Shown piece after piece: positions 1-64,000 of a stretch of DNA of 64,000 nucleotides (position 1 is the stretch's first letter; each line of letters opens with the position of its first letter). The DNA lies in assembly GCA_900769355.1 (NCBI GenBank), contig CAAGGG010000068.1, forward strand, positions 7,478-71,477. Reading direction: 5' to 3'. Both the position numbers and the translations under genes were made by a program. The notes beneath the pieces are model-generated. The model saw only the letters and a program-made list of their open reading frames with translations, ran no database searches and was not told where the DNA came from. This DNA is from Candidatus Gastranaerophilales bacterium. Lineage in GTDB: Bacteria; Cyanobacteriota; Vampirovibrionia; Gastranaerophilales; Gastranaerophilaceae.

Positions 1-2062
1 CGTTATTTACGTAAACTTCATTTCGTTGTAATTCTGTTCCTTGAAAAGCTTCATAAGCAGTTTTGTATTCATCATTCGGTTTGTAGCCTTCTGCAGCATA
101 GCGAGCATTGATTTTTGCAAGAATAACTTTATCTGTAATTCCGGCATTGGCTTGTGACATAAGAGTTTCGTCTGTATCAGGGATAAAGCCCAATGTTTTG
201 TCATTTGCGGCTTTATCTAAATCAGCTTTGATTGCATTTGCAATTTCAGTTGATTTTTTATTTCCATCTACAGAATTTCCATTTTTGTCAAAATAGTAGG
301 TTTCTCCATCAACAGTAACAGATGTTGAACCGTCTTTTAAATATGTTTTTGTTCCATGACCGGCATCGTTAGCGTCACTTGCTTTAACATAATTATTTCT
401 TAAAATTGTTCTGTCGTCAAATTCTCCGGCTTTTTTACCTCCGGATAGTGTATATTGGTTGCCATGCCAATCGCTAACATTGTATCTGCCATGTTTGTCA
501 CCTTTACGTTGCCCTTCAACGTAATATGCTGTCCCGTTTTTTACAATTCTTTTTTTGCCTGCTCTAACATTTGCGATGTCAGCTCCAACATAGTTGAGTT
601 TTAGGTCTACTCCTTTGCCTCCGTTTGCAAACACATGGATTTTACCTTTGCTGTCTTTTACAATTTTTCTGTTGTAAGCAGCATTTCCTACAACTGTATA
701 TTTTTTACCGTCTTTGGTCCAAGTTTTTCCGGCATCTTTACGGTTTTGTAATCCTAATGCTTTAAGTTGCGCATTTTCAGCTTTTCTTCTAGCTTCTGCT
801 TCTGCACGTTTTTGAGCATCTCTTGCATATTCTGCTTTTGCTTCTTCTGATGTTTTTCTGTTTTGAAGAGCTTTGTGATCTGCATCTACTTCTCTTGGGA
901 TTTTAATAGTGTCGCCAACATTGAAGTATTTTTTACCATTTAAAAGCTCTTTATTTGCATTAATAATATCTTCTTTTTTACAGCCGAATTTTTTTGCAAG
1001 AACATCAATGCTTTCACCATTTTGAACAACAACACCAGTTGTGTTACCTTGTCCATCATAAGCAACTTCGTATTGCTTACCGTCTACAACTTTGCCCTGT
1101 GCAAGTCTTTGTCCATTAGTATTATATTTAGTTAAAACTTCTGTTTTGTTATCTGGATTATTGATTGTTTCAATCATTCCATCTTCGGTGTAGACTTGAT
1201 GAGTTGACTTGTTACCTTCTGTAATTGTAATTTCTTGCGGTTTCCCATTTAATAAAACAGTTACAGTTCTTTTATCTGCTTCTTGGGTAGTTTCTGTTAC
1301 ACTTCCGTTTTCGTTGTACACATAAGAAGATTCGGCTTTGCCGCCGTTACCTTTGTCAATAACTTTTTTTGTGATTCTTGGTTTGCCGTCAATATAGTCA
1401 AAAGTTGAAATTGTAGCACCTTCTGTTACTGTAGATGTTGCTTCTTTGCCATCTTTATAATCAATAACAGTTGTTTTTGTTCCATTAGCTAGGGTTATTG
1501 TTTTTTGTTGAGGTTGGTTGTCGGCAAAAGTTGTTACTTCAGAATCTCCATTTTGTTGTGTGATAGATTCTTTGGTCAATGCTTTGTTTTCATCATAGAA
1601 TTTTGTTGTAACAGCTTGAGATTGCGAATCTGTAGTTGCAATTTGAGAAGTTTTGTCTGGATTTATTGTTTCTTGAGAACCATCTTTGTAAGTGATTAGG
1701 ATAGTTTTTTGTCCATTTTCTTCCAAAACTTGCGATTTTTCGATATTTTCACTGCCTTGAACAAGTTGGTTAACGAATTGGAAAACTTCTTTTTTGTCAA
1801 TGTCTTTTAAGTTATTTTGCTTAAGAAAATTTCCAGCTTCGCGTTTTGACAGTTTTTCATTTCCGGCAGCTGTTTCAAGTTGTTGTGAAAATTTTTGCAT
1901 TTCATCTGCATCAAGAACCCCGTTTTTATCTTTGTCAACCATGTCAAAGATAGCTTGCTGTTGTGCGGATTTAAGCTGATCTCGTTTAATACCGCCTTTG
2001 AAACTTGCGGTATTTACTAAGCCTGCGTTATGTCTACCTTTTCCTAGTTGAATTTCTGTCAT
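1..2062 (-). CDS. Large surface/secreted protein, partial (C-terminus lies beyond the window start). It has an N-terminal EF-hand-like Ca-binding loop, a LysM domain and C-terminal YYxxG-type repeats.
   Basis: Hand translation of the minus strand from ATG at 2062 (SD aaaagga upstream) is open to position 1. It is absent from the ORF track, presumably because it is edge-truncated. The EF-hand loop is DKDKNGVLDADE; the LysM-like segment is VVVQNGESIDVLAKKFGCKKEDIINANKELLNGKKYFNVGDTIKIP. Confidence 0.6.
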   Translation of the reverse strand, partial: MTEIQLGKGRHNAGLVNTASFKGGIKRDQLKSAQQQAIFDMVDKDKNGVLDADEMQKFSQQLETAAGNEKLSKREAGNFLKQNNLKDIDKKEVFQFVNQLVQGSENIEKSQVLEENGQKTILITYKDGSQETINPDKTSQIATTDSQSQAVTTKFYDENKALTKESITQQNGDSEVTTFADNQPQQKTITLANGTKTTVIDYKDGKEATSTVTEGATISTFDYIDGKPRITKKVIDKGNGGKAESSYVYNENGSVTETTQEADKRTVTVLLNGKPQEITITEGNKSTHQVYTEDGMIETINNPDNKTEVLTKYNTNGQRLAQGKVVDGKQYEVAYDGQGNTTGVVVQNGESIDVLAKKFGCKKEDIINANKELLNGKKYFNVGDTIKIPREVDADHKALQNRKTSEEAKAEYARDAQKRAEAEARRKAENAQLKALGLQNRKDAGKTWTKDGKKYTVVGNAAYNRKIVKDSKGKIHVFANGGKGVDLKLNYVGADIANVRAGKKRIVKNGTAYYVEGQRKGDKHGRYNVSDWHGNQYTLSGGKKAGEFDDRTILRNNYVKASDANDAGHGTKTYLKDGSTSVTVDGETYYFDKNGNSVDGNKKSTEIANAIKADLDKAANDKTLGFIPDTDETLMSQANAGITDKVILAKINARYAAEGYKPNDEYKTAYEAFQGTELQRNEVYVNN

Positions 2063-2106
2063 GAAAAATTCCTTTTTACTTACTTAAGTAATATAAATAA
2101 CGGCTC

Positions 2107-2115
2107 GGGGGGGGG
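2107..2115. repeat. G9 homopolymeric tract (C9 on the coding strand of the downstream minus gene), followed by CAATC
   Basis: Read directly from the sequence. It lies 45-55 nt upstream of the ATG at 2062, inside a putative TTGCCC-17-TATATT promoter spacer. Confidence 0.8.
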
Positions 2116-2308
2116 CAATCTTTAACTTTTTTATCTTAATATTAAGGAAAAGTTACAAAAATTTTGACAAAAACCATGAAAACATTTTATTAAAGAGGGT
2201 ATGTCAAGGTTTAATAAAGAAAATTTAAGAAATAGGTACTTGATTTTTATTTTTTACGGAGCATAATATAGATGTTGAGTGTATTTGCTCAACGTACAAA
2301 TTAAATAT

Positions 2309-2385
<77 letters not shown>

Positions 2386-2614
2386 AGTAAAAAGCAATAA
2401 GGATAAGGTTTTCACCTTATCCTTATTTTTATATTTGTTTCTTAAAAAATGTGTTTTGGGTGACTTTTGGGTGACACTATGATTTCTTAGAGTTTTTGGG
2501 GAACAAAAGCTAGTATAGAAAAAATTTAGTAAGCTTAACAATACTCTTACCAATAAAAAAAATCAGAAGTAATTTTTTTGAGGTTGTCACCCATTTTTGA
2601 TTTTGGGTGACAAA

Positions 2615-3125
2615 TTATGAGAAAAGACTCGCATTAATTTTTGCAATTTTTGAATTTGCTTTCTTAAACATATGTTGATAAATTGATTGCGTTACACTAG
2701 GGTTTGCATGTCCTAAATAACCACTTATTGAAACTATATCAACTCCGTAATAGTTCAAAATACTTGCCTGTGCGTGTCTAAATGCATGTGGGTTCATTTT
2801 TGGAATTAGTGGTAATTGCTTTTCTGCAGGCAATTTTTTATTCTGTTCTACAATGATTTTGTTATATTTATCTTGGAAATCAGCGCAATAACCGGTAATA
2901 GAATCAGGGTGCAATGCATATCCACATAACGGCAATAATTTGCGCTGGAACGAAAAAGTGTATTTGACTTAAATTGTTTCTATAAGCATAATCTGCAACT
3001 ATTATTGTAGTGTTATCTGCACCTGTTCCTTGGTGAGCTTGTAATGTTACATATTTTCTTTCCAAAAAACTAATTGGTAATACCCCTACTTTATTTGAAC
3101 CAAGTATTCCCCATTGGATAATCAC
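2615..3125 (-). pseudogene. Tyrosine recombinase (phage integrase), truncated and frameshifted
   Basis: The C-terminal catalytic region HAFRHAQASILNYYGVDIVSISGYLGHANPSVTQSIYQH (R..H..R..Y box) is in ORF 2615-2935. The upstream part (2904-3125) is in another frame. Total length is about 0.5 kb against the roughly 1.1 kb expected. Confidence 0.7.
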
Positions 3126-3159
3126 ACCATTAGTAAAAAAAATACGAAAGGAGAAATAT

Positions 3160-3762
3160 ATGAATTTTTATTATGGATTAGTAGATGAGCAAAATCACGC
3201 TTATGGTTTTGTAGAAGAAACTGACAAGCGAGTAAAACCCGGCATGATATATGTTACAGAGGCCGAATGGAGTAATTTACTCAATGAACAGTCTGCCGGT
3301 AAGCAGATTGTTTTTTATGATAACAGAGTCTTTACGGCTGAGCCTGGTTTGTATTTCATTGATACAAATGGAGTATGGCAAAAAAAAGATACTGATAAAT
3401 TTCAGAAAGAAAAACGTTTACAAGAAATTGAAACAGAACTTGCAACGGCATCTTCCGAATACGAAACCTTGCTTGAAACTCCAGTTGTATATCCAGCAAA
3501 CGGCTTTACTTATAAGCCATCATACGCAAAAGATGATTATTCTGTTTTGATTGGAAATTACGATACTTTTTCAGTTGAAACAATGCCAATTGAAGATAGT
3601 ACACACCTTGCGAGCCATACTGTAAATATGACAAAAAACGAATTGCAAGCATTGGCATTATTTTTAGCACAGAAACAAGTTGAGTATCGAACTGTTTATT
3701 CAACAAAACGTGCAACTTTATTAGCAGAAAAAGAACAGTTAGAAAAAGAATTGGAGGCATAA
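3160..3762 (+). CDS. Phage protein, possibly a tail fibre assembly/chaperone-like protein
   Basis: 200-aa ORF in the prophage remnant. The call rests on weak resemblance to Tfa-type proteins and on position relative to the lysis module. Confidence 0.35.
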   Translation: MNFYYGLVDEQNHAYGFVEETDKRVKPGMIYVTEAEWSNLLNEQSAGKQIVFYDNRVFTAEPGLYFIDTNGVWQKKDTDKFQKEKRLQEIETELATASSEYETLLETPVVYPANGFTYKPSYAKDDYSVLIGNYDTFSVETMPIEDSTHLASHTVNMTKNELQALALFLAQKQVEYRTVYSTKRATLLAEKEQLEKELEA

Positions 3763-4004
3763 TGAAAAAATTAGTTTTTATTTTAGGTCTTTTACTTATT
3801 TGCAGTAAAGCTTATTGTGCTGATATTCAGCCAAAACAGCTTATTGAAATCGAAAACTCCGGTGGGATTGCTATTGTTCAAAAACAACCGAATAATGAAT
3901 GCCAAATGCAAGTCATAAAGATTAAAAAGTCCGGAGGGTTTCTGTTGGTGCAAATTAACGGAAAGATTAAGGATTCTGATGCTTCGGTATCAAACACAAA
4001 ATAG
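3762..4004 (+). CDS. Small secreted or lipoprotein-like phage-region protein
   Basis: Has an N-terminal signal peptide (MKKLVFILGLLLICSKAYC) and is translationally coupled to the upstream gene (ATGA overlap). Confidence 0.4.
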   Translation: MKKLVFILGLLLICSKAYCADIQPKQLIEIENSGGIAIVQKQPNNECQMQVIKIKKSGGFLLVQINGKIKDSDASVSNTK

Positions 4005-4042
4005 TGAAGGTTATTTATTTTATTTGAATTGGAGATTGTAAA

Positions 4043-4558
4043 ATGGGTAGATTTTTGACTGCTCCGGCTAGGACAGAGCAATTACCGCAAAAAGGAATGT
4101 ATAAACTGGTAGATAATGAATTATACGAAGATGATGACAGGTCAATATATCTTCATTGGCGAGGTTTTGAGACAGATAATTTTACTTGGATTAATTCAAG
4201 CGATTGGGATATTAGATGTAGCCATGGACACGATATTGGTAGTAAATATCATCAAATACTGAAAGTTTGCATGTCCTATGATGAACTTATCAGTAAAGGA
4301 TATTTATACCAACATAAAGAAAAGTGGGTTTGTAAAGATATTCCTACAAAATATTTAATGGTTGTTGATGTTTCAGGACACGAAATCAACAACCTTTTTT
4401 ATAGAATGCTCAAATCTGCAGATTGTCCTGTAACTCCTAAATTTATTCAATGTTTATATAGAGCTGGGGTAGCATTCAATTTGAATTGGTTTCTAACTGG
4501 TAAAACAAAAATTGAACCTTGCATGATTTATTGTGATGTTTGGAATAAGGGGGAGTAA
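4043..4558 (+). CDS. Hypothetical protein (prophage moron position)
   Basis: 171-aa ORF between the tail and lysis genes with no recognisable motif. Confidence 0.4.
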   Translation: MGRFLTAPARTEQLPQKGMYKLVDNELYEDDDRSIYLHWRGFETDNFTWINSSDWDIRCSHGHDIGSKYHQILKVCMSYDELISKGYLYQHKEKWVCKDIPTKYLMVVDVSGHEINNLFYRMLKSADCPVTPKFIQCLYRAGVAFNLNWFLTGKTKIEPCMIYCDVWNKGE

Positions 4559-4827
4559 TGGACGAGTATTTTAAATATGGACCTCTTATAATAATGCTAC
4601 TTGGTTTTCTTTGGCAATACAGAATCTTTGTTACTCCAGAACAACTTGAAAAAAAACACCGTGAAATTTTGAGAGAGTGCCGAGATGAATTTGTATCTAT
4701 TGAAGTTTTTAAGGAATTTCAATCAGAAACAAAGGAAGATTTTAAAGAGGTAAAACAGGGTATTGCTGATTTATACAGTAATACAAATGATATTAAAGAA
4801 ATTTTGATGCGAGGGGCAAACAAATGA
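4558..4827 (+). CDS. Holin-like small membrane protein
   Basis: 89 aa with a single N-terminal TM segment (GPLIIMLLGFLWQY). It sits immediately upstream of, and overlaps, the lysozyme gene. Confidence 0.45.
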   Translation: MDEYFKYGPLIIMLLGFLWQYRIFVTPEQLEKKHREILRECRDEFVSIEVFKEFQSETKEDFKEVKQGIADLYSNTNDIKEILMRGANK

Positions 4828-5447
4828 AAACTAGTAACAATGGACTTGCTATAATTAAACATTTTGAAGGTTGTAGCTTAAAAGCATATAAACCAATCCC
4901 TGCTGAAAAAGAATACACTATTGGCTGGGGACATAAATCTTCTGACATAAAATCTGGCATGGTAATATCACAAGAATTAGCTGACAATTTGCTGATTCAA
5001 GACGTTTCTGTTGCCGAAAAATGTGTTCATAAGTTTGTTATAGTCCCACTTACGCAAAATCAATTTGATGCACTTGTTAGCTTTTGCTATAACATCGGCA
5101 GTTATGCATTTAGAGCCTCAACACTTGTCGCAATGCTGAATGCAAATAAATATATTGAAGCATCAAATCAGTTTAGCCGTTGGGTTAAAGGTGATAACGG
5201 CAAAATTTTACAAGGTTTAGTCAAAAGACGAAATATGGAAAAGGAATTATTCCTTAAAGATAGTTGTAAAAAAGCTAAAGTTACGGCTACTGTCTTAAAT
5301 ATTAGGACTGGTGCCGGAACAAATTATAAAGTTGTTGGATATTTACCGAAAAATGCAATAGTGAGCCTCACAGATGCTTCAAATGGTTTTGCGAAATTAT
5401 TAGATGGAAGAGGTTGGGTTTCTCAAAAATATTTAACTTACATGTAA
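4824..5447 (+). CDS. Phage endolysin: GH24 (T4-type) lysozyme with a C-terminal SH3b cell-wall-binding domain
   Basis: Catalytic N-terminus LAIIKHFEGCSLKAYKPIPAEKEYTIGWGH plus QFDALVSFCYNIG. The C-terminal segment ATVLNIRTGAGTNYKVVGYLPKNAIV..GWVSQKYL is SH3b-like. Confidence 0.85.
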   Translation: MKTSNNGLAIIKHFEGCSLKAYKPIPAEKEYTIGWGHKSSDIKSGMVISQELADNLLIQDVSVAEKCVHKFVIVPLTQNQFDALVSFCYNIGSYAFRASTLVAMLNANKYIEASNQFSRWVKGDNGKILQGLVKRRNMEKELFLKDSCKKAKVTATVLNIRTGAGTNYKVVGYLPKNAIVSLTDASNGFAKLLDGRGWVSQKYLTYM

Positions 5448-5510
5448 TAAAAATCTTATTATAAAACTATTGTTTTCATAATAAGCTCCTTTCTTATTTC
5501 TATGAAACAC

Positions 5511-5548
5511 AAGGTGGTTGGGTTGCAAAACTCAGCCACCTTTTTTTA
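5511..5548 (+). terminator. Rho-independent terminator after the lysozyme gene
   Basis: AGGTGG..CCACCT stem followed by a T7 run. Confidence 0.6.
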
Positions 5549-5565
5549 TTTATGTTATACTAGGA

Positions 5566-5797
5566 CTAACACAGAGTAAAAGATGCTCTCCGAAACGGAA
5601 CTTACTACATTAATAATGTAAGACTTCGGGTTAGTTCCCGACTAGGAAGGGGGTCGATATGGATAAATTCAATTTAAGTTTATTTTTAATCTTTTTGATT
5701 TTATTTATATTAAAAAACGGCTCTAAATCAAATGATTAAGAACCGTTAGACTTCGTCCAGAGCATCTGGTAGCTTCGGTAACTACCACTCTGTGTTT
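5566..5797 (+). ncRNA. Candidate structured sRNA of about 230 nt, family unrecognised
   Basis: TGnTATACT extended -10 at about 5551-5559. The 5' AACACAGAGT (5571) pairs perfectly with the 3' ACTCTGTGTT (5783) and GATGCTCT pairs with AGAGCATC. There are several internal hairpins with UUCG loops, a T-run after the closing helix and no ORF. Confidence 0.35.
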
Positions 5798-5844
5798 TTA
5801 TTATAAACGATATTTTCAAAATATTCAACCTTAATAGACAAAAA

Positions 5845-6027
5845 TTATAAAGATTTATTTCGATTTCTGAAATCGGTTAAACAATTTTCAAGAAATTCTT
5901 TCTCTTCGGGAGTAACTCTTTTATAAAAGACTACGGTTTCAGGTTTAAGTTTTACCCCTTTTTTACGTCCACCATTCCTCCACCCACCACGGGTGTTTTC
6001 AGAACCTATTATATATTCTTCTGCCAT
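5845..6027 (-). CDS. Small hypothetical protein (60 aa, basic)
   Basis: ATG at 6027 with SD AAAGGA. The product starts MAEEYIIGSENTRGGWRNGGRKKG... and no family was recognised. Confidence 0.35.
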   Translation of the reverse strand: MAEEYIIGSENTRGGWRNGGRKKGVKLKPETVVFYKRVTPEEKEFLENCLTDFRNRNKSL

Positions 6028-6640
6028 AAGTAATCCTTTCAAATTTCTTAATATTGGTAAAAATAGACTTGAAAAATATAAGAAATCGTTTAAAATGTAA
6101 ATAAAGGCAAGGGGTGTCGTTACCACCCCAAGCACCATTCTAAAGAATGGATTTGATGAGATGAACTATTGCTAGTATTAGTAATAGTTCTTTTTCGTTG
6201 ATTTCAATTAGCATTTTGTCCTCCTTTCTTCGCTAACTGAATTTTTGCCTTTATTTAATTTTCAATGTTCCTTACTCTTTAATTATACACTATTTATTGT
6301 TTTAATGCAAGCATTAAAACAATAAATAGAAGGAATTTGTTACAATGCTTAATGTTTATTTGCAAGCATTTTAACATTAAGCGTTAAGTCCTAACTAACA
6401 AAATTTCATGAAAACTATCAGAAAAAAAATATTGTGTTATAATTTTTATGGATAATATAATTAACAATAAAGATGAAAAGGAATATAAAAAAATGGGTGA
6501 CTTTTGGGTGACAATTTTATAAAAAAATACTAAAAATGGCATAATTTTATAAAAAATCACAAAAGGTCAAAAAGTCCGAAATCCTTTTTTTACAAGGTTT
6601 GCAAGAAATTATGAGAAATTACAAAAAGCGAAATTGTGAA

Positions 6641-6685
6641 CTCATAACCCGAAGGTCGTTGGTTCAAATCCAGCTCCCGCAACCA
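6641..6685 (+). repeat. Partial tRNA-fMet 3' half (att site duplicate)
   Basis: Exact 45-bp copy of 2341-2385. Confidence 0.9.
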
Positions 6686-6756
6686 TTTTAAAGGGATTGA
6701 TTTAAGGACTTGTCTATGAATTTATCCCTTTTATTGTTGATTGACTTTGGATATAT

Positions 6757-7659
6757 ATGATTATTTTTATTGATGAAAATGATGAGAACAAAAGATTAGA
6801 TAGCTTTTTGGCGGAAGTTACAATTGATTTGTCACGTTCGAAAATTCAAAGTTTTATAAAATCAGGTAATATTAGTGTTAATGGCGTGCCTAAAAAAGCA
6901 TCATATCTTCTTAAAGAAGATGATAAGGTCGTATTTGAAATTCCACGAACTAGTGAAATCAAGATTGAACCTGAAAATATCCCACTTGAAGTAGTTTACG
7001 ATGATGAAAATATGTTAGTTGTAAACAAACCGTCCGGCATGCTCACTCACCCGACAACTATCGAAAAATCAGGAACTTTGGTCAATGCTCTTTTGTATAA
7101 ATATGGTGAAAATCTTTCTGATATAAACGGCGAATTTCGTCGTGGAATTCTTCATAGGCTTGATAGGAACACGTCCGGACTTTTGATGGTTGCTAAAAAC
7201 AACAAGGCACATGAGTTTTTGGCAAATCAAATTAAAAATCATACGATTACCAAAAAATATCGTGCGATTGCAAAAGGTGTTATAGTCCAAGATGAGTTTG
7301 AAATAAATTCACCAATCGGGAGAAACCCAAATCAGCCACATAAAATGGCCGTTAGAGAAGATGGAAAACCTTCAAGGACGATTGTTAAGGTGTTGGAAAG
7401 GTTCAAAGAGGCAACTTATGTTGAGCTTACGCTCGTGACAGGTCGAACTCATCAAATTAGAGTTCATTTGAAGAGCATTAATCACCCGATATATAACGAT
7501 AGTTTATACGGTGCCGGACAAGGGAAAGTTAAGACCGAAGAGCAAGTTTTGCAATCATTCTTTCTTCGCTTTACAAAACCGTTTGGTGATGAAATAATAG
7601 AGTTGGAAATAGAACCTGATGAAAAAATTCAAAAGGTTTTAAAATATTTAAGGAGCTAA
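6757..7659 (+). CDS. rluD: RluA-family 23S rRNA pseudouridine synthase (RluD/RluC-like) with an N-terminal S4 domain
   Basis: Motifs VVNKPSGMLTHP, HRLDRNTSGLLMVAKN, KKYRAIAKG and GRTHQIRVH. Confidence 0.85.
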   Translation: MIIFIDENDENKRLDSFLAEVTIDLSRSKIQSFIKSGNISVNGVPKKASYLLKEDDKVVFEIPRTSEIKIEPENIPLEVVYDDENMLVVNKPSGMLTHPTTIEKSGTLVNALLYKYGENLSDINGEFRRGILHRLDRNTSGLLMVAKNNKAHEFLANQIKNHTITKKYRAIAKGVIVQDEFEINSPIGRNPNQPHKMAVREDGKPSRTIVKVLERFKEATYVELTLVTGRTHQIRVHLKSINHPIYNDSLYGAGQGKVKTEEQVLQSFFLRFTKPFGDEIIELEIEPDEKIQKVLKYLRS

Positions 7660-7663
7660 TCTT

Positions 7664-8026
7664 ATGCAAATAATATCGATTTTGACAGTTTTGATTTTGT
7701 GTTTTTTAATCTTGATGAATTTTCAAGATACGGCCGGAATAACTCTTTTGAGCAGTAAAATTGGAGCTCTGCTAAGTCTTACGCCACAAACATTTACGAT
7801 GAATATGGCGTTGTATACGTTAATTGTTTTTATTTTGGGGCAGGCTTCAGCAATATTCTTTTTTGTTCCGTTGTATAAGTCTTTGAAAGAAAAATATAAT
7901 GCATACAAAAGAGAGTTGGAAAAAGGTTCGATTTCAAACTCTTCTGCCGAGGCAAAAATTCAGGTTTTGGAAAATAAAATTACAGTGCTTGAAAAAGCTC
8001 TTGATGACGCGTTGAAAAATAATTAA
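7664..8026 (+). CDS. Small membrane protein with a C-terminal coiled coil (LapA/DUF1049-like?)
   Basis: Two TM segments followed by a charged heptad-repeat tail. Confidence 0.4.
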   Translation: MQIISILTVLILCFLILMNFQDTAGITLLSSKIGALLSLTPQTFTMNMALYTLIVFILGQASAIFFFVPLYKSLKEKYNAYKRELEKGSISNSSAEAKIQVLENKITVLEKALDDALKNN

Positions 8027-8147
8027 TTAAAGTTTTAAATTTCCTTTTTCATAAGGACAGAAATTTATTACAATGGTTTACAAAAAAGAACCCTTCAATT
8101 TTGAAGAGTTCTTTTCAATTTTGTTTAATTTTGTCTAAATCTAAATC

Positions 8148-8420
8148 TTAAGCTTCTTGTTGAGCTTCTTTCTGCTGGTTGATAAGGTTTTGAAGTTTTT
8201 CTTTTATTTCGTCACCTTTTCTTTGCATATCAGAAACAACGTCGTCTGCTTTTGATTGAATTTCTTTTACTGTTTCATCTGCACGTCTTACGGCATCTTT
8301 TGCACTATCTGCGATTAGCGCACGAGTTTCTTCACCTGATTTTGGTGCAAGTAAAATCCCTGCAACGGCACCGATTGCACCGCCTACTATAAAACCTGCT
8401 AAAAATTTAGTTGCTGACAT
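8148..8420 (-). CDS. YtxH-domain protein
   Basis: Starts FLAGFIVGGAIGAVAGILLAPKSGEETR followed by a charged helix. It is paralogous to 8858-9175. Confidence 0.7.
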   Translation of the reverse strand: MSATKFLAGFIVGGAIGAVAGILLAPKSGEETRALIADSAKDAVRRADETVKEIQSKADDVVSDMQRKGDEIKEKLQNLINQQKEAQQEA

Positions 8421-8486
8421 AATTTATTACTCCTTTACGTTTTTTATTGTAACAGTCTTTTGGCAATATAAAATCACCGATGACGG

Positions 8487-8843
8487 CTATTTTCGAAACA
8501 TCTTATAAGCCGTCGTAAAGCCTTTGAATAAGCCACCAAGTAGTGTTCCTGATACCATCTTGGTTTTATTCAGAAAGCTTCCTATTGCACTTTTAAAGTC
8601 GCCAACATTTTTATCGGTACTTTTTACAATCTCGTTTATAGAGTTTAATGTTTGGTTTAATTCCTTCAATGTTGGTTTAAGTTCTGTATTAACGATATTT
8701 GAAGTTTCCTTCAAGTTTTTTGCCAAAGCCGAAAGGTCAATCAATAGTTTTACCAAAAAACCTGCAACTACGATTACGATAACTCCCGTAGCCCAAGCAA
8801 GAAAGGTCAAACCGTGATTTAAGGCAATTTGTGACATCTCCAT
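8487..8843 (-). CDS. DUF948-family membrane protein
   Basis: An N-terminal TM segment followed by a coiled region. It has the typical YtxH/DUF948 neighbourhood. Confidence 0.55.
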   Translation of the reverse strand: MEMSQIALNHGLTFLAWATGVIVIVVAGFLVKLLIDLSALAKNLKETSNIVNTELKPTLKELNQTLNSINEIVKSTDKNVGDFKSAIGSFLNKTKMVSGTLLGGLFKGFTTAYKMFRK

Positions 8844-8857
8844 TTAGTTATTTCCTT

Positions 8858-9175
8858 TTAATTCTCGCAATTGTACTCATCGTCCATTTCTTCAAGCTCT
8901 TTAGCTTTAAGAAGTTTCTTTGATTTTACCATATTGTTAAATTTTCTGAATTGTCTTTCTAGCTTATATTTCATCAAATCAATATTTTCTAGTGCTTGTT
9001 TTTTAGCATCTTTAATTGCAGGAGAATTTTTTTCATAAAATTCGCAAGCAGCGTCTTTAAGTTCTTTTCTGGATTCTTCTCCTGATTTTGGAGCATAAAG
9101 CACTCCTGCAACCAAACCGCCTACAACACCGGCAAGCAAGCCCATTGCAAATACAAATGATTTGTTTTTACTCAT
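8858..9175 (-). CDS. YtxH-domain protein
   Basis: Starts MGLLAGVVGGLVAGVLYAPKSGEESR. Confidence 0.7.
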   Translation of the reverse strand: MSKNKSFVFAMGLLAGVVGGLVAGVLYAPKSGEESRKELKDAACEFYEKNSPAIKDAKKQALENIDLMKYKLERQFRKFNNMVKSKKLLKAKELEEMDDEYNCEN

Positions 9176-9284
9176 AACATAACCTCATCTTTCAATTATC
9201 ATTCTAACATATTTTTTAAGAATTTCAACCCTTGTGGTGGATAGAATTATAAAAGGTTGAAATTTGTTTGAAAATAGGGTAAGA

Positions 9285-9738
9285 TGAATATACATGAATA
9301 ATTCAACCGAAACAAACTATGCATCTATGCCTCTTGGCATCTTTGCATCTAAATCATTTTTTCGCAAGACTAATCTTGGCGGGGTAGGTACCCCGCCCTA
9401 CGTTGCTTCCTATAAAATAAGTATAGACAAATGAATAAAAACGGGTATAATAACACATGTGCACAGTAAAAAAGAAGGTGAGCTTTGTTACGAGAAATTT
9501 ATTTAGAAATGCTTTAGGGGGGGGCAAGCGTCTAGGATTTCGTTTAGTAGAGGGGGTTAATGATTTAGTAGCTAGCCGTCTAGCCGCCTTCACTCTCGCT
9601 GAAGTCTTAATTACCCTCGGCATTTCGATTATTGAAATAATATTATCAAAACGCCAAAGAGTTAATTTTACTCCTTGGCATTTTGATTTAAGTTATTTGC
9701 CGCAGGACGTACATTTTGGTTGTACGGGGGCAATGTAA
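9285..9738 (+). pseudogene. Scrambled remnant of a long-leader type IV pilin-like gene
   Basis: A leader fragment MNNSTETNYASMPLGIFASK.. ends in a stop at 9427. The G8-CAAGCGTCTAG motif is at 9516. A..AAFTLAEVLITLG (9585) then degenerates. Confidence 0.6.
9516..9523. repeat. G8 tract followed by CAAGCGTCTAGG
   Basis: Same motif as 14879-14899. Confidence 0.8.
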
Positions 9739-10055
9739 ATATGTTCAATTTGATTTCTGTTGCAATCACAATCGGCAAACGCTTTTTTGCATGTTGGACA
9801 AGGCATTATTTTAGGTTTGGCACATTCATCACATTTGACTTTTTTAACCTTACATTTGTTACAGTTTTTGAAACCTGTAAATGGGTTAAGACTGAAATTT
9901 GTTTTGTTTTCACCTATTCCAACATAAGGTAATGGATTTAAGTAAGAAATGTATGGCATTGGATTAAGTGTTTGCATGCCTTCCCAAGCAAAAGCATCTT
10001 GTGCAGAAAACGCAATTGCGCCAACCAGCGCGAGTGAAATAAATAATCTTTTCAT
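9693..10055 (-). CDS. Small secreted Cys-rich protein
   Basis: Signal peptide MKRLFISLALVGAIAFSAQDAFA, followed by a CxxC-rich tail (CNKCKVKKVKCDEC...CPTCKKAFADCDC). Confidence 0.5.
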   Translation of the reverse strand: MKRLFISLALVGAIAFSAQDAFAWEGMQTLNPMPYISYLNPLPYVGIGENKTNFSLNPFTGFKNCNKCKVKKVKCDECAKPKIMPCPTCKKAFADCDCNRNQIEHIYIAPVQPKCTSCGK

Positions 10056-10276
10056 AGAATTCTCCCTTTTGTTGTAATTTTTTAACTTCCATCTGACTAT
10101 TCCAAATGAGCTAATCAATTTGTATTTATATAATTATTTTAAACTTTATAAATGTTTTTACGATAACCAACAGAGGGATATATAGTATGCTTTTGACTTA
10201 GGAGAAAATATTAAAAAAAAATAAGGTTCATAATTATCTATGAACCTTATTTTAAATTTTGTTTATAAGTCAAATC

Positions 10277-11551
10277 TTATAGAGCTGCATTTGTTTTTGG
10301 AACAGTAGCGTTGTCTAACAAGATAACGTAAACAACTTCGCCTGATTTAGCGTGGTATTGAAGTCCTTTTGTTACCAAACCTGTTGCTAAACCAACAGCA
10401 GCACCAACAGGAGCTCCGATTGCAATACCTGTACCAATTTTAGTTGGATCAGGAATGAATGCAAAACCAACACCTGCACCAGTACCAACTGCAGCTCCAG
10501 AAACTGTGCATAGAGCCAATTTACCGGCAGTCATCCAAGGACCTTCTTTTAAAGAATTATCTTTTGTGAAAGGTTTCGCGTTAAATGCAACTTGTTGACC
10601 GGAAGGCAAAATGATTTGCGTTAGTTGAGGATATACTCTAGCGTTTTTGTTAAACCATTTTGGATCTCTAACTTCGTTCAATTGAGCAACGAACTTAGTA
10701 CCGGCTGGAAGAACAAGTGTTCCTTCTTTAGTATTGATATCTTCTGGAGCAACAAAAGAAACAATGTCACCGGCTTTGTGTTCTTCTGATTTGAATTTGT
10801 CTTCGAATGCAACAGCCAAAACGTTTCCTTCAGAAATTACTCTTTCAACGTTGTTTACTTTAACTTCATTGTTAGGAGCTTTTTTAGTTACTGCTAAATG
10901 TTCAACAGTTGTAGCTCCGATGTATTCTTGTTTAACCAAGTCTAATTTGTCTTTAAGTCTAGCCAATAATACAGCAGCTTCTGCTCTTGACAAATTGTCG
11001 TTTGGTCTTAATTCTCTTGAATCAGGATAGTTTACGTAGATACCGTAGTTAATAGTTTTTGCGTAAACGTTAGTTGCCCATGCAGGAACTTTGTTAGCAT
11101 CTTTGAATTGGTTCAAGATAGATTTATCAGCGTTCATATCTTTTGTGATATGGCTGATTACAGATTGAGCTTCTGATCTCAAAACTGTTCTTGTAGGTTG
11201 GAATGTTCCGTTTGGATATCCATAAACCAATCCAAGTTGTTGTGAACGTAAAATGTTTTCGTAGCTAGGTGTAGCTTCTGTAACGTCTGAAAATTTGTTA
11301 GAAATGTTTACATTCAAATTTTCATTAGACAAAACTTTTAATAGAGCATTAACAAATTCAACTCTTGTCATATTGCCTTCCGGATTGAAACGGTCAGCTT
11401 TTAAAGACATAATGTCATTGTCAACAACGATGTTGATCTCTTTGTTTGCCCAGTAATTTTCTCCTACATCAGCAATATTTGCAGCAAACGAAGGAGCAGA
11501 TGTTAATGATAATAAACCTAAAATCATTAATCCAGAAAAAAATTTGTTCAT
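10277..11551 (-). CDS. SLH-domain protein (2-3 N-terminal S-layer-homology repeats) with a Gly-zipper C-terminus
   Basis: Signal peptide present. The SLH-like segments are DVGENYWANKEINIVVDNDIMS...MTRVEFVNALLKV and LSRAEAAVLLARL. Confidence 0.7.
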   Translation of the reverse strand: MNKFFSGLMILGLLSLTSAPSFAANIADVGENYWANKEINIVVDNDIMSLKADRFNPEGNMTRVEFVNALLKVLSNENLNVNISNKFSDVTEATPSYENILRSQQLGLVYGYPNGTFQPTRTVLRSEAQSVISHITKDMNADKSILNQFKDANKVPAWATNVYAKTINYGIYVNYPDSRELRPNDNLSRAEAAVLLARLKDKLDLVKQEYIGATTVEHLAVTKKAPNNEVKVNNVERVISEGNVLAVAFEDKFKSEEHKAGDIVSFVAPEDINTKEGTLVLPAGTKFVAQLNEVRDPKWFNKNARVYPQLTQIILPSGQQVAFNAKPFTKDNSLKEGPWMTAGKLALCTVSGAAVGTGAGVGFAFIPDPTKIGTGIAIGAPVGAAVGLATGLVTKGLQYHAKSGEVVYVILLDNATVPKTNAAL

Positions 11552-11670
11552 CTTTAATTCCTCATATTTACCAGTAAACCTTTTTCGTGTATAATTATAT
11601 CGTAGATAGAAAAGTTTGTAAACATGTAATTATAAATTTTAATGATTTACCCAATTAAGAAAGGAAAAGT

Positions 11671-13113
11671 ATGGATAATTACACAATGACTAAGATTGTT
11701 GCGACTCTAGGGCCTGCATCATCTACAAAGGAAAAAATCAGAGAACTATTTCATGCCGGAGTAACCATGTTCAGATTGAACTCTTCGCATGGTGATGTTG
11801 AAATGCACAAGCAAAATTTGTCTTACATCAGAGAAATTGAAGAAGAAGAAAAGACTCTAATCCCTGTATTGCTTGACTTGCAAGGACCAAAAATCAGAAT
11901 TGGAAACCTTCCTCAATCAATCGAAATTCACAAAGGTGATATTCTTAAATTCCGCCACCAACCTGAAGTTACAGGTGATATTTTGCCAGTTGACTACAAA
12001 GGCATGGCTGATGACGTTACTCCTGGTGAAAAGATCATGATCGATGACGGTAAAATTCAACTTGAAGTTAAGAAAGTTGAAGATAGAGTTATTTTTGCTG
12101 AAGTTTTGACAGACGGACTTTTGAAACAAAGAAAAGGTATCAATATCCCGGGATCTCAAGGTAGCTTGGACGTTTTGACTGAAAGAGATTTGAAGTTCGT
12201 TGAATTTGCAGCACATGCTGATATCGATTATTTGGGACTTTCTTTTGTTAGAGAAGCTTCTGATATCGTAAAATTGAGAGATTTACTTCATGGACACGGA
12301 AACTACACTGCAAGAATTATTTCTAAAATTGAAAAACCTCAAGCAGTGAATAATATTGATGCAATTATTGAAGTTTCTGACGGTATCATGGTTGCCAGAG
12401 GTGACTTGGGTATTGAAATTTCTAACGAAAAAGTACCTATCGTTCAAAAAACTATCATCAGAAAAGCTAACGCTAAGAGAAAAGTTGTTATTGTTGCAAC
12501 TCAAATGTTAGATAGCATGATTGAAAACCCAATTCCTACTCGTGCTGAAACTTCAGACGTTGCAAACGCAATTCTTGACGGTACTGACGCAATTATGTTG
12601 TCAGGTGAAACAGCTGCAGGTGCTTATCCAGTTGAAGCTGTTGCAATGATGAAGAAAATCGCTGACAATGTTCTTGAATCATCATTCATGAGAAAAAATA
12701 AATTCCCTAGAAAAATGATTGAAGAAGAAAAAGATTCTCAAGCAATGGCAATTGGTATGTCAATCGCTGATATGACAAGAAAAATGCCGGTAAAAGCAGT
12801 TATCGCATTGACAGGTAGCGGATTTACAGCATCTATGCTTGCAGAAGGTAAATTGAGTGTTCCAATTTTTGCTTGCTGTCCAGAAAAGAAAATTTGCCGT
12901 AACATCAAATTGTTCAGAGGCGTATACCCAATTCCTTTGAACTTTGAAGCTTCTATCGACAAAAAATCTTTGATGGCTTTAGATGAATTCTTAATCAACA
13001 AATTAGGTTTGGAAAAAGATGATTTTGTTCTAATCACAGGTTCAGTTCCAGAACTTTTGGTTGGTGGCACAAACTTTATCAAAATTCACAAAATCGGTTT
13101 GTTGAGCAAATAA
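11671..13113 (+). CDS. pyk: Pyruvate kinase
   Basis: MTKIVATLGPAS, FRLNSSHG, the MVARGDLGIEI motif and a C-terminal regulatory domain. SD AAAGGAAAAG upstream. Confidence 0.95.
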   Translation: MDNYTMTKIVATLGPASSTKEKIRELFHAGVTMFRLNSSHGDVEMHKQNLSYIREIEEEEKTLIPVLLDLQGPKIRIGNLPQSIEIHKGDILKFRHQPEVTGDILPVDYKGMADDVTPGEKIMIDDGKIQLEVKKVEDRVIFAEVLTDGLLKQRKGINIPGSQGSLDVLTERDLKFVEFAAHADIDYLGLSFVREASDIVKLRDLLHGHGNYTARIISKIEKPQAVNNIDAIIEVSDGIMVARGDLGIEISNEKVPIVQKTIIRKANAKRKVVIVATQMLDSMIENPIPTRAETSDVANAILDGTDAIMLSGETAAGAYPVEAVAMMKKIADNVLESSFMRKNKFPRKMIEEEKDSQAMAIGMSIADMTRKMPVKAVIALTGSGFTASMLAEGKLSVPIFACCPEKKICRNIKLFRGVYPIPLNFEASIDKKSLMALDEFLINKLGLEKDDFVLITGSVPELLVGGTNFIKIHKIGLLSK

Positions 13114-13132
13114 TTCTTCAAAAAATAAGGAA

Positions 13133-13160
13133 AAGACCGTCTTGCAAGGCGGTCTTTTTT
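13133..13160 (+). terminator. Rho-independent terminator after pyk
   Basis: GACCGTCTTG/CAAGGCGGTC stem plus a T6 run. Confidence 0.7.
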
Positions 13161-13302
13161 ATGCAAATTAAATTACTTTTCTTGGTAAATAATTATTAAT
13201 ATATCTTATTTTCAATTGTATTCTATTTTTGACTGTATATAATAAGTGTATAAGTTTAATTTATTCCAAGAGAGAGTACGAGATTTACATAAAGGGGAAA
13301 GC

Positions 13303-14691
13303 ATGTTGAGATTAGACTACCGTGGCGCAGATGAGATGGTAATCGGGAGTGAAAACGGATTAAATATTAAAGAAAAGTTTGAACAATACAAAGAAACTAT
13401 CGCTAATATTATATCTGATTTGAACAAACGAAAAGATAAACCTGGTCAGTGGTTACAGTGGTTGAATTTAGGCTATAATGAAGAAACTCTTTGGTATGTA
13501 AAAGAATATGCTTCTATGGTGCAGGGGCGATTTGAAAATGTTTTGGTTTTAGGTATCGGCGGTTCTGCACTCGGTGGACTTGCGATGTCCGAAGCACTTT
13601 TGAAACCGTATTGGAATTTCCTTTCAGAAGAGCAACGTAACGGGCTTCCTAGAATTTTCTTCTTGGATAATATTGATCCTGACACAATGGTTGGTTTGCT
13701 TAATACATTGGATTTGAGTAAAACTTTGGTTAATGTTATTACAAAATCAGGTTCGACTGCTGAGACAATGTCGCAATTTATGATTGTGAAAAATATTCTT
13801 GAACAAGAACTTGGCGCAAATTACAGATATAATATTGTTGCAACAACTGATAAAAAGACTGGAATTTTAAGACAAATTGCAGAGCAAGAAGGTTATAAAA
13901 CTTTTGTTGTGCCAGATGATGTTGGCGGGAGATTTTCAGTTTTTTCTGCGGTTGGGCTTGTGCCTCTTGCGTTAGTCGGAATTGATATTGATGAAATTAT
14001 GAACGGTATTAAGGACATGGATTTGGCATTGAAAAACACTGACGTTTTTGAAAATATTGCGGCACAAAATGCTCTAATTCATTATCTGATGGATACTGAA
14101 AAAGGTAAGAATTTGGCTGTTATGATGCCGTATTCAAGCCGTTTGAAATATGTGTCTGACTGGTTCGTGCAACTTTGGGCTGAGTCTTTAGGCAAGAATA
14201 AAGACAAAGGCGGAAATGATGTTCATATTGGTCCAACACCTATCAAAGCTCTTGGTGCGACAGACCAACACTCACAAATTCAGTTGTATAACGAAGGACC
14301 GAATGATAAAGTTATTAATTTTATAAGGGTTGCAGAGTTTGATAATATTTTGGAAATTCCAAATATTTTTGAATATACAGGGATTGGTTACCTTGGCGGA
14401 AAAACAATTAACCAGTTGATAAATGCTGAAGCAGATTCAACAAGAGTTGCATTGGCGGATTACAATAGACCGACTGTAACGATCACGTTGGACAAGGTTG
14501 ACGGATATAATGTTGCCCAATTGTTGTATATGTTGGAAGTTCAGACTGCGATTGCCGGGGAGTTATATAATATTAATACTTTTAATCAACCTGGGGTTGA
14601 ACAAGCAAAAAATTATACTTATGCGTTGATGGGTAGAATGGGTTACGAAGAGTCTGCCCAAATGCTTAAAGAAAAAATGGCGACTGTGTAA
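13303..14691 (+). CDS. pgi: Glucose-6-phosphate isomerase
   Basis: Motifs VLGIGGSALG, GGRFSVFSAVGL and bacterial PGI length. The start is placed at ATG 13303 (SD AAAGGGGA). The track's GTG 13246 lies inside a TTGTAT-16-TATAAT promoter. Confidence 0.9.
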   Translation: MLRLDYRGADEMVIGSENGLNIKEKFEQYKETIANIISDLNKRKDKPGQWLQWLNLGYNEETLWYVKEYASMVQGRFENVLVLGIGGSALGGLAMSEALLKPYWNFLSEEQRNGLPRIFFLDNIDPDTMVGLLNTLDLSKTLVNVITKSGSTAETMSQFMIVKNILEQELGANYRYNIVATTDKKTGILRQIAEQEGYKTFVVPDDVGGRFSVFSAVGLVPLALVGIDIDEIMNGIKDMDLALKNTDVFENIAAQNALIHYLMDTEKGKNLAVMMPYSSRLKYVSDWFVQLWAESLGKNKDKGGNDVHIGPTPIKALGATDQHSQIQLYNEGPNDKVINFIRVAEFDNILEIPNIFEYTGIGYLGGKTINQLINAEADSTRVALADYNRPTVTITLDKVDGYNVAQLLYMLEVQTAIAGELYNINTFNQPGVEQAKNYTYALMGRMGYEESAQMLKEKMATV

Positions 14692-14714
14692 GTATTTCAT
14701 AATACCAGGCTTGA

Positions 14715-14750
14715 AAACGGTTTAAAAATATGTTAAAATGAACTTATAAG
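14715..14750 (+). promoter_or_regulatory. Sigma70-like promoter TTGAAA-17-TAAAAT
   Basis: Read from the sequence. It precedes a strong-SD uORF and the pilin locus. Confidence 0.5.
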
Positions 14751-14803
14751 AATAGAGAAATTAGGTCAGTCATTACCTGATAATCTGGATAAGGAGATTT
14801 TTG

Positions 14804-14899
14804 ATGAAATTTGAGAAGTCGTTGGAGTTGTTAAAAAATGAAAGCAACCTGATTGACGAGTGGAGCGGCACGCTCCTCGGGGGGGGGGCAAGCGTCTAG
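14804..14899 (+). other. 31-codon uORF (MKFEKSLELLKNESNLIDEWSGTLLGGGASV*) reading through a G10 tract and stopping at TAG immediately after it
   Basis: SD AAGGAG lies 7 nt upstream of ATG 14804. The G10 tract at 14879-14888 encodes GGG. The +1 frame (ORF track 14860 onward) is open for 136 codons into the pilin ATG at 15268. Confidence 0.45.
14879..14888. repeat. G10 homopolymeric tract followed by CAAGCGTCTAGA
   Basis: Counted directly from the sequence. Confidence 0.85.
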
Positions 14900-15267
14900 A
14901 ATCCTCGCCCCAACGGGGAGAGGAAGCAATCGTTAGCGAGCGGTTAGCGAGTGTTACGAGTGCAGGTGAGGGGAATTTAGATGTCAAGATATCCAGAGGC
15001 ATAGATGTAAAGTCTGTTACTGGAAAAATAAATTGTCACGCACCTCTCTCCGAGGGAGAGGTGGTTTCATCTATCCAATCGACCCCCTCACCCGAATTTC
15101 TAAATTCACTACCGTTCATTAAGAAATTCTACCCTACTCCCCTTTGGGGTGAGGGTAAGTTTACAAAAGTTTCTCACGACAATAGCTGCAATTCACGTCA
15201 TTCTGAGCGTCAGCGAAAGAATCCAGCTTATTTATTGTATAATACAAGTAAATTGAAAGGAATACAC

Positions 15268-16206
15268 ATGAATAATTTAACCGAAACAGCCCAGCCATCT
15301 ATGCCTCTTGGCATCTTTGCATCTAAATATGATGTCGGCATAGCAATGCCGACCTACTTTGCTGTTTACCCATCTAAATCTTCCCTGACAAGGGAAGACT
15401 TAAGTTTCGGTAAAATTGTGCATTATAATAATTTCAACTTAACAGAAACGGTCCATTCACCATTCACTACTCACAATTCACTTAAAAAATCTGCCTTCAC
15501 ATTGGCGGAGGTTCTCATCACTCTCGGCATAATTGGCGTTGTTGCGGCACTTACTTTGCCATCTGTAATAAACAAATATCGTAGTTTTGTGCTGGAACAA
15601 CAGTTTAAAAAATCCTATTCAAATCTTTCGCAGACTATTATAAATATGAAGCGTGATTCTGGTCTGGAACATTTGAGAGATAATTATGTTCATTATGACA
15701 CAAATTCCGGTTATGATTCTACATTGGTAAAAGCTTTTTATGATAGTTTTGACAGTCACATAGCACCTGTTGATAAGTTGAAAAAGATATATTCAGTTAC
15801 AAATTATAGTGGAACAGGAACATCAGCCACTGATTATGGGTACGATTGGCCACGAGCTCTTTTTGTTTTAGCCGATGGAAGTAGTATTGGACGTCTTGTT
15901 AATAACGGTTGTTTGCTTTTTTGGATTGATACAAATGGGCCTTACAAAAAACCTAATCGTTATGGCTTTGATATTTTTGAACTTAGAGTTTGTGACAGTA
16001 CAGATGCTTTAAAGCCTGTTAAGGCATATAAAAACAATTATACCGATGAGGAGTTGGAAAAAGAACAGTTTCCGTATATTGTAGGTGCTCCTTGCACAAA
16101 AAATTCCAAACAACTGCTAAACGGCATAGGTTGTTCTTGGTATGCGTTGAACAATATTAATCCAGATGATGAGTCGAAAAAATACTGGGATAGTTTACCT
16201 TGGTAA
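15268..16206 (+). CDS. Type IV pilin-like protein (prepilin-type N-terminal cleavage/methylation domain) with an unusually long, roughly 75-aa leader
   Basis: Starts MNNLTETAQPSMPLGIFASK, continues to KKSA|FTLAEVLITLGIIGVVAALTLPS (Glu+5), and has the C-terminal motif IDTNGPYKKPNRYGFDIF. SD AAAGGAA; TGTATAAT extended -10 at about 15229. Confidence 0.75.
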   Translation: MNNLTETAQPSMPLGIFASKYDVGIAMPTYFAVYPSKSSLTREDLSFGKIVHYNNFNLTETVHSPFTTHNSLKKSAFTLAEVLITLGIIGVVAALTLPSVINKYRSFVLEQQFKKSYSNLSQTIINMKRDSGLEHLRDNYVHYDTNSGYDSTLVKAFYDSFDSHIAPVDKLKKIYSVTNYSGTGTSATDYGYDWPRALFVLADGSSIGRLVNNGCLLFWIDTNGPYKKPNRYGFDIFELRVCDSTDALKPVKAYKNNYTDEELEKEQFPYIVGAPCTKNSKQLLNGIGCSWYALNNINPDDESKKYWDSLPW

Positions 16207-16281
16207 ACTCTTAAATAGCCCTTGACTCTCCGGTTTGTTGCGTGTATTTTGGTTATACGAGAGATTTTGGGGAGATAATAT

Positions 16282-17661
16282 ATGGAAGAAAACAATGTTT
16301 TAAAGAAGTTTACAACAGCTCAGTTTTTGAACTTTGCGCTAGGTTTTTTTGGATTACAGTTTGCTTGGCAGATGAGAATTATTTTGTCAGGACCGGTTAC
16401 GGAAGGGCTTGGAGCTTCTCCGTTTATTTACGGGCTAATTTGGCTTGCGGGGCCATTTACAGGAATGGTTGTTCAGCCGCTTGTTGGTGCATTGAGTGAC
16501 AAAACTGTTTCTCCGCTTGGCAGACGTCGTCCTTATTTGTTAGGTGGTGCTTTGTTGGCGTCTTTGGCGTTGTTAATTTTTCCTAATTCCGGTGGAATTG
16601 CTGATGGTTTGGCAAGTTTGACAGGTTTGCATTTGCCGACTGTTACAGGTTTATTGATTGCTGCAATTATGATTTGGGTAATTGATGCGTGTGTAAACGT
16701 TGCACAAGGTCCTTATAGAGCGTTAATTCCTGATGTAGTGCCGGAAGAACAATATTCAATCGCAAATTCTTATATAAGTCTTGCAATCGGCTTAGGTTCT
16801 GTTGTTGCGGCTGGTACAGCTCCGTTTTTGAAATGGGCTTTTGGGTATCAAATGTCAATCCCTGCACAGTTTGTAATGGCTGCTTTGGCGTTTACACTTG
16901 GTATGATTTGGACTTGCATTACTATAAAAGAGTGCAAAAGAGAGCACGAAAATAAACAAGAAGCTGCTCAGAATAATGTTTCTTTCTGGCAGTCTTTGAA
17001 AGAGTTTTTTGCGTTGTCGCCTGAGGTTTCAAAAATATGTACAATGCAGTTCTTCACTTGGATTGGGACAATGTGTATGATGATTTTCTTTACACAGTAT
17101 GCGGTTCATACAATCTATTGTGTGCCTGATTTGACAACTGTTTCTGAGTCTACAAAAGAACTTTATGCACAAGCAACTTTGACTGGAACTAATTTTTCAT
17201 CAATTTGTTTTGCAATATTTAATTTGATTTGTTTTATCGTTGCAATTCCAATCGGATTTTTGTCGGCGAAGTTTTCAAATAAAAAAGTTCATATTATTTC
17301 AATAATAACAATGATTTTGGCTTATTTGGGAATGTTTTTCGCAAAAGATCCAAAAGCCGTTGCAGCTTTGATGGGCTTGTCAGGTATTGGCTGGGCAAGT
17401 ATTTGTGCATTGCCGTTTGCGATGCTTTCTCAATTTATTAAAAAAGGTACGGAAGGTTCTGTAATGGGAATTTTCAATATCTTTATCGCAGGTCCGCAAG
17501 TGTTTGTTTGCACACTTGTTGCATGGATTATTTCAAAATGCTCATTCACAATGGGATCTGACTACATTAACTACCACTGGGAATATGCATTTGTAATCGG
17601 TGCGGTTTGCCTTGCAATTGCGGCTGTAATCGCTTCTATGGTTAAGGAAAAGGTTCAATAA
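16282..17661 (+). CDS. MFS/GPH-family transporter (sucrose/glycoside symporter-like, 12 TM)
   Basis: LGRRRPYLLGG motif after TM2, 12 predicted hydrophobic segments, 459 aa. Confidence 0.7.
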   Translation: MEENNVLKKFTTAQFLNFALGFFGLQFAWQMRIILSGPVTEGLGASPFIYGLIWLAGPFTGMVVQPLVGALSDKTVSPLGRRRPYLLGGALLASLALLIFPNSGGIADGLASLTGLHLPTVTGLLIAAIMIWVIDACVNVAQGPYRALIPDVVPEEQYSIANSYISLAIGLGSVVAAGTAPFLKWAFGYQMSIPAQFVMAALAFTLGMIWTCITIKECKREHENKQEAAQNNVSFWQSLKEFFALSPEVSKICTMQFFTWIGTMCMMIFFTQYAVHTIYCVPDLTTVSESTKELYAQATLTGTNFSSICFAIFNLICFIVAIPIGFLSAKFSNKKVHIISIITMILAYLGMFFAKDPKAVAALMGLSGIGWASICALPFAMLSQFIKKGTEGSVMGIFNIFIAGPQVFVCTLVAWIISKCSFTMGSDYINYHWEYAFVIGAVCLAIAAVIASMVKEKVQ

Positions 17662-19061
17662 TGACTGAAAAAAAACGAATTCTTTTAATATATCCGCCAT
17701 CGCCTGTTATGAATAGAGAGGACAGGTGTCAGCAACCGACAAAGGATTTGATTGTAATTCCGCCTTTGCCACCGACTGACTTGATGTATCTGGCATCTGT
17801 TGCTGAGCAGGTTGGGTTTGAGGTAAAAATCGAAGATTACAGTCAGGGTGGCGATTTGGAATATGATTTACGAGAATTCAGACCTGATTATTTGGTTGTA
17901 AATATTGCAACTCCGACGCTTGAAAACGATTTAGATGCCGTAAAACGAGCAAAAGAGCTTAATCCGCACATCGTGACAATCGCAAAAGGTGCGGCGTTCT
18001 TGACTCTTGGAGAAAAAATCCTGAAAGAACATGATTTTCTCGATTTTGGAATTCTTGGCGAAGCAGAAGATACTTTGAAGGAAATCCTTGAAGGACGTGA
18101 AAAATCAGAAATTCTCGGAATTTATTATTGTGAAAACGGAGAGGTGAAATTTACTGGAAAACGTCCGTTTATTGAAGATTTGGACAGACTTCCATTCCCT
18201 GCTCGTCATCTTGTGGATAACAATATTTATAGACGCCCTGACAACAACAAAGTTCAGGCGACAATTAAGGTTGAGCGCGGTTGCCCGTTCCATTGCTTCT
18301 TCTGCCTTGCAACACCTGTTTCAGGAGCGAAAGTCAGACGCAGAAGTGCAGAAAATATTGTTGCAGAAATTAAAGAATGTGTAGAAAAATATAACATTCG
18401 GAATTTCTTGTTCTGGTCAGATATCTTCAATCTTGATAAAGAGTGGACGATGAACTTGTGCCAAGCAATAATTGAAAGTGGGCTAAAAATTACTTGGTCT
18501 GCAAACACCAGAGCCGACACAGCTGACTTGGAGATGGCAAAATTGATGTACAAATCTGGTTGCCGTCTTGTAAGTATCGGTGTTGAGAGCGGTTCACAAG
18601 AAATGCTTGAAAAAATGGGTAAAAACATTACGCTTGACGATGTTAGGAATACGGTTAAAATCTTTAAGCAAGCAAAGATCAGAATTTACAATTACTTTGT
18701 AATCGGGTTGCCTTGGGAAACAGAAGAGACGGTTGAGGAAACAATTAAATTCGCAATTGAGTTAGATAGCGATTTTATAAGTTTTTATACTGCGACTCCG
18801 CTTCCAGGGTCAAGATTTTATGATTATGCCAAAGAGCATAATTTATTTGATAACGAAACATCTTTTGAAAGTGCATATTTTTATCCGTCAGTAAATACGC
18901 ATTACTTGTCAAAAGACAGAGTTTTTGAATTGCACAAGTCTGCAATAAAGAGGTTTTATTTAAGGCCAAGATATGTTTTGAGAATGCTTAGCCGAATAAG
19001 ATCTTTTGAAGAGGTTAAAAACTACTTCATTGCGGGAATGAATGTATTGTTAAGAAGATAG
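17661..19061 (+). CDS. B12-binding-domain radical SAM enzyme
   Basis: N-terminal B12-binding Rossmann-like region (ILLIYPPSP...). Radical SAM cluster motif GCPFHCFFC. 466 aa. The start overlaps the stop of the MFS gene. Confidence 0.8.
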   Translation: MTEKKRILLIYPPSPVMNREDRCQQPTKDLIVIPPLPPTDLMYLASVAEQVGFEVKIEDYSQGGDLEYDLREFRPDYLVVNIATPTLENDLDAVKRAKELNPHIVTIAKGAAFLTLGEKILKEHDFLDFGILGEAEDTLKEILEGREKSEILGIYYCENGEVKFTGKRPFIEDLDRLPFPARHLVDNNIYRRPDNNKVQATIKVERGCPFHCFFCLATPVSGAKVRRRSAENIVAEIKECVEKYNIRNFLFWSDIFNLDKEWTMNLCQAIIESGLKITWSANTRADTADLEMAKLMYKSGCRLVSIGVESGSQEMLEKMGKNITLDDVRNTVKIFKQAKIRIYNYFVIGLPWETEETVEETIKFAIELDSDFISFYTATPLPGSRFYDYAKEHNLFDNETSFESAYFYPSVNTHYLSKDRVFELHKSAIKRFYLRPRYVLRMLSRIRSFEEVKNYFIAGMNVLLRR

Positions 19062-19083
19062 AAGATGATTTGGAGGATATAAA

Positions 19084-19692
19084 ATGAAAAACGCGTTTAC
19101 ATTGGCAGAAATTCTTATAACAATGGGGATTATTGGCGTTGTTTCGGCAATGACAGTCCCTGCATTAAATCAGAGTTGGCAAAGAGATGCTTATACAACA
19201 CAATTGAGAAAGGTTTATTCTGAAGTTGCTCAGGCAGCAGTTCGTTTAAAAACTGATAAAAACGTTCAATCTTTGGCAGAAGCGAGAATAACTTCAAATA
19301 ATATTAGAGAAGAATTTATACACAAATATTTTGTAGTGTTAAGAGATTGTCCATTAATTACTGGTTGTTTTCCAAATTCATATAAGACGGTAGGCGGTAC
19401 TACAGTAACAACTGATTCAACATCATTTGATACTTGTAGTAGTTCTGTAATTGCAAGTGGTGCTGCATTATGTTATCGAGTTGTTGGCGACCGAATTCGT
19501 ATTATTGTTGATGTTAATGGTACTAAAGATCCTAATATTTTTGGACGTGATGTATTCGCAATGGAGGTTTTACCAAATGGAAAAGTTCAAGATTCTGATA
19601 ATGGATCAGTATTTAATCCAAATGCAACCAGTATTAGGAAGGTTTATGCGTTGGGACGAATAATAAATGATGGTTGGAAGATGACATATTAA
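19084..19692 (+). CDS. Type IV pilin-like protein (short leader)
   Basis: Starts MKNA|FTLAEILITMGIIGVVSAMTVPAL. Motif VDVNGTKDPNIFGRDVF; C-terminal DGWKMTY shared with 50657. Confidence 0.8.
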   Translation: MKNAFTLAEILITMGIIGVVSAMTVPALNQSWQRDAYTTQLRKVYSEVAQAAVRLKTDKNVQSLAEARITSNNIREEFIHKYFVVLRDCPLITGCFPNSYKTVGGTTVTTDSTSFDTCSSSVIASGAALCYRVVGDRIRIIVDVNGTKDPNIFGRDVFAMEVLPNGKVQDSDNGSVFNPNATSIRKVYALGRIINDGWKMTY

Positions 19693-19786
19693 TAAAGTTT
19701 TTACAAAGTATAAAATTTTTATGACTAAAAAAGCTCTCGAATACTCGGGAGCTTTTTGGTGATTATGATTATGATTTAGAGAGTTT

Positions 19787-20419
19787 TTAATTTAGAATAA
19801 ATCCACCTTTATCAGCGTTTTGAAGATTTTCACCTTCTATTTTGGCTCTAAGGTTTTTAATATATTTGTAAACATAATCTCTTGGCAAATCAAGTAATGC
19901 TGCTAAGTCTTTTGCATAAACAATTTTACCTTTGTTTTGTTCAAAATAGTTGAATACACGTTGTTCTCTGTCAGTAAGTGCTTTTTTGAAAACAACTTTA
20001 ACTTCTTCTCTAAGGTTTTCTGCTTTAACAGCCTGTTTTTCTTCATTTTTAGCAACTTTTTTGGCAGAAACTTTAGCTTCTTTTACCTTAGCTTTTTCTG
20101 CTTTTGCTTTTTTTGTTTCTTCGGCTTTTACATCTTCATCAATTTTAATTTTATGAATAGAGAAAGGAGTTGGAGCTATTTCTTGTTCTCTTTCATAAGC
20201 TCTTTCAGCTATAGCACTCAATCTTTCAGCGTGATTTTGTTTCCATTCTGGTTCATTAGAAACAACAGGTTTTCCCTTTAGCACTATATCAATTAAATCG
20301 TTTGTAGGCTTAGCCTCTTCTATCTTTTTCCCTAATCTGGCAGCGAATTCTTCTAATGTAATCTTTTCCAATGAGCTTCTCCATTGTTTAATCTCTTCCT
20401 TGCTCAAGTATTCAGACAT
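19787..20419 (-). CDS. Putative DNA-binding protein with a C-terminal HTH and a KA-rich linker
   Basis: C-terminal LTDREQRVFNYFEQNKGKIVYAKDLAALLDLPRDYVYKYIKNLRAKI is sigma-R4/LuxR-like. A central Lys/Ala/Glu low-complexity segment is present. Confidence 0.5.
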   Translation of the reverse strand: MSEYLSKEEIKQWRSSLEKITLEEFAARLGKKIEEAKPTNDLIDIVLKGKPVVSNEPEWKQNHAERLSAIAERAYEREQEIAPTPFSIHKIKIDEDVKAEETKKAKAEKAKVKEAKVSAKKVAKNEEKQAVKAENLREEVKVVFKKALTDREQRVFNYFEQNKGKIVYAKDLAALLDLPRDYVYKYIKNLRAKIEGENLQNADKGGFILN

Positions 20420-20545
20420 TCACTAATCTCCTATAACTATGTGTCTCTTTCTATTCTTCTAATGTAGCATAAACCATGCTCCATGATTCAAAATGTTTCA
20501 CAACGTAAATTTTTGTTTTTTATTGTAACGTTTTTGTTTTACGAA

Positions 20546-20669
20546 GTCGTTATTCTGAAAGCTTAGAAAAATATTCTAAGCGATTAGCGAAGAATAATTT
20601 TTCTTGCTATTCAGAATCTCTTGCGAAATAGAATAGACTCCGGATCGGAGTCCGGAGTGACAGTTACGG
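20546..20669. repeat. Palindromic repeat unit of the ATTCTGAA...TTCAGAAT + ACTCCGGATCGGAGTCCGGAGTGAC family
   Basis: A second copy lies at 21409-21512, with the shared tail tagactccggatcg(g/t)agtccggagtgac(a/t)gttacg. Confidence 0.7.
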
Positions 20670-20703
20670 TTAGTTGTTTTGCGAAAATTGCAATTATTTT
20701 ATT

Positions 20704-20960
20704 CGTCATTCTTGTATGTGTTAAGTAATTCGTTGACAAAAATTTTAATCAACTACCCACTCTCATTCTCTCCCTAATTGAGGGAGAGAAGCTATACCTT
20801 GCAACTATCTCTGTTTATAATCCTGTATAGCAGCAATTTATGAATTTCAATTTATACAAAACATAAGTCTTCCCTCGGTTAGGGAAGATTTAGATGGGTA
20901 AACAATATTACGAGATAGTCTATTTTGTCAACGAATTACTTAACACATACAAGAATGACG
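20704..20960. mobile_element. 257-bp non-coding MITE-like element with 38-bp perfect terminal inverted repeats
   Basis: Left TIR 20704-20741 (cgtcattcttgtatgtgttaagtaattcgttgacaaaa) is the exact reverse complement of 20923-20960. It contains an internal hairpin repeat (cccactctc..ctctccctaattgagggagagaagct) that is also at 34325-34400. Confidence 0.7.
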
Positions 20961-21040
20961 ACTTCGTAATTATTTTGTAACGCCCCTAGTGCCTTAGTAA
21001 CCTAGTATCTTAATGATTCAGACTTTGCCTCTTCAAAACC

Positions 21041-21274
21041 CTACACTTCAATAAACAATCTTTGACCGACGATGTTTTGTTTTCCGTTGTAATAGCCAGC
21101 AAAGTATCCCCCTCGAACAGGTGCGTTTTTTGCATAAGCATTCAAACTGTGTCCGTTGTAGCTTACAAACGGATTGTTGCTATATGGGTTGCTTGATGCA
21201 CTTCTTGTCGGAGTTACGACCTGTGTTGTTTGCGGAACAAACATTTGTGATAATAAATTTACAATACCTGCCAT
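21041..21274 (-). CDS. Small hypothetical protein (77 aa)
   Basis: ORF sitting between repeat elements with no recognisable motif. Confidence 0.25.
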   Translation of the reverse strand: MAGIVNLLSQMFVPQTTQVVTPTRSASSNPYSNNPFVSYNGHSLNAYAKNAPVRGGYFAGYYNGKQNIVGQRLFIEV

Positions 21275-21408
21275 TTCTACCTCACTTACAATAAAAGATT
21301 AATTATAATTTCATCTTTGTCATTATTATAGCATAAGTTTTAAGAAATTATTAATAAATCTTAATAAAATCAGCTAAATAGAGTAAAGAGGGTGGGTAAA
21401 TATTTATT

Positions 21409-21512
21409 GTCATTCTGAAAAGACTGAAAATCAAGCGTGTAGCGTCGATTTTCGTCTTATTCAGAATCTACTATTAATAGACTCCGGATCGTAGTCCGGA
21501 GTGACTGTTACG
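21409..21512. repeat. Second copy of the palindromic repeat unit (see 20546-20669)
   Basis: gtcattctgaaaagac...gtcttattcagaatc hairpin followed by the actccggatcgtagtccggagtgactgttacg tail. Confidence 0.7.
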
Positions 21513-21588
21513 TTAAAGTAGCAAACCCAAATTACACCAATATTGAATGAAATATCGGAAAACAATCCAATTGAAAAATTTTACATAA

Positions 21589-23777
21589 CTAATTCATCTT
21601 CAAAGTTTGCAAGGCGATTTTTTCTGCATTATTTGCGCGCATCATTGCTGCGTCCGCTGCTGAGGTGTCCGTTTGATTATTTACGACAACGCCTTGTGGA
21701 GATGGAATATATGTTCTAACAGGTTCTGTCGGCTTGTTTGTCGGAGTGTTATTTACTGTGTTTGTTGTTGTTGTAGTCGTTGTTGTGTTTTGTGCACCAT
21801 TTTGAGGTTGATTTTTATATCTGTTCAACAAGTTTGATGGACTCTGTTGACCGGTTATTGTTCGTGTATTTTGACTTGTTTGTGTTGTTGTTTGTTGCGG
21901 AGCTTGCTGTTGAGCCTGTTGCATTTGTTGAAGTTGTTGTGCTTGAAGAGCTTCGGCTTGTTTTTTTGCAGCTTCTTCTTCCTTCCCTTCATCAAGAATA
22001 GATTTTTTCGGTTTGCCGAACAACAAGTGAGATCCTTTTACGGCAATCTTGTTGAACATTGGAAGCAAAATCATCATACCCAAAATAATTCTCATTGGAT
22101 ACCCAGCCATCTGTTTCATTCCGAATTTAGGGTGTCTGAACAGGTCTTTAATTTTGTCGAATACTCCGTTTCTAACAACTGCCTTTTTGTCGTAAGGTCT
22201 AATTTGTTCCAAGCCAACTGTTACAGTACGTCCGATACTTTTTAACAATTTTGTAAATGGATTTTTAATGCCAGCATTACGCAATGTTTTCAAGTTGTTA
22301 CGAGAAGCCTTCCAAGCTGCTTTATCTTTAAATCCACCAGCCATAGCTGTTTCGTTGTGGAGTTTTAAAGCTTTTCTGTATGTATCTAGTTTTTGCTTAT
22401 CCATACCAATGTATTGCAAGCCACCAATGTGGTGCATTAGTTTAAGCGCAAATGGCATACAAACGAAGAATGAAATCATTTCTGTGAAACGTTCCATAAA
22501 TGACTTGAATTTTTCTCCGCCGCCACCTTCTGTTTTAACCGTTTTATAAATTACGTCAGCCAAATATCCGGCTTGCATAATCGCAACAAGTTTTCCACCA
22601 GCAACTCGGTTTGTCGCACCTTCAAGAATCATATTAGAGTATTTCAATAGCCCTTTCCCAAAAGCTGTTTTAGGTAATTTTTTGTCTAATCCAAGTTTTT
22701 TTACAACTTTATGAAGTTCTGGGTTTTCTGCGGGATCATAATTTCCAAGTGATGCCGCAAATTTATTCGCAAATTCTGTTGTGTGTACTTCTCGGCCAAA
22801 TAAGAATTTTTTAATTTTACCAGCCATACTAGAATTAGAACCCCAAATTCTTGCTAACATATTTTTATTAGCATTGTTTGTTGCTTCTAGTATTTCAGGC
22901 AGATATTTGTGGTGTTCTTTTACAATTTTTTCATAAGTTGCAAAATCTTTGAAGCCCCATTCAAAAGCTTTCATGTCTTTTAGTTTTGCGAGTTTAGCTT
23001 CAGGTGTCAAAGCTTTGAAATCCGCAATTTTTTGCGTAATTTGTGCAGGGGTTAAATTCTTTCTTGAATTTTTCAAAATTGTTTCAACCTCTGCATTTTG
23101 AAGAATTTCTGCACGAGCTTCTTTGGTTGTTGCATTAGAAATTGCGTTTTTAAATTTTTTGATTTCATCAGGCGTTGCACCATAACAATCAAGGTCTTCA
23201 ACGTGTTTTAATGCATCAGTAAATTTTTCGCCAGGTTGCCCATAATCTTGCATTAAGATTCCTGACATACTCATATATTGGTCCAGAACTATGCCAAGTT
23301 CTGGACGAGATGGTGTATATGCAAAAGCTTGTAAAATTTTTGATTTCCCAACAATATTATTTTTTATGAATTTTTTTACACTATTATAGCCACTTGCAAT
23401 TGATTGGCCAAAAGATGATTTCGCAAATTTGTTTTGTGTTGTGAAATCTGCAATGTCATCACCAAATTTACCTATTTTGTGAAGGACTGTATCGTTAAAA
23501 TCGCCACGACATTTTTTGTTGTAATAATCCATACCCTGAGAAATCGCGAACCAGGTAGGTACTGCAATTGCGCCTGTAGCAAGCATTCCCTTTGGATCGT
23601 CAGCTGTTTCGGCAACTCTGCCACCAACGTACGAATCTTGAATATTTTGCTTCAACAACTCAGGATTAGCCTGCATGCTCTGCTGGTTTTGGTTTGTAAT
23701 ACCAGCTGCTTGAGCTTGCGACATTGCCTGAAATTGAGGTATTTGTTGTTTTTTAGTCAAATCGTTGTCGAGCATAA
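21589..23777 (-). CDS. Large hypothetical membrane-associated protein with a Gln/Thr-rich low-complexity C-terminus
   Basis: Start placed at MLDNDLTKKQQ (SD AGGATAA). About 730 aa with internal hydrophobic segments and no recognised domain. The track's extra N-terminal extension is rejected. Confidence 0.5.
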
Positions 23778-23944
23778 TTATCCTATTTTTCCCTATACAA
23801 TTATAAAAACAAAAAACGTGGAAATATTGCCTTTTTAAAAGCTTTGTAAAGAAATGTAACAAACTAATGAGTTTGTGAAATTTAAGAAGTTGTATATACT
23901 TTATATATACACAAGCACTTAATAAGAAGAATGAGAGGCATAAA

Positions 23945-24109
23945 ATGGCAGTAGCAAATTTGAAAAAAATTGATGACAAACTTAAAAACATTTATGAAAA
24001 TCAAGTTACAGTCAACAATAATCAGCCATTTGAAGATCGGTCAGAACTTTTATTTGCCCAGATGAATTTCATCGCAATGGCAAACAAACAAGCTTTACAT
24101 TTAATCTAA
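23945..24109 (+). CDS. Possible small ORF (54 aa)
   Basis: ATG preceded by GAGAGG, below the track's length cutoff and with no recognised motifs. Confidence 0.2.
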   Translation: MAVANLKKIDDKLKNIYENQVTVNNNQPFEDRSELLFAQMNFIAMANKQALHLI

Positions 24110-24197
24110 CATTTTAACTCCAATTTATTTTTCCCCTACAAATTTTTACCTGATTTCGCTTTTGAAATCAGGTTTTCTTTATGGAATGTTTTGGATT

Positions 24198-24270
24198 TCG
24201 ACCCCTCTCCCGAATTCGTAATGTTCACTAGCGTTCGCAAACGACTTCGACCTCTTCCCTTGGAGAGGTG
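24198..24270. repeat. Roughly 72-bp GC-rich hairpin repeat (cccctctcccgaattcgtaatg..cttcccttggagaggtg), copy 1
   Basis: Near-identical copy at 24746-24816, a diverged copy at 24890-24958, and inverted partial copies at 24320-24350 and 24860-24888. Confidence 0.75.
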
Positions 24271-24361
24271 TGTTTAACAAGCTATTCTCGCCTAGGGAGA
24301 GAAAGTAGCCGTTTGAGCGGAGCGAATTACGGATACAAGAGAGGGGTTAATAGGTTTTGGG

Positions 24362-24703
24362 TTAAATCATCAACCTTCTTATATATTCTAAAACTCCTTC
24401 TAAATTATTAATATTATCGTTAGTAATTCTTACAACTTTATATCCTTTACTTGCAAGATATTCATCGCGTTCTTTGTCATAATTGCTGTTTTCAAAATGC
24501 TGAGAACCATCTAATTCAATAATCAACTTATTATCTGTACATAAAAAATCTACTATATAATTTTCAATAGGTACTTGTCTTTTGAATTTAAATCCCAAAA
24601 ATCGTTTTGCTCTTAAATTTTGCCATAGTAATAGTTCAAAGTCAGTCATGTTTTGTCTTAAATCTTTGGCATAATTTAGGATTTTTTTGTTTTGCTTTTT
24701 CAT
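24362..24703 (-). CDS. DUF559 / Vsr-like endonuclease-domain protein
   Basis: 113 aa. Motifs LWQ.LR...GFKFKRQ, IVDF.C....LIIELDG..H and YLASKGYKVVRI are typical of DUF559. Confidence 0.65.
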   Translation of the reverse strand: MKKQNKKILNYAKDLRQNMTDFELLLWQNLRAKRFLGFKFKRQVPIENYIVDFLCTDNKLIIELDGSQHFENSNYDKERDEYLASKGYKVVRITNDNINNLEGVLEYIRRLMI

Positions 24704-24745
24704 TGGCTGAATTATAGCATGAAATTGTTTTGTTGTTAATTAGCT

Positions 24746-24816
24746 AACCCCTCTCCCGAATTCGTAATGCTCACTAGCGTTCGCAAACGACTTCGACCTC
24801 TTCCCTTGGAGAGGTA
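24746..24816. repeat. Copy 2 of the roughly 72-bp hairpin repeat flanking DUF559
   Basis: See 24198-24270. Confidence 0.75.
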
Positions 24817-25042
24817 AATTTGTCTAAAATAGTAGCAATGCAAAGGTTCTCTCTCCTAGGGAGAGAGCTAGAGAGAGGGGGGAATTCATTCGACCCCTCT
24901 CCCGCAGTCATAATGATTACAGCAGTTCGCGAAGAACTTCGACCTTTCGAGAGGTGTGTTTTTATATAAAACAAATAGAGACTCAGTGAAAACCGAGTCT
25001 CTATTACATGTTTTTGAATTAGCTTGACTAATTCTATACTTT

Positions 25043-25678
25043 CTATTTGCCGTACAATACAGCTCTTGCTGCTGGAGAGTTAGGTAAAATTGTTTGGTCA
25101 TAGAATTTAACAGGATAAATATCTGTTGGGCTAGACACTTTACATGAATCGCCAGATGTGCTAGAGTCGCAAGCAACGATTTTGTTAGGACCTTTTTGTC
25201 CGTTTACGTCAATGAAACCTTTACAAATGTGTCTAGTTGCACCAGAGTTATCCGGGTCGTCAGTACAAGCAGCTGAAGAATTAGGGAATGTAAATGTAAC
25301 ACCATCATTAAAGAATAATGCAGTGTTTGCTTCATCTTTTGTAGGAGCTCCTGTTCCTGACATTGTGTATGCTGTATCAGCGTTACCAAGAGCAGCTCTA
25401 ACTACGTTCATTCTTGCATTTAAGATGTTTGCAACAGAGTTTGCTGTTGTTGTTGCCCCAGCAGTACCTGCTACTGAGTCTGCAAAGCTAGCGCCGTCAA
25501 GTGCTACGTTCAATGTTACACCTTGAGAAATTGCTGATAAAGCTTTTTTGTAGGCTGCTTTATATTGAGCACCTTGAGTTGAGTTCATCAATGTAGGCAT
25601 TGTCATTGCAGCTACAACACCGATGATACCTAATGTAATCAACACTTCTGCAAGTGTGAAACCGAATCTTTTTGTCAT
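25043..25678 (-). CDS. Type IV pilin-like protein (short leader MTKRFG|FTLAEVLITLG)
   Basis: N-terminal class III signal with Glu+5. Motif IDVNGQKGPNKIV. Confidence 0.8.
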   Translation of the reverse strand: MTKRFGFTLAEVLITLGIIGVVAAMTMPTLMNSTQGAQYKAAYKKALSAISQGVTLNVALDGASFADSVAGTAGATTTANSVANILNARMNVVRAALGNADTAYTMSGTGAPTKDEANTALFFNDGVTFTFPNSSAACTDDPDNSGATRHICKGFIDVNGQKGPNKIVACDSSTSGDSCKVSSPTDIYPVKFYDQTILPNSPAARAVLYGK

Positions 25679-25992
25679 AATCTTTTCACCTTTCTTTTTT
25701 GTAAAACTTTCTGATTTCTCAAAATGTTTTACGCTCTTATCTCTCTTTATATTAATCTCGTCCATTTAAAATCGTGGATATGCATAAAAACTTTTTTCCG
25801 AAATCTTTTTGTACTCTCATTTTATAGTATTTCCCAATTTTTGTCAATACTTTATTACTAATTATTAATTAATTTTAACTAATTCTAAAGAACTACTTTT
25901 TGTTTCCTTGAAAAAAAATATCTGTCATGGTAATATCTTTTTGCGCGGAAATGCGTAGGATAGAGAGATATGTTATTTAAGAAGGGGTAAGC

Positions 25993-27876
25993 ATGACTTG
26001 TACATTAGAACACAAATCAAACGTTTTTACTGATGGAGCTAAAAAAACAATTAGAAAAGCTCTCAAAGTTTTGGGCAAAAAAAATCTTGCATTTATTATG
26101 CATAATGGAAGTTTCCCGTCTGTTGAAGGGCAAAACACCGGTTTTGGCAGTATAAATTCAGATGCCGGTAAGGAATTTATTGAATATGCATCAGGTTTGT
26201 TTGACGCAATTCAGCTCGGACCTGCTGGAAAAACGAAGTCTTGTGATTCTTCACCGTATACAGGTACGATTTTCTCTGATAATCCATTATTTATTAACCT
26301 GAAAGAATTGACCACAAAAACTTGGGGTAAAATTCTCTCAGAAGAAACATATAACGATATTGTAGCTTCTAATCCAAATAAAGATACAAATAAAACAGCT
26401 TATACATATATATATAAAAGACAAAATGAAGCTCTTCAAGAAGCATGGAACAATTTTAAGGCTAAACCTGACAAAAAACTTGTCAAAGAATTTGAGCATT
26501 TCAAAAAAGAAAATGATTTTTGGTTAGATAAAGATAGTTTGTACGAAGCATTGTCTGTTGAGCATGGTAACGATTACTGGCCTATGTGGAAGTCAGAAAC
26601 TGACAAAAACTTGTTCAATCCTCAATCTAACGAAGAAAGAATGCAGTTTGGTGATAGAATTAAAGAAATTGAAACAAAATATGCAGATGTAATTGAAGCT
26701 TACAAGTTCGTTCAATTTGTTATAAGCAAACAAAACGAAGAAACTCGTAAATTCGCCAAAAAACATGATATTAAAATGATTGCAGACAGACAAGTTGCTT
26801 TTTCAGATCGTGATTGCTGGGCGTATCAATCATTATTCTTAAAAGGTTGGTGTTTAGGTTGCCCTCCTGATTATTTCTCAAAAGACGGTCAGGCTTGGGG
26901 ATTTCCTGTAATGGATCCTGATAGAATGTACAATGCTGACGGTTCATTAGATGAAGGCGGACAATTATTAAAGAATTTATACAAAAAAATGTTTAGAGAA
27001 AACCCTGGTGGTGTCCGTATCGACCACATTGTAGGTTTGATTGACCCTTGGGTTTACAAACAAGGCAAAAAGCCGAAAATTGAACAAGGTGCAGGCAGAT
27101 TGTATTCATCTCCTGAGCACCCGGAACTTGCAAAATATGCGATTGCAAAATTGGAAGATTTAGATACTGAATTAACAGCAGACAAAGAAAAACGTGTAAA
27201 AACACTTAGCAAAGACCAAATTAAGGCTTATGGCAGACTAATCGAAAAAATCGTTATTGCCGCTGCAAAAGAAGAAGGTTTGAACAAAGATGCAATTGTT
27301 TGCGAGGACTTGGGAACTTTGACAAATCCTGTTGCTGCGGTTATGAAAGAATTTGGTTTGCAAGGAATGAAACTTACTCAGTTTGTAGAAGCTGACAAGC
27401 CGAAAGATCCTTACAGATGCTGCAATATTGACAATCGTTGTTGGGCAATGGTTGGAACTCATGACAACGAGCCGATTAAAATGTGGGCTAACGAAAATAT
27501 TCACAGTCACGTTGGCTATTTGCATGCTAAAAACCTTGTTGATGACTTGTTTGCAGAAGCAGAAAACAAAGATGATATCATCGTTCGCTTAACAGATGAT
27601 GCAGACTTTTTAGCACAAACTAAATTGGTTGAACTGTTTGCGTCTAAGGCAGAAAATATTCAAATTTTCTTTACTGATTATTTTAATATTTATGACGTAT
27701 ACAACCGTCCTGGAACAGCAGGTGATGCAAACTGGAGCTTGAGATTGCCGAACAACTACAAGGAATTGAATGCGATTAATCTTGCAAATATCTTGAAGTT
27801 GGCAATTGAAGCACGCGGACACGAATTTGCGGAAAAAAATAAAAAGGTGATTGAAAAATTAGAAGAAATTATCTAA
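25993..27876 (+). CDS. malQ: 4-alpha-glucanotransferase (amylomaltase, GH77)
   Basis: Motifs SPYTGTIFSDNPLFINL, GVRIDHIVGLIDPWVY and WGFPVMDPDRM. Confidence 0.8.
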   Translation: MTCTLEHKSNVFTDGAKKTIRKALKVLGKKNLAFIMHNGSFPSVEGQNTGFGSINSDAGKEFIEYASGLFDAIQLGPAGKTKSCDSSPYTGTIFSDNPLFINLKELTTKTWGKILSEETYNDIVASNPNKDTNKTAYTYIYKRQNEALQEAWNNFKAKPDKKLVKEFEHFKKENDFWLDKDSLYEALSVEHGNDYWPMWKSETDKNLFNPQSNEERMQFGDRIKEIETKYADVIEAYKFVQFVISKQNEETRKFAKKHDIKMIADRQVAFSDRDCWAYQSLFLKGWCLGCPPDYFSKDGQAWGFPVMDPDRMYNADGSLDEGGQLLKNLYKKMFRENPGGVRIDHIVGLIDPWVYKQGKKPKIEQGAGRLYSSPEHPELAKYAIAKLEDLDTELTADKEKRVKTLSKDQIKAYGRLIEKIVIAAAKEEGLNKDAIVCEDLGTLTNPVAAVMKEFGLQGMKLTQFVEADKPKDPYRCCNIDNRCWAMVGTHDNEPIKMWANENIHSHVGYLHAKNLVDDLFAEAENKDDIIVRLTDDADFLAQTKLVELFASKAENIQIFFTDYFNIYDVYNRPGTAGDANWSLRLPNNYKELNAINLANILKLAIEARGHEFAEKNKKVIEKLEEII

Positions 27877-27900
27877 TAATTTATAAGTTGAAAAAATAAT

Positions 27901-27937
27901 GCCCTCTCCGTTGAGAGAGGGCATTTATCAAAAATTT
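27901..27937 (+). terminator. Putative intrinsic terminator after malQ
   Basis: GCCCTCTC-cgttga-GAGAGGGC stem followed by an ATTTAT-rich tail. Confidence 0.5.
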
Positions 27938-27952
27938 TAAGGAGGTTCAACA

Positions 27953-28819
27953 GTGAAAATGAAAAAACTGCTAATAACTTTGTTAGTCTTGACAAGTACA
28001 TGCCTCTGCGCATTTGCTGATTTTGACGAGTATTATGAACCTTCGACCGAGGCAAAACTTCAATATAATCAAGGTGTTGACTATTACAAAATCGGGCAAT
28101 ACGACAGGGCAATGGCATCTTTTAGGCAAGCCATCGAGCTTGATCCGAATTATATTGATGCCTATTATAATCTCGGGACAATTTTGGAGTATTTAAAGCA
28201 AGATGATGCAGCACTTGCGGTGTTTAAGCAAATAATTGTACGCAATCCAAATGATTACGAGTCTGTTTACAAAGCAGCTCAACTCAGCAACAAGCTTGGA
28301 CAAACAGCGAAGGCAAAGTCTTATTTGTCACTAATTCCACCTGAAAGTGCGGTTTATACAAAAGCGCAATCCGTTGCAACGTCAATGGGGGCGGATATGC
28401 AAACCATTAAAGCCGAAGAGGCAAAGGTAAATTCTGCAGTTGAGGCTCCAAAAATTCCTGAAACAAACGGAATGTACAATAATATTACAAGTCCGACGGG
28501 AGTTACGACTGATAGTAAGGGAAATCTTTATGTAGCTTGTTTTTCTGACAATATGGTTTACAAAATTACACCTGACGAAAAACGTATTGTTTACGTAAAA
28601 GATTCTCGTATAAATGGACCAATTGCACTTGCCAGTGATGATGTCGGAAATATTTATGTTTCAAATTACAACAGTAACAATGTTGTAAAAATTTCACCGA
28701 CCGGGGTTGTGTCTGTACAGGTTTCAAACATTCAAAAGCCTTACGGTTTGCATGTAAAAGGCGATTTGTTGTTTGTTTCTTCTCAAGGAAGTAATTCTGT
28801 GTTGAGGTATAAGTTGTAG
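27953..28819 (+). CDS. Secreted/lipoprotein with N-terminal TPR repeats and C-terminal NHL (beta-propeller) repeats
   Basis: Signal peptide ending in a Cys lipobox-like (LTSTCLC). TPR segment AIELDPNYIDAYYNLG. NHL-like segments GNLYVACFSDNMVYKI and GNIYVSNYNSNNVVKI. Confidence 0.65.
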   Translation: MKMKKLLITLLVLTSTCLCAFADFDEYYEPSTEAKLQYNQGVDYYKIGQYDRAMASFRQAIELDPNYIDAYYNLGTILEYLKQDDAALAVFKQIIVRNPNDYESVYKAAQLSNKLGQTAKAKSYLSLIPPESAVYTKAQSVATSMGADMQTIKAEEAKVNSAVEAPKIPETNGMYNNITSPTGVTTDSKGNLYVACFSDNMVYKITPDEKRIVYVKDSRINGPIALASDDVGNIYVSNYNSNNVVKISPTGVVSVQVSNIQKPYGLHVKGDLLFVSSQGSNSVLRYKL

Positions 28820-28901
28820 AACCCCAGGTCGTTCAATTATTAACAATTCATGATGGCGGGGTAAGTACCTCGCCATACTTTTACATTATGAATGATGAAA
28901 T

Positions 28902-29792
28902 TTATTTTATCCTGATTTTTTCCAAAATCTGTTCGAAAACTTCTGATTTCAAATTGTTTTTAGCCAAAATTTCATAGCATTTATTGATTAAGTTATTCAA
29001 ATCCTTTTTAGCTTTTTCTAGCCCGTAAAGGCTTGTATAAGTAAGCTTTCCTTCTTCTTTGTCTTTGCCCATGGTTTTTCCCATTTCTTCAAAAGTTGAA
29101 GTTTCATCTAAAATATCATCGGCAATTTGAAAAGCTACTCCTAATATTTGACCGAATTTTGTAATATCTTCAATCTGTTTCTCTGTCGCATCGGCAATGA
29201 TTGCTCCTGTTCTCAAAGCAAGTTTAAACAAGTCTGCAGTCTTGTGGGTGTGGATATAATCCAAAATTTCAGGCAACTGTTCGTCGTCTTTTCCATATTC
29301 AAAAGCTTGCATTAATTTTTCGCTCTCAATATCGACAACTTGACCTGCAATTACACCATAAGCCCCAGCAGCCTGAAAATATTCTTCCATAATTTTAATT
29401 AATTTTTCAGCTCCGAGATTTTTTGAGTTTTTCAAAATTGTTTGTGGAGCAAAAGTCAAAAGAGCGTCCCCGGCAAGTACGGCGTGAGCTTCTCCAAAAA
29501 CCATGTGGTTTGTAAGTTGTCCGCGTCGGTACATGTCGTTATCCATACATGGTAAATCGTCGTGGATAAGTGTTTGTGAGTGTAGCATCTCGATTGCACA
29601 AGCTGTCGGAATTGCATCTTCAATATTTCCGCCAAACATTCTGCAAGTTTCAAGGCACATTACAGGGCGAAGCCTTTTCCCTGGGAGTGTAACAGTGTAT
29701 TTCATTGATTTAAAAATCTTTTGTGGATAACAAATTGGCATGAATTCGTCAATTTTTTTGTTTACAAGGTCTATATATTCGTTCATTTTCAT
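28902..29792 (-). CDS. Polyprenyl diphosphate synthase (GGPP/FPP synthase family)
   Basis: FARM motif LIHDDLPCMDNDMYRRG and SARM motif GVAFQIADDILD. Confidence 0.85.
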   Translation of the reverse strand: MKMNEYIDLVNKKIDEFMPICYPQKIFKSMKYTVTLPGKRLRPVMCLETCRMFGGNIEDAIPTACAIEMLHSQTLIHDDLPCMDNDMYRRGQLTNHMVFGEAHAVLAGDALLTFAPQTILKNSKNLGAEKLIKIMEEYFQAAGAYGVIAGQVVDIESEKLMQAFEYGKDDEQLPEILDYIHTHKTADLFKLALRTGAIIADATEKQIEDITKFGQILGVAFQIADDILDETSTFEEMGKTMGKDKEEGKLTYTSLYGLEKAKKDLNNLINKCYEILAKNNLKSEVFEQILEKIRIK

Positions 29793-29897
29793 TTTGTGTA
29801 CCTTTCTTTTTGGAGAGTAGTGAATAGTGAGTCGTGAGTGGTTCGTTTCAATAAAGTGGTAATTAAAGTATAATGACTACTCAGTATTCTCAATTCA

Positions 29898-30896
29898 CTA
29901 CTCACTAATACTATCAATCTCTTTGTAAATCTGTTGCTTTAGCGTATTTCTAGCACTTTGGCGTTTCTTTTCGCTAATTTTTGCAATTTGACGGTTGTGA
30001 ACAAGTTTTTTGGCGTGTTCTTGTTTTTTACCTTCATATTTGACTCGTTCTTTATATTCTTTCGCTTCGTCGACGAAGGTAAGGTAACTTTCATATCTCG
30101 TCGGGTCGATTTTTTCAATATTGCTCAAAACATTACAGCCGTCTTCGTTTATGTGTAGGCAGTCTGAGTATTTGCACTCATCTCTGAATTTTGCAATATC
30201 AGGGAAAAGTAAATCTACATCAGCAGGTAGTAAAAAGTCAAATCTTGCATTGCTAAATCCCGGTGTATCCACAATTCTGGAAGTATCATTTAGTTTGATG
30301 ATTTCGCAATGACGAGTTGTGTGAGTCCCTCGTTGAGTTTTTTCACTAACTTGTTTTGTGCGAAGGTTAAGATTTGGGTTGATAGCGTTTATAAGACTAG
30401 ATTTCCCAACTCCGGAATTTCCGCATAAAACGCTTGTTTTACCATCTAAAATTTTTTCGAAATTTTTAATTCCGTTATGCTCAGTTGCAGATGTGTAAGC
30501 GATTTTGTAGCCAAGGGGTTCATAGATTTTTTTTATCTTTTCCCTAAGATGTTTATCCCATTTTAAATCGTCTTTGTTAAAACATAAAACAGTTTCAATG
30601 TCGTAATATTTTGCAAGTGCAATATAGCGGTTGAGCTGGTGAAGGTCCAGTTCTGGCTCTTTCAGTGCAGAAACAATAATTATCTGGTCAATATTTGCGA
30701 CGCTAGGGCGTTTGATAAAGTTTTTGCGTTGTAAAATGTTTTTGATAACGCCATTTTCAAATTCTACGAAATCGCCTACAAGAATTCTTTCGCGCTGCTT
30801 TTTTAGAACTTCTCTGATTTTGCATTCGTGGTAAGAATTCCCGTCATCAACGTAGTAAAAATCTGAATGAATTTTATAAATCTGTCCTTCTGCCAT
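29898..30896 (-). CDS. rsgA: Ribosome small-subunit-dependent GTPase A
   Basis: Circularly permuted GTPase motifs (LCGNSGVGKSSLINA, DTPGF) and a C-terminal Zn knuckle CKYSDCLHINEDGC. Confidence 0.9.
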   Translation of the reverse strand: MAEGQIYKIHSDFYYVDDGNSYHECKIREVLKKQRERILVGDFVEFENGVIKNILQRKNFIKRPSVANIDQIIIVSALKEPELDLHQLNRYIALAKYYDIETVLCFNKDDLKWDKHLREKIKKIYEPLGYKIAYTSATEHNGIKNFEKILDGKTSVLCGNSGVGKSSLINAINPNLNLRTKQVSEKTQRGTHTTRHCEIIKLNDTSRIVDTPGFSNARFDFLLPADVDLLFPDIAKFRDECKYSDCLHINEDGCNVLSNIEKIDPTRYESYLTFVDEAKEYKERVKYEGKKQEHAKKLVHNRQIAKISEKKRQSARNTLKQQIYKEIDSISE

Positions 30897-31095
30897 AGAA
30901 GAATTTTAGCACAAAAAGGATAAATTAGTTTATGACTTATTTTCGTTCTTTACTGTTTCAGACGGCAAAATGTATAAGTTACAGCCGACCTGGTATTCGG
31001 TTGATAAAGGAGGCAAAACATCACAACAAATGTTTAGAGATATGTTCAAATAGCCGTGTACGCTTGCGATTGAATGCTCACAAACTCACCTGTTT

Positions 31096-32091
31096 TTATA
31101 CTCTAACCCCTGTTTCTTTGTCGAAATAGTAGATGTCGCTTGGGTTTATGCTTAATTCAAGTGTTTTTTCTAAGTTATAGTCTGCCGGAAGTTTTGCGGA
31201 GCATTTTTTATCGCCAATGTTGAAATATGCAATTTTTTCGCTTCCTAAAAGTTCTGTAATTTCCACATCAACAGTTAATTTTATATCTCCACCGCAAACC
31301 ATTTTTTCAGGACGAATTCCAAGAATTACATTGTCTTTTCCTTGGTTTGGGAAATCCTTGCTATCAATGAAATTCATCTGTGGAGATCCTACAAAACCGG
31401 CTACAAAAGTGTTTGACGGGTTATTATAAATTTCTTCTGGACTTGCACATTGCTGGATTTTACCCTTATCCAAAACAACGACTCTATCTCCCATTGTCAA
31501 AGCTTCTGTTTGATCATGAGTTACGTAAATGAATGTTGTTTGGAGCTTTTCATGTAATTTTTTGATTTCTGAACGCATTTGTACACGCAACTTTGCATCA
31601 AGGTTTGAAAGCGGTTCGTCCATCAAAAAAACTTTTGGATTTCTCACAATAGCACGACCAAGTGCCACGCGTTGTCTTTGTCCGCCTGATAATTGTTTCG
31701 GTTTTCTGTCCAAATATTCTCCTAAATCTAAGATTTCAGCAGCTTCTTGAACTTTTTTTTCAATAGTTGCCTTGTCTACCTTTCGCATTTTTAAACCAAA
31801 AGCAATATTTTCTCGAACTGTCATATGTGGGTATAGTGCATAACTTTGGAAAACAAAAGCGATATCACGATCTTTTGGGTGTACGTCATTTACTTTTTTG
31901 TCGCCGATATAAATTTCTCCGGAAGTAATATCTTCAAGCCCCGCAATCATTCTCAAAAGCGTCGATTTCCCACAGCCCGATGCTCCGACTAAAACGACAA
32001 ATTCTTTGTCATTAATCATCAAATCAATGTTATCTATAACTTTTTTTTTGTCATAAATTTTAGTGACATTTTTTAAAATTACGTTGCTCAT
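31096..32091 (-). CDS. Sugar ABC transporter ATP-binding protein (MalK/MsmX/UgpC family) with a C-terminal TOBE domain
   Basis: Walker A GASGCGKST, signature LSGGQRQRVALGRA, Walker B FLMDEPLSNLD. 331 aa. Confidence 0.85.
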   Translation of the reverse strand: MSNVILKNVTKIYDKKKVIDNIDLMINDKEFVVLVGASGCGKSTLLRMIAGLEDITSGEIYIGDKKVNDVHPKDRDIAFVFQSYALYPHMTVRENIAFGLKMRKVDKATIEKKVQEAAEILDLGEYLDRKPKQLSGGQRQRVALGRAIVRNPKVFLMDEPLSNLDAKLRVQMRSEIKKLHEKLQTTFIYVTHDQTEALTMGDRVVVLDKGKIQQCASPEEIYNNPSNTFVAGFVGSPQMNFIDSKDFPNQGKDNVILGIRPEKMVCGGDIKLTVDVEITELLGSEKIAYFNIGDKKCSAKLPADYNLEKTLELSINPSDIYYFDKETGVRV

Positions 32092-32114
32092 TTTATTCCT
32101 CTGTTTTTCAAAGT

Positions 32115-33233
32115 TTAGTTTGTTTTTTCTATTGGTAAAATTATCTCAAAAGTTGTGCCCTGCATAATGATTGATTGAATATTTATTGCTCCGCCCATTC
32201 GTTTTAGAATTGTGTTGGCTGTGCCAAGTGCGAAAGAGCGCAAAATAGTTTTCTTTCTACCTTGTTCAATTTGTGTGTAAGGTTCAAAAATTCCATTAAG
32301 TTCGCCTTCTGCAAGCCCCATTCCTGTGTCAGAAATAAGAATTCTTGCATAAGACTGTTTTGTTGCGTTTGGCGCAAGTTTTGCACCACTGCGTTCTACA
32401 ATATCAATTTCAGGATTGTCAATTTTTATTGTAATAAATCCTGCATCAGTAAGTTTTATTGAAGTTTCGAGCACATTTTGCAAGATTAATTTGATAACAT
32501 TTTCGTCGTTGTATATTGCCTGTTTGTTGAATTCATCGGCATCAATATTTAAGATCAAATTTTTTGCAGATAAAATATTTTCGTTATTTTTTACAACTGT
32601 TTGAATTGTGTTTAATAAGTCAAAAGGCTTGATTTCGTATTGGAAAAGAGAAGATTCTGCTTGTGAAAATTCCAAAAATTTATCCATAAAATGCAAAAGT
32701 TCAGCTGAATTTTTGTTAATAATTTTGATGTATTTTGTTTGTTTTTCAGAAAATTCACCACCCATGCCGTCCAGTAAAGCTTGTGAAAACCCTAAGATTG
32801 ACTGAATTGGGGATTTAAACTCATTTGAAAGCTTTACAAGCATAACGTTTTTTTCTTTGTTAAGTCGACCTGTTTTTTCAGCGATGGCTAAAACATTTGT
32901 CATGGCGGTAACGTCGCGAACTGTTATGAAATATTGCTCAATGTATCTTTTGGCGTTTAATTCGACGTAAATCTCTTTGCCATCGGCTGTATAGGCTCCT
33001 GTTACGATTGCGGTCTTTTTAGAATACGATTTTTCGGCAGTTGTCACTCCGTTTACTATGAATTCATCAAGATAATGTCCTTTGATATTGTCGATTTTAG
33101 CTTCAAAAATAACAGACGCCTTGTCATTTACCCAGACGGTTCTCCCATCTAAGTCGGTTACGAACACAGCATCAGGAAGATGTTTGATGACTTCTCGAGA
33201 GTTTATATTACTAAAAAAATTAGCAAAATTCAT
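32115..33233 (-). CDS. Sensor histidine kinase (PAS + HisKA + HATPase_c), orphan
   Basis: H-box region EFKSPIQSILGFSQAL; G-box DTGMGL...GTGLGL-like ISDTGMGLAEGE; GTANTILKRMGG. No adjacent response regulator. Confidence 0.75.
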   Translation of the reverse strand: MNFANFFSNINSREVIKHLPDAVFVTDLDGRTVWVNDKASVIFEAKIDNIKGHYLDEFIVNGVTTAEKSYSKKTAIVTGAYTADGKEIYVELNAKRYIEQYFITVRDVTAMTNVLAIAEKTGRLNKEKNVMLVKLSNEFKSPIQSILGFSQALLDGMGGEFSEKQTKYIKIINKNSAELLHFMDKFLEFSQAESSLFQYEIKPFDLLNTIQTVVKNNENILSAKNLILNIDADEFNKQAIYNDENVIKLILQNVLETSIKLTDAGFITIKIDNPEIDIVERSGAKLAPNATKQSYARILISDTGMGLAEGELNGIFEPYTQIEQGRKKTILRSFALGTANTILKRMGGAINIQSIIMQGTTFEIILPIEKTN

Positions 33234-33459
33234 GGTTGCAATACTTTCTTTTATGTTGTATAGTTTATATAAGTTTTATATACTATACCTGTTCCGTACT
33301 TTTAATATAGCATAAATTGGTTTGTTTTAGAAGATTATTAATTTTTGTAATTTTTTTATTTCAAACTAGCAAAAAAATTTTTGTTTGTGTTTTAAAGCAA
33401 CAAACGAGATATAGAGTATGTAAAATTGCACAATCGCAATCCCGAGAAAGAAAGAGGAA

Positions 33460-33810
33460 ATGACTATGAACGAAATTCCTAAAAATACACAAGGTCCTAG
33501 CATTCCACAACAACCTATCAAAGTTGAACAAGTTAAAACAGATGCTGTAGAGGCAAATGCTCAGAGTTCTTCCGATGTACAGCCAAAAGAAATTAAGGAG
33601 ATTCCTGAAAATCCCGCAGATCGTTCAACTATCAAGGTTGATAATTTAGAAAATGATTTGAAAATTTTTGCAGCAAATCCTGAATTGGCTCAAAAAGCCT
33701 TGGAAGTTGCCGAAGTCGCAGAAAAACGTTATGCTGAAGCAGGTATTGAGCAACCGGAATTGAAAGCTCTTGCGGTTGGCAAAGCATTTGTTGATGAGTT
33801 TCAAAAATAG
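33460..33810 (+). CDS. Acidic hypothetical protein (116 aa)
   Basis: ORF with upstream SD GAAAGAGG and no recognised motif. Confidence 0.4.
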   Translation: MTMNEIPKNTQGPSIPQQPIKVEQVKTDAVEANAQSSSDVQPKEIKEIPENPADRSTIKVDNLENDLKIFAANPELAQKALEVAEVAEKRYAEAGIEQPELKALAVGKAFVDEFQK

Positions 33811-34324
33811 AGTTTATTATATATAAATTGTTTGGTGCAGTTTTGTACTCAATTGTAGATTGAGCATACTTGCACAACATTGTAAATGTGCAAGTAAATT
33901 AGGTTTTGAATAGCAAGAAAATTTATTCTTCGCTAAATGCAGATACTTTTTACCAATATATTGTTACTATTTTGCTTACAAGTTATTAGTAAATAGAGCG
34001 TGTGGCTGGTTTTGTGGAACTTTTTCCATAGAAAGTTCCTGCTGTCCGCGCAGGACATTATAATTAATAAAGAATAGAGTTTTTATGTAAACTTATGTAA
34101 CAAAAGTATAATGTTTATGCAATTTTTATATACAGAAATACTTTATATATATGTAAGACATAAATAACAAATTGCAAAAGCAATAATTAATAAATTTCTA
34201 CACTACCTACTACACACTTTCTACCTACCTTTTACACGAGAATCATTAAAGATTTCGGCCTTCTAAATTCATTTAGAAGGTTTTATTTTTGTGTAATGAA
34301 AATATATACAATTTTTTATGCTAT

Positions 34325-34400
34325 TTACCCACTCTCTTTCTCTCCCTAATTGAGGGAGAGAAGCTTTGCCTTGCAACTGGTCCCGTTTATAATTCTGTAA
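34325..34400. repeat. Copy of the hairpin repeat shared with the interior of the 20704-20960 element
   Basis: Sequence ttacccactctctttctctccctaattgagggagagaagctttgccttgcaactggtcccgtttataat, compared with 20754-20830. Confidence 0.7.
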
Positions 34401-34404
34401 ACAT

Positions 34405-35454
34405 TTACTGAATATCCGCTGATAAGCAGTTTTTCTCGTAGTGCAAGCTTTCGGTGAACTTGTTAATTCTTCCCATAACCTCTTTGAACATAGGTAATGG
34501 AAGACTTTGTTTTCCGTCAGACAATGCATTTTCAGGATCATGGTGAATTTCCATCATAACACCATCTGCACCAACAACAAGTCCTGCTTTTGCCATAGGT
34601 TCAATCAAATATCTTTGTCCTGTTCCGTGGCTAGGGTCAACGATTATAGGTAAGTGGGAGTATTTTTTTATAACAGGAATTGACGCAATATCCATAACGT
34701 TACGGGTGAATGCGCTGTCAAAACTTCTAATTCCGCGTTCACACAAGATTACGTTTGGATTTCCGTTGTACAAAATGTGCTCTGCCGCAAGTAAAAATTC
34801 TCTGATAGTGCTTGCTAAGCCTCGTTTCAAAATTACAGGTTTTTTGCATTTGCCAACTGCATGAAGTAATTTAAAGTTTTGAGTGTTTCTGGCACCAATC
34901 TGTAAAACGTCTACGTATTCGCACATCATGTCTAAATCTGCTGCGTCCATAACCTCTGAAACGGTTAACAAACCTGTCTCTTCGCTTGCTCGTTTCAAAT
35001 ATTTCAATGCTTTTTCACCATAACCCTGAAAGTCATAAGGTGAAGTTCTCGGTTTGAAAGCACCGCCACGAAGAAATTCACAACCCATTTCTTTTGCCGC
35101 AAATGCAACTTTTTGTAATCCTTCATAATCTTCTTCAACAGAACAAGGACCAACCATCATAACAGGTTTGTTGTTGCCGCCGATTTTAACGCCGTTCGGA
35201 AACTCAATAACTGTGTCATCGGGTTTTCTGTCTCGAGATGCTAAACGGAAAGGTTCTCTGATAATTTTGACTTCCTTAACTCCGTCAAATGCTGAAACAC
35301 GCCCAGGAGTAACTGTTGTTTTGTCGCCGATTGCATCAATTACAGTGTGAACTTGTCCTTGATTAAATCTTATGTCAAAGCCGTTGTCTTTCAAAAAATC
35401 AATAACTCTTTGGACTTGAACTTTGGTAGCATTGCGCTCCATAATTATAATCAT
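34405..35454 (-). CDS. 3-deoxy-7-phosphoheptulonate (DAHP) synthase, type I-beta with an N-terminal ACT-like regulatory domain
   Basis: KDSA/DAHPS-like core: GPCSVE, KPRTSPY, the GARNTQNF motif and LPIIVDPSH. Confidence 0.8.
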   Translation of the reverse strand: MIIIMERNATKVQVQRVIDFLKDNGFDIRFNQGQVHTVIDAIGDKTTVTPGRVSAFDGVKEVKIIREPFRLASRDRKPDDTVIEFPNGVKIGGNNKPVMMVGPCSVEEDYEGLQKVAFAAKEMGCEFLRGGAFKPRTSPYDFQGYGEKALKYLKRASEETGLLTVSEVMDAADLDMMCEYVDVLQIGARNTQNFKLLHAVGKCKKPVILKRGLASTIREFLLAAEHILYNGNPNVILCERGIRSFDSAFTRNVMDIASIPVIKKYSHLPIIVDPSHGTGQRYLIEPMAKAGLVVGADGVMMEIHHDPENALSDGKQSLPLPMFKEVMGRINKFTESLHYEKNCLSADIQ

Positions 35455-35514
35455 AAAAATTTTCTCCTATTTAAAGTATTTTGTAAAAATAAGTGTATCA
35501 CGAACAATTAAACT

Positions 35515-36123
35515 CTACAAATTATTTTTTATTTCAATTATATTTTTTAATAGATTTTCGGTAGGGTAATATTCGGGTAATATCCGTAAACCGTTCTCCA
35601 AGGCTTTTTGCGCCTCATCAAGTTTGCCTTGGCTAAAATAGATGTAGCCAAGTAAATAGTGAAGTTCCGGATCGTGATAAAAATAACTTTTTGCTCTGTT
35701 CAAGAAGAATAGTCCTTGCTCAACAAGTCCGTTATTGTACAAAACTCGTCCGATAAATTTGTGTACTTCAGGATTAATGGTGTACATATAGTCTGCATAT
35801 CGAATAATTTTTTCGACATAATCGCCCTTGTAGTAGGTTATTAGAATGTTCAAATCAATTTCCAGAAAGTTTCTCAGCTCAAAATATGACGGATATTCTT
35901 GCGCTTCGCCTTCTATTAAAGAAATCATAAAAAGAGCCCAATGCGCACGAATATCATTGTTTTCAATTGCAGAAAACAGTTTTTTAGCCCCTTCTACGTC
36001 TTCACAAAGCAATCTTGCGTATGCTAATTCCAGCATGTTACCGTTTTTGACGAAAAATTGCTGACAGTCGTCAATTTTTCCTGTCAACAATTCTTCTTTT
36101 GCTTTTTGATAATTTAAAACCAT
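35515..36123 (-). CDS. TPR-repeat protein
   Basis: Several 34-aa TPR-like repeats (YLLGYIYFSQGKLDEAQKALENGL). Confidence 0.6.
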   Translation of the reverse strand: MVLNYQKAKEELLTGKIDDCQQFFVKNGNMLELAYARLLCEDVEGAKKLFSAIENNDIRAHWALFMISLIEGEAQEYPSYFELRNFLEIDLNILITYYKGDYVEKIIRYADYMYTINPEVHKFIGRVLYNNGLVEQGLFFLNRAKSYFYHDPELHYLLGYIYFSQGKLDEAQKALENGLRILPEYYPTENLLKNIIEIKNNL

Positions 36124-36131
36124 AAATTCTA

Positions 36132-37124
36132 TTAATAATTATTATTGTTGTTACTATTTGCGAAACTAAAATCTGACATCATTGAATTCATCATAACAGC
36201 TTGCATAAGCCTTGGGTCAACGTTTTCACCTTTCTGAGCCTGTGTCATTAACATCGGTAAAACTGTATTCATCATGTTGTTATTATTGTTATTGTTGCCA
36301 CCCAAAAGCATACTCATTTCAGTCATTCTCGGATCTTGATATTGTGACATTTGCGCATAAGGATTTGAGTTTTCAGTTTGAACAGAAACATTTAGTCCGG
36401 CTTCTTTCAATGTATTAACAGCTTTCAAAACTTCTTCATCAGAAACCTGTGCGATTTTAATTGTTTCTTCTGCTTCTGATTTGCTGTTGTCAAACTTCTT
36501 AATTCTTTGGATATCTTTGTTTTCAAGGTTGTCTTTTTGGTTAATTGTTTCTTTGATATTTGTGAGTTGTTTTTGGCGAATTTCATTATTCAACTCTGGA
36601 GAAAGTCCGTTGCCATAAGGTGCTTTGATGAATTTATCCAAATCATCAAGTTGTTCTTCTTGTTTAGTGGCTTGTGCTTCTGGGTGACAAGCCGGTCCAT
36701 CGGTCAAGCAATCACGTCCTTTTGTTGCATAGTTTACTAAATATTGGTTTGGATTAAGTGCGATAACCTTGTTATAAGCAGCAACTGCTTCCTCTTTTTT
36801 GCCCAAATGAGTGTTTACCAAAGCTAAATAGTAGTAGGCAACAGCGTTAGAAGGTTGTTTTTTTAATAATGAATAAATTTCTTGCATGCAGCCAGAATAG
36901 TTGCCCATCTTGTATTTTGCGGCAATACTTTTTGTTGTAGCGTTCGGGTAATAAGCTCGTTGTGAATTGAAATCGATTGTTTTTGTGGTGGTGGAAGTAG
37001 AACTTGAAGAAGCAGAACTACCAGAACCGTTCAATGGTGGTAAGTTTTCAACACCTGCTGAGAATACGCTCATTGAGCCGAAAGTCAATAATAATCCAAT
37101 TGCTAACAAAACTTTTTTATTCAT
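36132..37124 (-). CDS. TPR-repeat secreted protein with Asn-rich low-complexity ends
   Basis: Signal peptide and TPR-like segments (AYYYLALVNTHLGKKEEAVAAYNKVIALNP). N-terminal and C-terminal poly-N runs. Confidence 0.6.
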   Translation of the reverse strand: MNKKVLLAIGLLLTFGSMSVFSAGVENLPPLNGSGSSASSSSTSTTTKTIDFNSQRAYYPNATTKSIAAKYKMGNYSGCMQEIYSLLKKQPSNAVAYYYLALVNTHLGKKEEAVAAYNKVIALNPNQYLVNYATKGRDCLTDGPACHPEAQATKQEEQLDDLDKFIKAPYGNGLSPELNNEIRQKQLTNIKETINQKDNLENKDIQRIKKFDNSKSEAEETIKIAQVSDEEVLKAVNTLKEAGLNVSVQTENSNPYAQMSQYQDPRMTEMSMLLGGNNNNNNNMMNTVLPMLMTQAQKGENVDPRLMQAVMMNSMMSDFSFANSNNNNNY

Positions 37125-37230
37125 TTTTATATCCTTTTTCTCTTCTTTTAATTATTTTTTTGTTTAAATCAAACTTTTTCACATCTATTATATTATACTT
37201 TCCCAAATATTCATAATATAAACAGATGAT

Positions 37231-37776
37231 TTATCGTAAGCTAAATTTGCAGCCGCAGTAATTTTGTCTGTATAAGCCTAATTCTTTGGAAATTTTGTTT
37301 GTTTTTAAAAATCCGTCTTTCTTTTTAAAATCTATTGCAAGGAATTCCAAATTATTTTCTTGGGCAATTTGTTGACCTATTTCTGAAAGTTTTTGAAAGT
37401 TTTTGTGAGGGCTAATTACAATTGAGGTGGTAAAAGTTTTTATTCCTCGAGATTTTGTAAATTCTGCCGTCTTTTTTAGGCGAAGTTCAAAACATTTGTC
37501 GCATCTTTTTCCACGTTCTGGCTCAAGTTCTAAGCCGTTTGCGACTTTGTAAAACTCTTCGGGATTATATTCCGCTTCAACCAACTCGCAGCCAAAATGA
37601 GCGCATAGTGTGCGTTCTGCATCAAGCCGTTTTTGGTATTCTTCTGCGGGATAAATATTAGGGTTGTAAAAATACACAACAACTTGATATCCTGCATCTA
37701 TCAAGCTAGACACAGGATATCCGGAACAAATTCCGCAACAGGCGTGAAGAACTATTTTATTTTTCTTCTGCTCCAT
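37231..37776 (-). CDS. queH: Epoxyqueuosine reductase QueH (DUF208)
   Basis: Motifs LHACCGICSGY, CDKCFELR and NYCGCKFS. Confidence 0.8.
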   Translation of the reverse strand: MEQKKNKIVLHACCGICSGYPVSSLIDAGYQVVVYFYNPNIYPAEEYQKRLDAERTLCAHFGCELVEAEYNPEEFYKVANGLELEPERGKRCDKCFELRLKKTAEFTKSRGIKTFTTSIVISPHKNFQKLSEIGQQIAQENNLEFLAIDFKKKDGFLKTNKISKELGLYRQNYCGCKFSLR

Positions 37777-38950
37777 ACTTTTTCACCCATTCTTTAAATT
37801 CCTTGTATGTTTTCACTCCAACGTAAGCCTCGTTGTTAATCATAGTTGTTGGAGTTCCGTTTATGCCTTTGTGAGCGGCAAAATCAATATCTGCTTTAAT
37901 TTTTTCAAAAGTTTCAGTACTGTTTGCGTCTTCTTGAAGTTTTTGAGTGTCAAATTTTGCTTTTTTTGCTAATTTTAAAATTGCTTCTTCTGTTTGCGGT
38001 TTGTTTTCAAACAAAATCTCATTCATTTCCCATAGACGTCCTTGTTTTTCTGCAGCAACAGAATATCTCGCATCTACGCAAGAGCCAACGTGGAATGGAG
38101 CTTGTAAGTAAGGATTACATTCTGTATCCAACGGATAATTCCTGTGAACGATTTTGACATTTTTCATTTCTTTTGCAAGTTTATGCATCATAACGTTGTG
38201 CACAGGGCAAATCGGACATTGATAGTCTGAATATACGTTTACAACAACTTTTGCATTCTCATCACCCAAAAGATTTCCCTTTACGGCATATTGATTTTTC
38301 TTATGTCTGAATTCTTTGAATTCCATTTGTCGTTTAACCTGCGGAGCGAACTTAAACGTAACTCTTGTGTATGTTAAAAAACCGACAGCAACTGCCATTA
38401 CAGCGATAAATGCGATTAAATATTTTTTGATTTTGATTGCATCTAAAAAGTCTTGAACACTTTGTTTAATAGAATGAACAAAGCCGCCGTTTTGGAAATC
38501 CGTTGCAACACAACCGATTGCGAGGTTCAAGATGTATGTGAAAGCGCACAAAATACATAGCTTTTTAATGTCAAATAGACTTAAACATAACAAAATCATA
38601 GAAACAATGAATGCAAATAAGCCTAATGATGCGATGTAATCAAGTGGATTTTTGAAAACTTCCATAAACTTAAATAGTTTTATGTTTTTTAATTTGTCAG
38701 CAAAAAGCATTACAAAAACAAATGCATAGTAGAACATTCCCCAATATGCCAGTGGAATTCCTAAAAATTGGGATTCTGTGGTTCTTGCAATCCCGTCACA
38801 GTCAATAAATTCATTTATTGAACAAAAACTCGGGAGCGCAAACTGATCAAAATTCGCGCTATAATAAATTATAGCAAGTTTAATTGTTGTAATTATGCCG
38901 ACAAGTGCTATTGCCGCGATTGAAATCTTTTTCTTCATTGCCTTTTCCAT
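37757..38950 (-). CDS. VKOR (vitamin K epoxide reductase)-family membrane protein fused to a DsbA/thioredoxin-like domain
   Basis: N-terminal multi-TM region with a loop Cys pair (CSINEFIDCDG) and TM CxxC (LCILCAF). C-terminal YSDYQCPICP thioredoxin-fold motif. Confidence 0.7.
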   Translation of the reverse strand: MEKAMKKKISIAAIALVGIITTIKLAIIYYSANFDQFALPSFCSINEFIDCDGIARTTESQFLGIPLAYWGMFYYAFVFVMLFADKLKNIKLFKFMEVFKNPLDYIASLGLFAFIVSMILLCLSLFDIKKLCILCAFTYILNLAIGCVATDFQNGGFVHSIKQSVQDFLDAIKIKKYLIAFIAVMAVAVGFLTYTRVTFKFAPQVKRQMEFKEFRHKKNQYAVKGNLLGDENAKVVVNVYSDYQCPICPVHNVMMHKLAKEMKNVKIVHRNYPLDTECNPYLQAPFHVGSCVDARYSVAAEKQGRLWEMNEILFENKPQTEEAILKLAKKAKFDTQKLQEDANSTETFEKIKADIDFAAHKGINGTPTTMINNEAYVGVKTYKEFKEWVKKYGAEEK

Positions 38951-39127
38951 AAATAAAGTTCTCCTATCAATAACGTTATGATACAATTTTTACAAAAATA
39001 AATCAATACCGCAAGGAAGAATATTTTAATCCTCTATTTGGGTAATTTTTGTGTTTAATTCAGGTACTTGAATAAATATTAATAATATGTTATAATTAGG
39101 ACACGTAGTATTTTTCGAGAGGTTGAT

Positions 39128-39880
39128 TTGAAAAAAAATATTTTTGAGATGTTTCTAAACAGAGTTTTGAATGTCCCATTGTGGATTAAGCAAGTTATGT
39201 ATCTTAAGCTTGCAGAAGAGATGCGGGAAAAATCTTGCGAAGACTTTTTGCGAGAACATAAAGACGATATTTTTTCAACTTTTGTTCCGACGTTGACTTT
39301 CAAAGGAAAAACGGAGTTAGCAGAGCATCGCTATGGACTGGATACAAATATTTATAATTTCCTTCAAGGTTGTGCAAACGGATATTGTATGATTGAAATT
39401 TCTGTCAACACATTCCTTTCTATGGAAGAAGTTGCAAAATATTATGAACTTTGTTTGGAACAAAATTTTGTTAAAAATCCAGAGTCGAAAGAAATTCATG
39501 CAATGGCAGGCTATATTGCCGGAAAATTTAGGATTGGCGAGTATTTTAAACAAAAAGAAGATATCACGGTTGATGATTTGCAACAGGCTATTTTGGCGTA
39601 TCGAAATGCTAAAGATGCAGGTCAAGAGAAGAGTTTTGGGGAAATATTGATTGATTTAAAATTTGTAACCGAAAAACAATTGAAGTCGGTTCTTGCATTG
39701 AAAGAAGAAGCAAAAAAACGTTTTATTCTTGATTATACATCTGTTCCTCAACCGTCAACAACATATTCAAATGATACTCAAAAACTTGAAGATGAAGTTG
39801 CAAAACTAAAAGACGAAAATATTAAATTGAAGAGAAAAATGCTTCAATTACTGGAATTGGTAAAGAAAAATGGTCAATAA
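39128..39880 (+). CDS. Hypothetical protein with a C-terminal coiled coil and a possible T2SSE_N/MshEN-like motif
   Basis: FGEILIDLKFVTEKQLKSVLALKEE resembles the GspE N-terminal repeat. This is weak. Confidence 0.4.
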   Translation: MKKNIFEMFLNRVLNVPLWIKQVMYLKLAEEMREKSCEDFLREHKDDIFSTFVPTLTFKGKTELAEHRYGLDTNIYNFLQGCANGYCMIEISVNTFLSMEEVAKYYELCLEQNFVKNPESKEIHAMAGYIAGKFRIGEYFKQKEDITVDDLQQAILAYRNAKDAGQEKSFGEILIDLKFVTEKQLKSVLALKEEAKKRFILDYTSVPQPSTTYSNDTQKLEDEVAKLKDENIKLKRKMLQLLELVKKNGQ

Positions 39881-40826
39881 TAATACAGAACCAGAATTGC
39901 TTGTAGAATTTGTGAGAGATGGGCTTGTAGAACAGGAACATTATGGCTTTATCGTGCTTGCGGACAAAAACAGAGCCTTTGATTTTACAGGTGATGCAAA
40001 AAGTTATCCGTTCTTTTTAAGATCTTGTGCAAAACCTTTGCAAGCAAGTCTTTTGATAGATTATGGAATGGATAAATTCTATGATATGACAGAGGCGGAA
40101 ATTGCGATTTGTTGCGCATCTCACGCCGGAGAAGAAATTCATGTAAAAACAGCAAAAGCTCTTTTAGATAAAATCGGACTTGAGGAAAGTTTCTTGAAAT
40201 GTGGTTTACATAAACCCTTATCTAAGACAGAGCAAGCAAAAATGCTGTTAAACGGGGCACCTGTCCATGCACTGCAAAACAATTGTTCCGGAAAACATGT
40301 TATGATGCTTGGATTGTGTAAGATGAAGGGCTGGGATTTGGAAACTTATGACAAGTCTGAACACCCGCTTCAACGGGCAATAAAAGAGCAAATCTATAAA
40401 CTTTGTCAAGTGAAAAAGGAGTATCCTGTAACAACTGACGGGTGTGGAGTTCCGATAATGTCTATGCCTTTGACAAATATGCTACATGGGTATTTGAACT
40501 TGTTCTGTAATCCGAAATATGAAAAAATCAAAAATGCATTTTTGAATAATCCTTACATAATCGGTGGTGAGGACAGAAGCGATACAAAGATTATTGAAAA
40601 TTCAAAAAATATTGTTGCAAAAGTTGGAGCCGGTGGGCTTTGTGTTGTTGTAAATGTTGCAACGGAAGAAGCTTTTGTTGTGAAAATTTGCGATTGCAAT
40701 ATGCAAGCGAGAGAACTTGTTGTTGCAAAGGTTTTGGAAAATCTTCATTGGGCAAATATTCCGGAAGATAAAGAAATTAAAACTCTTCACGGTCAAAAAG
40801 TCGGTGAAATTGAAATTTTGGTATAG
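39870..40826 (+). CDS. Asparaginase II-family protein (PF06089-like)
   Basis: Motifs LLVEFVRDGLVEQEHYGFIVLAD...FFLRSCAKPLQA and CSGKH. Confidence 0.7.
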   Translation: MVNNNTEPELLVEFVRDGLVEQEHYGFIVLADKNRAFDFTGDAKSYPFFLRSCAKPLQASLLIDYGMDKFYDMTEAEIAICCASHAGEEIHVKTAKALLDKIGLEESFLKCGLHKPLSKTEQAKMLLNGAPVHALQNNCSGKHVMMLGLCKMKGWDLETYDKSEHPLQRAIKEQIYKLCQVKKEYPVTTDGCGVPIMSMPLTNMLHGYLNLFCNPKYEKIKNAFLNNPYIIGGEDRSDTKIIENSKNIVAKVGAGGLCVVVNVATEEAFVVKICDCNMQARELVVAKVLENLHWANIPEDKEIKTLHGQKVGEIEILV

Positions 40827-40891
40827 ACAGTACAATTTTGCTTAATTTTGTTCGGTAGAGGCAAAAATTCTGTAATAGTCGGTGTTAATGT

Positions 40892-41239
40892 TTATATCAA
40901 AAAGTTAATGCAGGCACCTTTGTCGTATTGTTTGATTATGGGGAGCATAAATCTTTCGTATGCCGGAGATGCCATAATATAGGCTTCTTTGCTCCAAGGA
41001 AAGAAAACGCAGCCAAATTCTTTGTCAAAAAATCCTGATTTAGCACGAATTTTTGCTGCAGCAGCCATTTTATCGGTCATTACATTGTTGCAGTAAATCG
41101 TTTTATGCCCAAGATTTAAAAATCCTGTCTTTTTAAGATGCATTGCGACATTTCGAACGGACTCAAATTTAGGGTTAGAGAGTTTAATTCCGTTGAATGA
41201 TAAATTGTTTGAAGAGTTGTTTTGTATTTGCATATTCAT
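40892..41239 (-). CDS. Hypothetical protein
   Basis: 115-aa ORF with no recognised domain. Confidence 0.35.
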   Translation of the reverse strand: MNMQIQNNSSNNLSFNGIKLSNPKFESVRNVAMHLKKTGFLNLGHKTIYCNNVMTDKMAAAAKIRAKSGFFDKEFGCVFFPWSKEAYIMASPAYERFMLPIIKQYDKGACINFLI

Positions 41240-41268
41240 TCAAAAAACGTGAATAAAAATTTTTGCTA

Positions 41269-41574
41269 TTAATCATTTGATTTTTTGTGGTTTATAAATA
41301 AATCATAAATAGTAGCTAGTCCAATTCCCACAAATGTGCCTGCTAAAGTGTTTTTCCATTTGCCAACAATGTTTGGAGCTTTGGTTTTTGCAAGAACCTG
41401 TTTCCCATCACTTGTGACATGTGAAACGATATCTGCACCATCAATTTCTTTTAGCGGAATTTTGTAGCCGACAAAAGCGGCAACGCCGGAAATTAGAGGA
41501 TATTTGATTGGGTTAGAATTCTTTTTTCTATCGTCACTACCAAAAGAACAGTTCCGTATTGCTTCAATTTTCAT
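41269..41574 (-). CDS. Hypothetical small membrane protein
   Basis: 101-aa ORF with one hydrophobic segment near the C-terminus. Confidence 0.35.
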   Translation of the reverse strand: MKIEAIRNCSFGSDDRKKNSNPIKYPLISGVAAFVGYKIPLKEIDGADIVSHVTSDGKQVLAKTKAPNIVGKWKNTLAGTFVGIGLATIYDLFINHKKSND

Positions 41575-42012
41575 TTAAGTTACCTCTGCTTATATTATAA
41601 AATCAACAAGATTTTTTTGATATTTTTGACCTTCTTTTTTTACACTCTTTACAAAATTTTTATTTATACTATCATAGTTATATGAACAGACAATCACGAC
41701 GAAATGTAAGAGATTTTTAAAGGCTTGTTATAAGACACGCTTACATTCGTTGTAAAAAAGTTTTTTATTTCAAGACCTTTCCCCCCGAAGGGTCATTTTT
41801 TTTTGTTAATAATCGTAAACAAATTCAATTTATTAGGCAAAAATAAACATTGATGTTACTTATAGAAAAAGTGAAAGGTAGAAGAATGCAAGAAAATATC
41901 CGACGAACCTCAATAATAAAGGCGAATGCCCCAATCGTCAAATTAATGAACTTAATTTGGGGTCTATAGTACTTAATTATTGAGTGGTGATTTTCGCCAC
42001 GGGAAGGAAAAA

Positions 42013-43386
42013 ATGATACCCGCAATTACTGCAAGCAGCATATATTCAACATTAGGAAACAGCAACTCCCTTGTCCCTATGGCTATCAAAGACATAGCTA
42101 ACAGTGTCGGACTTACGGCAGGTTCTTATATTACAGGCGACAAGCTTGAAGGCAAAGACAGATTTTTAGATGAATTCGGAACACAAGCTATTTGGCTTTT
42201 TGGAATTCCGGCATATAAAAAATTATTAGATTTAACACTTTACAAAGCATTGAAAATCGATCCGACTTTCGATGTTAGAAATTTTGCTAAAAACAGAGGC
42301 AAAATTCTTGAAAAATCAATAGAATACGCAGATTCTTCTATCAAAGAGAGCTTGAAAAATGCGACAAAGAACCCTAAATTCAGTAAAAATCTTGCTATGG
42401 GAAAATTTGTTGTATCTACTGCATTAACAATCCTTTCATACGCAGGTTTGACTAAATACAGACATAATCAAACCAAAAAAGCGGCTCAAAAAGAGATTAT
42501 GGAAGAAATGAAGCTGATGAACAAAGATAATCAGGACAAATTCTTCTATACAAATCCGTCAGAAAAGAAAGCTTTTGCAGATCTTCACAAAAAACAACAA
42601 TCTAAACAGCCGGCTTTCACAGGAAGTATCCAAGATTTTATGTACAATCCGGTGAAAAACCTAATGATTTTGGACGGTTCTATTACGGCTGAAAGACTCG
42701 GAGAATCGAGAAACAAACAGGAATTTATCGGTTATTCAATCAAAGAAGGTTCTTTCTGGGCGTTTATGTACTTTGCAAGTAAACCTATTCAAAAATTCTT
42801 GGAAAACAGAGTTGAAAAGAATAAACCTGCTTCAATCGATTTGGACGCAAGAGTTATTGAATGTAAAGAGCTTGAAAAAGCATTTAAAGACGGAACTTTG
42901 ACAAAGAGTGCAGATAATATTTTGGGTATGAAAACTTACGAAAATCTACTTGAATTTATCCACAACAATCCTGATGATTTTGTCGTTAAAATGGCTAAAA
43001 AATCTGATATTTTACCTACATTGAAACACGCGACTCAGGCTGATGATGTGGATTACAGAAAATTTATCGATCTTGATGAGTTTCAAGGTGTTGCAGAAAA
43101 ATTGAAAAAATTAGCGGGTAAATTTGAAGAGTTCAAAAATATTCACGGAATAATTATCGAAAAAATCAATGGTGAAAACGTCGATAATACTTTGGGTGCC
43201 TTTTTGAAAAACGTTAAAAAACTGAAAAGAACGTCAATCATTACAAATATCGGTGCATGTATCGGTGCTTTAGGAATTTTGGCTCCGGCATTGATGATTG
43301 CGATGAGAAAATTTGACAAAAATCAAGGGTTCCAAGTTAAGGAAGATTTGAAAAAAGAGATGCTTGCTAAATCTGAACAGAAATAA
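42013..43386 (+). CDS. Hypothetical protein with a C-terminal TM anchor
   Basis: Start placed at MIPAITAS after GGAAGGAAAAA. About 457 aa; hydrophobic segment SIITNIGACIGALGILAPALMIAM. Confidence 0.45.
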   Translation: MIPAITASSIYSTLGNSNSLVPMAIKDIANSVGLTAGSYITGDKLEGKDRFLDEFGTQAIWLFGIPAYKKLLDLTLYKALKIDPTFDVRNFAKNRGKILEKSIEYADSSIKESLKNATKNPKFSKNLAMGKFVVSTALTILSYAGLTKYRHNQTKKAAQKEIMEEMKLMNKDNQDKFFYTNPSEKKAFADLHKKQQSKQPAFTGSIQDFMYNPVKNLMILDGSITAERLGESRNKQEFIGYSIKEGSFWAFMYFASKPIQKFLENRVEKNKPASIDLDARVIECKELEKAFKDGTLTKSADNILGMKTYENLLEFIHNNPDDFVVKMAKKSDILPTLKHATQADDVDYRKFIDLDEFQGVAEKLKKLAGKFEEFKNIHGIIIEKINGENVDNTLGAFLKNVKKLKRTSIITNIGACIGALGILAPALMIAMRKFDKNQGFQVKEDLKKEMLAKSEQK

Positions 43387-44491
43387 TTCCTTGTGCGGCT
43401 AAATAACCGGTAGACCAACAGTTTTGAAGGTTAAAACCGCCACAAAATCCGTCGATATCCATAACTTCTCCACAAAAATAAATGCGTGGAACAAGTTTTG
43501 ATTGCATATCTTTCTGATTAATTTCTTTTAAGTCCACTCCACCGGCTGTAACAACCTCGCCGTCCGGGAAAGTACCTATTACACAGATCTCAAAATTTTG
43601 CAGTTTTGTAAGAATTTTATCTCGGGTTTTGCCGTCAATCATGTGACTCTTTGTATCAGGATTAATTTTTAATTCTGTCAAAACGAACTCTGCAAAGGAC
43701 TTGGGAACGTGTTCTGACAAAAGGTTTTTGATGCTTTTGTGAGGATTTGAGTTTAATTCTGTTTGTAAATCAACTTCCCCAATGAAATCAAAATTCAACT
43801 TGTATGGGAAACTTTCCCTTGCTCGGAGTGATGAAATTTCATAAATCTTTGGTCCTGAAATTCCTTTGTGTGTGAACAAAATGTCATTTATGCAAACTCC
43901 GCTAATTGATGCAAAATTCTCTTTTGTCAAAAGCCCAACAAGAGCTGGTTTCGGCTCAATGATTTTATGACCAAGCATTTTTATCAAGTCATAAGATGCA
44001 TGTCCGCCACTTGAAATTACAACAAAGTCTGCGTTGTACGCTCCCATATTGGTCACAACAGAAAAAATTTCGTCTTGTCGATTAATTCTCAAAGCATTTT
44101 CTTTGATAAATCGAACTTTTTTTAGTGCTTGTAAAAAGTGTTCACGCACATCTTTTGCGTTATTAGACTTTGGAAAAATACGCATATTTTCTTGAGTATA
44201 TGTTTCAACTCCGATTTTTTCAAAAAAATCAATCGTATCAGCTGTAGAAAATTTTGAAAAAACAGAGTACAAAAACTTTTCACCCCGAGGATAATTTTTT
44301 GCGAGTTCTTTAAAATCAAATTCAGCATGGCATAAATTACATCTTCCGCCCCCTGTTGGAAGTATGGTTTTTAATGGTGTATTCTTTTCAATTACGGTAA
44401 CATCAAAATCGTTTTGCAAAAAATACGCGCACATGCACCCCGCAGGACCACCACCGATGATAACGACCTTAGATTTCAACTCTTGTGCCAT
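43367..44491 (-). CDS. HI0933/BaiN-family NAD(FAD)-utilising flavoprotein
   Basis: VVIIGGGPAGCMCA dinucleotide fold and family-typical length. Confidence 0.75.
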   Translation of the reverse strand: MAQELKSKVVIIGGGPAGCMCAYFLQNDFDVTVIEKNTPLKTILPTGGGRCNLCHAEFDFKELAKNYPRGEKFLYSVFSKFSTADTIDFFEKIGVETYTQENMRIFPKSNNAKDVREHFLQALKKVRFIKENALRINRQDEIFSVVTNMGAYNADFVVISSGGHASYDLIKMLGHKIIEPKPALVGLLTKENFASISGVCINDILFTHKGISGPKIYEISSLRARESFPYKLNFDFIGEVDLQTELNSNPHKSIKNLLSEHVPKSFAEFVLTELKINPDTKSHMIDGKTRDKILTKLQNFEICVIGTFPDGEVVTAGGVDLKEINQKDMQSKLVPRIYFCGEVMDIDGFCGGFNLQNCWSTGYLAAQGIISVQI

Positions 44492-44978
44492 ACAAAAATA
44501 CCATTTCGGGGTTTTCTAAATCGTTGTGAAGTTGTGTGATTGTTTTGTGCAAAACAGGGTGTTCAAAATTAGGAATAAGTTCCAATAACGGAACAAGTGT
44601 GAATGCACGCAAATGCACATATTTGTGTGGGATTGTTAAGTTTTCTTCATTTATAATCTCTTTGTTGTAGAATAAAATATCAATATCAATAGTTCTGTCT
44701 TTATAGTCTTTTTCCCCTTCTGTGCGTTTGCGCCCGAGCTGAGTCTCTATTCTTTGGCATTCTGTAAGTAAATTTTGTGGAGAAAGAGTCGTTTTTACTT
44801 CAACAACGGCATTAACAAACCAAGTTTCAGTTTTCATTCCCCAAGGTTCAGATTCATAAAAAGCTGAAGTTCTGATTAGAGAAATTCCATCAGTAGCATT
44901 TAGCAGGCTTGTAGCTTGTTGCACAAAACCAATTCTGTCGCCTTTATTTGAACCTAAACTTAAATACGCTATTGCCAT
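44469..44978 (-). CDS. folK: 2-amino-4-hydroxy-6-hydroxymethyldihydropteridine pyrophosphokinase (HPPK)
   Basis: Motifs YLSLGSNKGDR, SAFYESEPWG and RTIDIDILF. Confidence 0.85.
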   Translation of the reverse strand: MAIAYLSLGSNKGDRIGFVQQATSLLNATDGISLIRTSAFYESEPWGMKTETWFVNAVVEVKTTLSPQNLLTECQRIETQLGRKRTEGEKDYKDRTIDIDILFYNKEIINEENLTIPHKYVHLRAFTLVPLLELIPNFEHPVLHKTITQLHNDLENPEMVFLYGTRVEI

Positions 44979-45097
44979 ACTTGTATTCTAAAGTTTTTTG
45001 CGAGCGTTGTCAACATGAAAATTTAACTCTTTTTAGCTTTATATAAAAAGTCGAATTCAAATATGAATATTGAATTCGACTTCTTAAAAATAAAATT

Positions 45098-46420
45098 TTA
45101 GATTAATTTATCTTTTTGGTTTTTTGTTGAATTATATATTTCAATTTTTTGTTTTAAAGTGTCCGGCATGACTGTGTTTGGAGCAATAAAATCTTTTTGC
45201 AAGCCATTTTTCAGAAATTCAAGTTCGTCGTTGTCTCGTAAAGATTTATCCCCTGCTGTAATATCCCGACCGTAGTGTGAAATTGATAGATTAACCGCAT
45301 TTTCACTAGGCGCACCAAGTTCATTTTGTTTCTCTTGAACTTTATAACTCGGCCAGTCGCTTGAAAGTTTGCTGATTGTTGTAAATTCCCCTTCGCTTTC
45401 AAGACGTTTGTCAACTTGGGTTTTGAGGATTTCTTTTACGTAGTTTTTCTGACTTTTAAATCTGCATGGAATTACTATTTCTGAGCCGATAACTTCTTCC
45501 GGATCTCGTTTTTCATATTTTTTGAATAAGTCTGCCGCGACTTGAAGATGCCCTAATTCAATGTCTAAGAACAATTCCCACGTTTTTTTAATTCTTTCAT
45601 CAACTTCGTCTTCGACGCAAGTGTAGTAGTTGCAGACTTCGGTGAATTCGTGGATAAGTAATTTTTCCCACATAGATTCTGTCGGGTCAATCAAAGATTC
45701 ATACATTGTAACGTGTTCTTCTTCAACGTCTTTGATTTCAGCGTAAGTTTCCCTTAAAACGTGATCTCCATACATAAACCCATGTTCTGCATAATAATTA
45801 TGAGTTTGCTGTTCCCCTGACAAAACTGTCAAAATGTTTACTTTCGTTTGAGGGGTGGCAGTTGTTTTATCATAGTGCTTACGAATTCTCAAACTATTGT
45901 CGTTGTGATGGTGCTGAGTTGGGCGTCCTATAACAACATCAGTTTGTGCTTGTACAATGTCATTTGGTTTAATCCCTTCTCGCATATATGCAAATTGACT
46001 GTACCTGTATAGGTGGTCAAAATCTTCAAGGAGACCAAAATCAAAGGTTTCCTTGACATATTCGTCGGGTTCATTTTGGGCAAGCCATGCTGTTAAATCA
46101 ACAGCTACTTGTTCATAACCTAGTGTTGTTTCTAGTACGGATTGATCTGCCGGTCCAAGCCAATTTGCAGTTGCTTGTTGGAAATCTTCAATCCTGCTTA
46201 TTTCAGCAAGTAGTTGTTTTTCATTATTGTTAGGCATAAATCGGTTAAATTGGTGTTTAAACCCCCAAGCTTCGATTTCAATACCATTCATAAGAATTTG
46301 GCGAGTCCTTGTATAGCAGTCAACATCAGTCTTGTTGTATGGTTTTCCAACAATTTGATGCCAGTTTCTGATTTGTTTTTCAATGTTGATGCCTTTTTCT
46401 TTTAGTGGATTAAAGCTCAT
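45098..46420 (-). CDS. Hypothetical protein with several ExxH motifs (possible ferritin-like/di-metal carboxylate fold)
   Basis: 440 aa. ExxH-type motifs at VEEEHVTMYE and DIELGHLQ, plus a third YYAEHGFMYGDH. No signal peptide. Adjacent to folK. Confidence 0.4.
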   Translation of the reverse strand: MSFNPLKEKGINIEKQIRNWHQIVGKPYNKTDVDCYTRTRQILMNGIEIEAWGFKHQFNRFMPNNNEKQLLAEISRIEDFQQATANWLGPADQSVLETTLGYEQVAVDLTAWLAQNEPDEYVKETFDFGLLEDFDHLYRYSQFAYMREGIKPNDIVQAQTDVVIGRPTQHHHNDNSLRIRKHYDKTTATPQTKVNILTVLSGEQQTHNYYAEHGFMYGDHVLRETYAEIKDVEEEHVTMYESLIDPTESMWEKLLIHEFTEVCNYYTCVEDEVDERIKKTWELFLDIELGHLQVAADLFKKYEKRDPEEVIGSEIVIPCRFKSQKNYVKEILKTQVDKRLESEGEFTTISKLSSDWPSYKVQEKQNELGAPSENAVNLSISHYGRDITAGDKSLRDNDELEFLKNGLQKDFIAPNTVMPDTLKQKIEIYNSTKNQKDKLI

Positions 46421-46575
46421 ATTTATCTCCTATTCTGTGAAATTTTCACATAGTAGAAGATACGATAAAATAAAATGTTTTTTATTATCCAAACAGGTAA
46501 TACAGGGGAATAATATAAACTATATTGTCGTGAGCAATTTTTAAAATAATTTGGTTTTATTATATATATAAAATA

Positions 46576-47679
46576 TTGGAGAAAAATTTTATGGCTGAAA
46601 TTGGGAAAATAATTCAAAAATCTGTCTTACTTTCAAAAACTCTTGGAGTTAAACGAGGGCTTAGTCCTTTTACAGAAGATGTTTTTAAATTCAAAAATAA
46701 GAAAGCAGAAGATTGTATATATACAATATTTAGAGATAAAAAAAATCAAATAGCAAGGACTCAACTGAAAAACACTACTCTAAAAACAGAAAGAAATCAA
46801 TATTTCAGTTATAAGACTTACTCTTACGAAAGCGGAAAAACTGTTCCTTATACTAATATTCGAACAATGGATTCTAATGGTTTAAGAAAAAATGAAATTA
46901 TTTCAACAATCCAAAATGAAGACAAACTTGATATCACGAAAAGTCAACTAACTACTATTCATTCTAAAAATGGGAATATAAATGAAAAAAGTAGCATTTT
47001 AAGATTTTCAAAAAATAAAAAACCGGTTGGAGTGTATTCTATCATAAAAAGAGATACTACAGGTGAAATTTTATCAAAGAAAGTTTATGCTCAAAAAGGA
47101 AATGGAAATAAAGGAAAAGTCATTACAGATCTTTTTTACAATACTCCTGTATATGAACCAATTGATGCATACAACAACATTTTTAAATTATTAGAATCTG
47201 AAATGGGCTTAAAGGGATATGGGATAAAAGTAAAATCTGTTCACAAAGGCTATAATGAAGGAAGTGTAAATAACTATGCGAGTTATAATCATAAATCAAA
47301 AACAATTAGTTTAAATGCCGATAATCCAACTGTCACTCAAAGAGGGAGATTTGCGAGTGAAATTGCCCACGAACTTCTTCATGCCTGGCAATATCGAGAA
47401 GTTGAGCTATTGGAACAAGGTCTTTTAAGTGGAGCAAGAAAAGAGGCTGCGAAAGTTTATAAGCAAGAGTTTTCTAATTATGTCAAAGCGTCTAAAAATT
47501 TCGAAGAATATAAAAAACAAACTGTTGAAAATAAAGCTAAAGAATTTCAAAAATTTGTAAAACAATATTATTCTAGATGTATTAAAAATATTTATAACCA
47601 CTATGTAAAAGGGATAATTCCGCCACAAGTTGGAATTACATATCCTATTCCAGAAGGAGAATTAAAGAAAATTTTATAA
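46576..47679 (+). CDS. Putative zincin-like metallopeptidase (HExxHxxQ motif; DUF4157-like?)
   Basis: FASEIAHELLHAWQYRE. 367 aa, no signal peptide, in a locally very AT-rich patch. Confidence 0.4.
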   Translation: MEKNFMAEIGKIIQKSVLLSKTLGVKRGLSPFTEDVFKFKNKKAEDCIYTIFRDKKNQIARTQLKNTTLKTERNQYFSYKTYSYESGKTVPYTNIRTMDSNGLRKNEIISTIQNEDKLDITKSQLTTIHSKNGNINEKSSILRFSKNKKPVGVYSIIKRDTTGEILSKKVYAQKGNGNKGKVITDLFYNTPVYEPIDAYNNIFKLLESEMGLKGYGIKVKSVHKGYNEGSVNNYASYNHKSKTISLNADNPTVTQRGRFASEIAHELLHAWQYREVELLEQGLLSGARKEAAKVYKQEFSNYVKASKNFEEYKKQTVENKAKEFQKFVKQYYSRCIKNIYNHYVKGIIPPQVGITYPIPEGELKKIL

Positions 47680-47761
47680 TACTTTCACGCTTAAACAATA
47701 GAAATATACAAGTTTTAGTAAGTAAATATTCTCAATTCGAATTCAAGACACTAAAATCTCG

Positions 47762-47790
47762 CAAAAAAAAATGACCTATCGGTCACTTCT
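47762..47790 (-). terminator. Intrinsic terminator downstream of tRNA-Glu
   Basis: Minus-strand TGACC-gata-GGTCA followed by a T9 run. Confidence 0.6.
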
Positions 47791-47806
47791 ATTATCTTAT
47801 TAAAAA

Positions 47807-47879
47807 TACCCCCAAGCGAATTCGAATCGCTGTCTACACCGTGAAAGGGTGTTGTCCTAGGCCTCTAGACGATGGGGGC
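47807..47879 (-). tRNA. tRNA-Glu (anticodon TTC), CCA not encoded
   Basis: Minus-strand sequence gcccccatcgtctagaggcctaggacaacaccctttcacggtgtagacagcgattcgaattcgcttgggggta. Close to E. coli tRNA-Glu, with a good cloverleaf. Confidence 0.9.
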
Positions 47880-48075
47880 TTGGGTCTTTCGACAAGATCA
47901 ATCATACATGAAACATTTTTAAATGTCAACACTTTTATTTAAAAATTTTTATTTTATTTTTTTAACTGACAAAAATATATTTTTACTAACATTTTACTAA
48001 TATATATATAGTATTGAAAGTTTTTTGTTTTTCGTGTAGAATACGAATTATAGAAGAGAGATAGGAGTAAAATTA

Positions 48076-50580
48076 ATGTTCGAACGTTTTACGGAAAAAG
48101 CTATAAAAGTTATTATGCTTGCTCAGGAAGAGGCTCGCAGACTTGGGCATAACTTTGTCGGAACTGAACAGGTCCTTCTTGGACTTATCGGTGAAGGCAC
48201 AGGTGTTGCTGCGAAAACTCTTAAATCTATGGGTGTTACCCTAAAAGATGCCAGAGCAGAAGTTGAAAAAATTATTGGTAGAGGTTCTGGCTTTGTTGCA
48301 GTGGAAATTCCTTTCACCCCTAGAGCTAAAAGAGTCTTGGAACTTTCTTGGGACGAAGCAAGACAACTCGGCCACAACTACATAGGTACAGAACACCTTC
48401 TTCTTGGACTAATCCGAGAAGGCGAAGGAGTTGCTGCAAGAGTTTTGGAAAATCTTGGTGTTGACTTAAATAAAGTTAGAAGTAATGTTGTGAAAATGCT
48501 TGGTGAATCTAAGCCACAAACTGTTTCTTCAGGCGCATCAGGCTCATCATCGTCGTCATCAGGCGGAAAGACAAAAACTCCAAGTTTAGATGAATTTGGT
48601 CGTGACTTAACACTTGCTGCTCAAGAATTAAGACTCGATCCGGTTGTCGGCAGAGAAAAAGAAATTGAACGTGTTATTCAAATTCTTGCTCGTCGTACTA
48701 AAAACAACCCTGTTCTAATCGGAGAACCGGGTGTTGGTAAAACAGCCGTTGCAGAAGGTTTGGCAATTAGGATTGTTAACGCAGAAGTTCCTGATATTTT
48801 AGACGGCAAAAAAGTTATCCAGCTTGATATGGGGCTTTTGGTTGCCGGCACTAAATATCGTGGTGAATTTGAAGAACGTCTTAAAAAAATCATGGACGAA
48901 ATTCGTCAAGCAGGAAACATTATTCTTGTAATTGATGAAATGCATACGCTTATCGGCGCAGGTGCCGCAGAAGGCGCAATTGATGCCGCAAACATCTTAA
49001 AACCGGCATTGTCACGTGGCGAAATTCAGGTTATCGGTGCTACAACTCTTGATGAATACAGAAAATATGTTGAAAAAGACCCTGCTTTGGAACGACGTTT
49101 TCAATCTGTAATCATTGATGAACCGACTGAGGAAGAGTCAATTGAAATTATCAAAGGCTTGAAACCAAAATACGAAGAGCACCATAAATTGATTATTTCT
49201 GATGAAGCAATTGTTGCTGCGGTAAAATTGTCTAACAAATACATCACAGACAGATTTTTGCCGGATAAAGCAATTGACGTAATTGATGAAGCATCTTCAA
49301 AAGTTCGTTTGAAGGTTTCAAACTTGTCACCGGAAGGCAAAGAACTTGAAAAAGAGTTGCGTTCAATTATTAAAGAAAAAGAAAATGCTATCAGAAATCA
49401 GGAATTTGAAAAAGCTTCTCAATTAAGAGATGACGAAGCTGATATGAAAGATAGAATTCGTGAGATGGCTCAAAAATATAGAGAAGAGCACGAAGCAAAC
49501 AAACCGACTGTTACGGCTGAAAATGTTGCGGAAGTAATCGGAACAATGACCGGTATTCCTGTAACTAAGTTGACAGAAGGCGAAAGCGAAAGACTTCTTA
49601 AACTTGAACAAACTCTTCACGAAAGGGTTATCGGTCAAAACGACGCGGTTGTTGCTATTTCTAAGGCAATCAGACGTGCAAGAGTCGGCTTGAAGAGCCC
49701 TAACAGACCTATTGGAAGTTTCATCTTCTGTGGTCCAACCGGTGTTGGTAAGACAGAACTTGCAAAAGCTTTGGCAGAAGCTGTGTTTGGCTCAGAAGAT
49801 AACATGATAAGAGTTGATATGTCAGAATTTATGGAAAAACATTCAACTGCGAAACTTATCGGTTCTCCTCCGGGATACGTTGGTTACGATGACGGCGGAC
49901 ATTTGACAGAACTTGTTCGCAAAAAACCTTACAGCGTAATTCTATTTGACGAAATCGAAAAAGCACACCCAGATGTATTCAACATCATGTTGCAAATTTT
50001 GGACGATGGTCGTTTGACAGATGCGAAAGGTCGTCACGTAAACTTCAAAAACACAATTATCATTATGACATCAAACGTTGGTGCAAGCATGATTACAACA
50101 ACATCTAAGCTTGGTTTCTCAACAAGTGATGATGAATCAAAAGACAAGTACGAAAAACTTAAAGAAACAGTTTCTGAAGAAATGAAGAAAGCATTCAGAC
50201 CTGAATTCTTGAACCGTATTGATGAAACAATCGTATTTGCTCATTTGAAACAAGAAGAAATCAGACAAATCGTTGACTTGATGTTGAAAGATTTGGTTAA
50301 ACGATTGGCTGAAAGAGAATTGTCACTTGAAGTTACAGATGAGGTTAAAGATCATTTGGCGAAAAATGGTTATTCGGAAGCTTATGGTGCAAGACCTTTG
50401 AGAAGGTTAATACAACGTAAGATTGAAGATATGCTTGCAGAAGAAATTTTATCTGGCAAATACTCAGCCGGTGATACAATTGTAATCAAGTTGGTTGATG
50501 ATAAAATCGCTTTTGATAAGAAATCAAAACGAGCTAAAAAAGAACAACCTGCTGAATCAGCAGAAGAAACAGTTCAATAG
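48076..50580 (+). CDS. clpC: ATP-dependent Clp protease ATP-binding subunit ClpC
   Basis: Two Clp_N repeats, a UVR motif, two AAA+ modules ([16 protein letters not shown]) and 834 aa. Confidence 0.95.
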
Positions 50581-50600
50581 AAATGTTTTAACTCACAAAA

Positions 50601-50630
50601 AGACCTCTATAAAAAGAGGTCTTTTTTTTA
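50601..50630 (+). terminator. Rho-independent terminator after clpC
   Basis: AGACCTCT-ataaaa-AGAGGTCT stem plus a T8 run. Confidence 0.8.
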
Positions 50631-50656
50631 TGTGTAAAAGTGGAATGACTTAGATA

Positions 50657-51471
50657 TTACCAAGGATACGTAATTTTCCAGCCATCTTGCATGATTTTTG
50701 CAGCGCAAGCTGTCCCAGAAGAATTACAATTTGAATTTATTTCTGCTGTGGTATTTGAGTATAAATCGGCTCTTACAATGCCGTCTTTAAAGTCAATCCA
50801 AAATCTAAAAAGGTCTTTTCCAAAAACATTTGGAGATTTTATACCATTGATATCAACTACAACTTCTTGTTTGGGGTTAAACATTGGCGTCCAGTGTTCT
50901 CCCCACTTTGTGAGTAAGATAAAATAAGTAACGCCGTCAGGAGTTGAAAAAAAAATTCTTCCGGCTGAATAGTTTGTGTAAATTGAAGTGTCATACGTTC
51001 TTCCGTTTTTATATTTGTATGCTATATTGCTTCCTTGCCAAGGACCACTTGGTGAAGTGTCGACATTTGCGCCATTAAAATATGGTAGCCAGTAAGTGTC
51101 AAAAAATTCTTTAACCGACTTTTGGGTGGCAACTGTTTCTTCAGTAAAATTGACTACGTCGTTGTCTGCAAGTGATTTTTGCGCGATTTGTCCGAGAGCA
51201 GAATACGCTTTTTTGAGCTTGGTTACAGTGACTTGTTTTTGGTAATTCTGGATAATAGTTGGAATAGTCAATGCTGCAACAGCGCCTATGATCCCGAGGG
51301 TGATTAGAACTTCAGCCAATGTAAAAGCGGCTCGATGCAGCTTGTCACAGAGGGCTACGTGCGTAGCACCGCTTCCTAGCTTCCTAGCTGCTTCTACAAC
51401 AGACTTTGCCTCATTTTGTTGTTTTAATGAGCTCTCGGGGGGGGGGCAATCATGGAACTATTATTAATCAT
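50657..51471 (-). CDS. Type IV pilin-like gene with a C10 tract in codons 9-12. It is out of frame as sequenced (putative phase-variable, OFF).
   Basis: Promoter TTGACA-17-AATAAT (plus 51508-51536), SD GAGGAG, then ATG at 51471. The product is MINNSSMIAPPPRAH* with 10 C. With 11 C it would be in frame with ...ESSLKQQNEAKSVVEAARKLGSGATHVALCDKLHRA|AFTLAEVLITLG.. and the rest of the pilin domain (VDINGIKSPNVFGKDLF, C-terminal DGWKITY). There is no canonical internal start. Confidence 0.6.
51437..51446. repeat. G10 (C10 on the coding strand) homopolymeric tract followed by CAATC
   Basis: Counted from the sequence. Same ctc-Gn-caatc context as 2107-2115. Confidence 0.85.
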
Positions 51472-51538
51472 TCTTTTTAACTCCTCTTATTCTTAACGTA
51501 TAAATTTATTATTTACGATATTTTGTGATTTGTCAACT

Positions 51539-52453
51539 TTAATTTTGATACTGTATCTGTTGGATATCCTTTGCAATTTGATTTTTTAGTTCTTCCAGTG
51601 ATGAAAACTTTTTTTCCGGGCGTAGCATTTTTTGAAATTTTATACTCAGATTTTTGCCATAGATATCTTGGTTAAAATTCAAAATATGGACCTCTATCAA
51701 TGTCCCAACACCGTTGACAGTCGGTCGGCAGCCGTAGTTTGCAATCCCTTTGCCGAAATTTGTTTCTACAGCATAAACACCATGCGGAAGTTCGACTAAT
51801 TCTGTCGGATATTTGATGTTTGCGGTTCTAAAACCTATTGTTCGTCCGATTTGTTGGCCTTTTATAACTTCTCCGCTTATTTCAAATTTTCGCCCGAGCA
51901 TTTTGTTGACATGTTCAATTTCGCCTTTTGCTAAATAATTTCTGATACAGGTACTGCTGATTATCTCGTTGTCCAACATTTTGGGTGGAAGTTCAAAGTA
52001 TTTGTAGTTGTATTTTTCTTGATTTTCTTGTAAAAATTCGACATTCCCGGATTTTTTACAGCCAAAACAGTGATTCCAGCCTGTGGAAATAGATTTTGGG
52101 GAAAAATATTTGACAAGAACGTCTTTCAGGTACTCGTCCGCAGTCAAATTTGAAATACTCATAAAATCTAATTCATACAAATAATCAACCCCGAGTGCTT
52201 TTATTGTCTTTTCTCTTTCGGTTTTTGTCAAAATATATTCTGGTTGAATGCCTCTTAAAATGCAACAAGGGTGCTCTGCAAAAGTTATAACTGCAGATTT
52301 ATTTCCGTTTTTTCGGGCATAATTAACCGCACTTTCAATGACTGTTTTATGACCAAGATGCACTCCGTCAAAAAAGCCTAATGCCAGCGATAAATTTGGG
52401 TTATAATTAAGAGTTTTAAATATTTCCATACCATAATTATACATAAAAAACAC
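51539..52453 (-). CDS. ribF: Bifunctional riboflavin kinase / FMN adenylyltransferase
   Basis: Motifs LALGFFDGVHLGH and the C-terminal kinase motif GIANYGCRPTV...EVHILNF. Confidence 0.9.
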   Translation of the reverse strand: MFFMYNYGMEIFKTLNYNPNLSLALGFFDGVHLGHKTVIESAVNYARKNGNKSAVITFAEHPCCILRGIQPEYILTKTEREKTIKALGVDYLYELDFMSISNLTADEYLKDVLVKYFSPKSISTGWNHCFGCKKSGNVEFLQENQEKYNYKYFELPPKMLDNEIISSTCIRNYLAKGEIEHVNKMLGRKFEISGEVIKGQQIGRTIGFRTANIKYPTELVELPHGVYAVETNFGKGIANYGCRPTVNGVGTLIEVHILNFNQDIYGKNLSIKFQKMLRPEKKFSSLEELKNQIAKDIQQIQYQN

Positions 52454-52531
52454 AACAAAAAAGCCCCACCGGAGTAGAGCTTTTTTATAAATGTTTTAGC
52501 GAAATTTTCTTTCGCCACTGCATAAGATTAA

Positions 52532-54319
52532 TTATGCTTTGTGGTGCTGTTGAACAGTGCTTTTCAAGTGAAGTTCTCTCAACTGTTGTAGAGAAGCTTC
52601 GCCAGGAGCATCACTCATAAGGTCTTTTGCACCTGAGTTTTTAGGGAATGCGATTACATCTCTAATACTGTCAGTTCTGCAAAGCAATGCAACAAGTCTG
52701 TCCAAACCGATTGCAAGACCTGCGTGAGGTGGAGTTCCGTATTGCAAAGCGTTTACCATAAAGCCGAATTTTTCTTTTGCTTCGTCTTCTGTCAAACCAA
52801 GGGCCTTGAAGATAGCACTTTGAACTTCTGATGAGTGAATTCTAACAGAGCCGCCGCCCAATTCTGTTCCGTTGTAAACGATATCGTAAGCGATTGATTT
52901 AACATTACCTAAGTCGCCTGATTTCAATTTGTCTAAATCAGCGATACAAGGTGAAGTGAATGGGTGGTGCATTGCCATAAATCTACCTTCTTCGTCAGAC
53001 CATTCAAACATAGGGAAGTCAACAACCCAAAGTAAATTGTGTTTGTTTTCGTCGATTAGGTCTAATCTTTTTCCGAAATACAATCTCAATCTGCCCATAA
53101 TGTCGTATACTAATTTCGGTTTATCTGCAACAAAGAAAATGATATCACCATCTTCTGCACCCGCACGTTCTTTAATAGCTTGTGCTTGTTCTTCTGTAAC
53201 GAATTTCAATACAGGTGATTTTGCAGTGCCGTCCTCGTTGTAAATAATGTTTGCAAGAGCTTTTGCACCGAATGAAACTGCAAGTTTTGTAATATCGTCG
53301 ATATCTTTTCTTGAGAATTTAGAACCGCCCGGAATTCTGATACCACGAACGATACCACCTTTTTCAAGAGTATCTCTAACGATTTTAAATTCTGATTGCA
53401 AAATGATATCGCCGATATCAAATAATTCCAATCCGAAACGAGTATCAGGTTTGTCAGAACCAAATCTGTCCATTGCTTCTTGCCAAGGCATTTGGATAAA
53501 CGGTGGTTTAACCTCAACGCCGGCTGCCTTGAATGTGTCGACTATTAAGCCTTCAACAAGTTTGATAACGTCTTGTTGTTCTACAAATGACATTTCGATA
53601 TCGATTTGAGTGAATTCAGGCTGTCTGTCAGCACGCAAATCTTCATCACGGAAGCATTTTGCGATTTGGTAATATCTTTCAATACCGCCAACCATCAATA
53701 ATTGTTTGAAAATCTGTGGAGATTGAGGCAATGCGTAGAATTTACCTTCTTGAACACGAGATGGAACAAGGTAATCTCTCGCTCCTTCCGGAGTTGTCTT
53801 AATCAAGATAGGAGTTTCAACTTCCAAAAAGTCCTGACTGTTCAAATATCCACGAGCTGCTTGACAGATTTTGTGACGCAAAGTCAAGTTGTGCAACATT
53901 GCTTCACGTCTTATATCAAGGTATCTGTATTTCAAACGAACATCTTCCGAGACATTTTCGTCGTCCAAAACGAATGGTAATGTTTTTGCTTCAGCCAAAA
54001 TTTCAACAGATGTAGGATACATTTCAACCTGACCTGTCGCATATTTTTCATTATATGTTTCTTCAGGTCTGCGAGTAATTTTACCTTTTACTGTAATAAC
54101 ATATTCTGATCTGAGTTTTTCAAAAATTTTGTGAACTTCAGGGTTGATTTGAGGGTTAGCAACCAACTGGAAAAATCCTGTTCTATCTCTCAATTCCACG
54201 AATAAAATGCCACCCAAGTCACGGATAGTAGATGCCCAACCTGAAAGAGTAACTTCCTCGTTCAAATTGCTAAGGTTAAGCTCTCCGCAATTGTGGTCTT
54301 TAAGTCTAGTTTTAATCAT
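52532..54319 (-). CDS. aspS: Aspartate--tRNA ligase
   Basis: Class II aaRS with an OB anticodon-binding N-terminus. Motifs FRDEDLRADRQPEFTQID and GGGSVRIH. 595 aa. Confidence 0.95.
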   Translation of the reverse strand: MIKTRLKDHNCGELNLSNLNEEVTLSGWASTIRDLGGILFVELRDRTGFFQLVANPQINPEVHKIFEKLRSEYVITVKGKITRRPEETYNEKYATGQVEMYPTSVEILAEAKTLPFVLDDENVSEDVRLKYRYLDIRREAMLHNLTLRHKICQAARGYLNSQDFLEVETPILIKTTPEGARDYLVPSRVQEGKFYALPQSPQIFKQLLMVGGIERYYQIAKCFRDEDLRADRQPEFTQIDIEMSFVEQQDVIKLVEGLIVDTFKAAGVEVKPPFIQMPWQEAMDRFGSDKPDTRFGLELFDIGDIILQSEFKIVRDTLEKGGIVRGIRIPGGSKFSRKDIDDITKLAVSFGAKALANIIYNEDGTAKSPVLKFVTEEQAQAIKERAGAEDGDIIFFVADKPKLVYDIMGRLRLYFGKRLDLIDENKHNLLWVVDFPMFEWSDEEGRFMAMHHPFTSPCIADLDKLKSGDLGNVKSIAYDIVYNGTELGGGSVRIHSSEVQSAIFKALGLTEDEAKEKFGFMVNALQYGTPPHAGLAIGLDRLVALLCRTDSIRDVIAFPKNSGAKDLMSDAPGEASLQQLRELHLKSTVQQHHKA

Positions 54320-54411
54320 CTTATCTTCCTTCTTTTGTTTTCAATACAGATTTACAAAAATTCTACCAAAAACATAAAAAAAAAGAAATAAATGTGAAGA
54401 AAATTGTTGAA

Positions 54412-54771
54412 TTAACTTTGATTTCTAACTCTTGAACTAGTTTTTACTGTTTGTTTAAGTTCGTTTTCAAAATCGTCTTCGTATTCAAAGTCCTCAGGCA
54501 AGATTTCAATAATTTGAATTGTCATGATTGATGAGATGTTTACGTGAAGCTGGGGGGTTCTGTCAGGACGAAATGCAATGTTTTTTCTATCTTTTATTTC
54601 ACAATTTTTAAGGGTAATAAATTGAAAACCGCCATTAAGTATATAAAAGAGCATATTGTCAGGGATTGAGTTGCTAAATCTCATGTTTTCCGGCAAGAGT
54701 AACTCGCCCTCAATATATTGGTCGTTTGTTGTAATCAAAACTTGCATTCTTGGTAAATTATTCATCATCAT
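54412..54771 (-). CDS. Hypothetical protein (119 aa)
   Basis: ORF between aspS and the SPFH operon with no recognised motif. Confidence 0.35.
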   Translation of the reverse strand: MMMNNLPRMQVLITTNDQYIEGELLLPENMRFSNSIPDNMLFYILNGGFQFITLKNCEIKDRKNIAFRPDRTPQLHVNISSIMTIQIIEILPEDFEYEDDFENELKQTVKTSSRVRNQS

Positions 54772-54844
54772 TGTCGTTTGTCCTTGGTTATTTTGTTGTA
54801 GAAAATTAGAGGCAGAGTTAATTCTCTGCCCCGAGTTTCATTAA

Positions 54845-55816
54845 TTATTTTTTGTCGAACATTTGTTTGATACCGTCAACAGAAGAAAGAATTCCTGTTG
54901 CTTCATACGGCATGTAAACTACTTTGTTGTTCTCGCCACTTGTGATGGCAGTCATTGTTTCCAAGTATTTCATTGCGATTAAATACTTGTCAGGCTGACC
55001 TTTGTCTGCCAAAGCATTGATAATTCTTGAGATTGCTTCTTTTTCAGCGTCGGCTTCAATTACACGGGCTTGTGCAATACCTTCGGCTCTAAGGATTTCT
55101 GCTTGTTTATCACCTTCTGCAGATCTGATAGCAGCTTCTTTTTCACCTTCGGCTTTTCTGATTGCGGCTTCTTTCAAACCTTCAGCTTCTGTAATTGTAG
55201 CTTTCTTTTCTCTGTCGGCTTTCATCAATTTGTCCATTGATGCTTGAATATCGGCAGGTGGGAAGATATCTTGAATTTCAACACGGTTAACTTTAACGCC
55301 CCATTTGTTTGTCGCATCATCAAGAGTTGTTCTCAATTCGTCGTTGATTTTGCCGCGAGATGTCAATGTTTCTTGCAAATCCATTTGACCTACAAGGTTT
55401 CTGAGTGTTGTTTGTGTCAATTTTTCAATCGCATCAGGAAGGTTTTCGATTTCATAAACCGCATCTTTTGCGTTCACAATTTGGAAGTAAATCAATGCGT
55501 TGATAGTGATTGAAACGTTATCTTTTGTAATTACGTTTTGGCGAGGGAAGTCGTAGATTTGTTCTCTCAAATCAATTCTGTCAACTTGTTTTTGGTAATA
55601 GTAGCTGCGTCCGTCAATGCCTTTTTGGGCAACTTTTTTCAAAATTCCTCGCGGAGCTTCCAAAATCGGAAAAATGAAGTTAGGACCTGCATCAAGAGTT
55701 TTTTCGTAACGCCCCATTCTTTCTATGATAACTTGTTGTTGTTGTTGCACGATAATTATGCCTTTGAAAACATAAATCAATAACGCAACCAATAAAATTA
55801 GTAGTACAATGCTCAT
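54845..55816 (-). CDS. SPFH/band-7 (stomatin/prohibitin-like) membrane protein
   Basis: N-terminal TM, band-7 core, and a C-terminal Ala/Glu repeat coiled coil (AEGEKEAAIRSAEGDKQAEILRAEG). Confidence 0.85.
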   Translation of the reverse strand: MSIVLLILLVALLIYVFKGIIIVQQQQQVIIERMGRYEKTLDAGPNFIFPILEAPRGILKKVAQKGIDGRSYYYQKQVDRIDLREQIYDFPRQNVITKDNVSITINALIYFQIVNAKDAVYEIENLPDAIEKLTQTTLRNLVGQMDLQETLTSRGKINDELRTTLDDATNKWGVKVNRVEIQDIFPPADIQASMDKLMKADREKKATITEAEGLKEAAIRKAEGEKEAAIRSAEGDKQAEILRAEGIAQARVIEADAEKEAISRIINALADKGQPDKYLIAMKYLETMTAITSGENNKVVYMPYEATGILSSVDGIKQMFDKK

Positions 55817-55827
55817 TTAATATTCTC

Positions 55828-56250
55828 CTATATTTTTTCTACGGTTAAAACAAGACTTTCATTCTTGACAATTTTTACTTCGCTTCCGACAGGAATGGTT
55901 TCATCGCTGTCAACACGAGCTTCCCAACGTTCGTCGTATACAGTAATAGCACCGGAAAATTTTGTAATCGGTTCAATAACTTTTACGATTTTGCCGATGT
56001 ATTTGTTTTCCATACCGGTTTGCATTTCTTTGCTCCGTTTATCTTTGATAAGCAAAGGTCGTAAAAACAGTATTGATGCAATAGATAAGACCACGAAAAC
56101 AATAGTCAAAGTAACCCAACTTGTAATCCATACTGCAACGAGTGCTGTGATTACAGCTGCAATTGCAAGGTTCAAAAAGAACATTGACGGAACTAACATT
56201 TCCAAAATAATGAAAACAAGGCCGGCAATTGTAAAAATTTCCCAAAGCAT
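55828..56250 (-). CDS. NfeD-family membrane protein (SPFH partner)
   Basis: Three or four TM segments plus a C-terminal OB-like beta domain. Operon with the SPFH gene. Confidence 0.75.
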   Translation of the reverse strand: MLWEIFTIAGLVFIILEMLVPSMFFLNLAIAAVITALVAVWITSWVTLTIVFVVLSIASILFLRPLLIKDKRSKEMQTGMENKYIGKIVKVIEPITKFSGAITVYDERWEARVDSDETIPVGSEVKIVKNESLVLTVEKI

Positions 56251-56374
56251 AATGTATCTCCTTTATATAAATACTATCTTAACATATTTTTTCAAACTCG
56301 TCAATTGAGTTGAAAAAATTTTTAATAATTGTTATAATAAAGTAGTTGAGATAATTATAGGATATATGTTATAG

Positions 56375-57973
56375 ATGGGAATATTTGACAGGGTTAAAAG
56401 AGCCTACACTCTTGCAGAAATTATTATAGTATTGGTTGTAATTGCAGTTGTTGTTGCTGTGACTATGCGTGTTGCAAAAACAAAATTGGATAATATAACG
56501 ACATATACCTATTATTCTGCGTATGGTGTTTTGAATGACGTGACTGCACAAATGGTAGCCGGATATGACCCGCAACAAGATAGGTATATGGAAGTAGCAA
56601 ATGCTTCGTTAGATACTCTAAGTCGTTTTCAGTCAAGTTATAATGAGTTGTTTGTATTTGGCTCAAAGATTTCAAATTATCATAATTTAAAACAAATACA
56701 AAAAGTATTAAGTTCAGAAGTCTATGCAATAGGTGGAAATCACTGGTTCGAATTTTCTCCGGTAGAGCCTTATGGCGGAGAATGTACTATTGATGTTGAT
56801 GATTTTAATGTAAAGTACGTAAAAGCGAAATACCAAGTGATAAACAGTGAAGGTGATTACGACTGGTCTTGTCTTGGGGTGCTAGAAGCTGCAAACCGTT
56901 TCGGTCCGCCTGAAAGAGTAAAAAATCCGGATACAGGTGAGACGGGGTGGTATTGTAGAACCGCAGTAGATACTTCCAGAAAAGTTAGAATTCCATCGAG
57001 AGATGAACAATATCAAGAATATTGTCAAAATCAAAGAATGTACGAAGCTGAGCCTTTGTGTGGATATCGTACATATGATTTGTGTAAAAATACGAGTGGT
57101 TTAACATGGTCTAAAACGAAGTGTAAATGTGTAAATTCTGATGAGGAACAACCATGTACTCAGGTAAGTGAGGAACAACAAAGAAGGGATTATTGCCACT
57201 TCGGTAAAACGAATTATGATCCAAACACTTGTACTTATCTTACCGAAGGTACAGATTGTGAAAAAGGACAACATTGGAGCACAAGCGAACCTTGCGGTTG
57301 TGTGCCGGATAATGCAACTGTTCCTAGAAAAGGAGCCAATTTCTGTGAAATGTTTGTTTCATTTGTGAATACAAAAACTGGTGAGTCGCTATGTAGTGGC
57401 GGAGCAGTTGCTGCTGATGTTACTGATTTTTCTTCGATTACTCCGGATATTGTTCTTAGAAATGGAATGAGAGTCTTTAATGCTTCCCAAAATCCTGCTA
57501 ACATTAGCGAGTTTACGCTTGCTGATGGAGAACATAAAAATAGCTTTTTTACAAAAGATGATGGTACAAGAATTTATCTTGATGAATTTGGTTATACATT
57601 ATATATAGATATTGATGGTGCTAGAAACGGTAACTCAAAGTTGTGGGAAGATGTATTCCCATTCTATGTAACTCTTTCCGGCAAAGTAATTCCGGCCTAC
57701 AACACAGATGCAATAGCTCAATTTGGAGGTGGTAGCAGGTATTATCTTCAAACGAGTATTCAAGTTGATTCTGTAGATGCACAAGGTGCAACACAATTTT
57801 GGCTGGACGGAGCAAAAAGTATATCGTTTAGACAAGCAGCTTGTATGTCAGGTTATGTTGATGCTGCGGCTCAATATTGTTCGAGAAATCCGTCGATTGC
57901 AAAATCTGCGACTTGTAGTGAGGGAAATAATTCTTGCTCAATAAAAAAGGTAAGCCCGATTAGATGGTTCTAG
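56375..57973 (+). CDS. Large (532 aa) Cys-rich type IV pilin-like protein (possible minor pilin/adhesin)
   Basis: Leader MGIFDRVKRA|YTLAEIIIVLVVIAVVVAVTM (Glu+5). About 27 Cys in CxC/CxxC-rich modules. Late motif YIDIDGARNGNSKLWEDVF. Confidence 0.7.
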   Translation: MGIFDRVKRAYTLAEIIIVLVVIAVVVAVTMRVAKTKLDNITTYTYYSAYGVLNDVTAQMVAGYDPQQDRYMEVANASLDTLSRFQSSYNELFVFGSKISNYHNLKQIQKVLSSEVYAIGGNHWFEFSPVEPYGGECTIDVDDFNVKYVKAKYQVINSEGDYDWSCLGVLEAANRFGPPERVKNPDTGETGWYCRTAVDTSRKVRIPSRDEQYQEYCQNQRMYEAEPLCGYRTYDLCKNTSGLTWSKTKCKCVNSDEEQPCTQVSEEQQRRDYCHFGKTNYDPNTCTYLTEGTDCEKGQHWSTSEPCGCVPDNATVPRKGANFCEMFVSFVNTKTGESLCSGGAVAADVTDFSSITPDIVLRNGMRVFNASQNPANISEFTLADGEHKNSFFTKDDGTRIYLDEFGYTLYIDIDGARNGNSKLWEDVFPFYVTLSGKVIPAYNTDAIAQFGGGSRYYLQTSIQVDSVDAQGATQFWLDGAKSISFRQAACMSGYVDAAAQYCSRNPSIAKSATCSEGNNSCSIKKVSPIRWF

Positions 57974-58071
57974 AGGCAGCTAGGCGTTTAGATGCCAAGA
58001 TGCTTAGAGGCAAAGATGCGAAGCCTGTTTAGTTAAGTTGTTAGGTTACTAAGGCACTAAGGTCATTTAAA

Positions 58072-58168
58072 AATAAGCTGGATTCTTTCGCATTCGCTCA
58101 GAATGACGTGAATATCAGCTATTTTCGTCATTCTGAGGCTCTCCAGAGCCGAAAGAATCCAGCTTATT
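58072..58168. repeat. Roughly 97-bp near-perfect palindromic MITE/REP-like element (AATAAGCTGGATTCTTTCG ... CGTCATTCTGAG ... CGAAAGAATCCAGCTTATT)
   Basis: Outer arms are 19-bp perfect inverted repeats. Inner 12-bp inverted repeat CTCAGAATGACG/CGTCATTCTGAG. Half-copies lie at 15196-15236 and 61822-61866, directly upstream of pilin genes. Confidence 0.75.
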
Positions 58169-58300
58169 GAATAACTCGGTGCGATTTTGTATTTGCCACT
58201 GCTCTTTTGGCGGATTTATTTTCTGCAAATTTCTCTTTTACTATAAATCTGTAGGGCGCAAATTTTTGCCCCAACAAAAAGTGTTTGTAAAGGAGAAATT

Positions 58301-58594
58301 ATGTCTAGAAATATTTTAAAACCTATTAGTAAAATAGTTGAAGAAAGTGGCTCAAATAAGCTCACTGTTTTTACCAATCACTTAAAAATTGATGGTCATA
58401 TTTATTTGCCGGAAGGGCGATGTGATGAATGTCATGATGATTTTATAACTCTGGAAAATGTGACGGTTTGTAGGCTTTCGGATTATTGTACTTGTAATGA
58501 TGATGATTGTGAATGCAATGACTATGTGTGCTTCAGATATGATTGGCTAAATGTCGGAATTGAAAAGATTACGGCATTTAGTGTTGTGAAATGA
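58301..58594 (+). CDS. Small Cys/Asp-rich hypothetical protein
   Basis: 97 aa. Segment CDECHDD...CTCNDDDCECNDYVC. SD AAAGGAGAAA. Confidence 0.4.
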   Translation: MSRNILKPISKIVEESGSNKLTVFTNHLKIDGHIYLPEGRCDECHDDFITLENVTVCRLSDYCTCNDDDCECNDYVCFRYDWLNVGIEKITAFSVVK

Positions 58595-58731
58595 CTTTTG
58601 GCTTGATAGCTCGTAAACAATCAAATTAATCAATACGGCGAGGTCTATTCTTTGTCGTATTAATTTTTGTCAAGCTACGTGTGCGAACGACAGATTTTAT
58701 GATACAATATAGTTACTACAAGGAGAAAAAT

Positions 58732-59076
58732 ATGACTCTAAGAAATGAACGTGTTAGAAAAGAATTAATGAGAGATATTTCTGAAATTTTGAGAAAAGAA
58801 ATCAGAGGTCTTGCTGGTGTTGTGTCGATTTTGGACGTGGAAGTTGCGCACGACAATTCTTTTGCGAAGGTTATTTATAGCGTTTTGGGTTCAGATGAGC
58901 AAATTGTAAAAACAAAAGAAATTATTGAAAAAAGTACTCCAAAAATTCGCTATGAAGTTGGAAAACGTATTCGTCTAAGACTCACTCCTGAATTACGTTT
59001 TGTCTATACTGATTCTTTGGAAAAAGGTTCAAGAGTCAGTGAACTAATCGACAAAATCTCTCGCGGGGAAATATAA
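58732..59076 (+). CDS. rbfA: Ribosome-binding factor A
   Basis: Start at MTLRNERV (SD AAGGAG). KH-like RbfA fold motifs and synteny with truB. Confidence 0.85.
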   Translation: MTLRNERVRKELMRDISEILRKEIRGLAGVVSILDVEVAHDNSFAKVIYSVLGSDEQIVKTKEIIEKSTPKIRYEVGKRIRLRLTPELRFVYTDSLEKGSRVSELIDKISRGEI

Positions 59077-59082
59077 GAGGTA

Positions 59083-59985
59083 ATGTCGGCTTTGGTAAGC
59101 AAGGATTTGAGTCGCGAAAAGAAGCAGTTGTTCGGCTTTTTGAATATTTATAAGCCTGTCGGAATGACATCACATGATGTTGTTGCTGCTTTGCGACGTG
59201 TTACAAAAATTAAACAAATCGGACACACAGGTACGTTGGATCCTTTTGCTGAAGGGGTTTTACCAATTTGTGTCGGAAAAGCTACTCGATTAATCGAATA
59301 TTTGCAAGATGATAAGGAATACCTTGCAACAGTGCAGTTTGGAGCTTCTACAAACACATTTGATTTAGATGGTGAAAAAACATCTGTTTCTGGTAAAAAA
59401 GTAACAAAATCACAGGTGGAAGAAGCATTAAAGGCATTTTCTGGAGAAATTTCTCAGTTGCCACCGATTTTTTCTGCGATAAAGGTGAAGGGTAAAAAGC
59501 TTTATGAGTATGCAAGAAAAGGCGAAGAAGTTGAAATTCACCCGCGGAAAGTTGTAATTGAAAATATTGAACTGAAAGTGTTTGATGAAGAAAATCAACA
59601 AGCTCAAATTCTGATAAAATGCTCAAAAGGAACTTATATTCGCTCTATTGCCAACGATTTAGGACAAAATCTCGGTTGTGGCGGATATTTGGTTAAGTTA
59701 ATTCGGACTCAAGCTGGAAGTTTCAGGGTTGAAGACAGTTTCCAACTTGATACGGTTGAGGTTGAGAAAAATTTTGTTAATCCGTTAGACGTACTGAATT
59801 TGCCAAAAATTGCAGTGAAAGATAAGGATTTAACAAAAATTAAAAATGGCATGCCGATTGAGTTTTCGCCTCGAGAAGACATAAAATTTGGAAATTTTGT
59901 AATTTTGGTATATAATAATGTCGAAATCTGCGCTGTTGGAGTTGCAGATAATGACAAAATAAAATTAAAGAAAGTGTTTTTATAA
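59083..59985 (+). CDS. truB: tRNA pseudouridine(55) synthase
   Basis: Motifs GFLNIYKPVGMTSHDVV, GHTGTLDPFAEGVLPICVG and PPIFSAIKVKGKKLYEYAR. Confidence 0.95.
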   Translation: MSALVSKDLSREKKQLFGFLNIYKPVGMTSHDVVAALRRVTKIKQIGHTGTLDPFAEGVLPICVGKATRLIEYLQDDKEYLATVQFGASTNTFDLDGEKTSVSGKKVTKSQVEEALKAFSGEISQLPPIFSAIKVKGKKLYEYARKGEEVEIHPRKVVIENIELKVFDEENQQAQILIKCSKGTYIRSIANDLGQNLGCGGYLVKLIRTQAGSFRVEDSFQLDTVEVEKNFVNPLDVLNLPKIAVKDKDLTKIKNGMPIEFSPREDIKFGNFVILVYNNVEICAVGVADNDKIKLKKVFL

Positions 59986-60842
59986 TGAAAAAGATTATTT
60001 TAGGATTAGTATTATTGCTTGTTGCTCAGAATGTTCAGGCAAAAGATTGTGAAACATTAAAATGTCCTGCACCTTATGATTTAACGTCAGGTTTTTCTCG
60101 TGGGGTCAGTACTGTGACAGGTCAAAATTTTTTGGCAGAGCGAATTGGAGAAAGTTTAACTAAAAAAGCAATTAAGAAAAATATTACAAGCGGAGATGTG
60201 AAAGTTAAACTGGACTCTTTCAGTACAAGAGATTTGAAGGCCGGAAGGTTTAAGTCGCTTGAAATAATTGGTAAAAATGCTAATGTACAGGGCGTTTATA
60301 TCTCATCTTTTGATGCGAAAACGCTTTGCAATTTTAACTACGTAGCACCTGATAAAAAAGGAAATTACGTTGTAAAAGAAGATATTCCGCTTTCTTTTGA
60401 AGCTGAAATTACAGAAGATGACTTGAACAAAACTATGCAATCTTCTGATTACAAACGTATGATTGATGATTTGAACGGTGTTACGGGCGGATTGAATTTA
60501 TTTGAAATAACTTCTACTCGTGTAAAATTGAGAAATAACAAAATGTATTACGTTATGAATTATGCAATTCCTTTTGTGCGTAAGACAAAACAGCTTGTTA
60601 TCAGTGCTGATTTGAAGGTTGAAAACAACAAAATCTTACTCGCAAATACAACTTTTATGAATAACACAATGTCATTAGATGTTGATAAACTTTCAAGATT
60701 GTTTAATTATATTAACCCACTTGATTTTTCTGCTAAAATATTGGAGAATAAAGAGGCAAAATTTAGCGTAGAAACAGTCAAGATTTCTGACGGAAAAATA
60801 AAAATTGATGGAAAAGCGACAATTCTAAAGGATAAGGAATAG
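59985..60842 (+). CDS. Secreted hypothetical protein (285 aa)
   Basis: Signal peptide MKKIILGLVLLLVAQNVQA and no confident family. Confidence 0.45.
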   Translation: MKKIILGLVLLLVAQNVQAKDCETLKCPAPYDLTSGFSRGVSTVTGQNFLAERIGESLTKKAIKKNITSGDVKVKLDSFSTRDLKAGRFKSLEIIGKNANVQGVYISSFDAKTLCNFNYVAPDKKGNYVVKEDIPLSFEAEITEDDLNKTMQSSDYKRMIDDLNGVTGGLNLFEITSTRVKLRNNKMYYVMNYAIPFVRKTKQLVISADLKVENNKILLANTTFMNNTMSLDVDKLSRLFNYINPLDFSAKILENKEAKFSVETVKISDGKIKIDGKATILKDKE

Positions 60843-60845
60843 ATT

Positions 60846-61457
60846 ATGCGAAAGAATGAACGAGTTTTTTTAGGTGTTACAGCGGTTATAATGGTTGTTG
60901 TTTGCTGTGTTTTAGGTTTGAGAATGCTTTATCATAATGATGAAAATGTGTCAGGACCTTTGACGCCGGTTCCTGAAACTCAAATTCCACAAGAGCAAGA
61001 GGAGCAACCGGAAGTTCAAAAACCTGTGGAAAAAGTTTATGCCAATGTGTTTTTCATTGGACAAGACGGTTCTAAACAAGAAGTTTATAGAGCTGTAAAT
61101 CGTCAATATGACAAAGATGTAGATGGTTCAAAAATTAAGTTTGCAGTTCGTGCTTTGATTGCAGGTCCGACAGCTTATGAAAAATCAAAAGGAGTTTACT
61201 CTGAAATTCCTGCCGGAACTCGTGTTATTTCTATAACAGAAAGTTCTGACAAGGTTGTCATCAATTTGAACTCAGCGTTTGAAAACGGTGGTGGAACAGA
61301 TAGTTTGTACAAAAGGCTTTATCAGTTGATTAAAACTGCTAAACGAAACACAAATAAACCTGTTTACTTATACATTGAGGGACAAAAAGCAGATGTTATA
61401 GGTGGCGAAGGTATTATGATTACTCAGCCGTTGAATGAAAATTCGTTGGACGGTTAG
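60846..61457 (+). CDS. GerMN-domain protein
   Basis: N-terminal TM/signal. Segment VRALIAGPTAYEKSKGVYSEIPAGTRVISI...VVINLNSAF is GerM-like. Confidence 0.65.
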   Translation: MRKNERVFLGVTAVIMVVVCCVLGLRMLYHNDENVSGPLTPVPETQIPQEQEEQPEVQKPVEKVYANVFFIGQDGSKQEVYRAVNRQYDKDVDGSKIKFAVRALIAGPTAYEKSKGVYSEIPAGTRVISITESSDKVVINLNSAFENGGGTDSLYKRLYQLIKTAKRNTNKPVYLYIEGQKADVIGGEGIMITQPLNENSLDG

Positions 61458-61460
61458 CAG

Positions 61461-61730
61461 ATGGGTAACAAAGACTTAGATTACTACCTCGGACTTGATT
61501 GGAGCGTGATAGAGGGCGAAGATACCGATTTTGACGGTAATCCGTACCATTATATTGAGATAAAAGAAATTCCGAGTTTTTTGTTCTGTGCTAAAACTTC
61601 TGAAAGGGCAAGAGAACGATATAAACAGCAGCTTAAATGGACTTTGCAGGTAATGTTGGAAAGCGGAGAACATATTATTGAACCTGGAGAAGAAGACGAT
61701 GAACCTGATTGGGAAAATCTTTGTCCATAA
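61461..61730 (+). CDS. Acidic hypothetical protein (89 aa)
   Basis: ORF with no recognised motifs. Confidence 0.35.
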   Translation: MGNKDLDYYLGLDWSVIEGEDTDFDGNPYHYIEIKEIPSFLFCAKTSERARERYKQQLKWTLQVMLESGEHIIEPGEEDDEPDWENLCP

Positions 61731-61791
61731 GGAAGCTAAAATGTTGAGAAAGGACGAAGTTCTGAAAAAATAAGATATTAGAAGAACCTTC

Positions 61792-61801
61792 GGGGGGGGG
61801 G
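61792..61801. repeat. G10 homopolymeric tract followed by CAACTTCGAAG
   Basis: Counted from the sequence. It sits in the 5' region of pilin gene 61900, flanked by CTTCG/CGAAG. Confidence 0.85.
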
Positions 61802-61899
61802 CAACTTCGAAGACACGTTTAACGCGAATGAGAATTCTTCAGAGCCGAAAGAATCCAGCTTATTTATTGTATAATACAATTAAATTGAAAGGAATACAC

Positions 61900-62727
61900 A
61901 TGAATAATTTAACCGAAACAAACCACGCTTCTAAGTCTCTTGGCATCTTTGCATCTAAAACAGTTTCGTGTCGGCATAGCAATGCCGACCTACAAAAGAA
62001 AGTCGCGTTTACCTTAGCCGAAGTTCTCATTACCCTCGGCATCATCGGCGTTGTTGCGGCATTGACTCTTCCAACTGTCATTAAGTATTACAAGGCAAAG
62101 GTTTTGGAAACAGCATTCAAAAAAAGTGTCACAAACCTTTATCAAGCCTATGATCTCACAAGACAACAACTTGGTACTGATGAAATATACTCATATTATA
62201 CAATATATAGCAGCCAAACAAACTCATATCCAAATATACAAGAATTTCAAACAACCTTTGAAAATAATTTAAAAGTAATTAAAAATTCTACTAATTGGTG
62301 GGACTTTTATCCAATCTATAATTATAATAAGACCAAATTAACAACAGAAAACATTGGAACGGATTACCCTAATGCAACTAAAATTTTAGCAGATGGAAGT
62401 TCTTATAACATGCATGTAAATTTCGACGGAAATCAAATCGCAGTTCATATATATATTGATACAAATGGTCCATATAAAGGTCCAAATCAATATGGACATG
62501 ATATTTTTAAATTTCAAATCAGACATGATAATAAATTATCACCTGTAAAAATGAATAAATTATATACAGAAGAAGAACTTGAAAAAGCAAACTACAAAGA
62601 ATTAGTTGGCTATCCATGTTCTGTCAAAAGTAAACAAGCGACGAATGGTGCAGGGTGTTCTTATTACGCAATGAACAATATAAATCCTGATGATAATTCT
62701 AAAAAATATTGGGAAAGTTTGCCTTAA
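61900..62727 (+). CDS. Type IV pilin-like protein with a long MNNLTET leader (paralogue of 15268-16206)
   Basis: MNNLTETNHASKSLGIFASK...KKVA|FTLAEVLITLGIIGVVAALTLPTV. C-terminal motifs IDTNGPYKGPNQYGHDIF and NNINPDD.SKKYWESLP. The 5' cassette is near-identical to 15196-15345. Confidence 0.75.
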   Translation: MNNLTETNHASKSLGIFASKTVSCRHSNADLQKKVAFTLAEVLITLGIIGVVAALTLPTVIKYYKAKVLETAFKKSVTNLYQAYDLTRQQLGTDEIYSYYTIYSSQTNSYPNIQEFQTTFENNLKVIKNSTNWWDFYPIYNYNKTKLTTENIGTDYPNATKILADGSSYNMHVNFDGNQIAVHIYIDTNGPYKGPNQYGHDIFKFQIRHDNKLSPVKMNKLYTEEELEKANYKELVGYPCSVKSKQATNGAGCSYYAMNNINPDDNSKKYWESLP

Positions 62728-62775
62728 CAAGGATTCATTGTTGCGCTGCGTAAAAAATTATCCTCTTTGGCTATA

Positions 62776-62804
62776 TTGAAAATATAATCACTATATGTTA
62801 TAAT
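62776..62804 (+). promoter_or_regulatory. Strong sigma70-like promoter TTGAAA-17-TATAAT
   Basis: Read directly from the sequence. Confidence 0.55.
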
Positions 62805-62810
62805 GAAATT

Positions 62811-62989
62811 AGCTCTGTACGGGTGCTCATTTTGTTCCTACATTTATTATAAAAGGGAGAATTTGCTCCGATTGAGTGTGAAGTATACCCACCGATTGCA
62901 AAATCGCCAGTGGGAAACGGATAACTCAGGGCGTTCACCCACCTGCGAGACCACGCAGGTAACAAAATCACATTCGTATGGGGCTTTTT
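62811..62989 (+). ncRNA. Candidate roughly 180-nt structured sRNA, 6S (SsrS)-like architecture
   Basis: Consensus promoter upstream. The 5' end (gctctgtacgggtgctcattttgttcc) pairs imperfectly with the 3' end (ggtaacaaaatcacattcgtatggggc). Internal hairpins CCCAC-CGATT-GCAA-AATCG-CCAGTGGG and ACCTGCG..GCAGGT. A T5 run at 62985-89. No ORF. Confidence 0.35.
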
Positions 62990-63006
62990 ATGATGGATAG
63001 TGTGAA

Positions 63007-63639
63007 ATGGATATTGATATAGATAAAATTGTTGAGATTTTAAAAGAGGCAAAACAGCCGAAAAGTGATTTTGTCTTGCTCATGGATAACTTTAAGGATC
63101 CGTTTTTGGTCTTGATTGCGTGTATTTTGAGCCTTAGAACAAACGATAAGACAACATATCCAGCGACTTTAAGAATGTTAGAGCTCGGTAGAACTCCAAC
63201 GGATTTTGCAAAATGCGATGAAAAAGTTTTAGAAAAAGCAATTTATCCTGTCGGATTTTATTCTAATAAGGCTCGACAAATTGTCGAACTATCAAAAAGA
63301 CTTGTTGAAGATTATAATTCTCAAGTCCCTTGCTCTATTGAAGAACTCTGCAAGTTCAACGGTGTAGGACGAAAAACCGCAAATTTGACTCTTTCTCTCG
63401 GGTTCAGTAAACCGGCAATTTGTGTTGATGTTCACGTTCACAGAATTTTTAATCGCTTGGGCTACATTAAAACTAAAAATCCGGAAGAAACAGAATTCGC
63501 TCTGCGAAAAAAACTTCCGCAAAAGTATTGGATTGATATAAACACTTTGCTTGTAACTCACGGGCAAAATGTTTGCAAACCAATTAAACCTAAATGTTAT
63601 GAGTGTCCGATAAAAAATTATTGTGCAAAGTTAATATAA
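63007..63639 (+). CDS. nth: Endonuclease III
   Basis: HhH-GPD motif LCKFNGVGRKTANL and a C-terminal 4Fe-4S cluster CKPIKPKCYECPIKNYC. Confidence 0.9.
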   Translation: MDIDIDKIVEILKEAKQPKSDFVLLMDNFKDPFLVLIACILSLRTNDKTTYPATLRMLELGRTPTDFAKCDEKVLEKAIYPVGFYSNKARQIVELSKRLVEDYNSQVPCSIEELCKFNGVGRKTANLTLSLGFSKPAICVDVHVHRIFNRLGYIKTKNPEETEFALRKKLPQKYWIDINTLLVTHGQNVCKPIKPKCYECPIKNYCAKLI

Positions 63640-63702
63640 TTTAACAAAATAGCAAAAATTTTGTTTATGAAACTTCTAATAAGAAAATAGAAAGGTAAAA
63701 TA

Positions 63703-64000
63703 ATGAGAATTGGCAGAATTATAAACAATTTGCAAGAAAGATTAAGAATAAACAAGTTGGTACAGCATGATAAAAAGATAGACTCTTTTGTCACTATACA
63801 TGATGACGGTTTTAATAAAGTTAATATGAGAAAAGTATATCAGGCAAAAGAGGTTTTGGCGAATTACGCAGAACAAAAAGGTATTCATGTTGATGTGTTT
63901 GATAAGCTTCCGGAAGCTGAGGCATTGAAGCATGAAGGCGAAGCAATCACAAATCACGATGTCTTTTTAAAGGTTACAGATGACATAACAGGAAAAGAAA
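63703..64000 (+). CDS. Hypothetical protein, N-terminal fragment (runs off the window end)
   Basis: Open frame from ATG 63703 (SD AAAGG) to the window end. Not in the ORF track, presumably because it is edge-truncated. Confidence 0.4.
   Translation, partial: MRIGRIINNLQERLRINKLVQHDKKIDSFVTIHDDGFNKVNMRKVYQAKEVLANYAEQKGIHVDVFDKLPEAEALKHEGEAITNHDVFLKVTDDITGKE

Follow-up and report, generated by a model that had tools for sequence, protein, structure and literature searches.

A length-variable C tract in the predicted promoter of a large multidomain protein gene from a gut Melainabacterium

Does a run of nine cytosines upstream of a large gene of a gut bacterium act as a switch, set by the gain or loss of a single base, and, if so, at which step of gene expression? 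The locus that raises this question lies near one end of a 64-kb stretch of DNA with a GC content of 35%, which was analysed at its full length and is hereafter called the window. Melainabacteria, to which the host belongs, are uncultured, non-photosynthetic relatives of cyanobacteria living in animal and human guts and, to our knowledge, almost nothing is known about their gene regulation and surface variation. Many ENA and Logan metagenome contigs carry neighbouring proteins identical to those of the window; judging from their sample labels, these contigs appear to come from gut metagenome studies.

The tract and the predicted promoter

The tract is located between the start of a large protein gene and a divergent tRNA-Met gene (Table 1). 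Along the minus strand, the elements follow one another in the order GTTAAAGATTG-CCCCCCCCC-GAGCCGTTATT-TATATT-ACTTAAGTAAGTAAAAAGGAATTTTTC-ATG. A preliminary description of this DNA had placed the C9 tract within a TTGCCC-17-TATATT arrangement, followed by AAAGGA and the ATG, and both the sequence and an independent consensus scan confirm these coordinates and this layout. The hexamer pair matches the consensus at 9 of 12 positions and is the only site reaching at least 9/12 on the strand of the gene within positions 2063-2230. The space available for the promoter of this gene is limited to about that interval because the adjacent block (2232-2308), which holds the promoter-like site of the tRNA, is 100% conserved with the only relative present among GTDB genomes (L001, a MAG labelled Candidatus Melainabacteria, with 87% amino-acid and 84% nucleotide identity). 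The predicted promoter precedes its ATG by a typical distance (27 nt), the other promoter-like sites of the window being separated from their start codons by 6-75 nt. Taken alone, the promoter resemblance of TTGCCC-17-TATATT is not beyond chance (six 9/12 promoter-like matches in 800 bp versus 2.9 +/- 1.5 in shuffles).

Table 1. Coordinates of the tract, of its surrounding elements and of the other long tracts in the window
Feature	Position	Strand	Remarks
Homopolymer, C9 as read along the gene (G9 on +)	2107..2115	-	sequence
-35-like hexamer TTGCCC, 4/6	2113..2118	-	its final CCC doubles as the start of the tract
17-nt spacer CCCCCCGAGCCGTTATT	2112-2096	-	between TTGCCC and TATATT
-10-like hexamer TATATT, 5/6	2090..2095	-	17 nt past TTGCCC, 27 nt before ATG
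Shine-Dalgarno-like AAAGGA	2070..2075	-	7 nt before ATG; aligned A/G-rich block in all orthologues
ATG of the large protein gene	2062-2060	-	ORF open to window start, 687 codons
GCCGT, part of the RCCGT motif	2100..2104	-	inside the putative spacer
Conserved block TTAAAGATTG	2116..2125	-	directly upstream of the tract; predates it according to alignments A1 and A2
5' part (687 codons) of the 1863-aa protein gene	1..2062	-	EF-hand-like motif, LysM-like segment
tRNA-Met, divergent	2309..2385	+	own promoter-like site TTGATT-16-CATAAT at 2240-2267
Sister tract G8	9517..9524	+	5' coding part of a short pilin-like ORF; G10 in another strain
Sister tract G10	14879..14888	+	5' coding part of a pilin-like gene; G9 in another strain
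Sister tract C10	51437..51446	-	leader-coding part of a DUF6613 pilin-like gene; 8, 9, 10 in other strains
Sister tract G10	61792..61801	+	head of a hypervariable pilin-like locus; 3' sequence differs between strains

Past the tract and before the ATG, each of the three reading frames runs into a stop codon (2086-2084, 2082-2080 and 2078-2076). Thus, only transcription, or nothing, can respond to the length of the tract. Translational phase variation of the large gene is ruled out by these stops, and the C9 tract lies outside the reading frame, i.e., it lacks the hallmark of the intragenic class that turns translation on and off. A role in the promoter of the divergent tRNA-Met gene is also unlikely, as the tract stands about 125 bp upstream of the promoter-like site of that gene.

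Would a promoter of this organism be sensitive to a change of one base in its spacer? Sites matching the consensus at 11 or more of 12 positions were counted over the whole window for spacers of 13 to 21 nt, and the respective numbers are 1, 1, 1, 1, 8, 0, 0, 0 and 0. Upstream of genes, sites of at least 10/12 distribute as 10 with a 17-nt spacer, 2 with 16 nt and none with 18 nt. The strong promoter-like sites of this organism almost all use, therefore, a 17-nt spacer, which is the one obtained with C9; C10 gives 18 nt, so that a single added C leaves the preferred spacing. This window-wide scan points to canonical promoters of strict spacing, and the natural tract lengths bracket the optimal spacer.

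The full-length product, which is read from another assembly continuing window positions 1-2062 (L037:312-5903), is 1863 aa long, and typical orthologues (about 1150-1200 aa) have precomputed LysM hits. It had been labelled a LysM/EF-hand surface protein, a label that we could not support. Indeed, the LysM and EF-hand segments stay below their Pfam cut-offs (19.2-20.4 bits versus 20.9, and about 21 bits versus 25-30, respectively), and no hydrophobic segment that could form an N-terminal signal peptide is visible in the 1863-aa sequence; calling the product a surface protein is a guess. Only one domain scores above its Pfam cut-off, a RamC_N-like one at the C-terminus (42.9 bits), which lies beyond the window. 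The last 307 aa matched no sequence in the PDB, and NCBIfam holds no family for the large protein.

Length variation and ancestry of the tract

The preliminary description had proposed to look for heterogeneity in tract length, and such heterogeneity exists between strains: C9 in the window versus C10 in two other samples. Over window positions 1-2912, the corresponding contigs (L036/L015, from SAMN02333965, and L038, from ERZ27229671) display zero substitutions, and the tract, with 10 bases instead of 9, is the sole internal difference, the other gap being at the junction of an insertion (2912/2916). A third assembly (L037/L016) shows no difference from the window, G9 included. Beyond this interval, the window and L015 were compared over a further 14.7 kb, where a single 48-bp patch is the only difference. 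This patch (11597-11644) carries 10 differences and falls between the divergent genes for an SLH-domain protein and pyruvate kinase, in their promoter region.

Other lengths come from a lineage with 99% protein identity, where one contig reads gatt-C9-gag (L043, a single-run contig) and another gttt-C12-gag (L048, at the contig end and with 3.8x coverage), both being of lower reliability and both without the G of TTG. The well-supported lengths are two only, 9 and 10, and their difference is possibly the result of one mutational event. The more distant L001 carries CCCCCTCCC, i.e., an interrupted tract (C5TC3) which has the same total length of 9 and keeps the 17-nt spacing, and orthologues at 69%, 61%, 52%, 47% and 34% identity have no tract. 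A length difference between otherwise identical or near-identical strains, as seen in contingency loci, combined with the absence of the tract in distant orthologues, argues for a young, lineage-specific and fast-mutating repeat. We regard it as very probable that this repeat is genuine and hypermutable.

The ancestry of the region was addressed with an alignment of eight orthologous upstream regions (A2). Their common skeleton consists of TAAAGATT(G), 11 nt, RCCGT, 4-9 nt, TTTATA(T/G)T, an A/G-rich ribosome-binding site and the ATG. The -10-like hexamer is kept, amid diverged surroundings, as TATATT in L044 and as TATAGT in L003 (69% and 52% identity, respectively), and these hexamers pair with TTCAGA at 18 nt as read from A2. 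Such conservation supports TATATT as a probable -10 element. The promoter hexamers proposed previously hold in part only. Indeed, L001 has TCTATT in place of TATATT and has lost the critical A at position 2, and the TTG of the -35-like hexamer, which L001 and L044 retain, is missing from L043 and L048. The invariance of CCGT in all eight aligned sequences speaks against the spacer reading as well, and suggests that an additional element may lie inside the putative spacer; RCCGT is also present in L048 and L049. All orthologues examined, including those with as little as 34% protein identity, have this RCCGT motif upstream of the large-protein gene; between lineages, the motif and the -10-like hexamer vary in separation by 5 nt.

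Two changes distinguish the lineage of the window from this skeleton: the 11 nt of the orthologues (TTTCAGATATT) are replaced by C9GA, and 5 nt are missing between RCCGT and the -10. By this loss, the older TTG of GATTG was brought to 17 nt from the -10. Together, the replacement and the deletion suggest how a promoter controlled by a repeat may have arisen. In the comparison with L001, 27 of 28 positions agree in the block that spans the tract (TTAAAGATTG...GAGCCGT), and the neighbouring intergenic DNA has diverged.

Distant orthologues present a consensus TATAAT followed by 4-5 pentanucleotide units upstream of the ATG. These units (TAGGA or TATGA) stand about 60-100 nt before the ATG (L044:100-135, L045:1305-1340 and L003:2900-2930). 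Since this TATAAT lies about 100 nt before the ATG, long leaders are possible in this gene family. A structured RNA or a known RNA family at the tract was ruled out by an Rfam E-value scan over the tract region, which returned tRNA and noise only, and by RNAalifold, which predicted no pairs on the eight orthologous upstream regions.

A DNA pattern specific for the locus had 0 matches in IMG/VR and 0 in the JGI metagenomes, and a protein-based scan of the JGI metagenomes recovered two loci only, one of them ending in the tract. The P0001 contig (L002) begins inside the large-protein gene and leaves its upstream region uncovered. Two contigs of P0039 (L046:1-110 and L047:130-240) have a deletion of the promoter and of the first ~50 codons, the gene beginning inside the EF-hand-like region.

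A family of long tracts in the window

The C9 tract is one of five runs of at least eight G in the 64 kb (2107, 9517, 14879, 51437 and 61792), the longest other G or C run being of 6. Overlapping G8 matches amount to 12, versus 0.14 expected from dinucleotide shuffles, none of which reached 12. The long tracts are far beyond chance, and they combine a length prone to slippage (G or C of at least about 8) with over-representation, two properties of contingency loci. All four sister tracts vary in length between strains. Those at 9517, 14879 and 51437 lie inside reading frames whose products display a prepilin motif (AFTLAEVLITLGI), with DUF6613 in orthologues. The first is in frame at G8, the second, at G10, does not share the frame of the ATG at 14805, and the third is out of frame at C10, the in-frame state needing C8 or C11. 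These three tracts are classical translational contingency loci. In nearly every strain seen, the 51437 gene (window 51260-51620) is out of frame, with tract lengths of 8+AG, 9 and 10, and one strain (L032:751-760) has an in-frame deletion beginning exactly at the edge of the tract. An exact-protein look-up of 51539-52453 found no such protein on record.

The long tracts share their flanks. On the G strand, CAA follows the tract in 5/5 cases and TC precedes it in 4/5, versus 31/498 (6%) and 39/498 (8%), respectively, for short G runs of 3-5. This TC-Gn-CAA rule is independent of the orientation of the adjacent gene, and paralogy accounts for two pairs of tracts only. All five tracts are G on the plus strand, in a stretch of steadily rising cumulative GC skew. 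The immediate context of the C9 tract had been said to equal that of the pilin tract at 51437, which is exact (GATTG-C9-GAG and GATTG-C10-GAG). Seen from the C strand, each of the five C runs is preceded by TTG, whatever the gene orientation. Hence, the TTG of TTGCCC comes for free, and the -35-like hexamer may be incidental. A promoter reading of this flank was rejected for the other four tracts, among which only 61792 gives a site (TTGCCC-18-TAATAT), weak and facing no gene.

At the 61792 locus (window 61730-61900; around 10880-11050 in L025-L034), eleven strains share a conserved sequence 5' of the tract, and at least six unrelated sequences occur 3' of it, with deletions of 1-3 nt at the tract edge. 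Some of these 3' sequences hold pilin-leader segments in inverted orientation, and the gene located downstream ranges from absent to 390 aa (DUF6613). More generally, several tracts mark sharp junctions between conserved and strain-specific sequence. From the flank rule, the common strand and these junctions, one could imagine a dedicated process creating or targeting G tracts, by a sequence-specific break, repair or cassette exchange, with the copy at the large-gene promoter being co-opted for regulation; we hold it to be a doubtful proposal.

What tract length may control

We give a probability of roughly 0.55 to the reading in which a slippage-prone C tract, located in the spacer of a predicted sigma-70-type promoter, switches the expression of the 1863-aa gene. 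The tract would overlap the predicted -35 hexamer and fill the first part of the spacer. One C gained or lost would set the -35/-10 distance to 17 nt (C9) or 18 nt (C10), and would also alter the distance between the TTAAAGATTG block and the -10. Transcription would then rise or fall in a heritable and reversible manner, as is the case in Neisseria porA/opc. That TATATT and TTGCCC form a working promoter, and that expression follows tract length, is what we infer from the sequence. The promoter-spacer switch put forward in the preliminary description finds partial support (a real and length-variable repeat, a non-translational action, the only site of at least 9/12, the preference for 17 nt and a -10-like hexamer kept in orthologues), and its -35 hexamer is weakened by the fact that TTG is a general flank of the tracts.

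Several other readings were weighed against this promoter switch. The tract could be hypermutable and nevertheless belong to the 5' untranslated leader of a transcript started further upstream, where its length would act on the mRNA (through RNA-polymerase slippage or stability) or have no effect. Candidate sites for such a start are an extended -10-like TGTCAAAAT at 2168-2161 and TTGAGC-16-TATATT at 2292-2265; moreover, the 2232-2308 block, which contains TTGAGC-16/18-TATATT/TATTAT, is the one entirely conserved with L001, and the remote TATAAT of distant orthologues would fit with long leaders being usual. These candidates, however, either match the -35 consensus poorly or lack conservation in L001, the tRNA promoter accounts equally well for the conserved block, and neither a conserved RNA fold nor an Rfam family was found over the region, so we consider a leader position unlikely. 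Sequencing or assembly error, to which homopolymers are prone, is the least credible source of the 9/10 difference. It may affect L048, which ends in the tract at low coverage, and the single-run L043, but the count of 10 is found in two assemblies and that of 9 in both the window and L037, and both strains with 10 share a 2.5-kb insertion and thus represent a distinct clone; an artefact is very improbable indeed.

Could the tract be a by-product without any regulatory role, left for instance by a short conversion from the 5' end of a GATTG-Cn-GAG pilin gene and then subject to neutral length drift? The identity of its context with the pilin tract at 51437, the apparent block replacement of the eleven ancestral bases (TTTCAGATATT) by C9GA, a flank rule true of all long tracts and the coincidence of tract edges with breakpoints at other loci are all consistent with such an origin. 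We nonetheless judge this distinctly unlikely: TTAAAGATTG...GAGCCGT has kept 27 of 28 positions with L001 while the neighbouring intergenic DNA diverged, the total length of 9 has been kept in L001 despite the interruption, and, for a repeat placed 24-32 nt upstream of the likely start, neutrality toward the promoter is hardly possible. Tract length might otherwise set the spacing or phasing between a regulator site (TTAAAGATTG, RCCGT) and the core promoter, and not the -35/-10 distance seen by the sigma factor. Both TAAAGATT and RCCGT are retained upstream of orthologues with as little as 34-47% identity, and the tract sits exactly between them; these motifs have no known regulator, though, and the distance between RCCGT and the -10 varies by 5 nt among lineages, which makes regulator spacing quite improbable.

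Repeats that modulate transcription from within or beside a promoter are well documented in other bacteria. The poly-C tract of the Neisseria opc promoter lies between the -35 and the -10, and changes of one base lead to graded expression. Similarly, Neisseria meningitidis porA has a poly-G between the -10 and the -35, and variants with 11G, 10G and 9G differ in expression (PMC3639595). The present tract resembles both by being a G/C homopolymer (about 9-13 nt there) between -35 and -10 elements, those of the window being predicted. Unlike porA and opc, which encode a porin and an adhesin, the gene studied here specifies an 1863-aa product with no evident signal peptide; its tract overlaps the -35 hexamer and its host is an uncultured gut Melainabacterium. 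With moderate confidence, the C9 tract may be assigned to the porA/opc type, its promoter being predicted.

Other systems come close in one respect or another. The C tract of Bordetella pertussis fim2/fim3, located upstream of the -10, sets the distance between an upstream element and the core promoter, with BvgA as activator; the present tract likewise separates conserved upstream motifs from a -10, but TTAAAGATTG and RCCGT have no known binding protein, in contrast to the BvgA site. Campylobacter jejuni and Helicobacter pylori possess many poly-G contingency loci, mostly in the 5' coding parts of genes for surface structures. They have in common with the window a low-GC genome and G/C tracts of 8-10 nt whose lengths vary between strains. 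They belong to a different phylum, and the TC-Gn-CAA flank rule and the tracts acting as breakpoints set the window apart; we know of neither in these two species. Finally, the TA repeats of hifA/hifB, the poly-A of Mycoplasma hyorhinis vlp and the poly-G of Treponema pallidum tpr genes modulate transcription from a position in or beside the promoter spacer, and a poly-G of T. pallidum TprL is reportedly the subject of a paper of its own. The references of PMC5084427 include the Haemophilus influenzae hifA/hifB case. All these differ from the present tract in repeat unit or position, and none belongs to a Melainabacterium.

A full-text literature search returned no report linking Melainabacteria with repeat-mediated phase variation. 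Five contingency loci made of G/C tracts are present in the window: four accompany pilin-like genes, and the fifth occupies the likely promoter of a giant multidomain protein. Their lengths vary among near-clonal strains of separate samples, which suggests that this lineage uses the stochastic-switch strategy of classical host-adapted pathogens. The mechanism itself is already textbook knowledge, so the gain is one of breadth and not of principle. What most deserves follow-up is the flank rule, together with the way in which these tracts behave as junctions, and existing metagenome reads make tract lengths cheaply countable.

On the far side of the tRNA-Met gene lies a prophage remnant, with an integrase fragment and a phage lysozyme. 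It occupies window positions 2615-6200, where other strains (L035, L036 and L038) carry a whole P2-like prophage. Two strains have an extra 2.5-kb segment bearing an integrase, inserted at 2912/2916. The P2-like prophage contains several Gp53-like_C tail-fibre tip cassettes, on both strands, together with a tyrosine recombinase, in a shufflon-like arrangement.

Follow-up and report, generated by a model that had tools for sequence, protein, structure and literature searches.

The window, a 64-kb stretch of DNA from a Gastranaerophilales bacterium, holds six intact pilin-like genes and one remnant, each with a class III (prepilin) signal of the form [A/G]↓[F/Y]TLAE[V/I], where the arrow marks the predicted cleavage site. 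A six-frame scan of the window for [AG][FY]TLAE[VI] gave matches at 9589 (+, the remnant), 15496 (+), 19096 (+), 25660 (-), 51325 (-), 56405 (+) and 62008 (+), and no true match beyond those seven. An earlier note on this DNA had described the loci as scattered among housekeeping genes, and the identities of the neighbours (PGI, pyruvate kinase, MFS, radical SAM, glucanotransferase, RsgA, RibF, AspRS, ClpC, Band_7) bear this out. The note had also spoken of a family of at least seven. The signal does occur at seven loci, but the set is not homogeneous, given that the gene at 25043 is separately conserved. Genes are named below by their lowest coordinate.

9240..9640, +: pilin remnant, comprising a D1 element with MNNSTET, a hairpin and a G8 tract (9517-9524)
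9240-9353, 15214..15327 (this copy +) and 61846-61959: D1, a nucleotide repeat in three copies
14711..14899, +: candidate upstream switch module of 15268, with promoter-like site, SD, ATG, G10 tract and TAG
14890..15495, +: 604-nt stretch of GC-rich repeat and hairpin modules from the 15268 tract to the cleavage site
15268..16206, +: DUF6613-type pilin-like gene, cleavage site KKSA↓FTLAEV, mature protein of 236 aa
19084..19692, +: DUF6613-type pilin-like gene, short leader MKNA↓FTLAEI, no tract
25043..25678, -: canonical pilin with Gly(-1), plain short leader MTKRFG↓FTLAEV, no tract
50657..51337, -: DUF6613-type pilin-like ORF, HRAA↓FTLAEV
51338..51536, -: candidate switch module of 50657, with promoter-like site, SD, ATG and C10 tract
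56375..57973, +: 532-aa pilin-like protein, leader MGIFDRVKRA↓YTLAEI, 20 Cys, no tract
61771..61899, +: degenerate upstream module of 61900, with a G10 tract (61792-61801)
61900..62727, +: DUF6613-type pilin-like gene, 36-aa leader from MNNLTET, cleavage site KKVA↓FTLAEV

Prepilin signals and head domains

Both prepilin HMM matches and structural models uphold the label 'type IV pilin-like' given by the earlier note. First, the N-termini of all six intact products match prepilin N-terminal models. Against TIGR02532 (cut-off 16.3 bits), four score above the cut-off (19.9, 19.9, 22.6 and 16.9) and two just below it (16.1 and 15.0); against PF07963 (cut-off 21.2 bits), one is above and the remaining five score 13.6-20.7. 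In every case a hydrophilic leader ending in Gly or Ala precedes a hydrophobic stretch of about 21 residues, and Glu at +5 (alignment position E9) is invariant in 14 of 14 aligned sequences. Second, in the two AF2 models (pLDDT 93.7 and 88.8) an N-terminal helix of 52-53 residues leads into a beta-sheet head. This predicted fold is the pilin lollipop, with an alpha1 helix of about 50 residues on an antiparallel beta-sheet. The best structural matches of the models are pilins and minor pilins, and comparison of the globular head returned no close solved relative.

Models for particular subfamilies fit less well. The T2SS major pseudopilin GspG model (TIGR01710; best score 26.6 against a cut-off of 88.85 bits) and the ComGE equivalog HMM (29.3 against 49 bits) match at the N-terminus only, and the NCBIfam models for H-X9-DG and DUF1559-type families do not match the window's products. 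Pilus machinery and PilD are absent from the 64-kb window; pilA, pilB, pilC, pilT and pilD have been reported in Gastranaerophilus (PMC5877343).

Ala at -1, which the earlier note had assigned to all copies and regarded as non-canonical, is found in most of them, with Gly in 25043. Among 221 relatives this residue is Ala in 182, Gly in 37 and Ser in 2. Because review definitions have the leader end in 'Gly or Ala', and Ala(-1) occurs in Com pilins (PMC10191384, PMC7212644), it falls within the textbook definition of a class III signal and is not novel.

The proteins of 15268, 19084, 50657 and 61900 belong to a huge, fast-diverging family confined mostly to Gastranaerophilales, in which D.NG..K.PN..G.D.F is a beta-hairpin in the head. 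This C-terminal signature, once thought common to the copies, is present in these four; 25043 has no more than a part of it (IDVNGQKGPNK) and 56375 a divergent version (DIDGARNGNSKLWEDVF). It is conserved outside the window, where alignments of 79 and 73 homologues show almost no variation in it, and the very large repertoire that had been predicted is evident from more than 7,400 matches per search and from 6,403 50%-identity cluster representatives for the C-terminal domain alone. By tblastn, 572 of 596 genome stretches were verified as relatives, and the 80 loci listed among the relatives are nearly all from Gastranaerophilales or Melainabacteria. Among precomputed DUF6613 (PF20318) matches, those of the 50657 product and its relatives carry a weak or faint flag; the match in one related species carries none. 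A local hmmscan of the six products from the window gave no PF20318 match at E ≤ 1, and with a limit of E ≤ 10 there was likewise none for the mature forms of 15268 and 61900 or for four homologues.

The 25043 gene, preceded by a good SD and a promoter-like site, is conserved at 59-99% full-length identity in more than 100 clusters, and is a separately conserved canonical pilin distinct from the DUF6613-type genes. The 56375 protein has the 532 aa first reported for it, with 20 Cys and not about 27.

Homopolymer tracts upstream of the cleavage sites

G/C tracts of 8-10 lie in the window at 9517, 14879, 51437 and 61792, where about 0.1 would be expected by chance. At 50657, a promoter-like TTGACA-17-AATAAT (51536-51508), an SD AAGAGGAG (51488-51481) and an ATG (51471-51469) open the module. 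After 8 codons comes the C10 tract (51446-51437), and beyond it the pilin frame is open for 108 nt. Because of this tract the ATG at 51471 is one base out of the pilin frame, and the window allele is therefore predicted to be OFF. The earlier note had placed a single pilin locus at 50657-51471; a pilin-like ORF is there, but the 815 nt are not one ORF. Between the C10 tract and the cleavage site there is no in-frame ATG, GTG or TTG. Since three of the other genes have short leaders without a tract and two have internal starts, 50657 is the sole strictly tract-dependent gene in the window.

The module upstream of 15268 runs from a promoter-like site (14711-14739) through an SD (14791-14796) to an ATG (14804); 25 codons further on lies the G10 tract (14879-14888), and then a TAG stop (14897-14899). 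The 15268 reading frame is open upstream to 14860, and the stretch from tract to cleavage site is open in the pilin frame only. As G10 leaves the ATG unfused to the 14860-16206 frame, the upstream start is OFF in the window; G11 or G8 would fuse the two and give a leader of about 230 aa. In the degenerate module of 61900, the G10 tract is in frame with the pilin, yet a TAA at 61771-61773 closes the upstream ORF. The orthologue P0097 has Leu at this position.

Inside both 15268 and 61900 there is a further SD+ATG (MNNLTET), from which translation could start without passing through the tract switch. Counted from it, the leaders measure 76 aa (15268) and 36 aa (61900), where 70-75 aa had been given for the MNNLTET leaders. 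The D1 copy at 15214..15327 holds an extended -10-like TGTATAAT, an SD AAAGGAA and the ATG of MNNLTET. The copies at 15214 and 61846 are 93% identical, whereas the encoded 15268 and 61900 proteins are only 49% identical, and 15268 and 61900 use different reading frames across the hairpin that follows D1 (GTCGGCATAGCAATGCCGAC). In the remnant, the surviving coding piece is RLAA↓FTLAEVLITLGI (9586-9630), the rest of the gene being lost. The earlier note had not remarked on G/C tracts in leader-coding regions, on the frameshifted locus or on the nucleotide-level repeats that make up most of the long leader.

The same layout recurs in many Gastranaerophilales species: SD, ATG, 7-25 codons, poly-G/C tract, an open frame of at most 600 nt, and cleavage site. 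Twenty-seven of 43 tracts of at least 8 lie within 200 nt upstream of a pilin motif, a zone that makes up 4.8% of the sequence (p=4e-25). Of the 28 segments from tract to motif that measure at least 45 nt, 25 are open in the pilin frame and 0 in each other frame. An SD+ATG is present 20-85 nt upstream of the tract at 31 of 34 loci, and the interval from tract to cleavage site is devoid of an in-frame ATG at 21 of the 34 and of ATG, GTG or TTG at 16.

Tract length also varies, the comparison being between assemblies or samples and not within one population. At the 50657 locus we find C9 (L097), C10 (L090-L093) and C11 (L096) between near-identical flanks, and the C11 allele corresponds to P0303, exactly the predicted ON product of this locus. 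A leader-swap junction between strains falls at window positions 51330-51332. The 15268 locus, likewise with near-identical flanks, has G11, an ON allele, in L098/P0019 versus G10 in L099/P0018, and P0019 begins with the window's own uORF peptide MKFEKSLELLKNESNLIDEWSGTL. Tracts of G8, 9, 11, 12 and 14 occur between samples at a related locus whose flanks are near-identical; there, G8, G11 and G14 yield proteins of 260, 261 and 262 aa and G9 and G12 yield truncated calls, with about 37 contigs in frame versus about 19 out of frame. In silico, translation from the SD+ATG runs through to a full prepilin where the tract length is in frame (P0303, P0019, P0282, P0290, P0218) and ends within a few codons at other lengths. 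Several 90%-identity clusters mix full-length and truncated 'MAEVLITLG' forms.

Candidate slipped-strand switching and its alternatives

We propose, with a probability of about 0.72, that these genes are type IV pilin-like and that many act as contingency loci, with slipped-strand mispairing in a cleavable leader as the switch. A large fraction of the DUF6613-type family, including 50657 and 15268, would be organised in this way, in the order promoter, SD, ATG, 7-25 codons, G/C homopolymer of 8-14, leader-coding region and cleavage site, with a leader-coding region of a few to more than 200 codons kept open in the pilin frame only. Slipped-strand mispairing would alter tract length, seen as polymorphism between samples, and a processable prepilin would come only from lengths that keep the ATG in frame. 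Both tract-controlled starts in the window (C10 and G10) would be OFF. Prepilins would presumably be cut by the lineage's PilD and then built into, or displayed by, type IV pilus machinery. Because the leader is probably cytoplasmic and cut off, it could hold the tract, variable Gly/Pro runs and inserted genome repeats while the mature protein stays unchanged; because it would be discarded upon the predicted cleavage, it can reach tens to hundreds of residues. Leader cassettes would also pass from one strain to another through recombination at the conserved DNA that encodes AFTLAE. A likely role would be stochastic ON/OFF variation of a large set of pilus subunits or adhesins under gut immune or phage pressure.

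A bolder version, to which we give even odds, is a var-gene-like system in gut Melainabacteria: each genome would have prepilin genes in the tens to hundreds, each gated by its own tract in a giant, repeat-built disposable leader and mostly OFF, and leader cassettes would be shuffled from gene to gene by recombination at the conserved signal-peptide DNA.

It is unlikely, in our judgement, that the products are not pilus subunits but membrane-anchored or secreted surface proteins that only use a prepilin-type signal, as in the greatly expanded prepilin-signal families of Planctomycetes, Verrucomicrobia and Lentisphaerae, and whose variation serves another function, such as substrate binding or a role as phage decoys. 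A repertoire so large, diverse and dispersed among housekeeping genes outside pilus operons would suit such proteins, as would the globular head without a close solved relative and the fact that a separately conserved canonical pilin (25043) is already there. The alpha1 helix with its fully conserved Glu5, however, is the assembly interface in type 4 filaments, and both the structural matches to pilins and minor pilins and the lack of matches to the H-X9-DG and DUF1559-type NCBIfam models argue for subunits.

The frame of the reference loci raises a different question. Thirty of 31 are out of frame (OFF), where chance would predict two-thirds, an excess to be explained by strong selection for OFF or by some other mechanism. 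One such mechanism would make the out-of-frame state functional: the pilin would be made by programmed ribosomal frameshifting or by RNA-polymerase slippage on the G/C run, the short uORF would act as translational regulator, and DNA length changes would be secondary. In its favour, 22 of the 30 have the pilin in the -1 frame, all 20 G10/C10 tracts are configured alike, the uORF usually ends 3-6 codons past the tract, and C10 is the allele of five assemblies at the 50657 locus. Nevertheless, we judge it quite improbable: besides those 22, there are 8 loci with the pilin in the +1 frame; every locus examined has in-frame alleles, which dominate at the related locus described above; and the alleles of 8, 11 and 14 there, exactly 3 nt apart, fit selection for the zero frame. 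To our knowledge, efficient slippage is an established mechanism for A/T runs and not for G/C runs.

Very improbable is the view that these are ordinary pilin or minor-pilin paralogues whose tracts are nearby REP/MITE-like repeats and whose translation begins at internal or near-site starts without phase variation: similar GC-rich hairpin repeats do occupy other intergenic regions of the window (families D3, D6, D9 and D15), a tract at 2107-2115 precedes a non-pilin gene, the SD+ATG of two genes comes from D1 and the hairpin read in two frames implies constraint at the nucleotide level, but this view is at odds with the exclusive openness of the pilin frame, the tract enrichment upstream of pilin starts, the many intervals without an in-frame ATG and the full-length ORFs that in-frame alleles yield from the SD+ATG.

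Relation to known systems

The genes share with type IV pilins (IPR012902, TIGR02532, PF07963) a leader ending in Ala or Gly, Phe or Tyr at +1, Glu at +5 and about 20 hydrophobic residues, as well as the predicted long alpha1 helix and beta-sheet head. They differ in that the head of the window family (weak DUF6613) is without a close solved homologue, leaders can run from 40 to more than 200 aa, and the genes are dispersed, very numerous and outside pilus operons. Com pilins of monoderms (ComGC-GG) likewise have Ala(-1) and a similar N-terminus, with partial matches of 17-29 bits to NF040999 and NF041013, but the cut-offs of these families, at 49-75 bits, are much higher than any of the scores. 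Moreover, Com pilins are of about 95 aa with 8-15-aa leaders and come from one operon, whereas the mature parts of the window proteins are of 200-520 aa.

Long leaders have been described for the T4aP major pilins of Streptococcus sanguinis, where 'very long leader peptides' are compatible with prepilin processing (PMC10191384). Processing of leaders as long as the 47-230 aa predicted here is without direct precedent. Those of S. sanguinis are reportedly of tens of residues, free of a homopolymer tract and not built of genomic repeats; the Gastranaerophilales leaders, in contrast, can carry both tract and repeats.

Dispersed paralogues in tens to hundreds, with only the class III signal in common, are also typical of the DUF1559/H-X9-DG and Verru_Chthon cassette families of Planctomycetes, Verrucomicrobia and Lentisphaerae. 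The phylum and the C-terminal domain are different, the only match being N-terminal (TIGR02596, 23.5 bits against a cut-off of 70), and we know of no homopolymer switch reported for those families.

The closest parallel to the proposed switch is with poly-G contingency loci such as Neisseria pilC and those of Campylobacter jejuni and Helicobacter pylori, in which a G/C homopolymer of about 8-14 lies in the 5' coding region, a one-base change turns translation ON or OFF, and the products are surface or pilus-associated. Here, by contrast, the tract is in the probably cytoplasmic leader of the prepilins themselves, for which PilD cleavage is predicted, and lies up to hundreds of nucleotides of repeat-derived leader away from the mature protein; a whole multigene family is affected, in a non-pathogenic uncultured lineage.

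In the bolder version given above, this would be the first contingency-locus repertoire described in the Cyanobacteria/Melainabacteria lineage and the first use of a PilD-cleaved leader to hide a frameshift switch. Gastranaerophilales are common, uncultured inhabitants of the human and animal gut whose surface biology is little known. If their pilin repertoire is indeed large and phase-variable, these commensal cyanobacterial relatives would be under strong diversifying pressure (IgA, phage, adhesion niches), and poly-G contingency loci would reach beyond the classical mucosal pathogens. In MAGs most such genes are annotated wrongly, either called as truncated 'MAEVLITLG...' proteins or extended into long ORFs from spurious starts, and their predicted ON/OFF state is readable directly from metagenomes.

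Pilin-like genes and their relatives

A six-frame scan of the window for the class III signal core returned exactly the seven loci that the earlier note had listed, flanked, as it had also stated, by housekeeping genes; no genes for pilus machinery were found within the 64 kb. Their positions, and the cleavage sites read from translation (marked by a slash), are as follows.

Pilin-like loci of the window
Remnant (9240..9640): core at 9589 (+), RLAA/FTLAEV
15268: core at 15496 (+), KKSA/FTLAEV
19084: core at 19096 (+), MKNA/FTLAEI
25043: core at 25660 (-), MTKRFG/FTLAEV
50657: core at 51325 (-), HRAA/FTLAEV
56375: core at 56405 (+), VKRA/YTLAEI
61900: core at 62008 (+), KKVA/FTLAEV

The headline feature of the earlier note was Ala at the last leader residue (-1), which it held to be present in every copy and non-canonical. 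Six loci do carry Ala and one (25043) has Gly, but the residue is not unusual: position -1 is Ala in 182, Gly in 37 and Ser in 2 of the collected relatives, and all five Com pilins of S. sanguinis likewise end their leaders in Ala (PMC10191384, PMC7212644). Overall, the first description of the loci was confirmed in part and its headline feature proved ordinary, while the underlying loci are of more interest than it had conveyed. Several details also changed. The 532-aa protein has 20 Cys rather than about 27, the leaders beginning MNNLTET are 76 aa (15268) and 36 aa (61900) long rather than both roughly 70-75 aa, and the proposed gene interval 50657-51471 spans 815 nt, which is no multiple of three.

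As had been anticipated, all six intact products match prepilin N-terminal models. Four exceed the TIGR02532 cut-off, with the other two short by at most 1.3 bits, and one exceeds that of PF07963; GspG, ComG pilin and other equivalog models matched the N-terminus only, at scores far under their cut-offs. The C-terminal signature D.NG..K.PN..G.D.F, said to be shared by all, is present in the 15268, 61900, 50657 and 19084 proteins; 56375 has a divergent version and 25043 a partial one. In two homologue alignments (79 and 73 sequences) it is almost invariant, and a profile of the C-terminal head, with the N-terminal helix excluded, matched 6,403 cluster representatives (50% identity; 775 at E <=1e-10), and therefore the signature is, as expected, conserved far outside the window. 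AlphaFold models built from homologue alignments (pLDDT 93.7 and 88.8) both have an N-terminal helix of 52-53 residues followed by a mixed head with beta-sheet, in which the signature forms a hairpin linking two central strands; a Foldseek search of the PDB gave no significant match. In sequence and modelled fold the proteins correspond to type IV pilins, and they are predicted to be processed and assembled as such. The lineage has been reported to have type IV pilus genes, including pilD (PMC5877343). Housekeeping ORFs read through intact with table 11, which rules out an alternative genetic code. A VKOR-thioredoxin/DsbA fusion at 37757-38986 (-; Pfam VKOR plus Thioredoxin_4/DSBA) is a plausible candidate oxidase for disulfides in Cys-containing pilin heads.

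Each homology search returned more than 7,400 significant relatives, few of which are named in the sources (‘prepilin-type N-terminal cleavage/methylation domain-containing protein’). Scanning a single genome for each GTDB species gave at least 596 family stretches, at least 572 of them confirmed. The best 80 of these confirmed loci come nearly all from MAGs of Candidatus Gastranaerophilales or Melainabacteria, two of which go under the wrong names ‘Brachyspira sp. CAG:484’ and ‘Clostridium sp. CAG:967’. Precomputed Pfam matches, most flagged weak, assign DUF6613 (PF20318), an assignment that local hmmscan did not reproduce. The 25043 protein, with PF07963 as its sole domain, is 59-99% identical over its full length to members of more than 100 clusters; the simplest reading is that it is the canonical pilin of the lineage. 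The literature covered, searched for melainabacterial pilins and phase variation, mentions type IV pilus genes in general terms only; no paper in it joins Melainabacteria to phase variation and none mentions DUF6613.

Homopolymeric tracts ahead of pilin-like genes

Five G/C homopolymers of 8-10 nt occur in the window (35% G+C), versus about 0.1 expected, and four of the five adjoin pilin-like genes. The arrangement at the 50657 locus is given here in coding-strand order.

Elements upstream of the 50657 pilin (-)
Promoter-like site, TTGACA-17-AATAAT
SD, AAGAGGAG
ATG at 51471, then eight codons, then C10
108 nt between C10 and the cleavage site, open in the pilin frame only

These 108 nt hold no ATG, GTG or TTG, and the upstream ATG is off the pilin frame by one base. 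At the 15268 locus, a promoter-like site and SD precede an ATG (14804), 25 codons and then G10, shortly after which a TAG closes the ATG frame; the pilin frame is open across all 604 nt from tract to cleavage site, and both other frames are stop-rich there. In a like module at 61900, a TAA six codons ahead of the tract ends the reading frame; the orthologue P0097 has Leu there. The fifth homopolymer, G9 at 2107-2115 (C9 on the minus strand), shares the ...GATTG-C(n)-GAG context of that at 51437 and is flanked by a TTGACA promoter-like site and the SD and ATG (2061) of a minus-strand, non-pilin gene, which extends past the window edge and whose product contains an EF-hand-like DKDKNG motif; this homopolymer is a candidate intergenic tract for phase variation.

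When the best 80 genome loci and the window were analysed jointly, 27 of 43 tracts of at least 8 nt lay no more than 200 nt ahead of a pilin start, a zone making up 4.8% of the sequence (p=4e-25). The segment from tract to cleavage site (at least 45 nt and up to 604 nt) is open in the pilin frame in 25 of 28 cases and in either other frame in none. An SD-preceded ATG stands 20-85 nt upstream of the tract in 31/34 loci, no in-frame ATG occurs between tract and cleavage site in 21/34, and neither ATG, GTG nor TTG does so in 16/34. Together, the missing start codons, the open pilin frame and the SD-ATG ahead of the tract argue that a processable prepilin could only arise by initiation upstream of the tract, and selection appears to have kept the frame open from tract to pilin. 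A GGG or PPP run is found in 23 of the 43 representatives with leaders longer than 40 aa.

Leader lengths among 135 diverse cluster representatives
12 aa or fewer: 39
13-40 aa: 28
41-100 aa: 23
More than 100 aa: 20

Tract-length variation and the excess of out-of-frame alleles

Tract lengths differ between assemblies. For the 50657 locus, a search with the protein of the out-of-frame (OFF) form and its RibF neighbours gave C10 contigs only, and the other lengths were reached through cluster members of the in-frame (ON) form; flanks of these alleles are otherwise 96.7-98% identical.

Tract alleles by locus
50657: C9, contig L097
50657: C10, the window and contigs L090-L093
50657: C11, contig L096
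15268: G10, the window and contig L099
15268: G11, contig L098, encoding P0019
Related-species locus: G8, 260 aa, full length
Related-species locus: G9, truncated call
Related-species locus: G11, 261 aa, full length
Related-species locus: G12, truncated call
Related-species locus: G14, 262 aa, full length

The C11 product, P0303 (MINNSSMIAPPPESSLK...HRVA/FTLAEV), exactly matches the predicted ON product. P0019 begins with the peptide of the window's own short upstream ORF, MKFEKSLELLKNESNLIDEWSGTL, then reads on via GGGG into the pilin; its leader is 138 aa long. The five lengths at the related-species locus come from ten contigs. Several 90%-identity clusters mix full-length and truncated ‘MAEVLITLG...’ forms, each from many independent contigs, which argues against random assembly error. 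Of the 11 contigs that include the ribF neighbour, two (L094 and L095) stop in the C tract or at its edge (window ~51440-51460), which suggests assembly breaks from heterogeneity at, or just past, it. Such variation between assemblies is what slipped-strand mispairing would leave at a contingency locus; pilC of pathogenic Neisseria, with its G(9-20) tract inside the gene (PMC5953494), is the classic analogue.

Of 31 SD-ATG-tract loci in reference genomes, 30 are out of frame, where chance would give about two-thirds, and all 20 G10/C10 tracts lack one base for the in-frame length. We favour the explanation that OFF states predominate under selection, to which a mutational preference for G10 perhaps adds. 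A minority alternative is that pilin is made by frameshifting or transcriptional slippage on the G/C run of such out-of-frame alleles; however, in-frame alleles prevail at one locus and the 8, 11, 14 series is spaced by exactly 3 nt, and both observations point to ordinary zero-frame expression.

Poly-G contingency loci are a known kind of switch. What is new is the apparent placement of the switch in a cytoplasmic prepilin leader predicted to be cleaved by PilD, at times hundreds of codons away from the mature protein, and this putative switch would affect a whole multigene family of an uncultured commensal lineage.

Leader modules, recombination and other elements

The stretch from tract to cleavage site is a mosaic of GC-rich modules and hairpins, and the modules reappear in other proteins in differing order. 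One hairpin, GTCGGCATAGCAATGCCGAC, gives DVGIAMPTY in the 15268 leader and SCRHSNADL in that of 61900; constraint thus falls on nucleotide sequence and an open frame rather than on the peptide. The conserved 5' leader was also considered as a known riboswitch or other RNA, but Rfam at gathering thresholds returned two tRNAs and a 6S RNA only; a translated leader accounts better for the hairpin, given that two different frames run through it and that the reading frame is kept open.

The dispersed repeat D1 (copies at 15214-15327 and 61846-61959 are 93% identical) supplies an internal SD and ATG (MNNLTET), and about half of homologues are without its start. Between strains, 50657 orthologues have the entire upstream cassette swapped, with the junction (window 51330-51332) within conserved AFTLAE-coding DNA. 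Many relatives carry a tandem AFTLAE...GATHVA...AFTLAE arrangement, which would fit unequal recombination at this sequence. The tandem partial signal AFTLAE-GATHV(A/D)xxDxxR(R/K)x-AFTLAEVLITLG is seen in P0037, P0126, P0132-P0134, P0140 and others (compare window 51338-51400); P0126 and P0128 differ solely by a 20-aa tandem unit, and the GATHVA module holds the palindrome GCTACGnnCGTAGC. Silent cassettes feeding an expression site, as in pilS/pilE, found no support: a separate promoter-like site, SD and ATG precede every gene, and strains share the synteny of the orthologues, even though leader regions recombine.

Dispersed intergenic GC-rich hairpin repeats (REP/MITE-like) pair 20754-20827 with 34326-34399, 20632-20668 with 21476-21512 and 15176-15207 with 58106-58137, and some are modules of long pilin leaders, such as the ...CGTCATTCTGAG... 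‘RHSE’ module. A 69-nt GC-rich repeat (24201-24269, 24747-24815, 24893-24961) has two copies, 99% identical and 546 nt apart, that bracket an ORF (24362-24703) for a 113-aa DUF559 protein, a Vsr-like endonuclease; this arrangement, directly downstream of the canonical pilin gene (25043), is a possible small mobile insertion. A second copy of the 3' half of tRNA-Met (52 nt, 94% identical) lies 4.3 kb downstream of the first (2309-2392 and 6641-6692). The interval ~2385-6692 contains part of a tyrosine-recombinase-like ORF (2615-2935, -) and the gene for an SH3-domain phage lysozyme (4824-5447), and resembles a small element integrated at tRNA-Met or what is left of a prophage there. Directly downstream of the 61900 gene is the 6S RNA (62809-62988; RF00013, 47.8 bits versus a gathering score of 46.4), preceded by a promoter-like TTGAAA-17-TATAAT site at 62776-62804.

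Follow-up and report, generated by a model that had tools for sequence, protein, structure and literature searches.

A poly-G tract in the leader of a type IV pilin-like gene as a probable phase-variation switch in Candidatus Gastranaerophilales

Introduction

A run of ten G residues near the end of a short open reading frame (ORF), upstream of a type IV pilin-like gene, raises the question of whether such a tract controls the reading frame of the gene, its transcription or nothing at all. The locus belongs to the Gastranaerophilales, uncultured non-photosynthetic relatives of cyanobacteria that inhabit human and animal guts, and to our knowledge next to nothing has so far been learned of their surface biology. 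Gastranaerophilales genomes are reported to contain pilD together with further pil genes (PMC5877343), and a literature search yielded nothing relevant on phase variation in either Gastranaerophilales or Melainabacteria. Based on comparative sequence analysis of the window, the term used here for the entire 64,000-nucleotide stretch of DNA that was analysed, it is argued below that the G10 run at 14879-14888 is probably a slipped-strand (SSR) phase-variation switch in the leader of the pilin-like gene, and that the allele in the window is currently OFF.

Organization of the locus

The locus comprises the following features, ^ marking the junction between positions -1 and +1 of the pilin.

14711-14739, + strand: putative promoter-like site TTGAAA-17-TAAAAT, a consensus match only (10 of 12 positions, with TG ahead of the -10)
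14791-14806, + strand: Shine-Dalgarno (SD) sequence AAGGAG (14791-14796) and ATG 14804, spacing 7 nt
14804-14899, + strand: leader-start ORF MKFEKSLELLKNESNLIDEWSGTLLGGGASV followed by a stop, 31 codons in the G10 (OFF) allele
14879-14888, + strand: G10 homopolymer, the proposed switch, with G11 or G8 as ON lengths
14889-14899, + strand: post-tract motif CAAGCGTCTAG, which supplies the TAG of the OFF frame and reads K-R-L-E in that of the pilin
14890-15267, + strand: stop-free linker of GC-rich, hairpin-forming repeat modules (126 codons; 378 nt)
15255-15270, + strand: internal SD-like GAAAGGAA and ATG 15268 (MNNLTET), spacing 6 nt, a possible tract-independent start
15268-16206, + strand: pilin-like gene, 312 aa from ATG 15268, with the class III signal motif KKSA^FTLAEVLITLG

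Every detail of the arrangement described in the first-pass annotation (promoter-like site, SD, 31-codon ORF, G10 and TAG) was found in the sequence, as was its 136-codon open frame, which leads from 14860 to ATG 15268 and on to 16206. Located 140 nt 3' of the predicted promoter and inside the SD-ATG ORF, the tract is read in this ORF as GGG GGG GGG G before termination at TAG 14897-14899 within CAAGCGTCTAG; the addition of one G or the removal of two in silico joins ATG 14804 to the pilin in a 467/468-codon ORF. With ten units, the run also lies above the length of about seven from which homopolymers count as hypermutable simple repeats. The promoter-like site has the same sequence in the orthologues L004 (ERZ27297472) and L002 (ERZ28574829), and the promoter, SD and leader-start ORF at 14804 are nearly unchanged across both. 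A second copy of CAAGCGTCTAG is present at 9525-9535 after a G8 tract, where it is read in frame as GKRLG.

The gene at 15268 carries the N-terminal [G/A]^F-x-x-x-E motif and hydrophobic helix of type IV pilins and pseudopilins (KKSA^FTLAEVLITLGIIGVVAALTLP; F+1 at 15496, E+5 at 15508), with TIGR02532 scoring 19.9 bits over residues 75-97 (cut-off 16.3) and PF07963 reaching 20.7 bits, slightly under its cut-off of 21.2. However, its leader is not a short one of 6-26 aa ending in Gly, as it measures 76 aa from ATG 15268 or 231 aa from ATG 14804 (G11) and residue -1 is Ala rather than Gly; short-leader paralogues such as L012 do display the 6-26 aa/Gly feature when ON. The internal SD-ATG at 15268 may express the pilin irrespective of the tract, in which case pilin ON/OFF need not hinge on tract length and the switch would be partly redundant in the window allele. 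Further copies of this internal-start module are located at 9240-9353 and 61846-61959, and many homologues lack a Met at the NNLTET module (KNENNSTET, GISINSTET).

An open frame through intergenic repeats

Across the linker, the pilin frame contains no stop, compared with 8 and 9 in the other two forward frames and 6-10 in the reverse frames, and it is left open in only 0.03% of 20,000 dinucleotide-preserving shuffles (P about 3e-4), close to the chance of roughly 0.001 that had been estimated at first. The linker has a GC content of 44% (genome 35%) and an RNA fold z of -5.6, and would encode peptides such as GEEAIVSER and LASVTSAGEGNLDVK in the pilin frame. Its modules are generic intergenic repeats, of which further copies lie in the opposite orientation at other places in the window; the block is missing from L002 and L001, and one copy of an 11-nt tandem duplication at 14931-14952 is absent from L091 (ERZ1035032). 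With regard to the coding test of the open frame at 14900-15267 that had been suggested, the absence of stops was borne out and is conserved, whereas no amino-acid-level coding signature was detected when the window was compared with L004 and L091: substitutions are mostly non-synonymous and modules are replaced, and the linker thus holds no conserved domain. A Pfam search likewise found no domain in the leader. In these sequence comparisons, the sole conserved property of linker and leaders is the absence of stops. A known structured RNA element was also considered and set aside, as an Rfam search of the full window at gathering score gave nothing relevant, with no such hit in 14600-15600, where a search by E-value yielded a best sub-threshold E of 0.58.

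Tract length varies among relatives

Orthologous loci have the order PK-PGI-[tract]-pilin-MFS-rSAM (MFS, radical-SAM); an exact look-up of the PGI from ATG 13303 returned no match. The first-pass annotation had made its proposal depend on length variation, and orthologous loci indeed carry G8, G9, G10 and G11: the window and L004 have G10, L002 has G11, L091 has G8, and P0127 and P0153 have G9, while a second locus sharing the leader start has G11 in L003 and G10 in L090. Variation in tract length is thus seen across samples and strains, and independent assemblies, produced by different assemblers, have the tracts at matching orthologous positions.

The same annotation had predicted that insertion of a single G would yield an N-terminally extended pilin precursor, and natural G11 alleles encode exactly that fusion, MKFEKSLELLKNESNLIDEWSGTLLGGGG... 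(e.g. P0128/P0130, L002). In L002, a 375-aa fused gene with the N-terminus MKFEKSLELLKNESNLIDEWSGTLFGGGG was called between the PGI and MFS/radical-SAM genes, and since no SD-ATG is present 3' of its tract, the pilin of L002 is translatable only from the upstream start. The window's own linker is present in the in-frame fusions P0128 and P0130 (440 aa), and at least nine database proteins of the G11 type (P0008, P0010, P0015, P0022, P0128, P0130, P0159, P0163 and P0164) proceed from the SD-ATG leader through ...GGGG... into AFTLAEVLITLG. The leader-start peptide MKFEKSLELLKNESNLIDEWSGTLLGGGASV is in frame with the pilin in the G11 alleles L002, L003, P0015, P0042, P0128 and P0130. The N-terminus MERHAPRGGG (G10) occurs in 22 database proteins and MTSGAARSSGGG (G9) in four.

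A regulatory upstream ORF acting by translational coupling, which had been offered as an alternative, was abandoned, as the stop at 14899 is 368 nt away from ATG 15268 and the "upstream ORF" is in relatives the true, in-frame N-terminus of the pilin. L091, the closest strain (96.7% identity over 6.4 kb), carries an 11-nt deletion by which the frame of the linker is disrupted whatever the tract length; this suggests relaxed constraint in the sub-lineage of the window. L001 is a recombinant between pilin loci; an assembly chimera was rejected because the shared identical stretch is just about 40 nt while the contig derives from a k=119 assembly.

Tracts elsewhere in the window and across the lineage

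G/C runs of at least eight occur at five places in the window, compared with 0.14 pattern matches expected, and four of the five lie 5' of pilin-like genes. The four further tracts are the following.

50657-51536, - strand: sister switch T4, with promoter-like TTGACA-17-AATAAT, SD AAGAGGAG, ATG 51471, C10 at 51437-51446 and pilin body
9457-9738, + strand: sister switch T2, with ATG 9457, G8 at 9517-9524 in frame and a truncated 93-aa pilin-like ORF
61792-62727, + strand: sister tract T5, with G10 at 61792-61801, 98 nt 5' of ATG 61900 of a pilin paralogue
2090-2118, - strand: fifth tract T1, with C9 at 2107-2115 in the 17-nt spacer of promoter-like TTGCCC-17-TATATT

T4 is a clean OFF allele, with no credible start besides the out-of-frame SD-ATG before its C10; this length gives MINNSSMIAPPPRAH followed by a stop, and C11 or C8 would give a 270/271-aa prepilin. 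A change of one unit therefore separates full-length from truncated products both at 14879 and at 51437 (C10 versus C11). Among the orthologues of T4, seven strains have C10 and one has C12, so that the same-locus polymorphism extends to this switch, and no ON allele was found among nine alleles including the window (eight C10, one C12); C10 persists in these eight of nine strains despite differing downstream sequences. At T5 the frame is open through the tract and the upstream start is gone (TAA at 61771); in its orthologue P0029 the upstream ORF is fused. T1 precedes a non-pilin EF-hand/LysM gene (ATG 2062) and is the only tract in the window that fits the promoter-spacer type.

In a survey of 80 loci from Candidatus Gastranaerophilales species representatives plus the window, a G/C tract of at least seven was found within 700 nt 5' of 47 of 92 pilin N-termini, representing 45 distinct loci, and in 44 of these 45 an SD (5-6 nt) with an ATG is located 21-85 nt 5' of the tract. 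Between tract and AFTLAE motif, the pilin frame is open at 42 of the 45 loci versus six and three in the control frames, and where tract and pilin are at least 90 nt apart it is open in 23 of 26 cases versus 0 of 52 control frames (0 and 0), with stop-free stretches of up to 600 nt. By sequence, the leaders form 15 clusters unrelated to one another, of which 12 are open, and long leaders (138-231 aa) are hydrophilic and net positive, with no TM-like segments. Of the 45 G/C tracts of at least eight in 533 kb, 43 precede a pilin motif. Whichever way the tract is oriented with respect to the gene, its T-C-G(n)-C-A context is conserved, and sequence is kept up to the tract and mosaic directly 3' of it. 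Only six of 44 species-level alleles are ON; most are G10 and need +1, and all 25 G10/C10 tracts with an upstream start require exactly +1. These counts indicate that the poly-G device precedes about half of the group's many pilin-like genes.

Proposed mechanism and alternatives

According to the preferred reading, ribosomes would initiate at the strong SD-ATG at 14804 and, in the G10 allele, terminate at TAG 14897 (OFF), while in G11 or G8 alleles they would go on to translate the 126-codon linker, then the NNLTET module and after it the class III signal motif. The predicted ON product is a 467/468-residue precursor with a hydrophilic leader of about 231 residues, which would be kept in the cytoplasm and cut off by prepilin peptidase; as the leader is removed, the mature pilin would be identical at any tract length. 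Tract length would be altered by DNA replication slippage, and a deletion bias in long G runs would hold most alleles at G10. In the window allele, the internal SD-ATG at 15268 may supply basal expression, to which the ON state would add while relieving polarity over 368 nt of untranslated, structured RNA. Switching within populations, translation of the linker and cleavage of long leaders are what we infer from these alleles. The hydrophilic long leaders are consistent with a leader that is cytoplasmic and cleaved, as in class III signal peptides (PMC4471445), and the excess of G10 alleles needing +1 matches slippage rates measured in Campylobacter jejuni (PMC3401435).

Several observations were counted against a switch, namely the few ON alleles, leaders of 76-231 residues, Ala at -1, non-synonymous linker changes, the linker-breaking deletion in L091 and the window allele's own SD-ATG at 15268.

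Among the alternatives, it is conceivable, though unlikely, that the locus is a decaying relic in which the pilin is made only from ATG 15268, perhaps driven by a local TATAAT at 15238-15243, and the upstream SD-ATG, G10 and linker are remnants, the linker frame still being open because the change is recent. Such decay would agree with the SD-like GAAAGGAA 6 nt 5' of ATG 15268, with the presence of the internal-start module alone at the head of L001, the recombinant, and of the 61900 paralogue, with the lack of a remaining upstream start at 61792 and with the L091 deletion, which rules out fusion at any tract length. On the other hand, it has to contend with the 3e-4 chance of the open frame, the near invariance of promoter, SD and leader-start ORF in L004 and L002, the natural G11 alleles with the same linker (P0128, P0130) and a promoter scan near 15238 that gave none with a usable -35.

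It seems improbable, albeit worth stating, that the tracts belong to a lineage-wide recoding or diversification system on pilin-like genes. In such a system the invariant T-C-G(n)-C-A element, in either orientation and resting at G10, always one short of frame, would be a site dedicated to a specific factor or to slippage of the polymerase, and the prepilin machinery would both tolerate and remove translated intergenic repeats as leaders, up to a length of about 230 residues. Were this true, the leader would be a free zone in which mobile repeats and recombination shuffle expression cassettes from one paralogue to another, L001 being an example.

Recoding at the RNA level, to which we give little credence, holds that G10/C10 itself is selected and that RNA polymerase slippage or -1 ribosomal frameshifting on G GGG GGG restores the frame in some of the products, the outcome being a low constitutive level and not heritable ON/OFF states. 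The uniform +1 requirement (25/25), the persistence of C10 at T4 and the match of G runs to the slippery pattern X XXY YYZ speak for it, but the same loci have genomic G8, G9, G11 and G12 alleles, deletion bias accounts for the G10 excess, and bacterial transcriptional slippage is known chiefly on A/T runs. Moreover, the 50 nt 3' of the 45 tracts showed no enrichment of RNA structure relative to shuffles (median z 0.08; 4/45 below -2), and a programmed -1 frameshift site was rejected on this ground although the slippery run is present.

It is very improbable that the tract influences transcription or marks a recombination boundary, be it as a protein-binding or structure-forming element 5' of the pilin promoter or as a hot spot of leader-cassette exchange, instead of acting on the frame. 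The conservation up to the tract with mosaicism just after it, the T-C-G(n)-C-A context in both gene orientations, the promoter-spacer tract at 2107 and the recombination between pilin loci in L001 would all be in keeping with such a role; however, a purely transcriptional or DNA-level role leaves the frame-specific absence of stops over up to 600 nt unexplained, and the tract at 14879 sits 140 nt past the predicted promoter, within the SD-ATG ORF. A promoter-spacer switch was rejected for 14879 for the latter reason, the predicted promoter being at 14711-14739 and the tract following the SD-ATG.

Finally, a chance open frame in stop-poor DNA combined with a poly-G sequencing or assembly artefact, suggested by the repeat-made linker and its raised GC content, has next to no probability, as it is already at odds with the comparative data, namely the shuffle result, the 6-10 stops of the other five frames and the recurrence of tracts at orthologous positions in independent assemblies.

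Relation to known systems

The phase-variation switch proposed here most readily invites comparison with Neisseria pilC, in which a poly-G run in the signal-peptide-coding region was reportedly described by Jonsson et al. in 1991. In both cases a G run in the 5', later-removed leader of a pilus gene switches frame by a change of one G, and in-frame length variants leave the mature protein unaffected. In contrast, PilC is a Sec-exported tip protein and not a class III (prepilin) subunit, lacks a long linker derived from repeats, and belongs to Proteobacteria rather than Melainabacteria; it has one or two copies per genome, whereas here about half the members of a large paralogue family are concerned.

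The polyG/C contingency genes of C. jejuni similarly have runs that range from 8 to 12, most often 9-10, and are present at many loci per genome, with both ON and OFF alleles among strains, and the deletion bias at G11 (G11 to G10, 38.8e-4; G10 to G11, 3.7e-4) would yield an excess of G10-OFF alleles (PMC3401435). However, their targets are mostly glycan-modifying enzymes with the tract in the enzyme body, and the T-C-G(n)-C-A context is not reported for C. jejuni (PMC3401435). Here, nearly all targets are pilin-like genes, with the tract invariably in the leader.

Promoter-spacer homopolymer switches, such as Bordetella fim, Neisseria opc/porA and Treponema pallidum tpr, likewise tune surface-protein expression by homopolymer length. 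Their tracts are located between or adjoining -35 and -10, whereas the one at 14879 follows the SD-ATG and only 2107-2115 fits this type. The model behind recoding in RNA comes from endosymbionts, whose frameshifted genes are said by Tamas et al. (2008) to be rescued by transcriptional slippage at poly(A), an out-of-frame genomic homopolymer being compensated in RNA; there the runs are A/T in decaying genes, whereas here they are G/C and show real genomic length polymorphism. nspA is a further case of a promoter-spacer homopolymer switch (PMC6389960).

Class III signal peptides share with the pilins described here the motif [A/G]^FTLxE, a hydrophobic stretch of about 21 residues with Glu5 and, on the cytoplasmic side, a hydrophilic leader, although known prepilin leaders have 6-26 residues and end in Gly (PMC4471445). 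The long leaders of this lineage have 138-231 residues, often with Ala at -1, while its short-leader paralogues have about 17 when ON.

Conclusions

Slipped-strand phase variation is a classical mechanism; in the literature searched it is unreported for Gastranaerophilales, and the long leaders are unusual. Switch-bearing pilin genes are regularly mis-called, being given a GTG start inside the leader, truncated or treated as pseudogenes, and consensus sequences of MAGs would conceal any ON subpopulation. If they are truly translated and cleaved, repeat leaders of 140-230 residues would stretch the known length range of class III signal peptides by a factor of about ten. With about half of the pilin-like genes carrying a poly-G/C switch, mostly OFF, the arrangement implies that the subunits of the pilus or pseudopilus vary stochastically and combinatorially under pressure from the host, phages or competitors.

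Tract anatomy and reading frame

The elements around the tract under study, T3, were checked in the sequence and the first-pass annotation was accurate throughout, from the promoter-like site to the 136-codon open frame. They are as follows, all on the forward strand:

14711-14739, +, promoter-like sequence match TTGAAA-17-TAAAAT
14791-14796, +, Shine-Dalgarno (SD) sequence AAGGAG, 7 nt before ATG 14804
14879-14888, +, ten-G run (T3), near the end of the ORF from ATG 14804
14897-14899, +, TAG stop of that ORF, inside CAAGCGTCTAG
15268-16206, +, pilin-like gene of 312 codons, continuing the +1 open frame

Relative to the ORF from ATG 14804, the +1 frame is open from 14860 to ATG 15268 (136 codons), and adding one G or removing two in silico joins ATG 14804 and the pilin in a single ORF of 467/468 codons. 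The interval from the tract to ATG 15268 (the linker, 14890-15267; 378 nt, 44% GC) has no stop in the pilin frame, 8 and 9 in the other forward frames and 6-10 in the three minus frames, and among 20,000 dinucleotide-preserving shuffles of these 378 nt just 0.03% left the pilin frame open. T3 would accordingly be OFF at G10, the leader not being joined to the pilin frame, and ON at G11 or G8.

Alleles in relatives

An artificial G11 fusion protein used as query returned thousands of pilin-like proteins, several of which run from an upstream leader through GGGG into the pilin in one frame. P0015 has the fused N-terminus MKFEKSLELLKNESNLIDEWSGTLFGGGGNRD…, and P0042, P0008 and P0022 are likewise fused via GGGG with other bodies or leader starts; the tract lengths of fused-protein loci were confirmed on DNA. 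Loci from other assemblies and metagenomes carry the following alleles:

L004, gene order PK-PGI-tract-pilin-MFS-rSAM as in the window, G10, OFF
L002, the same gene order as the window, G11, ON, called as a 375-aa fused gene
L003, leader start as in the window in a different context, G11, ON
L005, different leader start, G11, ON

A metagenome scan with a pattern of leader start plus tract added L090, which is the L003 locus at G10, and L091, which has G8 and is 96.7% identical to the window across 6.4 kb. All three phases were found among orthologous loci, contrary to the refuting condition set at first pass that length would not vary. Among members of 90% clusters, 22 distinct proteins begin MERHAPRGGG (the G10 allele, the gene caller using a GTG at -19), four begin MTSGAARSSGGG (G9) and at least nine begin at the true SD-ATG and continue through GGGG (G11). 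The fusion predicted at first pass from a single added G does exist in other assemblies, since P0128 and P0130 (440 aa) carry the window's own linker, RLESSPQRGEEAIVSERL…. In P0022/L005 (NCBI GCA_977037515.1), an ON G11 allele, a truncated class III motif (…RTAFTLAEGATHVAHCDKYRRVAFTLAEVLITLG…) lies inside the long leader, which points to duplication or recombination right at the N-terminus of the pilin.

Lineage-wide survey

The survey covered 80 loci from species-representative genomes, fetched by pilin N-terminal patterns and mostly titled Candidatus Gastranaerophilales or Melainabacteria, the rest "uncultured bacterium" or other bin names. Of 92 pilin N-termini with sufficient upstream sequence, 47 are preceded within 700 nt by a G or C homopolymer of at least 7, representing 45 distinct loci. 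In 44/45, an ATG lies 21-85 nt before the tract behind an SD of 4-6 nt (mostly 5-6 nt). The stretch from tract to motif is open in the pilin frame in 42/45, whereas the two control frames are open in 6 and 3; where this distance is at least 90 nt, the figures are 23/26 against 0 and 0. Long leaders form 15 clusters without detectable mutual similarity; 12 of them are open, and unrelated leaders of 217-447 nt are among these. Short-leader loci are laid out as SD, ATG, 7-10 codons, tract, 3-8 codons and [A/G]FTLAE, and L012, for example, would read MNKIYNSQNFGGGGTSVA|FTLAE at G11.

Tract lengths at the 45 loci are 10 (n=26), 11 (n=9), 12 (n=6), 8 (n=3) and 13 (n=1); six alleles are ON, 27 need +1, 11 need -1 and one has no start, while every G10/C10 tract having a start (25/25) needs +1. 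Runs of G or C of at least 8 lie 5' of a pilin motif in 43/45 cases within 533 kb, most of these loci having been picked for their pilins. In 58 distinct tracts of this length (window and L001-L102), the G-strand flanks show C at -1 in 51 and at +1 in 52, against a genome C content of 17%; one base further out, T stands at -2 in 41 tracts and A at +2 in 42. This T-C-G(n)-C-A context is not a codon constraint, because it is kept whichever of the two bases the coding strand carries.

Nature of the leader

The linker is missing from L002 and L001 and partly replaced in L004, its differences among the window, L004 and L091 are mainly non-synonymous, its modules recur in the window in opposite orientation (58071-58128, 57987-58018 and 20859-20904), and its RNA folds strongly (z = -5.6). 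For these reasons it is generic hairpin-rich intergenic repeat DNA that entered the leader, not a conserved protein domain, and its sole conserved property is the stop-free pilin frame. On the question raised at first pass, coding or repeat, the comparison thus shows an open frame that is kept and no coding signal at the amino-acid level. GC-rich hairpin-forming short repeats of several families, MITE- or REP-like and of the same general type as the pilin-leader modules, also occur in intergenic regions (24201-24961; 20754-20827/34326-34399; 20632-20668/21476-21512).

The ON leaders, 138-231 residues long, carry a net positive charge, are hydrophilic and lack TM-like segments. It has been described that the hydrophilic leader of class III signal peptides stays cytoplasmic and is cut at the cytoplasmic face (PMC4471445), so that its sequence should matter little if it is translatable; the nature of the linker fits this topology. 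However, described prepilin leaders have 6-26 residues (PMC4471445), far fewer than those found here, where residue -1 is Ala.

Possible internal start and the NNLTET module

Within the leader of the T3 pilin gene, an SD-like GAAAGGAA precedes ATG 15268 (MNNLTET), which could give tract-independent expression of the window's pilin. The NNLTET module alone heads the paralogue at 61900, and many relatives have it without Met (KNENNSTET, GISINSTET), so that the upstream start is obligatory there. The linker also contains an 11-nt tandem duplication (GTTAGCGAGCG / GTTAGCGAGTG, 14931-14952), a second slippage-prone site. L091 has a single copy, and this 11-nt deletion leaves the linker out of frame whatever the tract length, which suggests that the upstream switch is dispensable in the window's sub-lineage.

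Three pilin loci (9240-9353, 15214-15357, 61846-61993) share the conserved module …NN[LS]TET…S.PLGIFASK, followed by a perfect 8-9 bp hairpin and CTAC. It lies before the tract at 9295 and after it at 15268 and 61900, is partly duplicated within the 15268 leader (NFNLTET; 15421-15470), and occurs in relatives with or without ATG; candidate roles are a start module, an RNA element or a recombination site. In L001 (ENA ERZ27229671 k119_63271, another sample), the sequence that precedes the pilin at 61792 (LmeA, Germane, an 89-aa gene and G10) runs directly into the pilin of 15268 and the genes that follow it. The two parts align to window 59847-61993 and 15214-20693, one at 99.35% identity and the other at 99.98%, and they cross over inside an identical stretch of ~40 nt in the common NNLTET module. 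In the window its two copies form direct repeats at a distance of 46.6 kb, so a circle or duplication would produce such a junction; the alternative is a different genome arrangement. This suggests recombination between pilin loci.

Other tracts in the window

The window (35% GC) contains five G runs of at least 8; the G8 pattern has 12 matches against 0.14 expected, and four of the five tracts are closely followed by genes that encode the class III (prepilin) motif AFTLAEVLITLG. Besides T3, the runs in the window are:

2107-2115, T1, G9 (C9 on the minus strand)
9517-9524, T2, G8
51437-51446, T4, G10 (gene on the minus strand)
61792-61801, T5, G10

At T2, G8 is in frame from ATG 9457 (…GGGKRLG…) and leads into a truncated 93-aa pilin-like ORF. 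The T4 gene has, in order, a promoter-like TTGACA-17-AATAAT, the SD AAGAGGAG, ATG 51471 and C10, at which a stop follows after 15 codons; C11 or C8 would yield a 270/271-aa prepilin. With no other credible start codon for this pilin-like gene, T4 in the window is a clean OFF allele. Among nine strains (the window and L093-L101, from different samples), eight including the window have C10 (OFF) and one C12, with no ON allele; three different sequences lie directly 3' of the tract, including an in-frame 66-nt indel. T5 lies 98 nt 5' of the paralogue start with the pilin frame open across it, and a TAA at 61771 severs the upstream SD-ATG mini-ORF. Directly 3' of this 61900 paralogue is a 6S RNA gene (62809-62988; Rfam 47.8 bits, gathering score 46.4).

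T1, outside any ORF, lies within the 17-nt spacer of a promoter-like TTGCCC-17-TATATT (2090-2118), 45 nt before the ATG (2062) of a non-pilin gene whose EF-hand and LysM matches are weak and below cut-off, which makes it a candidate phase switch acting on transcription through spacer length. Nearby, the 3' end of a tRNA-Met (2309-2385) recurs 4.3 kb later as a 52-nt direct repeat (6641-6692; 94% identity), with a phage-type lysozyme with an SH3 domain in between (4824-5447). The segment resembles a remnant of a prophage or a small element integrated at the tRNA.

Proposed mechanism and alternatives

The evidence best supports classical slipped-strand phase variation at the level of translation, and T3 is probably a functional switch, which may add to basal expression from an internal start. 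That the switch is a still-intact relic appears unlikely. RNA-level recoding, including transcriptional slippage, is more doubtful still. Each remaining rival is less probable than that. For ribosomal frameshifting, no enriched structure was found 3' of the tracts (median z 0.08); no known RNA family matched the T3 region; a promoter-spacer switch at 14879 does not fit a promoter-like site at 14711-14739; and a poly-G artefact is ruled out, as the tracts recur in independent assemblies.

Slipped-strand switching at T3 would work like the C. jejuni polyG/C contingency genes and like Neisseria pilC, which carries a poly-G switch in its signal-peptide-coding region. The features of this class found at T3 are the repeat, the effect on frame and polymorphism among relatives, and switching within populations is predicted. 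In C. jejuni, G11 changes to G10 at 38.8e-4 and G10 to G11 at 3.7e-4 per division (PMC3401435), rates that the surplus of G10 alleles one short of in-frame matches. If this bias applies, a gene with G11 as its ON length would rest at G10 for the most part, a minority of the population being ON.

Conclusions

In the literature searched, no report of phase variation in the Gastranaerophilales lineage was found. What is new is the lineage itself, together with the very long, junk-like leaders and with targets that belong almost exclusively to one large family of pilin-like paralogues.

Follow-up and report, generated by a model that had tools for sequence, protein, structure and literature searches.

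Several bacterial systems resemble parts of the locus described here. Neisseria pilC has a poly-G tract in the region encoding its signal peptide, Campylobacter jejuni possesses poly-G genes, and the Neisseria opa genes contain CTCTT repeats within the region that encodes the leader peptide. Upstream of Neisseria pilE lies a four-run G-quadruplex motif, and the REP and BIME repeats of proteobacteria comprise a short G+C-rich hairpin with a conserved GTAG head. Neisseria also has the pilE/pilS gene-conversion system (PMC3960869), Rickettsia palindromic elements and MITEs form in-frame fusions within genes (reviewed in PMC10969869), and class III signal peptides consist of a hydrophilic leader of 6-26 residues ending in a near-invariant Gly (PMC4471445).

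We analyzed a 64-kb window (the whole stretch of DNA under study) from the Melainabacteria, an uncultured sister lineage of the Cyanobacteria from the gut of humans and animals, in which two pilin-like genes, at loci A and B, share a 5' block. As far as the sequence allows us to judge, the best explanation, and a probable one, is that the block belongs to the repeat-built leaders of phase-variable pilin genes, leaders that would be gated by a homopolymer tract and assembled from shared modules. Under this mechanism, slipped-strand change of a G/C tract would switch the pilin frame on or off and prepilin peptidase would remove the long leader; because the leader would be removed, frame-keeping repeat insertions could be tolerated within it. 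The cassettes at A and B would add tract-independent expression by means of an extended -10 element, a ribosome-binding site and an in-frame ATG; B's upstream start would have decayed in keeping with this, and A would retain both routes. The shared modules would also act as homology patches that re-pair leaders, switches and pilin bodies between paralogues or strains.

The cassette shared by loci A and B

A preliminary description had reported a near-identical block at the two loci, and the alignment bears this out, placing it at 15214-15357 in A and 61846-61993 in B with about 91-93% identity (coordinates refer to the plus strand unless stated otherwise). Mean column identity is 91% over 174 columns, and the ungapped portion (15214-15327 vs 61846-61959; repeat family D1) is 93% identical across 114 nt. 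The end of the block in A, 15357, lies a little past the 15345 given earlier. Every part named in that description, namely the repeat arm, Shine-Dalgarno sequence, ATG, MNNLTET and leader palindrome, could be located. The arm, CGAAAGAATCCAGCTTATT, is followed by TTGTATAAT (15235-15243 in A, 61867-61875 in B) with the extended -10 TGTATAAT (15236-15243, 61868-61875), the ribosome-binding site GAAAGGAA (15255-15262, 61887-61894), the ATG from which MNNLTET is read (15268, 61900), a core reaching 15327 and 61959, a hairpin (15334-15353, 61970-61989) and a CTAC tail (15354-15357, 61990-61993). The supposed palindrome takes the form of an 8-bp inverted repeat whose arms are separated by a 4-nt loop. 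Both cassettes and the B alleles of other strains preserve TGTATAAT, GAAAGGAA and the ATG; the internal promoter of the cassette is without a -35 element and was not called by a consensus scan.

The 25-nt hairpin segment TGTCGGCATAGCAATGCCGACCTAC shows no difference between A and B (family D10), and a 4-nt indel in the interval between core and hairpin places it in different frames, as DVGIAMPTY in A and CRHSNADL in B. This indel had been overlooked in the preliminary description.

Parts of the block recur within the window. The 19-mer CGAAAGAATCCAGCTTATT has four copies against 0.07 expected, and the 23-mer CTCTTGGCATCTTTGCATCTAAA three exact copies against 0.00 expected. Two of the CGAAAGAATCCAGCTTATT copies, at 58072-58090 on the minus strand and 58150-58168 on the plus strand, form the inverted pair of a complete palindromic MITE-like element (58072-58168, unstranded), the arm of which is the CGAAAGAATCCAGCTTATT / GTCATTCTGAG piece of cassettes A and B (families D8 and D18). 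A degenerate string of the same repeat vocabulary (57975-58060, minus strand), including a 3-mismatch core at 57987-58009, lies directly past the stop of a pilin-like gene at 56375-57973.

The assignment of the genes to the pilin type is supported by matches to PF07963 (N_methyl) / TIGR02532. The mature pilin-like protein A (15496-16206, 236 aa) begins with FTLAEVLITLGIIGVVAALTLP, a cleavage/methylation motif with Glu at +5 followed by a hydrophobic helix of about 21 residues. Gene B, read from the cassette ATG (61900-62727), has a leader of 36 aa and a mature part of 239 aa from 62008; no further in-frame start occurs between its hairpin and AFTLAEV, and an identical 275-aa product is annotated in many public assemblies (P0004 cluster). 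The preliminary description had regarded the downstream regions as homologous at the protein level only; the mature proteins are 46% identical, and the 89 nt encoding the N-terminal helix reach only 76% nucleotide identity (family D2), below the 93% of the leader block.

Like class III signal peptides, these leaders are hydrophilic and precede F-T-L-A-E with Glu at +5, a hydrophobic helix and an N_methyl/TIGR02532 match. Unlike them, they are predicted to span 36-231 aa rather than 6-26 and to end in Ala rather than Gly (PMC4471445): the predicted length is 36 aa for B and 76 or 231 aa for A, and homologues reach about 197 aa; among the homologues listed, nearly all of those in which the motif can be recognised have Ala at -1. 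Cleavage after Ala at these distances is a prediction outside the norm of that study. A Pfam scan covering 31 proteins of the window revealed neither a prepilin peptidase nor an assembly gene, and a literature search on Melainabacteria or Gastranaerophilales pilins and on DUF6613 returned nothing relevant.

Homopolymer tracts and the pilin frame

A large family of type IV pilin-like genes in this clade shares an unusual 5' architecture, which in order comprises a promoter, a strong ribosome-binding site and ATG, 8-25 codons (consensus M-R/K-K-F-x-F-R-R-A-F), a G/C tract, usually of 10 nt, then a mosaic of repeats, 20-200 codons long and without stops in the pilin frame, and K-K/R-x-A | FTLAEV. 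At locus A, a promoter-like site (14711-14739; TTGAAA, 17-nt spacer, TAAAAT, with TG; 10/12 consensus matches) precedes an AAGGAG ribosome-binding site (14791-14796), an upstream ATG (14804-14806) and a G10 tract (14879-14888); analogous TTGAAA...TG-TTATAAT sites precede the orthologous starts in L052-L055. With G10, the upstream ATG reads one base short of the pilin frame and encounters TAG at 14897-14899, and the locus as assembled appears to be in the OFF phase. With G11 or G8 in silico it becomes a single uninterrupted ORF of 467 or 466 aa, respectively, extending to 16206. The leader between tract and cassette (14889-15213) is open in the pilin frame (ORF 14860-16206) and consists of dispersed repeats, including a hairpin (15041-15063), a SPEFLNSLPFIKKFYPTPLWGEG repeat related to family D3, and GTCATTCTGAG; many public homologues share its peptide modules, among the matches listed. 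Past the cassette, the remainder of the leader (15358-15495) contains another hairpin (15379-15398) and a partial second core start (NNFNLTET), and ends in ...KKSA directly before the cleavage motif; the same module order is found in P0081 and P0118.

Locus B has a G10 tract (61792-61801) that is now without any coupled start. In comparison with L043, which retains an intact ATGAAAAAATTAGAT..., G7 and an in-frame 390-aa gene, the upstream start of B (61741-61773) has decayed, with ATG changed to CTG at 61762-61764 and TTA to the stop TAA at 61771-61773. The tract at this locus is G6, G7, GGTGGGGG, G9 or G10 in 10 other assemblies, which also differ in the sequence after it. A fourth tract-gated pilin-like gene lies on the minus strand (50657-51490), with AAGAGGAG, an ATG at 51471-51469, C10 at 51446-51437 and a leader of 49 aa that precedes the F codon at 51325; C10 corresponds to OFF, and C11 in silico yields a single ORF of 271 aa.

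Across 36 tract-bearing genes, tract length was 10 nt in 24, 9 nt in six, 8 nt in two, 11 nt in two, and 7 and 6 nt in one each; a metagenome scan with a tract-plus-module pattern recovered only eight loci, insufficient alone for a length distribution. In seventeen of the G10 genes, exactly one additional base would bring the ribosome-binding-site ATG into the pilin frame. Length polymorphism occurs between otherwise identical sequences, with in-frame and out-of-frame states: L052 (G11, a 300-aa gene) and L053 (G10) have identical flanks, as do L054 (G11) and L055 (G10), and at the P0066 locus, 400 nt are identical in 10 samples save for the tract, which is G10 in nine and G9 in one, with in-frame G11 and G8 forms of the gene in other samples. 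These ON and OFF calls come from consensus assemblies, some of low coverage (about 4x for L052). An apparent ceiling of 10 nt had been considered, as a data artefact or as proof of programmed slippage, and was dropped once G11 alleles were found.

We infer that the tract is a slipped-strand phase switch, and change in its length is the mechanism of variation actually visible in these sequences. As in pilC and the C. jejuni contingency genes, a G/C run of at least 7 nt, here 8-11 nt, lies in the 5' coding region after the start codon and by its length sets the frame of a surface-structure gene, and each of many paralogues has its own switch. In contrast to those genes, 20-200 translated repeat codons intervene between tract and functional protein, the tract resides in a shared, orientation-independent module (CTC-Gn-CAATC), and G10 dominates. 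The opa genes are similar in that a variable repeat occupies a removed part of the ORF and members of a multigene family have independent ON/OFF states; they differ in having a pentamer rather than a homopolymer, a Sec rather than a class III signal, and a far shorter leader, which here is formed of dispersed repeats. The literature searched describes no phase-variable genes in Melainabacteria.

The dominance of G10 could alternatively reflect programming at the RNA level, in which G10/C10 makes RNA polymerase stutter or G GGG GGG causes a -1 slip of the ribosome, G10 then being the expressed state. We consider this unlikely. The 24 tracts of exactly 10 nt, 17 of which need exactly +1 nt (equivalent to a -1 shift), the prevalence of G10 at the P0066 locus, the zero-frame stop found 3-5 codons beyond the tract and the presence of the slippery heptamer G GGG GGG in the zero frame of the ATG are all in its favor, as is locus A in strain L033, where the tract is G9 and a changed flank again makes the same -1 relation necessary. 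However, the same genes have natural in-frame G11 and G8 (and G7) alleles, G9 alleles are in the other phase, and a Gn-TAGTACG sub-family is in frame at the tract itself with G7 or G10. Nor is there a conserved stimulatory structure 5-9 nt downstream in 31 copies, some of which have a variable 6-bp stem at 2 nt.

It is more improbable still that the open upstream frames are a by-product of G+C-richer, stop-poor repeats, that the true starts are internal and that the tract is irrelevant. In its favor, a good internal ribosome-binding site with an ATG is present in about 30% of cassette copies, gene callers begin many homologues there, and B clearly works without an upstream start. Against this, the median upstream stop-free run in 26 pilin-like genes is 78 codons in the pilin frame, where it extends back to the tract, compared with 3.5 and 7.5 codons in the other two, and hairpin modules read in the third frame carry TGG in place of TAG. 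Many genes, among them L026 and the minus-strand gene of the window, have no in-frame start between tract and FTLAEV, whereas nearly every tract is immediately preceded by a ribosome-binding site and ATG.

Repeat modules in Gastranaerophilales genes

Returning to the reading of tract-gated, repeat-built leaders, the block shared by A and B is a string of small dispersed modules: a MITE-like arm, a piece that supplies promoter, ribosome-binding site and start codon (ATG), the core (about 60 nt), and a REP-like 8-bp hairpin with CTAC. These modules are part of a repeat vocabulary common to gut Gastranaerophilales (Melainabacteria). The preliminary description had envisaged a simple duplication if only its own copies existed genome-wide; the exact 20-nt core has 38 copies, three in the window and the other 35 distributed over 32 loci of five Gastranaerophilales MAGs. 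Open pilin leaders hold 18 of the 38, and other copies are translated in frame within a ketoacyl synthase, an ABC permease and an MMPL protein. In the ketoacyl synthase of L010, the modules lie between the N domain (ending at residue 191) and the C domain (starting at 330), and L032 has the same modules in the same position (N ends at 196, C starts at 301); repeat modules are also found at the N-terminus of the permease and the C-terminus of the MMPL protein. The modules occur in both orientations, and the leaders are patchworks of them (among the 120 matches listed of 593 public homologues), with peptides such as LGIFASK and SPEFLNSLPFIKK. In the viral contigs scanned, there were no core copies and one hairpin copy, within an intergenic repeat cluster.

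From the frames in which they occur, the repeats appear to be read through as part of the coding sequence. The hairpin module is read in all three frames. Its stem exists in at least seven variants, all still pairing and all with the CTAC tail on the strand read; the palindrome noted earlier is a structure-conserved element. In its short G+C-rich form, its GTAG head (the CTAC tail on the strand read), its pairing stem variants, its mosaics with other motifs and its intergenic copies (for example L067), the hairpin resembles REP/BIME elements, from which it differs in having many copies inside open reading frames. The likeness to Rickettsia palindromic elements is one of behavior, and we claim no relation of sequence: in both cases small palindromic repeats are inserted in frame and read through, here in pilin leaders, a ketoacyl synthase and membrane proteins, but the sequence families are presumably unrelated, and the present modules are short, occur in many orders and orientations, and are concentrated in the leader of one family. 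Between species the core is about 90% conserved, which tolerance alone does not explain; mobility, gene conversion or a function exerted at the nucleotide level must be involved.

An alternative reading makes the block a cis-regulatory RNA leader (an attenuator, riboswitch or processing signal) in which the reading frame is incidental. The nucleotide-level conservation, the compensatory changes that preserve the hairpin stem across its variants and the different hairpin frames of A and B are consistent with this idea, to which we nevertheless assign a very low probability. The open frame is kept, with strong statistical support; the modules also occur in both orientations and in unrelated coding sequences; and no U-tract follows the hairpin. 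Searching the whole window against Rfam 15 gave nothing over the cassettes (best match for 14700-15600, E = 0.52). The preliminary description had proposed predicting the RNA structure of the leader; this revealed only local hairpins in the three cassettes, with folding barely above that of shuffled sequence (z -0.6 to -2.1), and the structured-RNA reading was dropped.

Possible recombinant alleles and candidate silent copies

We propose that the shared modules serve as homology patches within tract-gated leaders, and in the comparison of strains for chimeric pilin alleles suggested in the preliminary description, related strains carry the 5' block joined to different partners. L049 combines the left flank, leader and cassette of locus B with another pilin body and another right flank; L043 carries B's pilin body behind a long, different leader string; in L033, the promoter, ATG and tract of locus A are joined to other modules and another pilin; and locus B alleles diverge directly past the tract and in the pilin body. 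Because neither the leader modules nor the pilin bodies are constant between strains at either locus, the shared repeats probably also serve as recombination joints, although some chimeric alleles, possibly even L049, could be assembly joins through the repeat. A further chimera, P0166/L056, combines an A-type leader with B's body and is set aside as a possible recombinant only, being a 2.9-kb contig at 4x that starts exactly at the repeat boundary.

The window shows no pilE/pilS architecture, in which silent partial copies would convert expressed pilin genes and the 5' block and palindrome would be recombination signals. The third, degenerate copy of the block, C, is confirmed at 9294-9401, but as leader modules only. 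Cassette C (9294-9434) is a stand-alone ORF of 46 codons, with ATG at 9294, core to 9353 and stop at 9434; the arms of its hairpin, GGCGGGGTA-gg-TACCCCGCC (9378-9397), are wholly different yet pairing, and are followed by CTAC at 9398-9401. On its 3' side is a truncated pilin-like pseudogene (9440-9738) with GGGTATAAT, an ATG at 9457, ACG at 9490-9492 in place of the canonical ATG of homologues, G8 at 9517-9524 and a AAFTLAEVLITLGI remnant of AFTLAEV (9582-9623) that keeps only 14 codons of the conserved helix, after which unrelated sequence runs to the stop that ends the ORF at 9738. The conserved start module of this pseudogene is also found in L002, L013, L021, L025, L028 and L029, and the order in which C lies upstream of the pseudogene promoter, ATG and G8 start is partly matched in one other species (L025).

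A system of the pilE/pilS kind (PMC3960869) would have in common with these genes a pilin family, conserved 5' sequence, variable bodies and recombinant alleles between strains; in addition, the block is multi-copy, strain alleles link one block to different pilin bodies, and the block is more alike between paralogues than the constrained helix region. It is, however, scarcely probable here. The block does not form part of the mature pilin but lies upstream of the prepilin cleavage motif, ending 36-140 nt before A|FTLAEV and thus outside the mature, antigen-exposed part. Within the 64-kb window, there are neither promoterless copies with variable 3' segments nor silent pilS-like fragments with variable mature-pilin segments, C consisting of leader modules beside a truncated pseudogene. 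Each paralogue is complete, with its own promoter, ribosome-binding site, ATG and tract, the modules occur in non-pilin genes as well, and only single uninterrupted G8-G10 runs are present instead of a four-run G-quadruplex motif. We give almost no credence to the idea that a 5' gene end was recently duplicated, in tandem or as a segment, which would explain the 91-93% identity of A and B but neither the same modules in five other species and hundreds of public proteins nor flanks that on both sides are unrelated or far more diverged.

More broadly, and with somewhat less confidence than in the mechanism itself, the gut Gastranaerophilales could possess a "phasome" of dozens of G10/G11-gated prepilin-like genes with repeat-extended class III signals of 36-230 residues, in which the repeats, also in frame in housekeeping genes as a second independent case of the Rickettsia palindromic element type, may be active joints. 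A Melainabacteria phasome may be previously undescribed. If this is true, these uncultured gut bacteria would vary their surface filaments stochastically through individually hypermutable switches of pilin-like genes, as mucosal pathogens do when exposed to antibodies and phages, and the in-frame repeats in ketoacyl synthase and transporters would provide a second natural system, besides Rickettsia, for repeat tolerance in proteins. Recognition of the tract would also correct hundreds of public gene-start annotations; the starts of homologues are at present annotated inconsistently, at the cassette ATG, at a GTG or TTG in the pilin frame, or inside the mature protein.

Repeat modules shared by the pilin-like genes

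The loci analyzed here are best explained, with moderate rather than strong probability, by pilin-like genes that carry a leader built of repeat modules, a homopolymer tract that acts as a phase switch, and modules that serve as recombination joints. The near-identical block in two of these genes was confirmed: the cassettes of locus A (15214-15357) and locus B (61846-61993) share 91% column identity over 174 columns and 93% over 114 nt in the ungapped comparison, the 25-nt hairpin segment shows no difference between them, and the 23-mer CTCTTGGCATCTTTGCATCTAAA has three exact copies in the window vs none expected. This similarity is real and well past chance. All the elements named in the preliminary description were found (the repeat arm, TTGTATAAT, GAAAGGAA, the ATG with MNNLTET, and an 8-bp hairpin), as was the third copy, C (9294-9401), which precedes a truncated pilin-like pseudogene (9440-9738) and has the same core as A and B, the core being a ~60-nt module starting at the MNNLTET ATG; its hairpin is wholly different yet paired (GGCGGGGTA/TACCCCGCC) and is followed by CTAC. 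A 4-nt indel between A and B shifts the frame of the hairpin. The block is 93% identical between the two loci, whereas the helix-coding region, despite strong constraint, is 76% identical; the mature proteins are 46% identical. The core also has an 8-nt internal periodicity (GCATCTAT GCCTCTTG GCATCTTT GCATCTAA, 15290-15327), as does the CTTAGCTGC... module of other genomes (GCTTAGCT GCTTCGCT TCCTAGCT GCCTAGCT, e.g., L013 about 95-135), recalling cyanobacterial short tandem repeats.

Further copies of the block were sought by scanning a 20-nt part of the core against one genome per species, which returned 32 loci, confined to five Gastranaerophilales/Melainabacteria MAGs that each hold many copies. 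Placed side by side, the copies are mosaics from a small vocabulary (the core, hairpins with CTAC, a CTTAGCTGCTTCGCTTCCTAGCTGCCTAGCTGC module, a GTCATTCTGAG...CGAAAGAATCCAGCTTATT arm, and others) that varies in order and occurs in both orientations, including intergenically (window 57975-58168; L067). The MNNLTET ATG is not conserved in aligned copies from other genomes, where ATT, an out-of-frame ATG or nothing takes its place. Read from the opposite strand, the hairpin has the arrangement of a REP element, with a GTAG head and a palindrome. It pairs in A, B and C, and at least seven stem variants are all paired and all carry the CTAC tail. The predicted RNA fold of the cassettes hardly beats shuffled sequence. 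No Rfam family matched over the block. Additional G+C-rich hairpin repeat families (D3, D6, and D12) occur at 24201-24961, 20632-20830, 21476-21512, and 34326-34399, and a diverged D3 relative lies within the leader of A, translated as SPEFLNSLPFIKKFYPTPLWGEG. Another module, GATHVAHCDK(Y/F)RR(V/A)A, contains the palindrome GCTACGCACGTAGC and is bordered by AFTLAE on either side (L025, L028, L034; public proteins P0021, P0105, P0112), as though it had inserted into the prepilin motif itself and duplicated its target.

The modules are not pilin-specific, and lie in frame, core included, within non-pilin genes. A ketoacyl synthase of an aryl-polyene-like cluster carries inserts at the junction of its N- and C-domains (138 aa in L010, 6062-7999, plus strand; 104 aa in L032, 3403-5472, minus strand). 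In L032 further modules make up the linker through which the synthase is joined, without a break in frame, to an ApeP-type dehydratase. Modules also lie N-terminally in an ABC permease (L003, L014) and C-terminally in an MMPL protein (L020). Rickettsia palindromic elements show comparable in-frame behavior (PMC10969869).

In the pilin-like genes the repeats are translated as part of the protein. Eighteen of 38 core copies lie 5' of the prepilin motif (K-K/R-x-A, then, past the cleavage site, FTLAEVLITLGIIGVVAA), always in frame with it, and the median upstream stop-free run in 26 such genes is 78 codons in the pilin frame vs 3.5 and 7.5 in the other two. The hairpin module is found in all three frames, with the would-be TAG replaced by TGG (L005, L023; recurrent peptide LSDWQIRPT). 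The N_methyl/TIGR02532 prepilin motif is the sole domain match in these proteins; many public homologues fall under PF20318 (DUF6613), and none of the 120 listed out of 593 carries a source name. The likeliest reason for the concentration of repeats in the leaders is that the pre-cleavage segment is dispensable, such that insertions there would be filtered solely for frame retention. Three more pilin-like genes in the window (19084-19692, 25043-25678 on the minus strand, and 56375-57973) have no tract and ordinary short leaders (MKNA before F..., MTKRFG before F...), which makes tract gating with a long leader a trait of one sub-family.

The homopolymer tract and a candidate internal start

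The open pilin frame ends consistently ~20-30 nt 5' of a G or C run. Directly 5' of this run stands an ATG with a strong ribosome-binding site, and 8-25 codons separate the ATG from the run. In the 36 genes that bear a tract, the run measures 10 nt in 24, 9 nt in six, 8 and 11 nt in two each, and 6 and 7 nt in one each; 17 of the G10 genes lack exactly one base for frame. Locus A (promoter 14711-14739, AAGGAG, ATG 14804) is OFF at G10 (14879-14888), and adding one G in silico gives one 467-aa ORF, removing two 466 aa, with a leader of 231 aa. A minus-strand pilin-like gene (50657-51490) with AAGAGGAG and an ATG at 51471 is likewise OFF at C10 (51446-51437), one added C giving a 271-aa ORF. At C, the canonical ATG has become ACG (9490-9492), and from the ATG at 9457 a G8 tract (9517-9524) is in frame with the truncated pilin.

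A ceiling of 10 on tract length, which would have pointed to an artefact or to programmed slippage, does not hold: a protein search with an in-frame leader as query found G11 alleles (...AFGGGGN...). Tracts differ between identical flanks in L052 (G11, 300-aa gene) vs L053 (G10) and in L054 (G11) vs L055 (G10). Similarly, ten samples of the P0066-family gene match over 400 nt except at the tract, nine carrying G10 and one G9, and other samples have in-frame G11 and G8 forms. Locus B was compared in ten other assemblies whose flanking proteins are identical, and its tract there is G6, G7, G9, G10 or an interrupted run. By this length-variation signature the tract reads as a slipped-strand contingency locus. 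RNA-level slippage could instead change the frame, as the predominance of G10, the presence of G GGG GGG in the zero frame, and the G9 of L033, where an altered flank restores the same -1 relation, might suggest, but a conserved stimulatory structure was looked for 3' of the tract and none was found, and we regard this alternative as improbable. Neisseria pilC likewise has a homopolymer tract within its leader-coding region, and a phase switch by tract length in Melainabacteria would be of this standard kind. A CTC-Gn-CAATC module like those of the pilin genes also holds a G9 run at 2107-2115 (C9 when read on the minus strand), ~45 nt 5' of the minus-strand ATG (2062) that begins a large non-pilin protein (>687 aa, running off the window); since the run falls within the 5' untranslated region or the promoter, it may act as a phase switch on transcription.

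In A and B the module string also supplies a -10 of the extended type that is perfect (TGTATAAT), together with GAAAGGAA and an ATG in frame; in a few other species an imperfect -10 accompanies the ribosome-binding site and ATG. Gene B offers no alternative start from the hairpin to AFTLAEV; its G10 tract (61792-61801) has no start coupled to it, the ancestral upstream start having decayed in most strains (ATG to CTG, TTA to TAA). In L043 the ATG, G7 and long leader are still in frame, in a 390-aa gene with a pilin body identical to that of B. From the sole start and the decayed upstream start in B, we infer that the cassette in A and B would provide tract-independent expression. Directly 3' of gene B lies a 6S (SsrS) RNA gene (62809-62988, plus strand; Rfam 47.8 bits, gathering score 46.4), which is kept in strains without most of gene B.

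Modules as probable recombination joints

Comparison of strains did reveal apparent chimeric alleles, in which shared parts are joined to different leaders or bodies. Locus B alleles split right after the tract, into CAACTTCG, AACTTCG, CTTCG, TAAGCAGC, TACGTGC, CTCCCAAG or TAGTACGAGG, with differing leader strings, truncated genes, or an absent gene call. On a 67.8-kb contig (L049), the left flank, leader and cassette of B precede another pilin body and another right flank, and L033 has the promoter, ATG and tract of locus A with different modules and pilin. L056 combines an A-type leader with the cassette, body and right flank of B, and may be an assembly join, since its contig is short, of low coverage, and begins at a repeat boundary. 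Collectively, these alleles support the part of the proposed pilE/pilS analogy in which the conserved block marks recombination joints; a pilE/pilS cassette system is unsupported. In strains whose PGI proteins are identical, the neighborhood of locus A differs by several kb: 14692-20600 of the window encodes pilin A, an MFS transporter, a B12-radical SAM enzyme, and a further pilin, where L033 3947-6446 has a single different pilin and then other genes.

Relation to known systems and a neighboring prophage

Both the homopolymer switch and the in-frame repeats are of already known kinds. What is new to the literature searched is their combination, in predicted class III signal peptides of Melainabacteria that span 36-231 residues, end in Ala, consist of dispersed repeats, and each have their own G10/G11 switch, whereas such peptides normally comprise 6-26 residues and end in Gly (PMC4471445). 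Elsewhere in the window, a small prophage remnant (2309-6692) is integrated at tRNA-Met (2309-2385), with two att-like direct repeats (2341-2392 and 6641-6692; 52 nt, 94% identical), an integrase fragment (2615-2935, minus strand), and an SH3-domain phage lysozyme (4824-5447).
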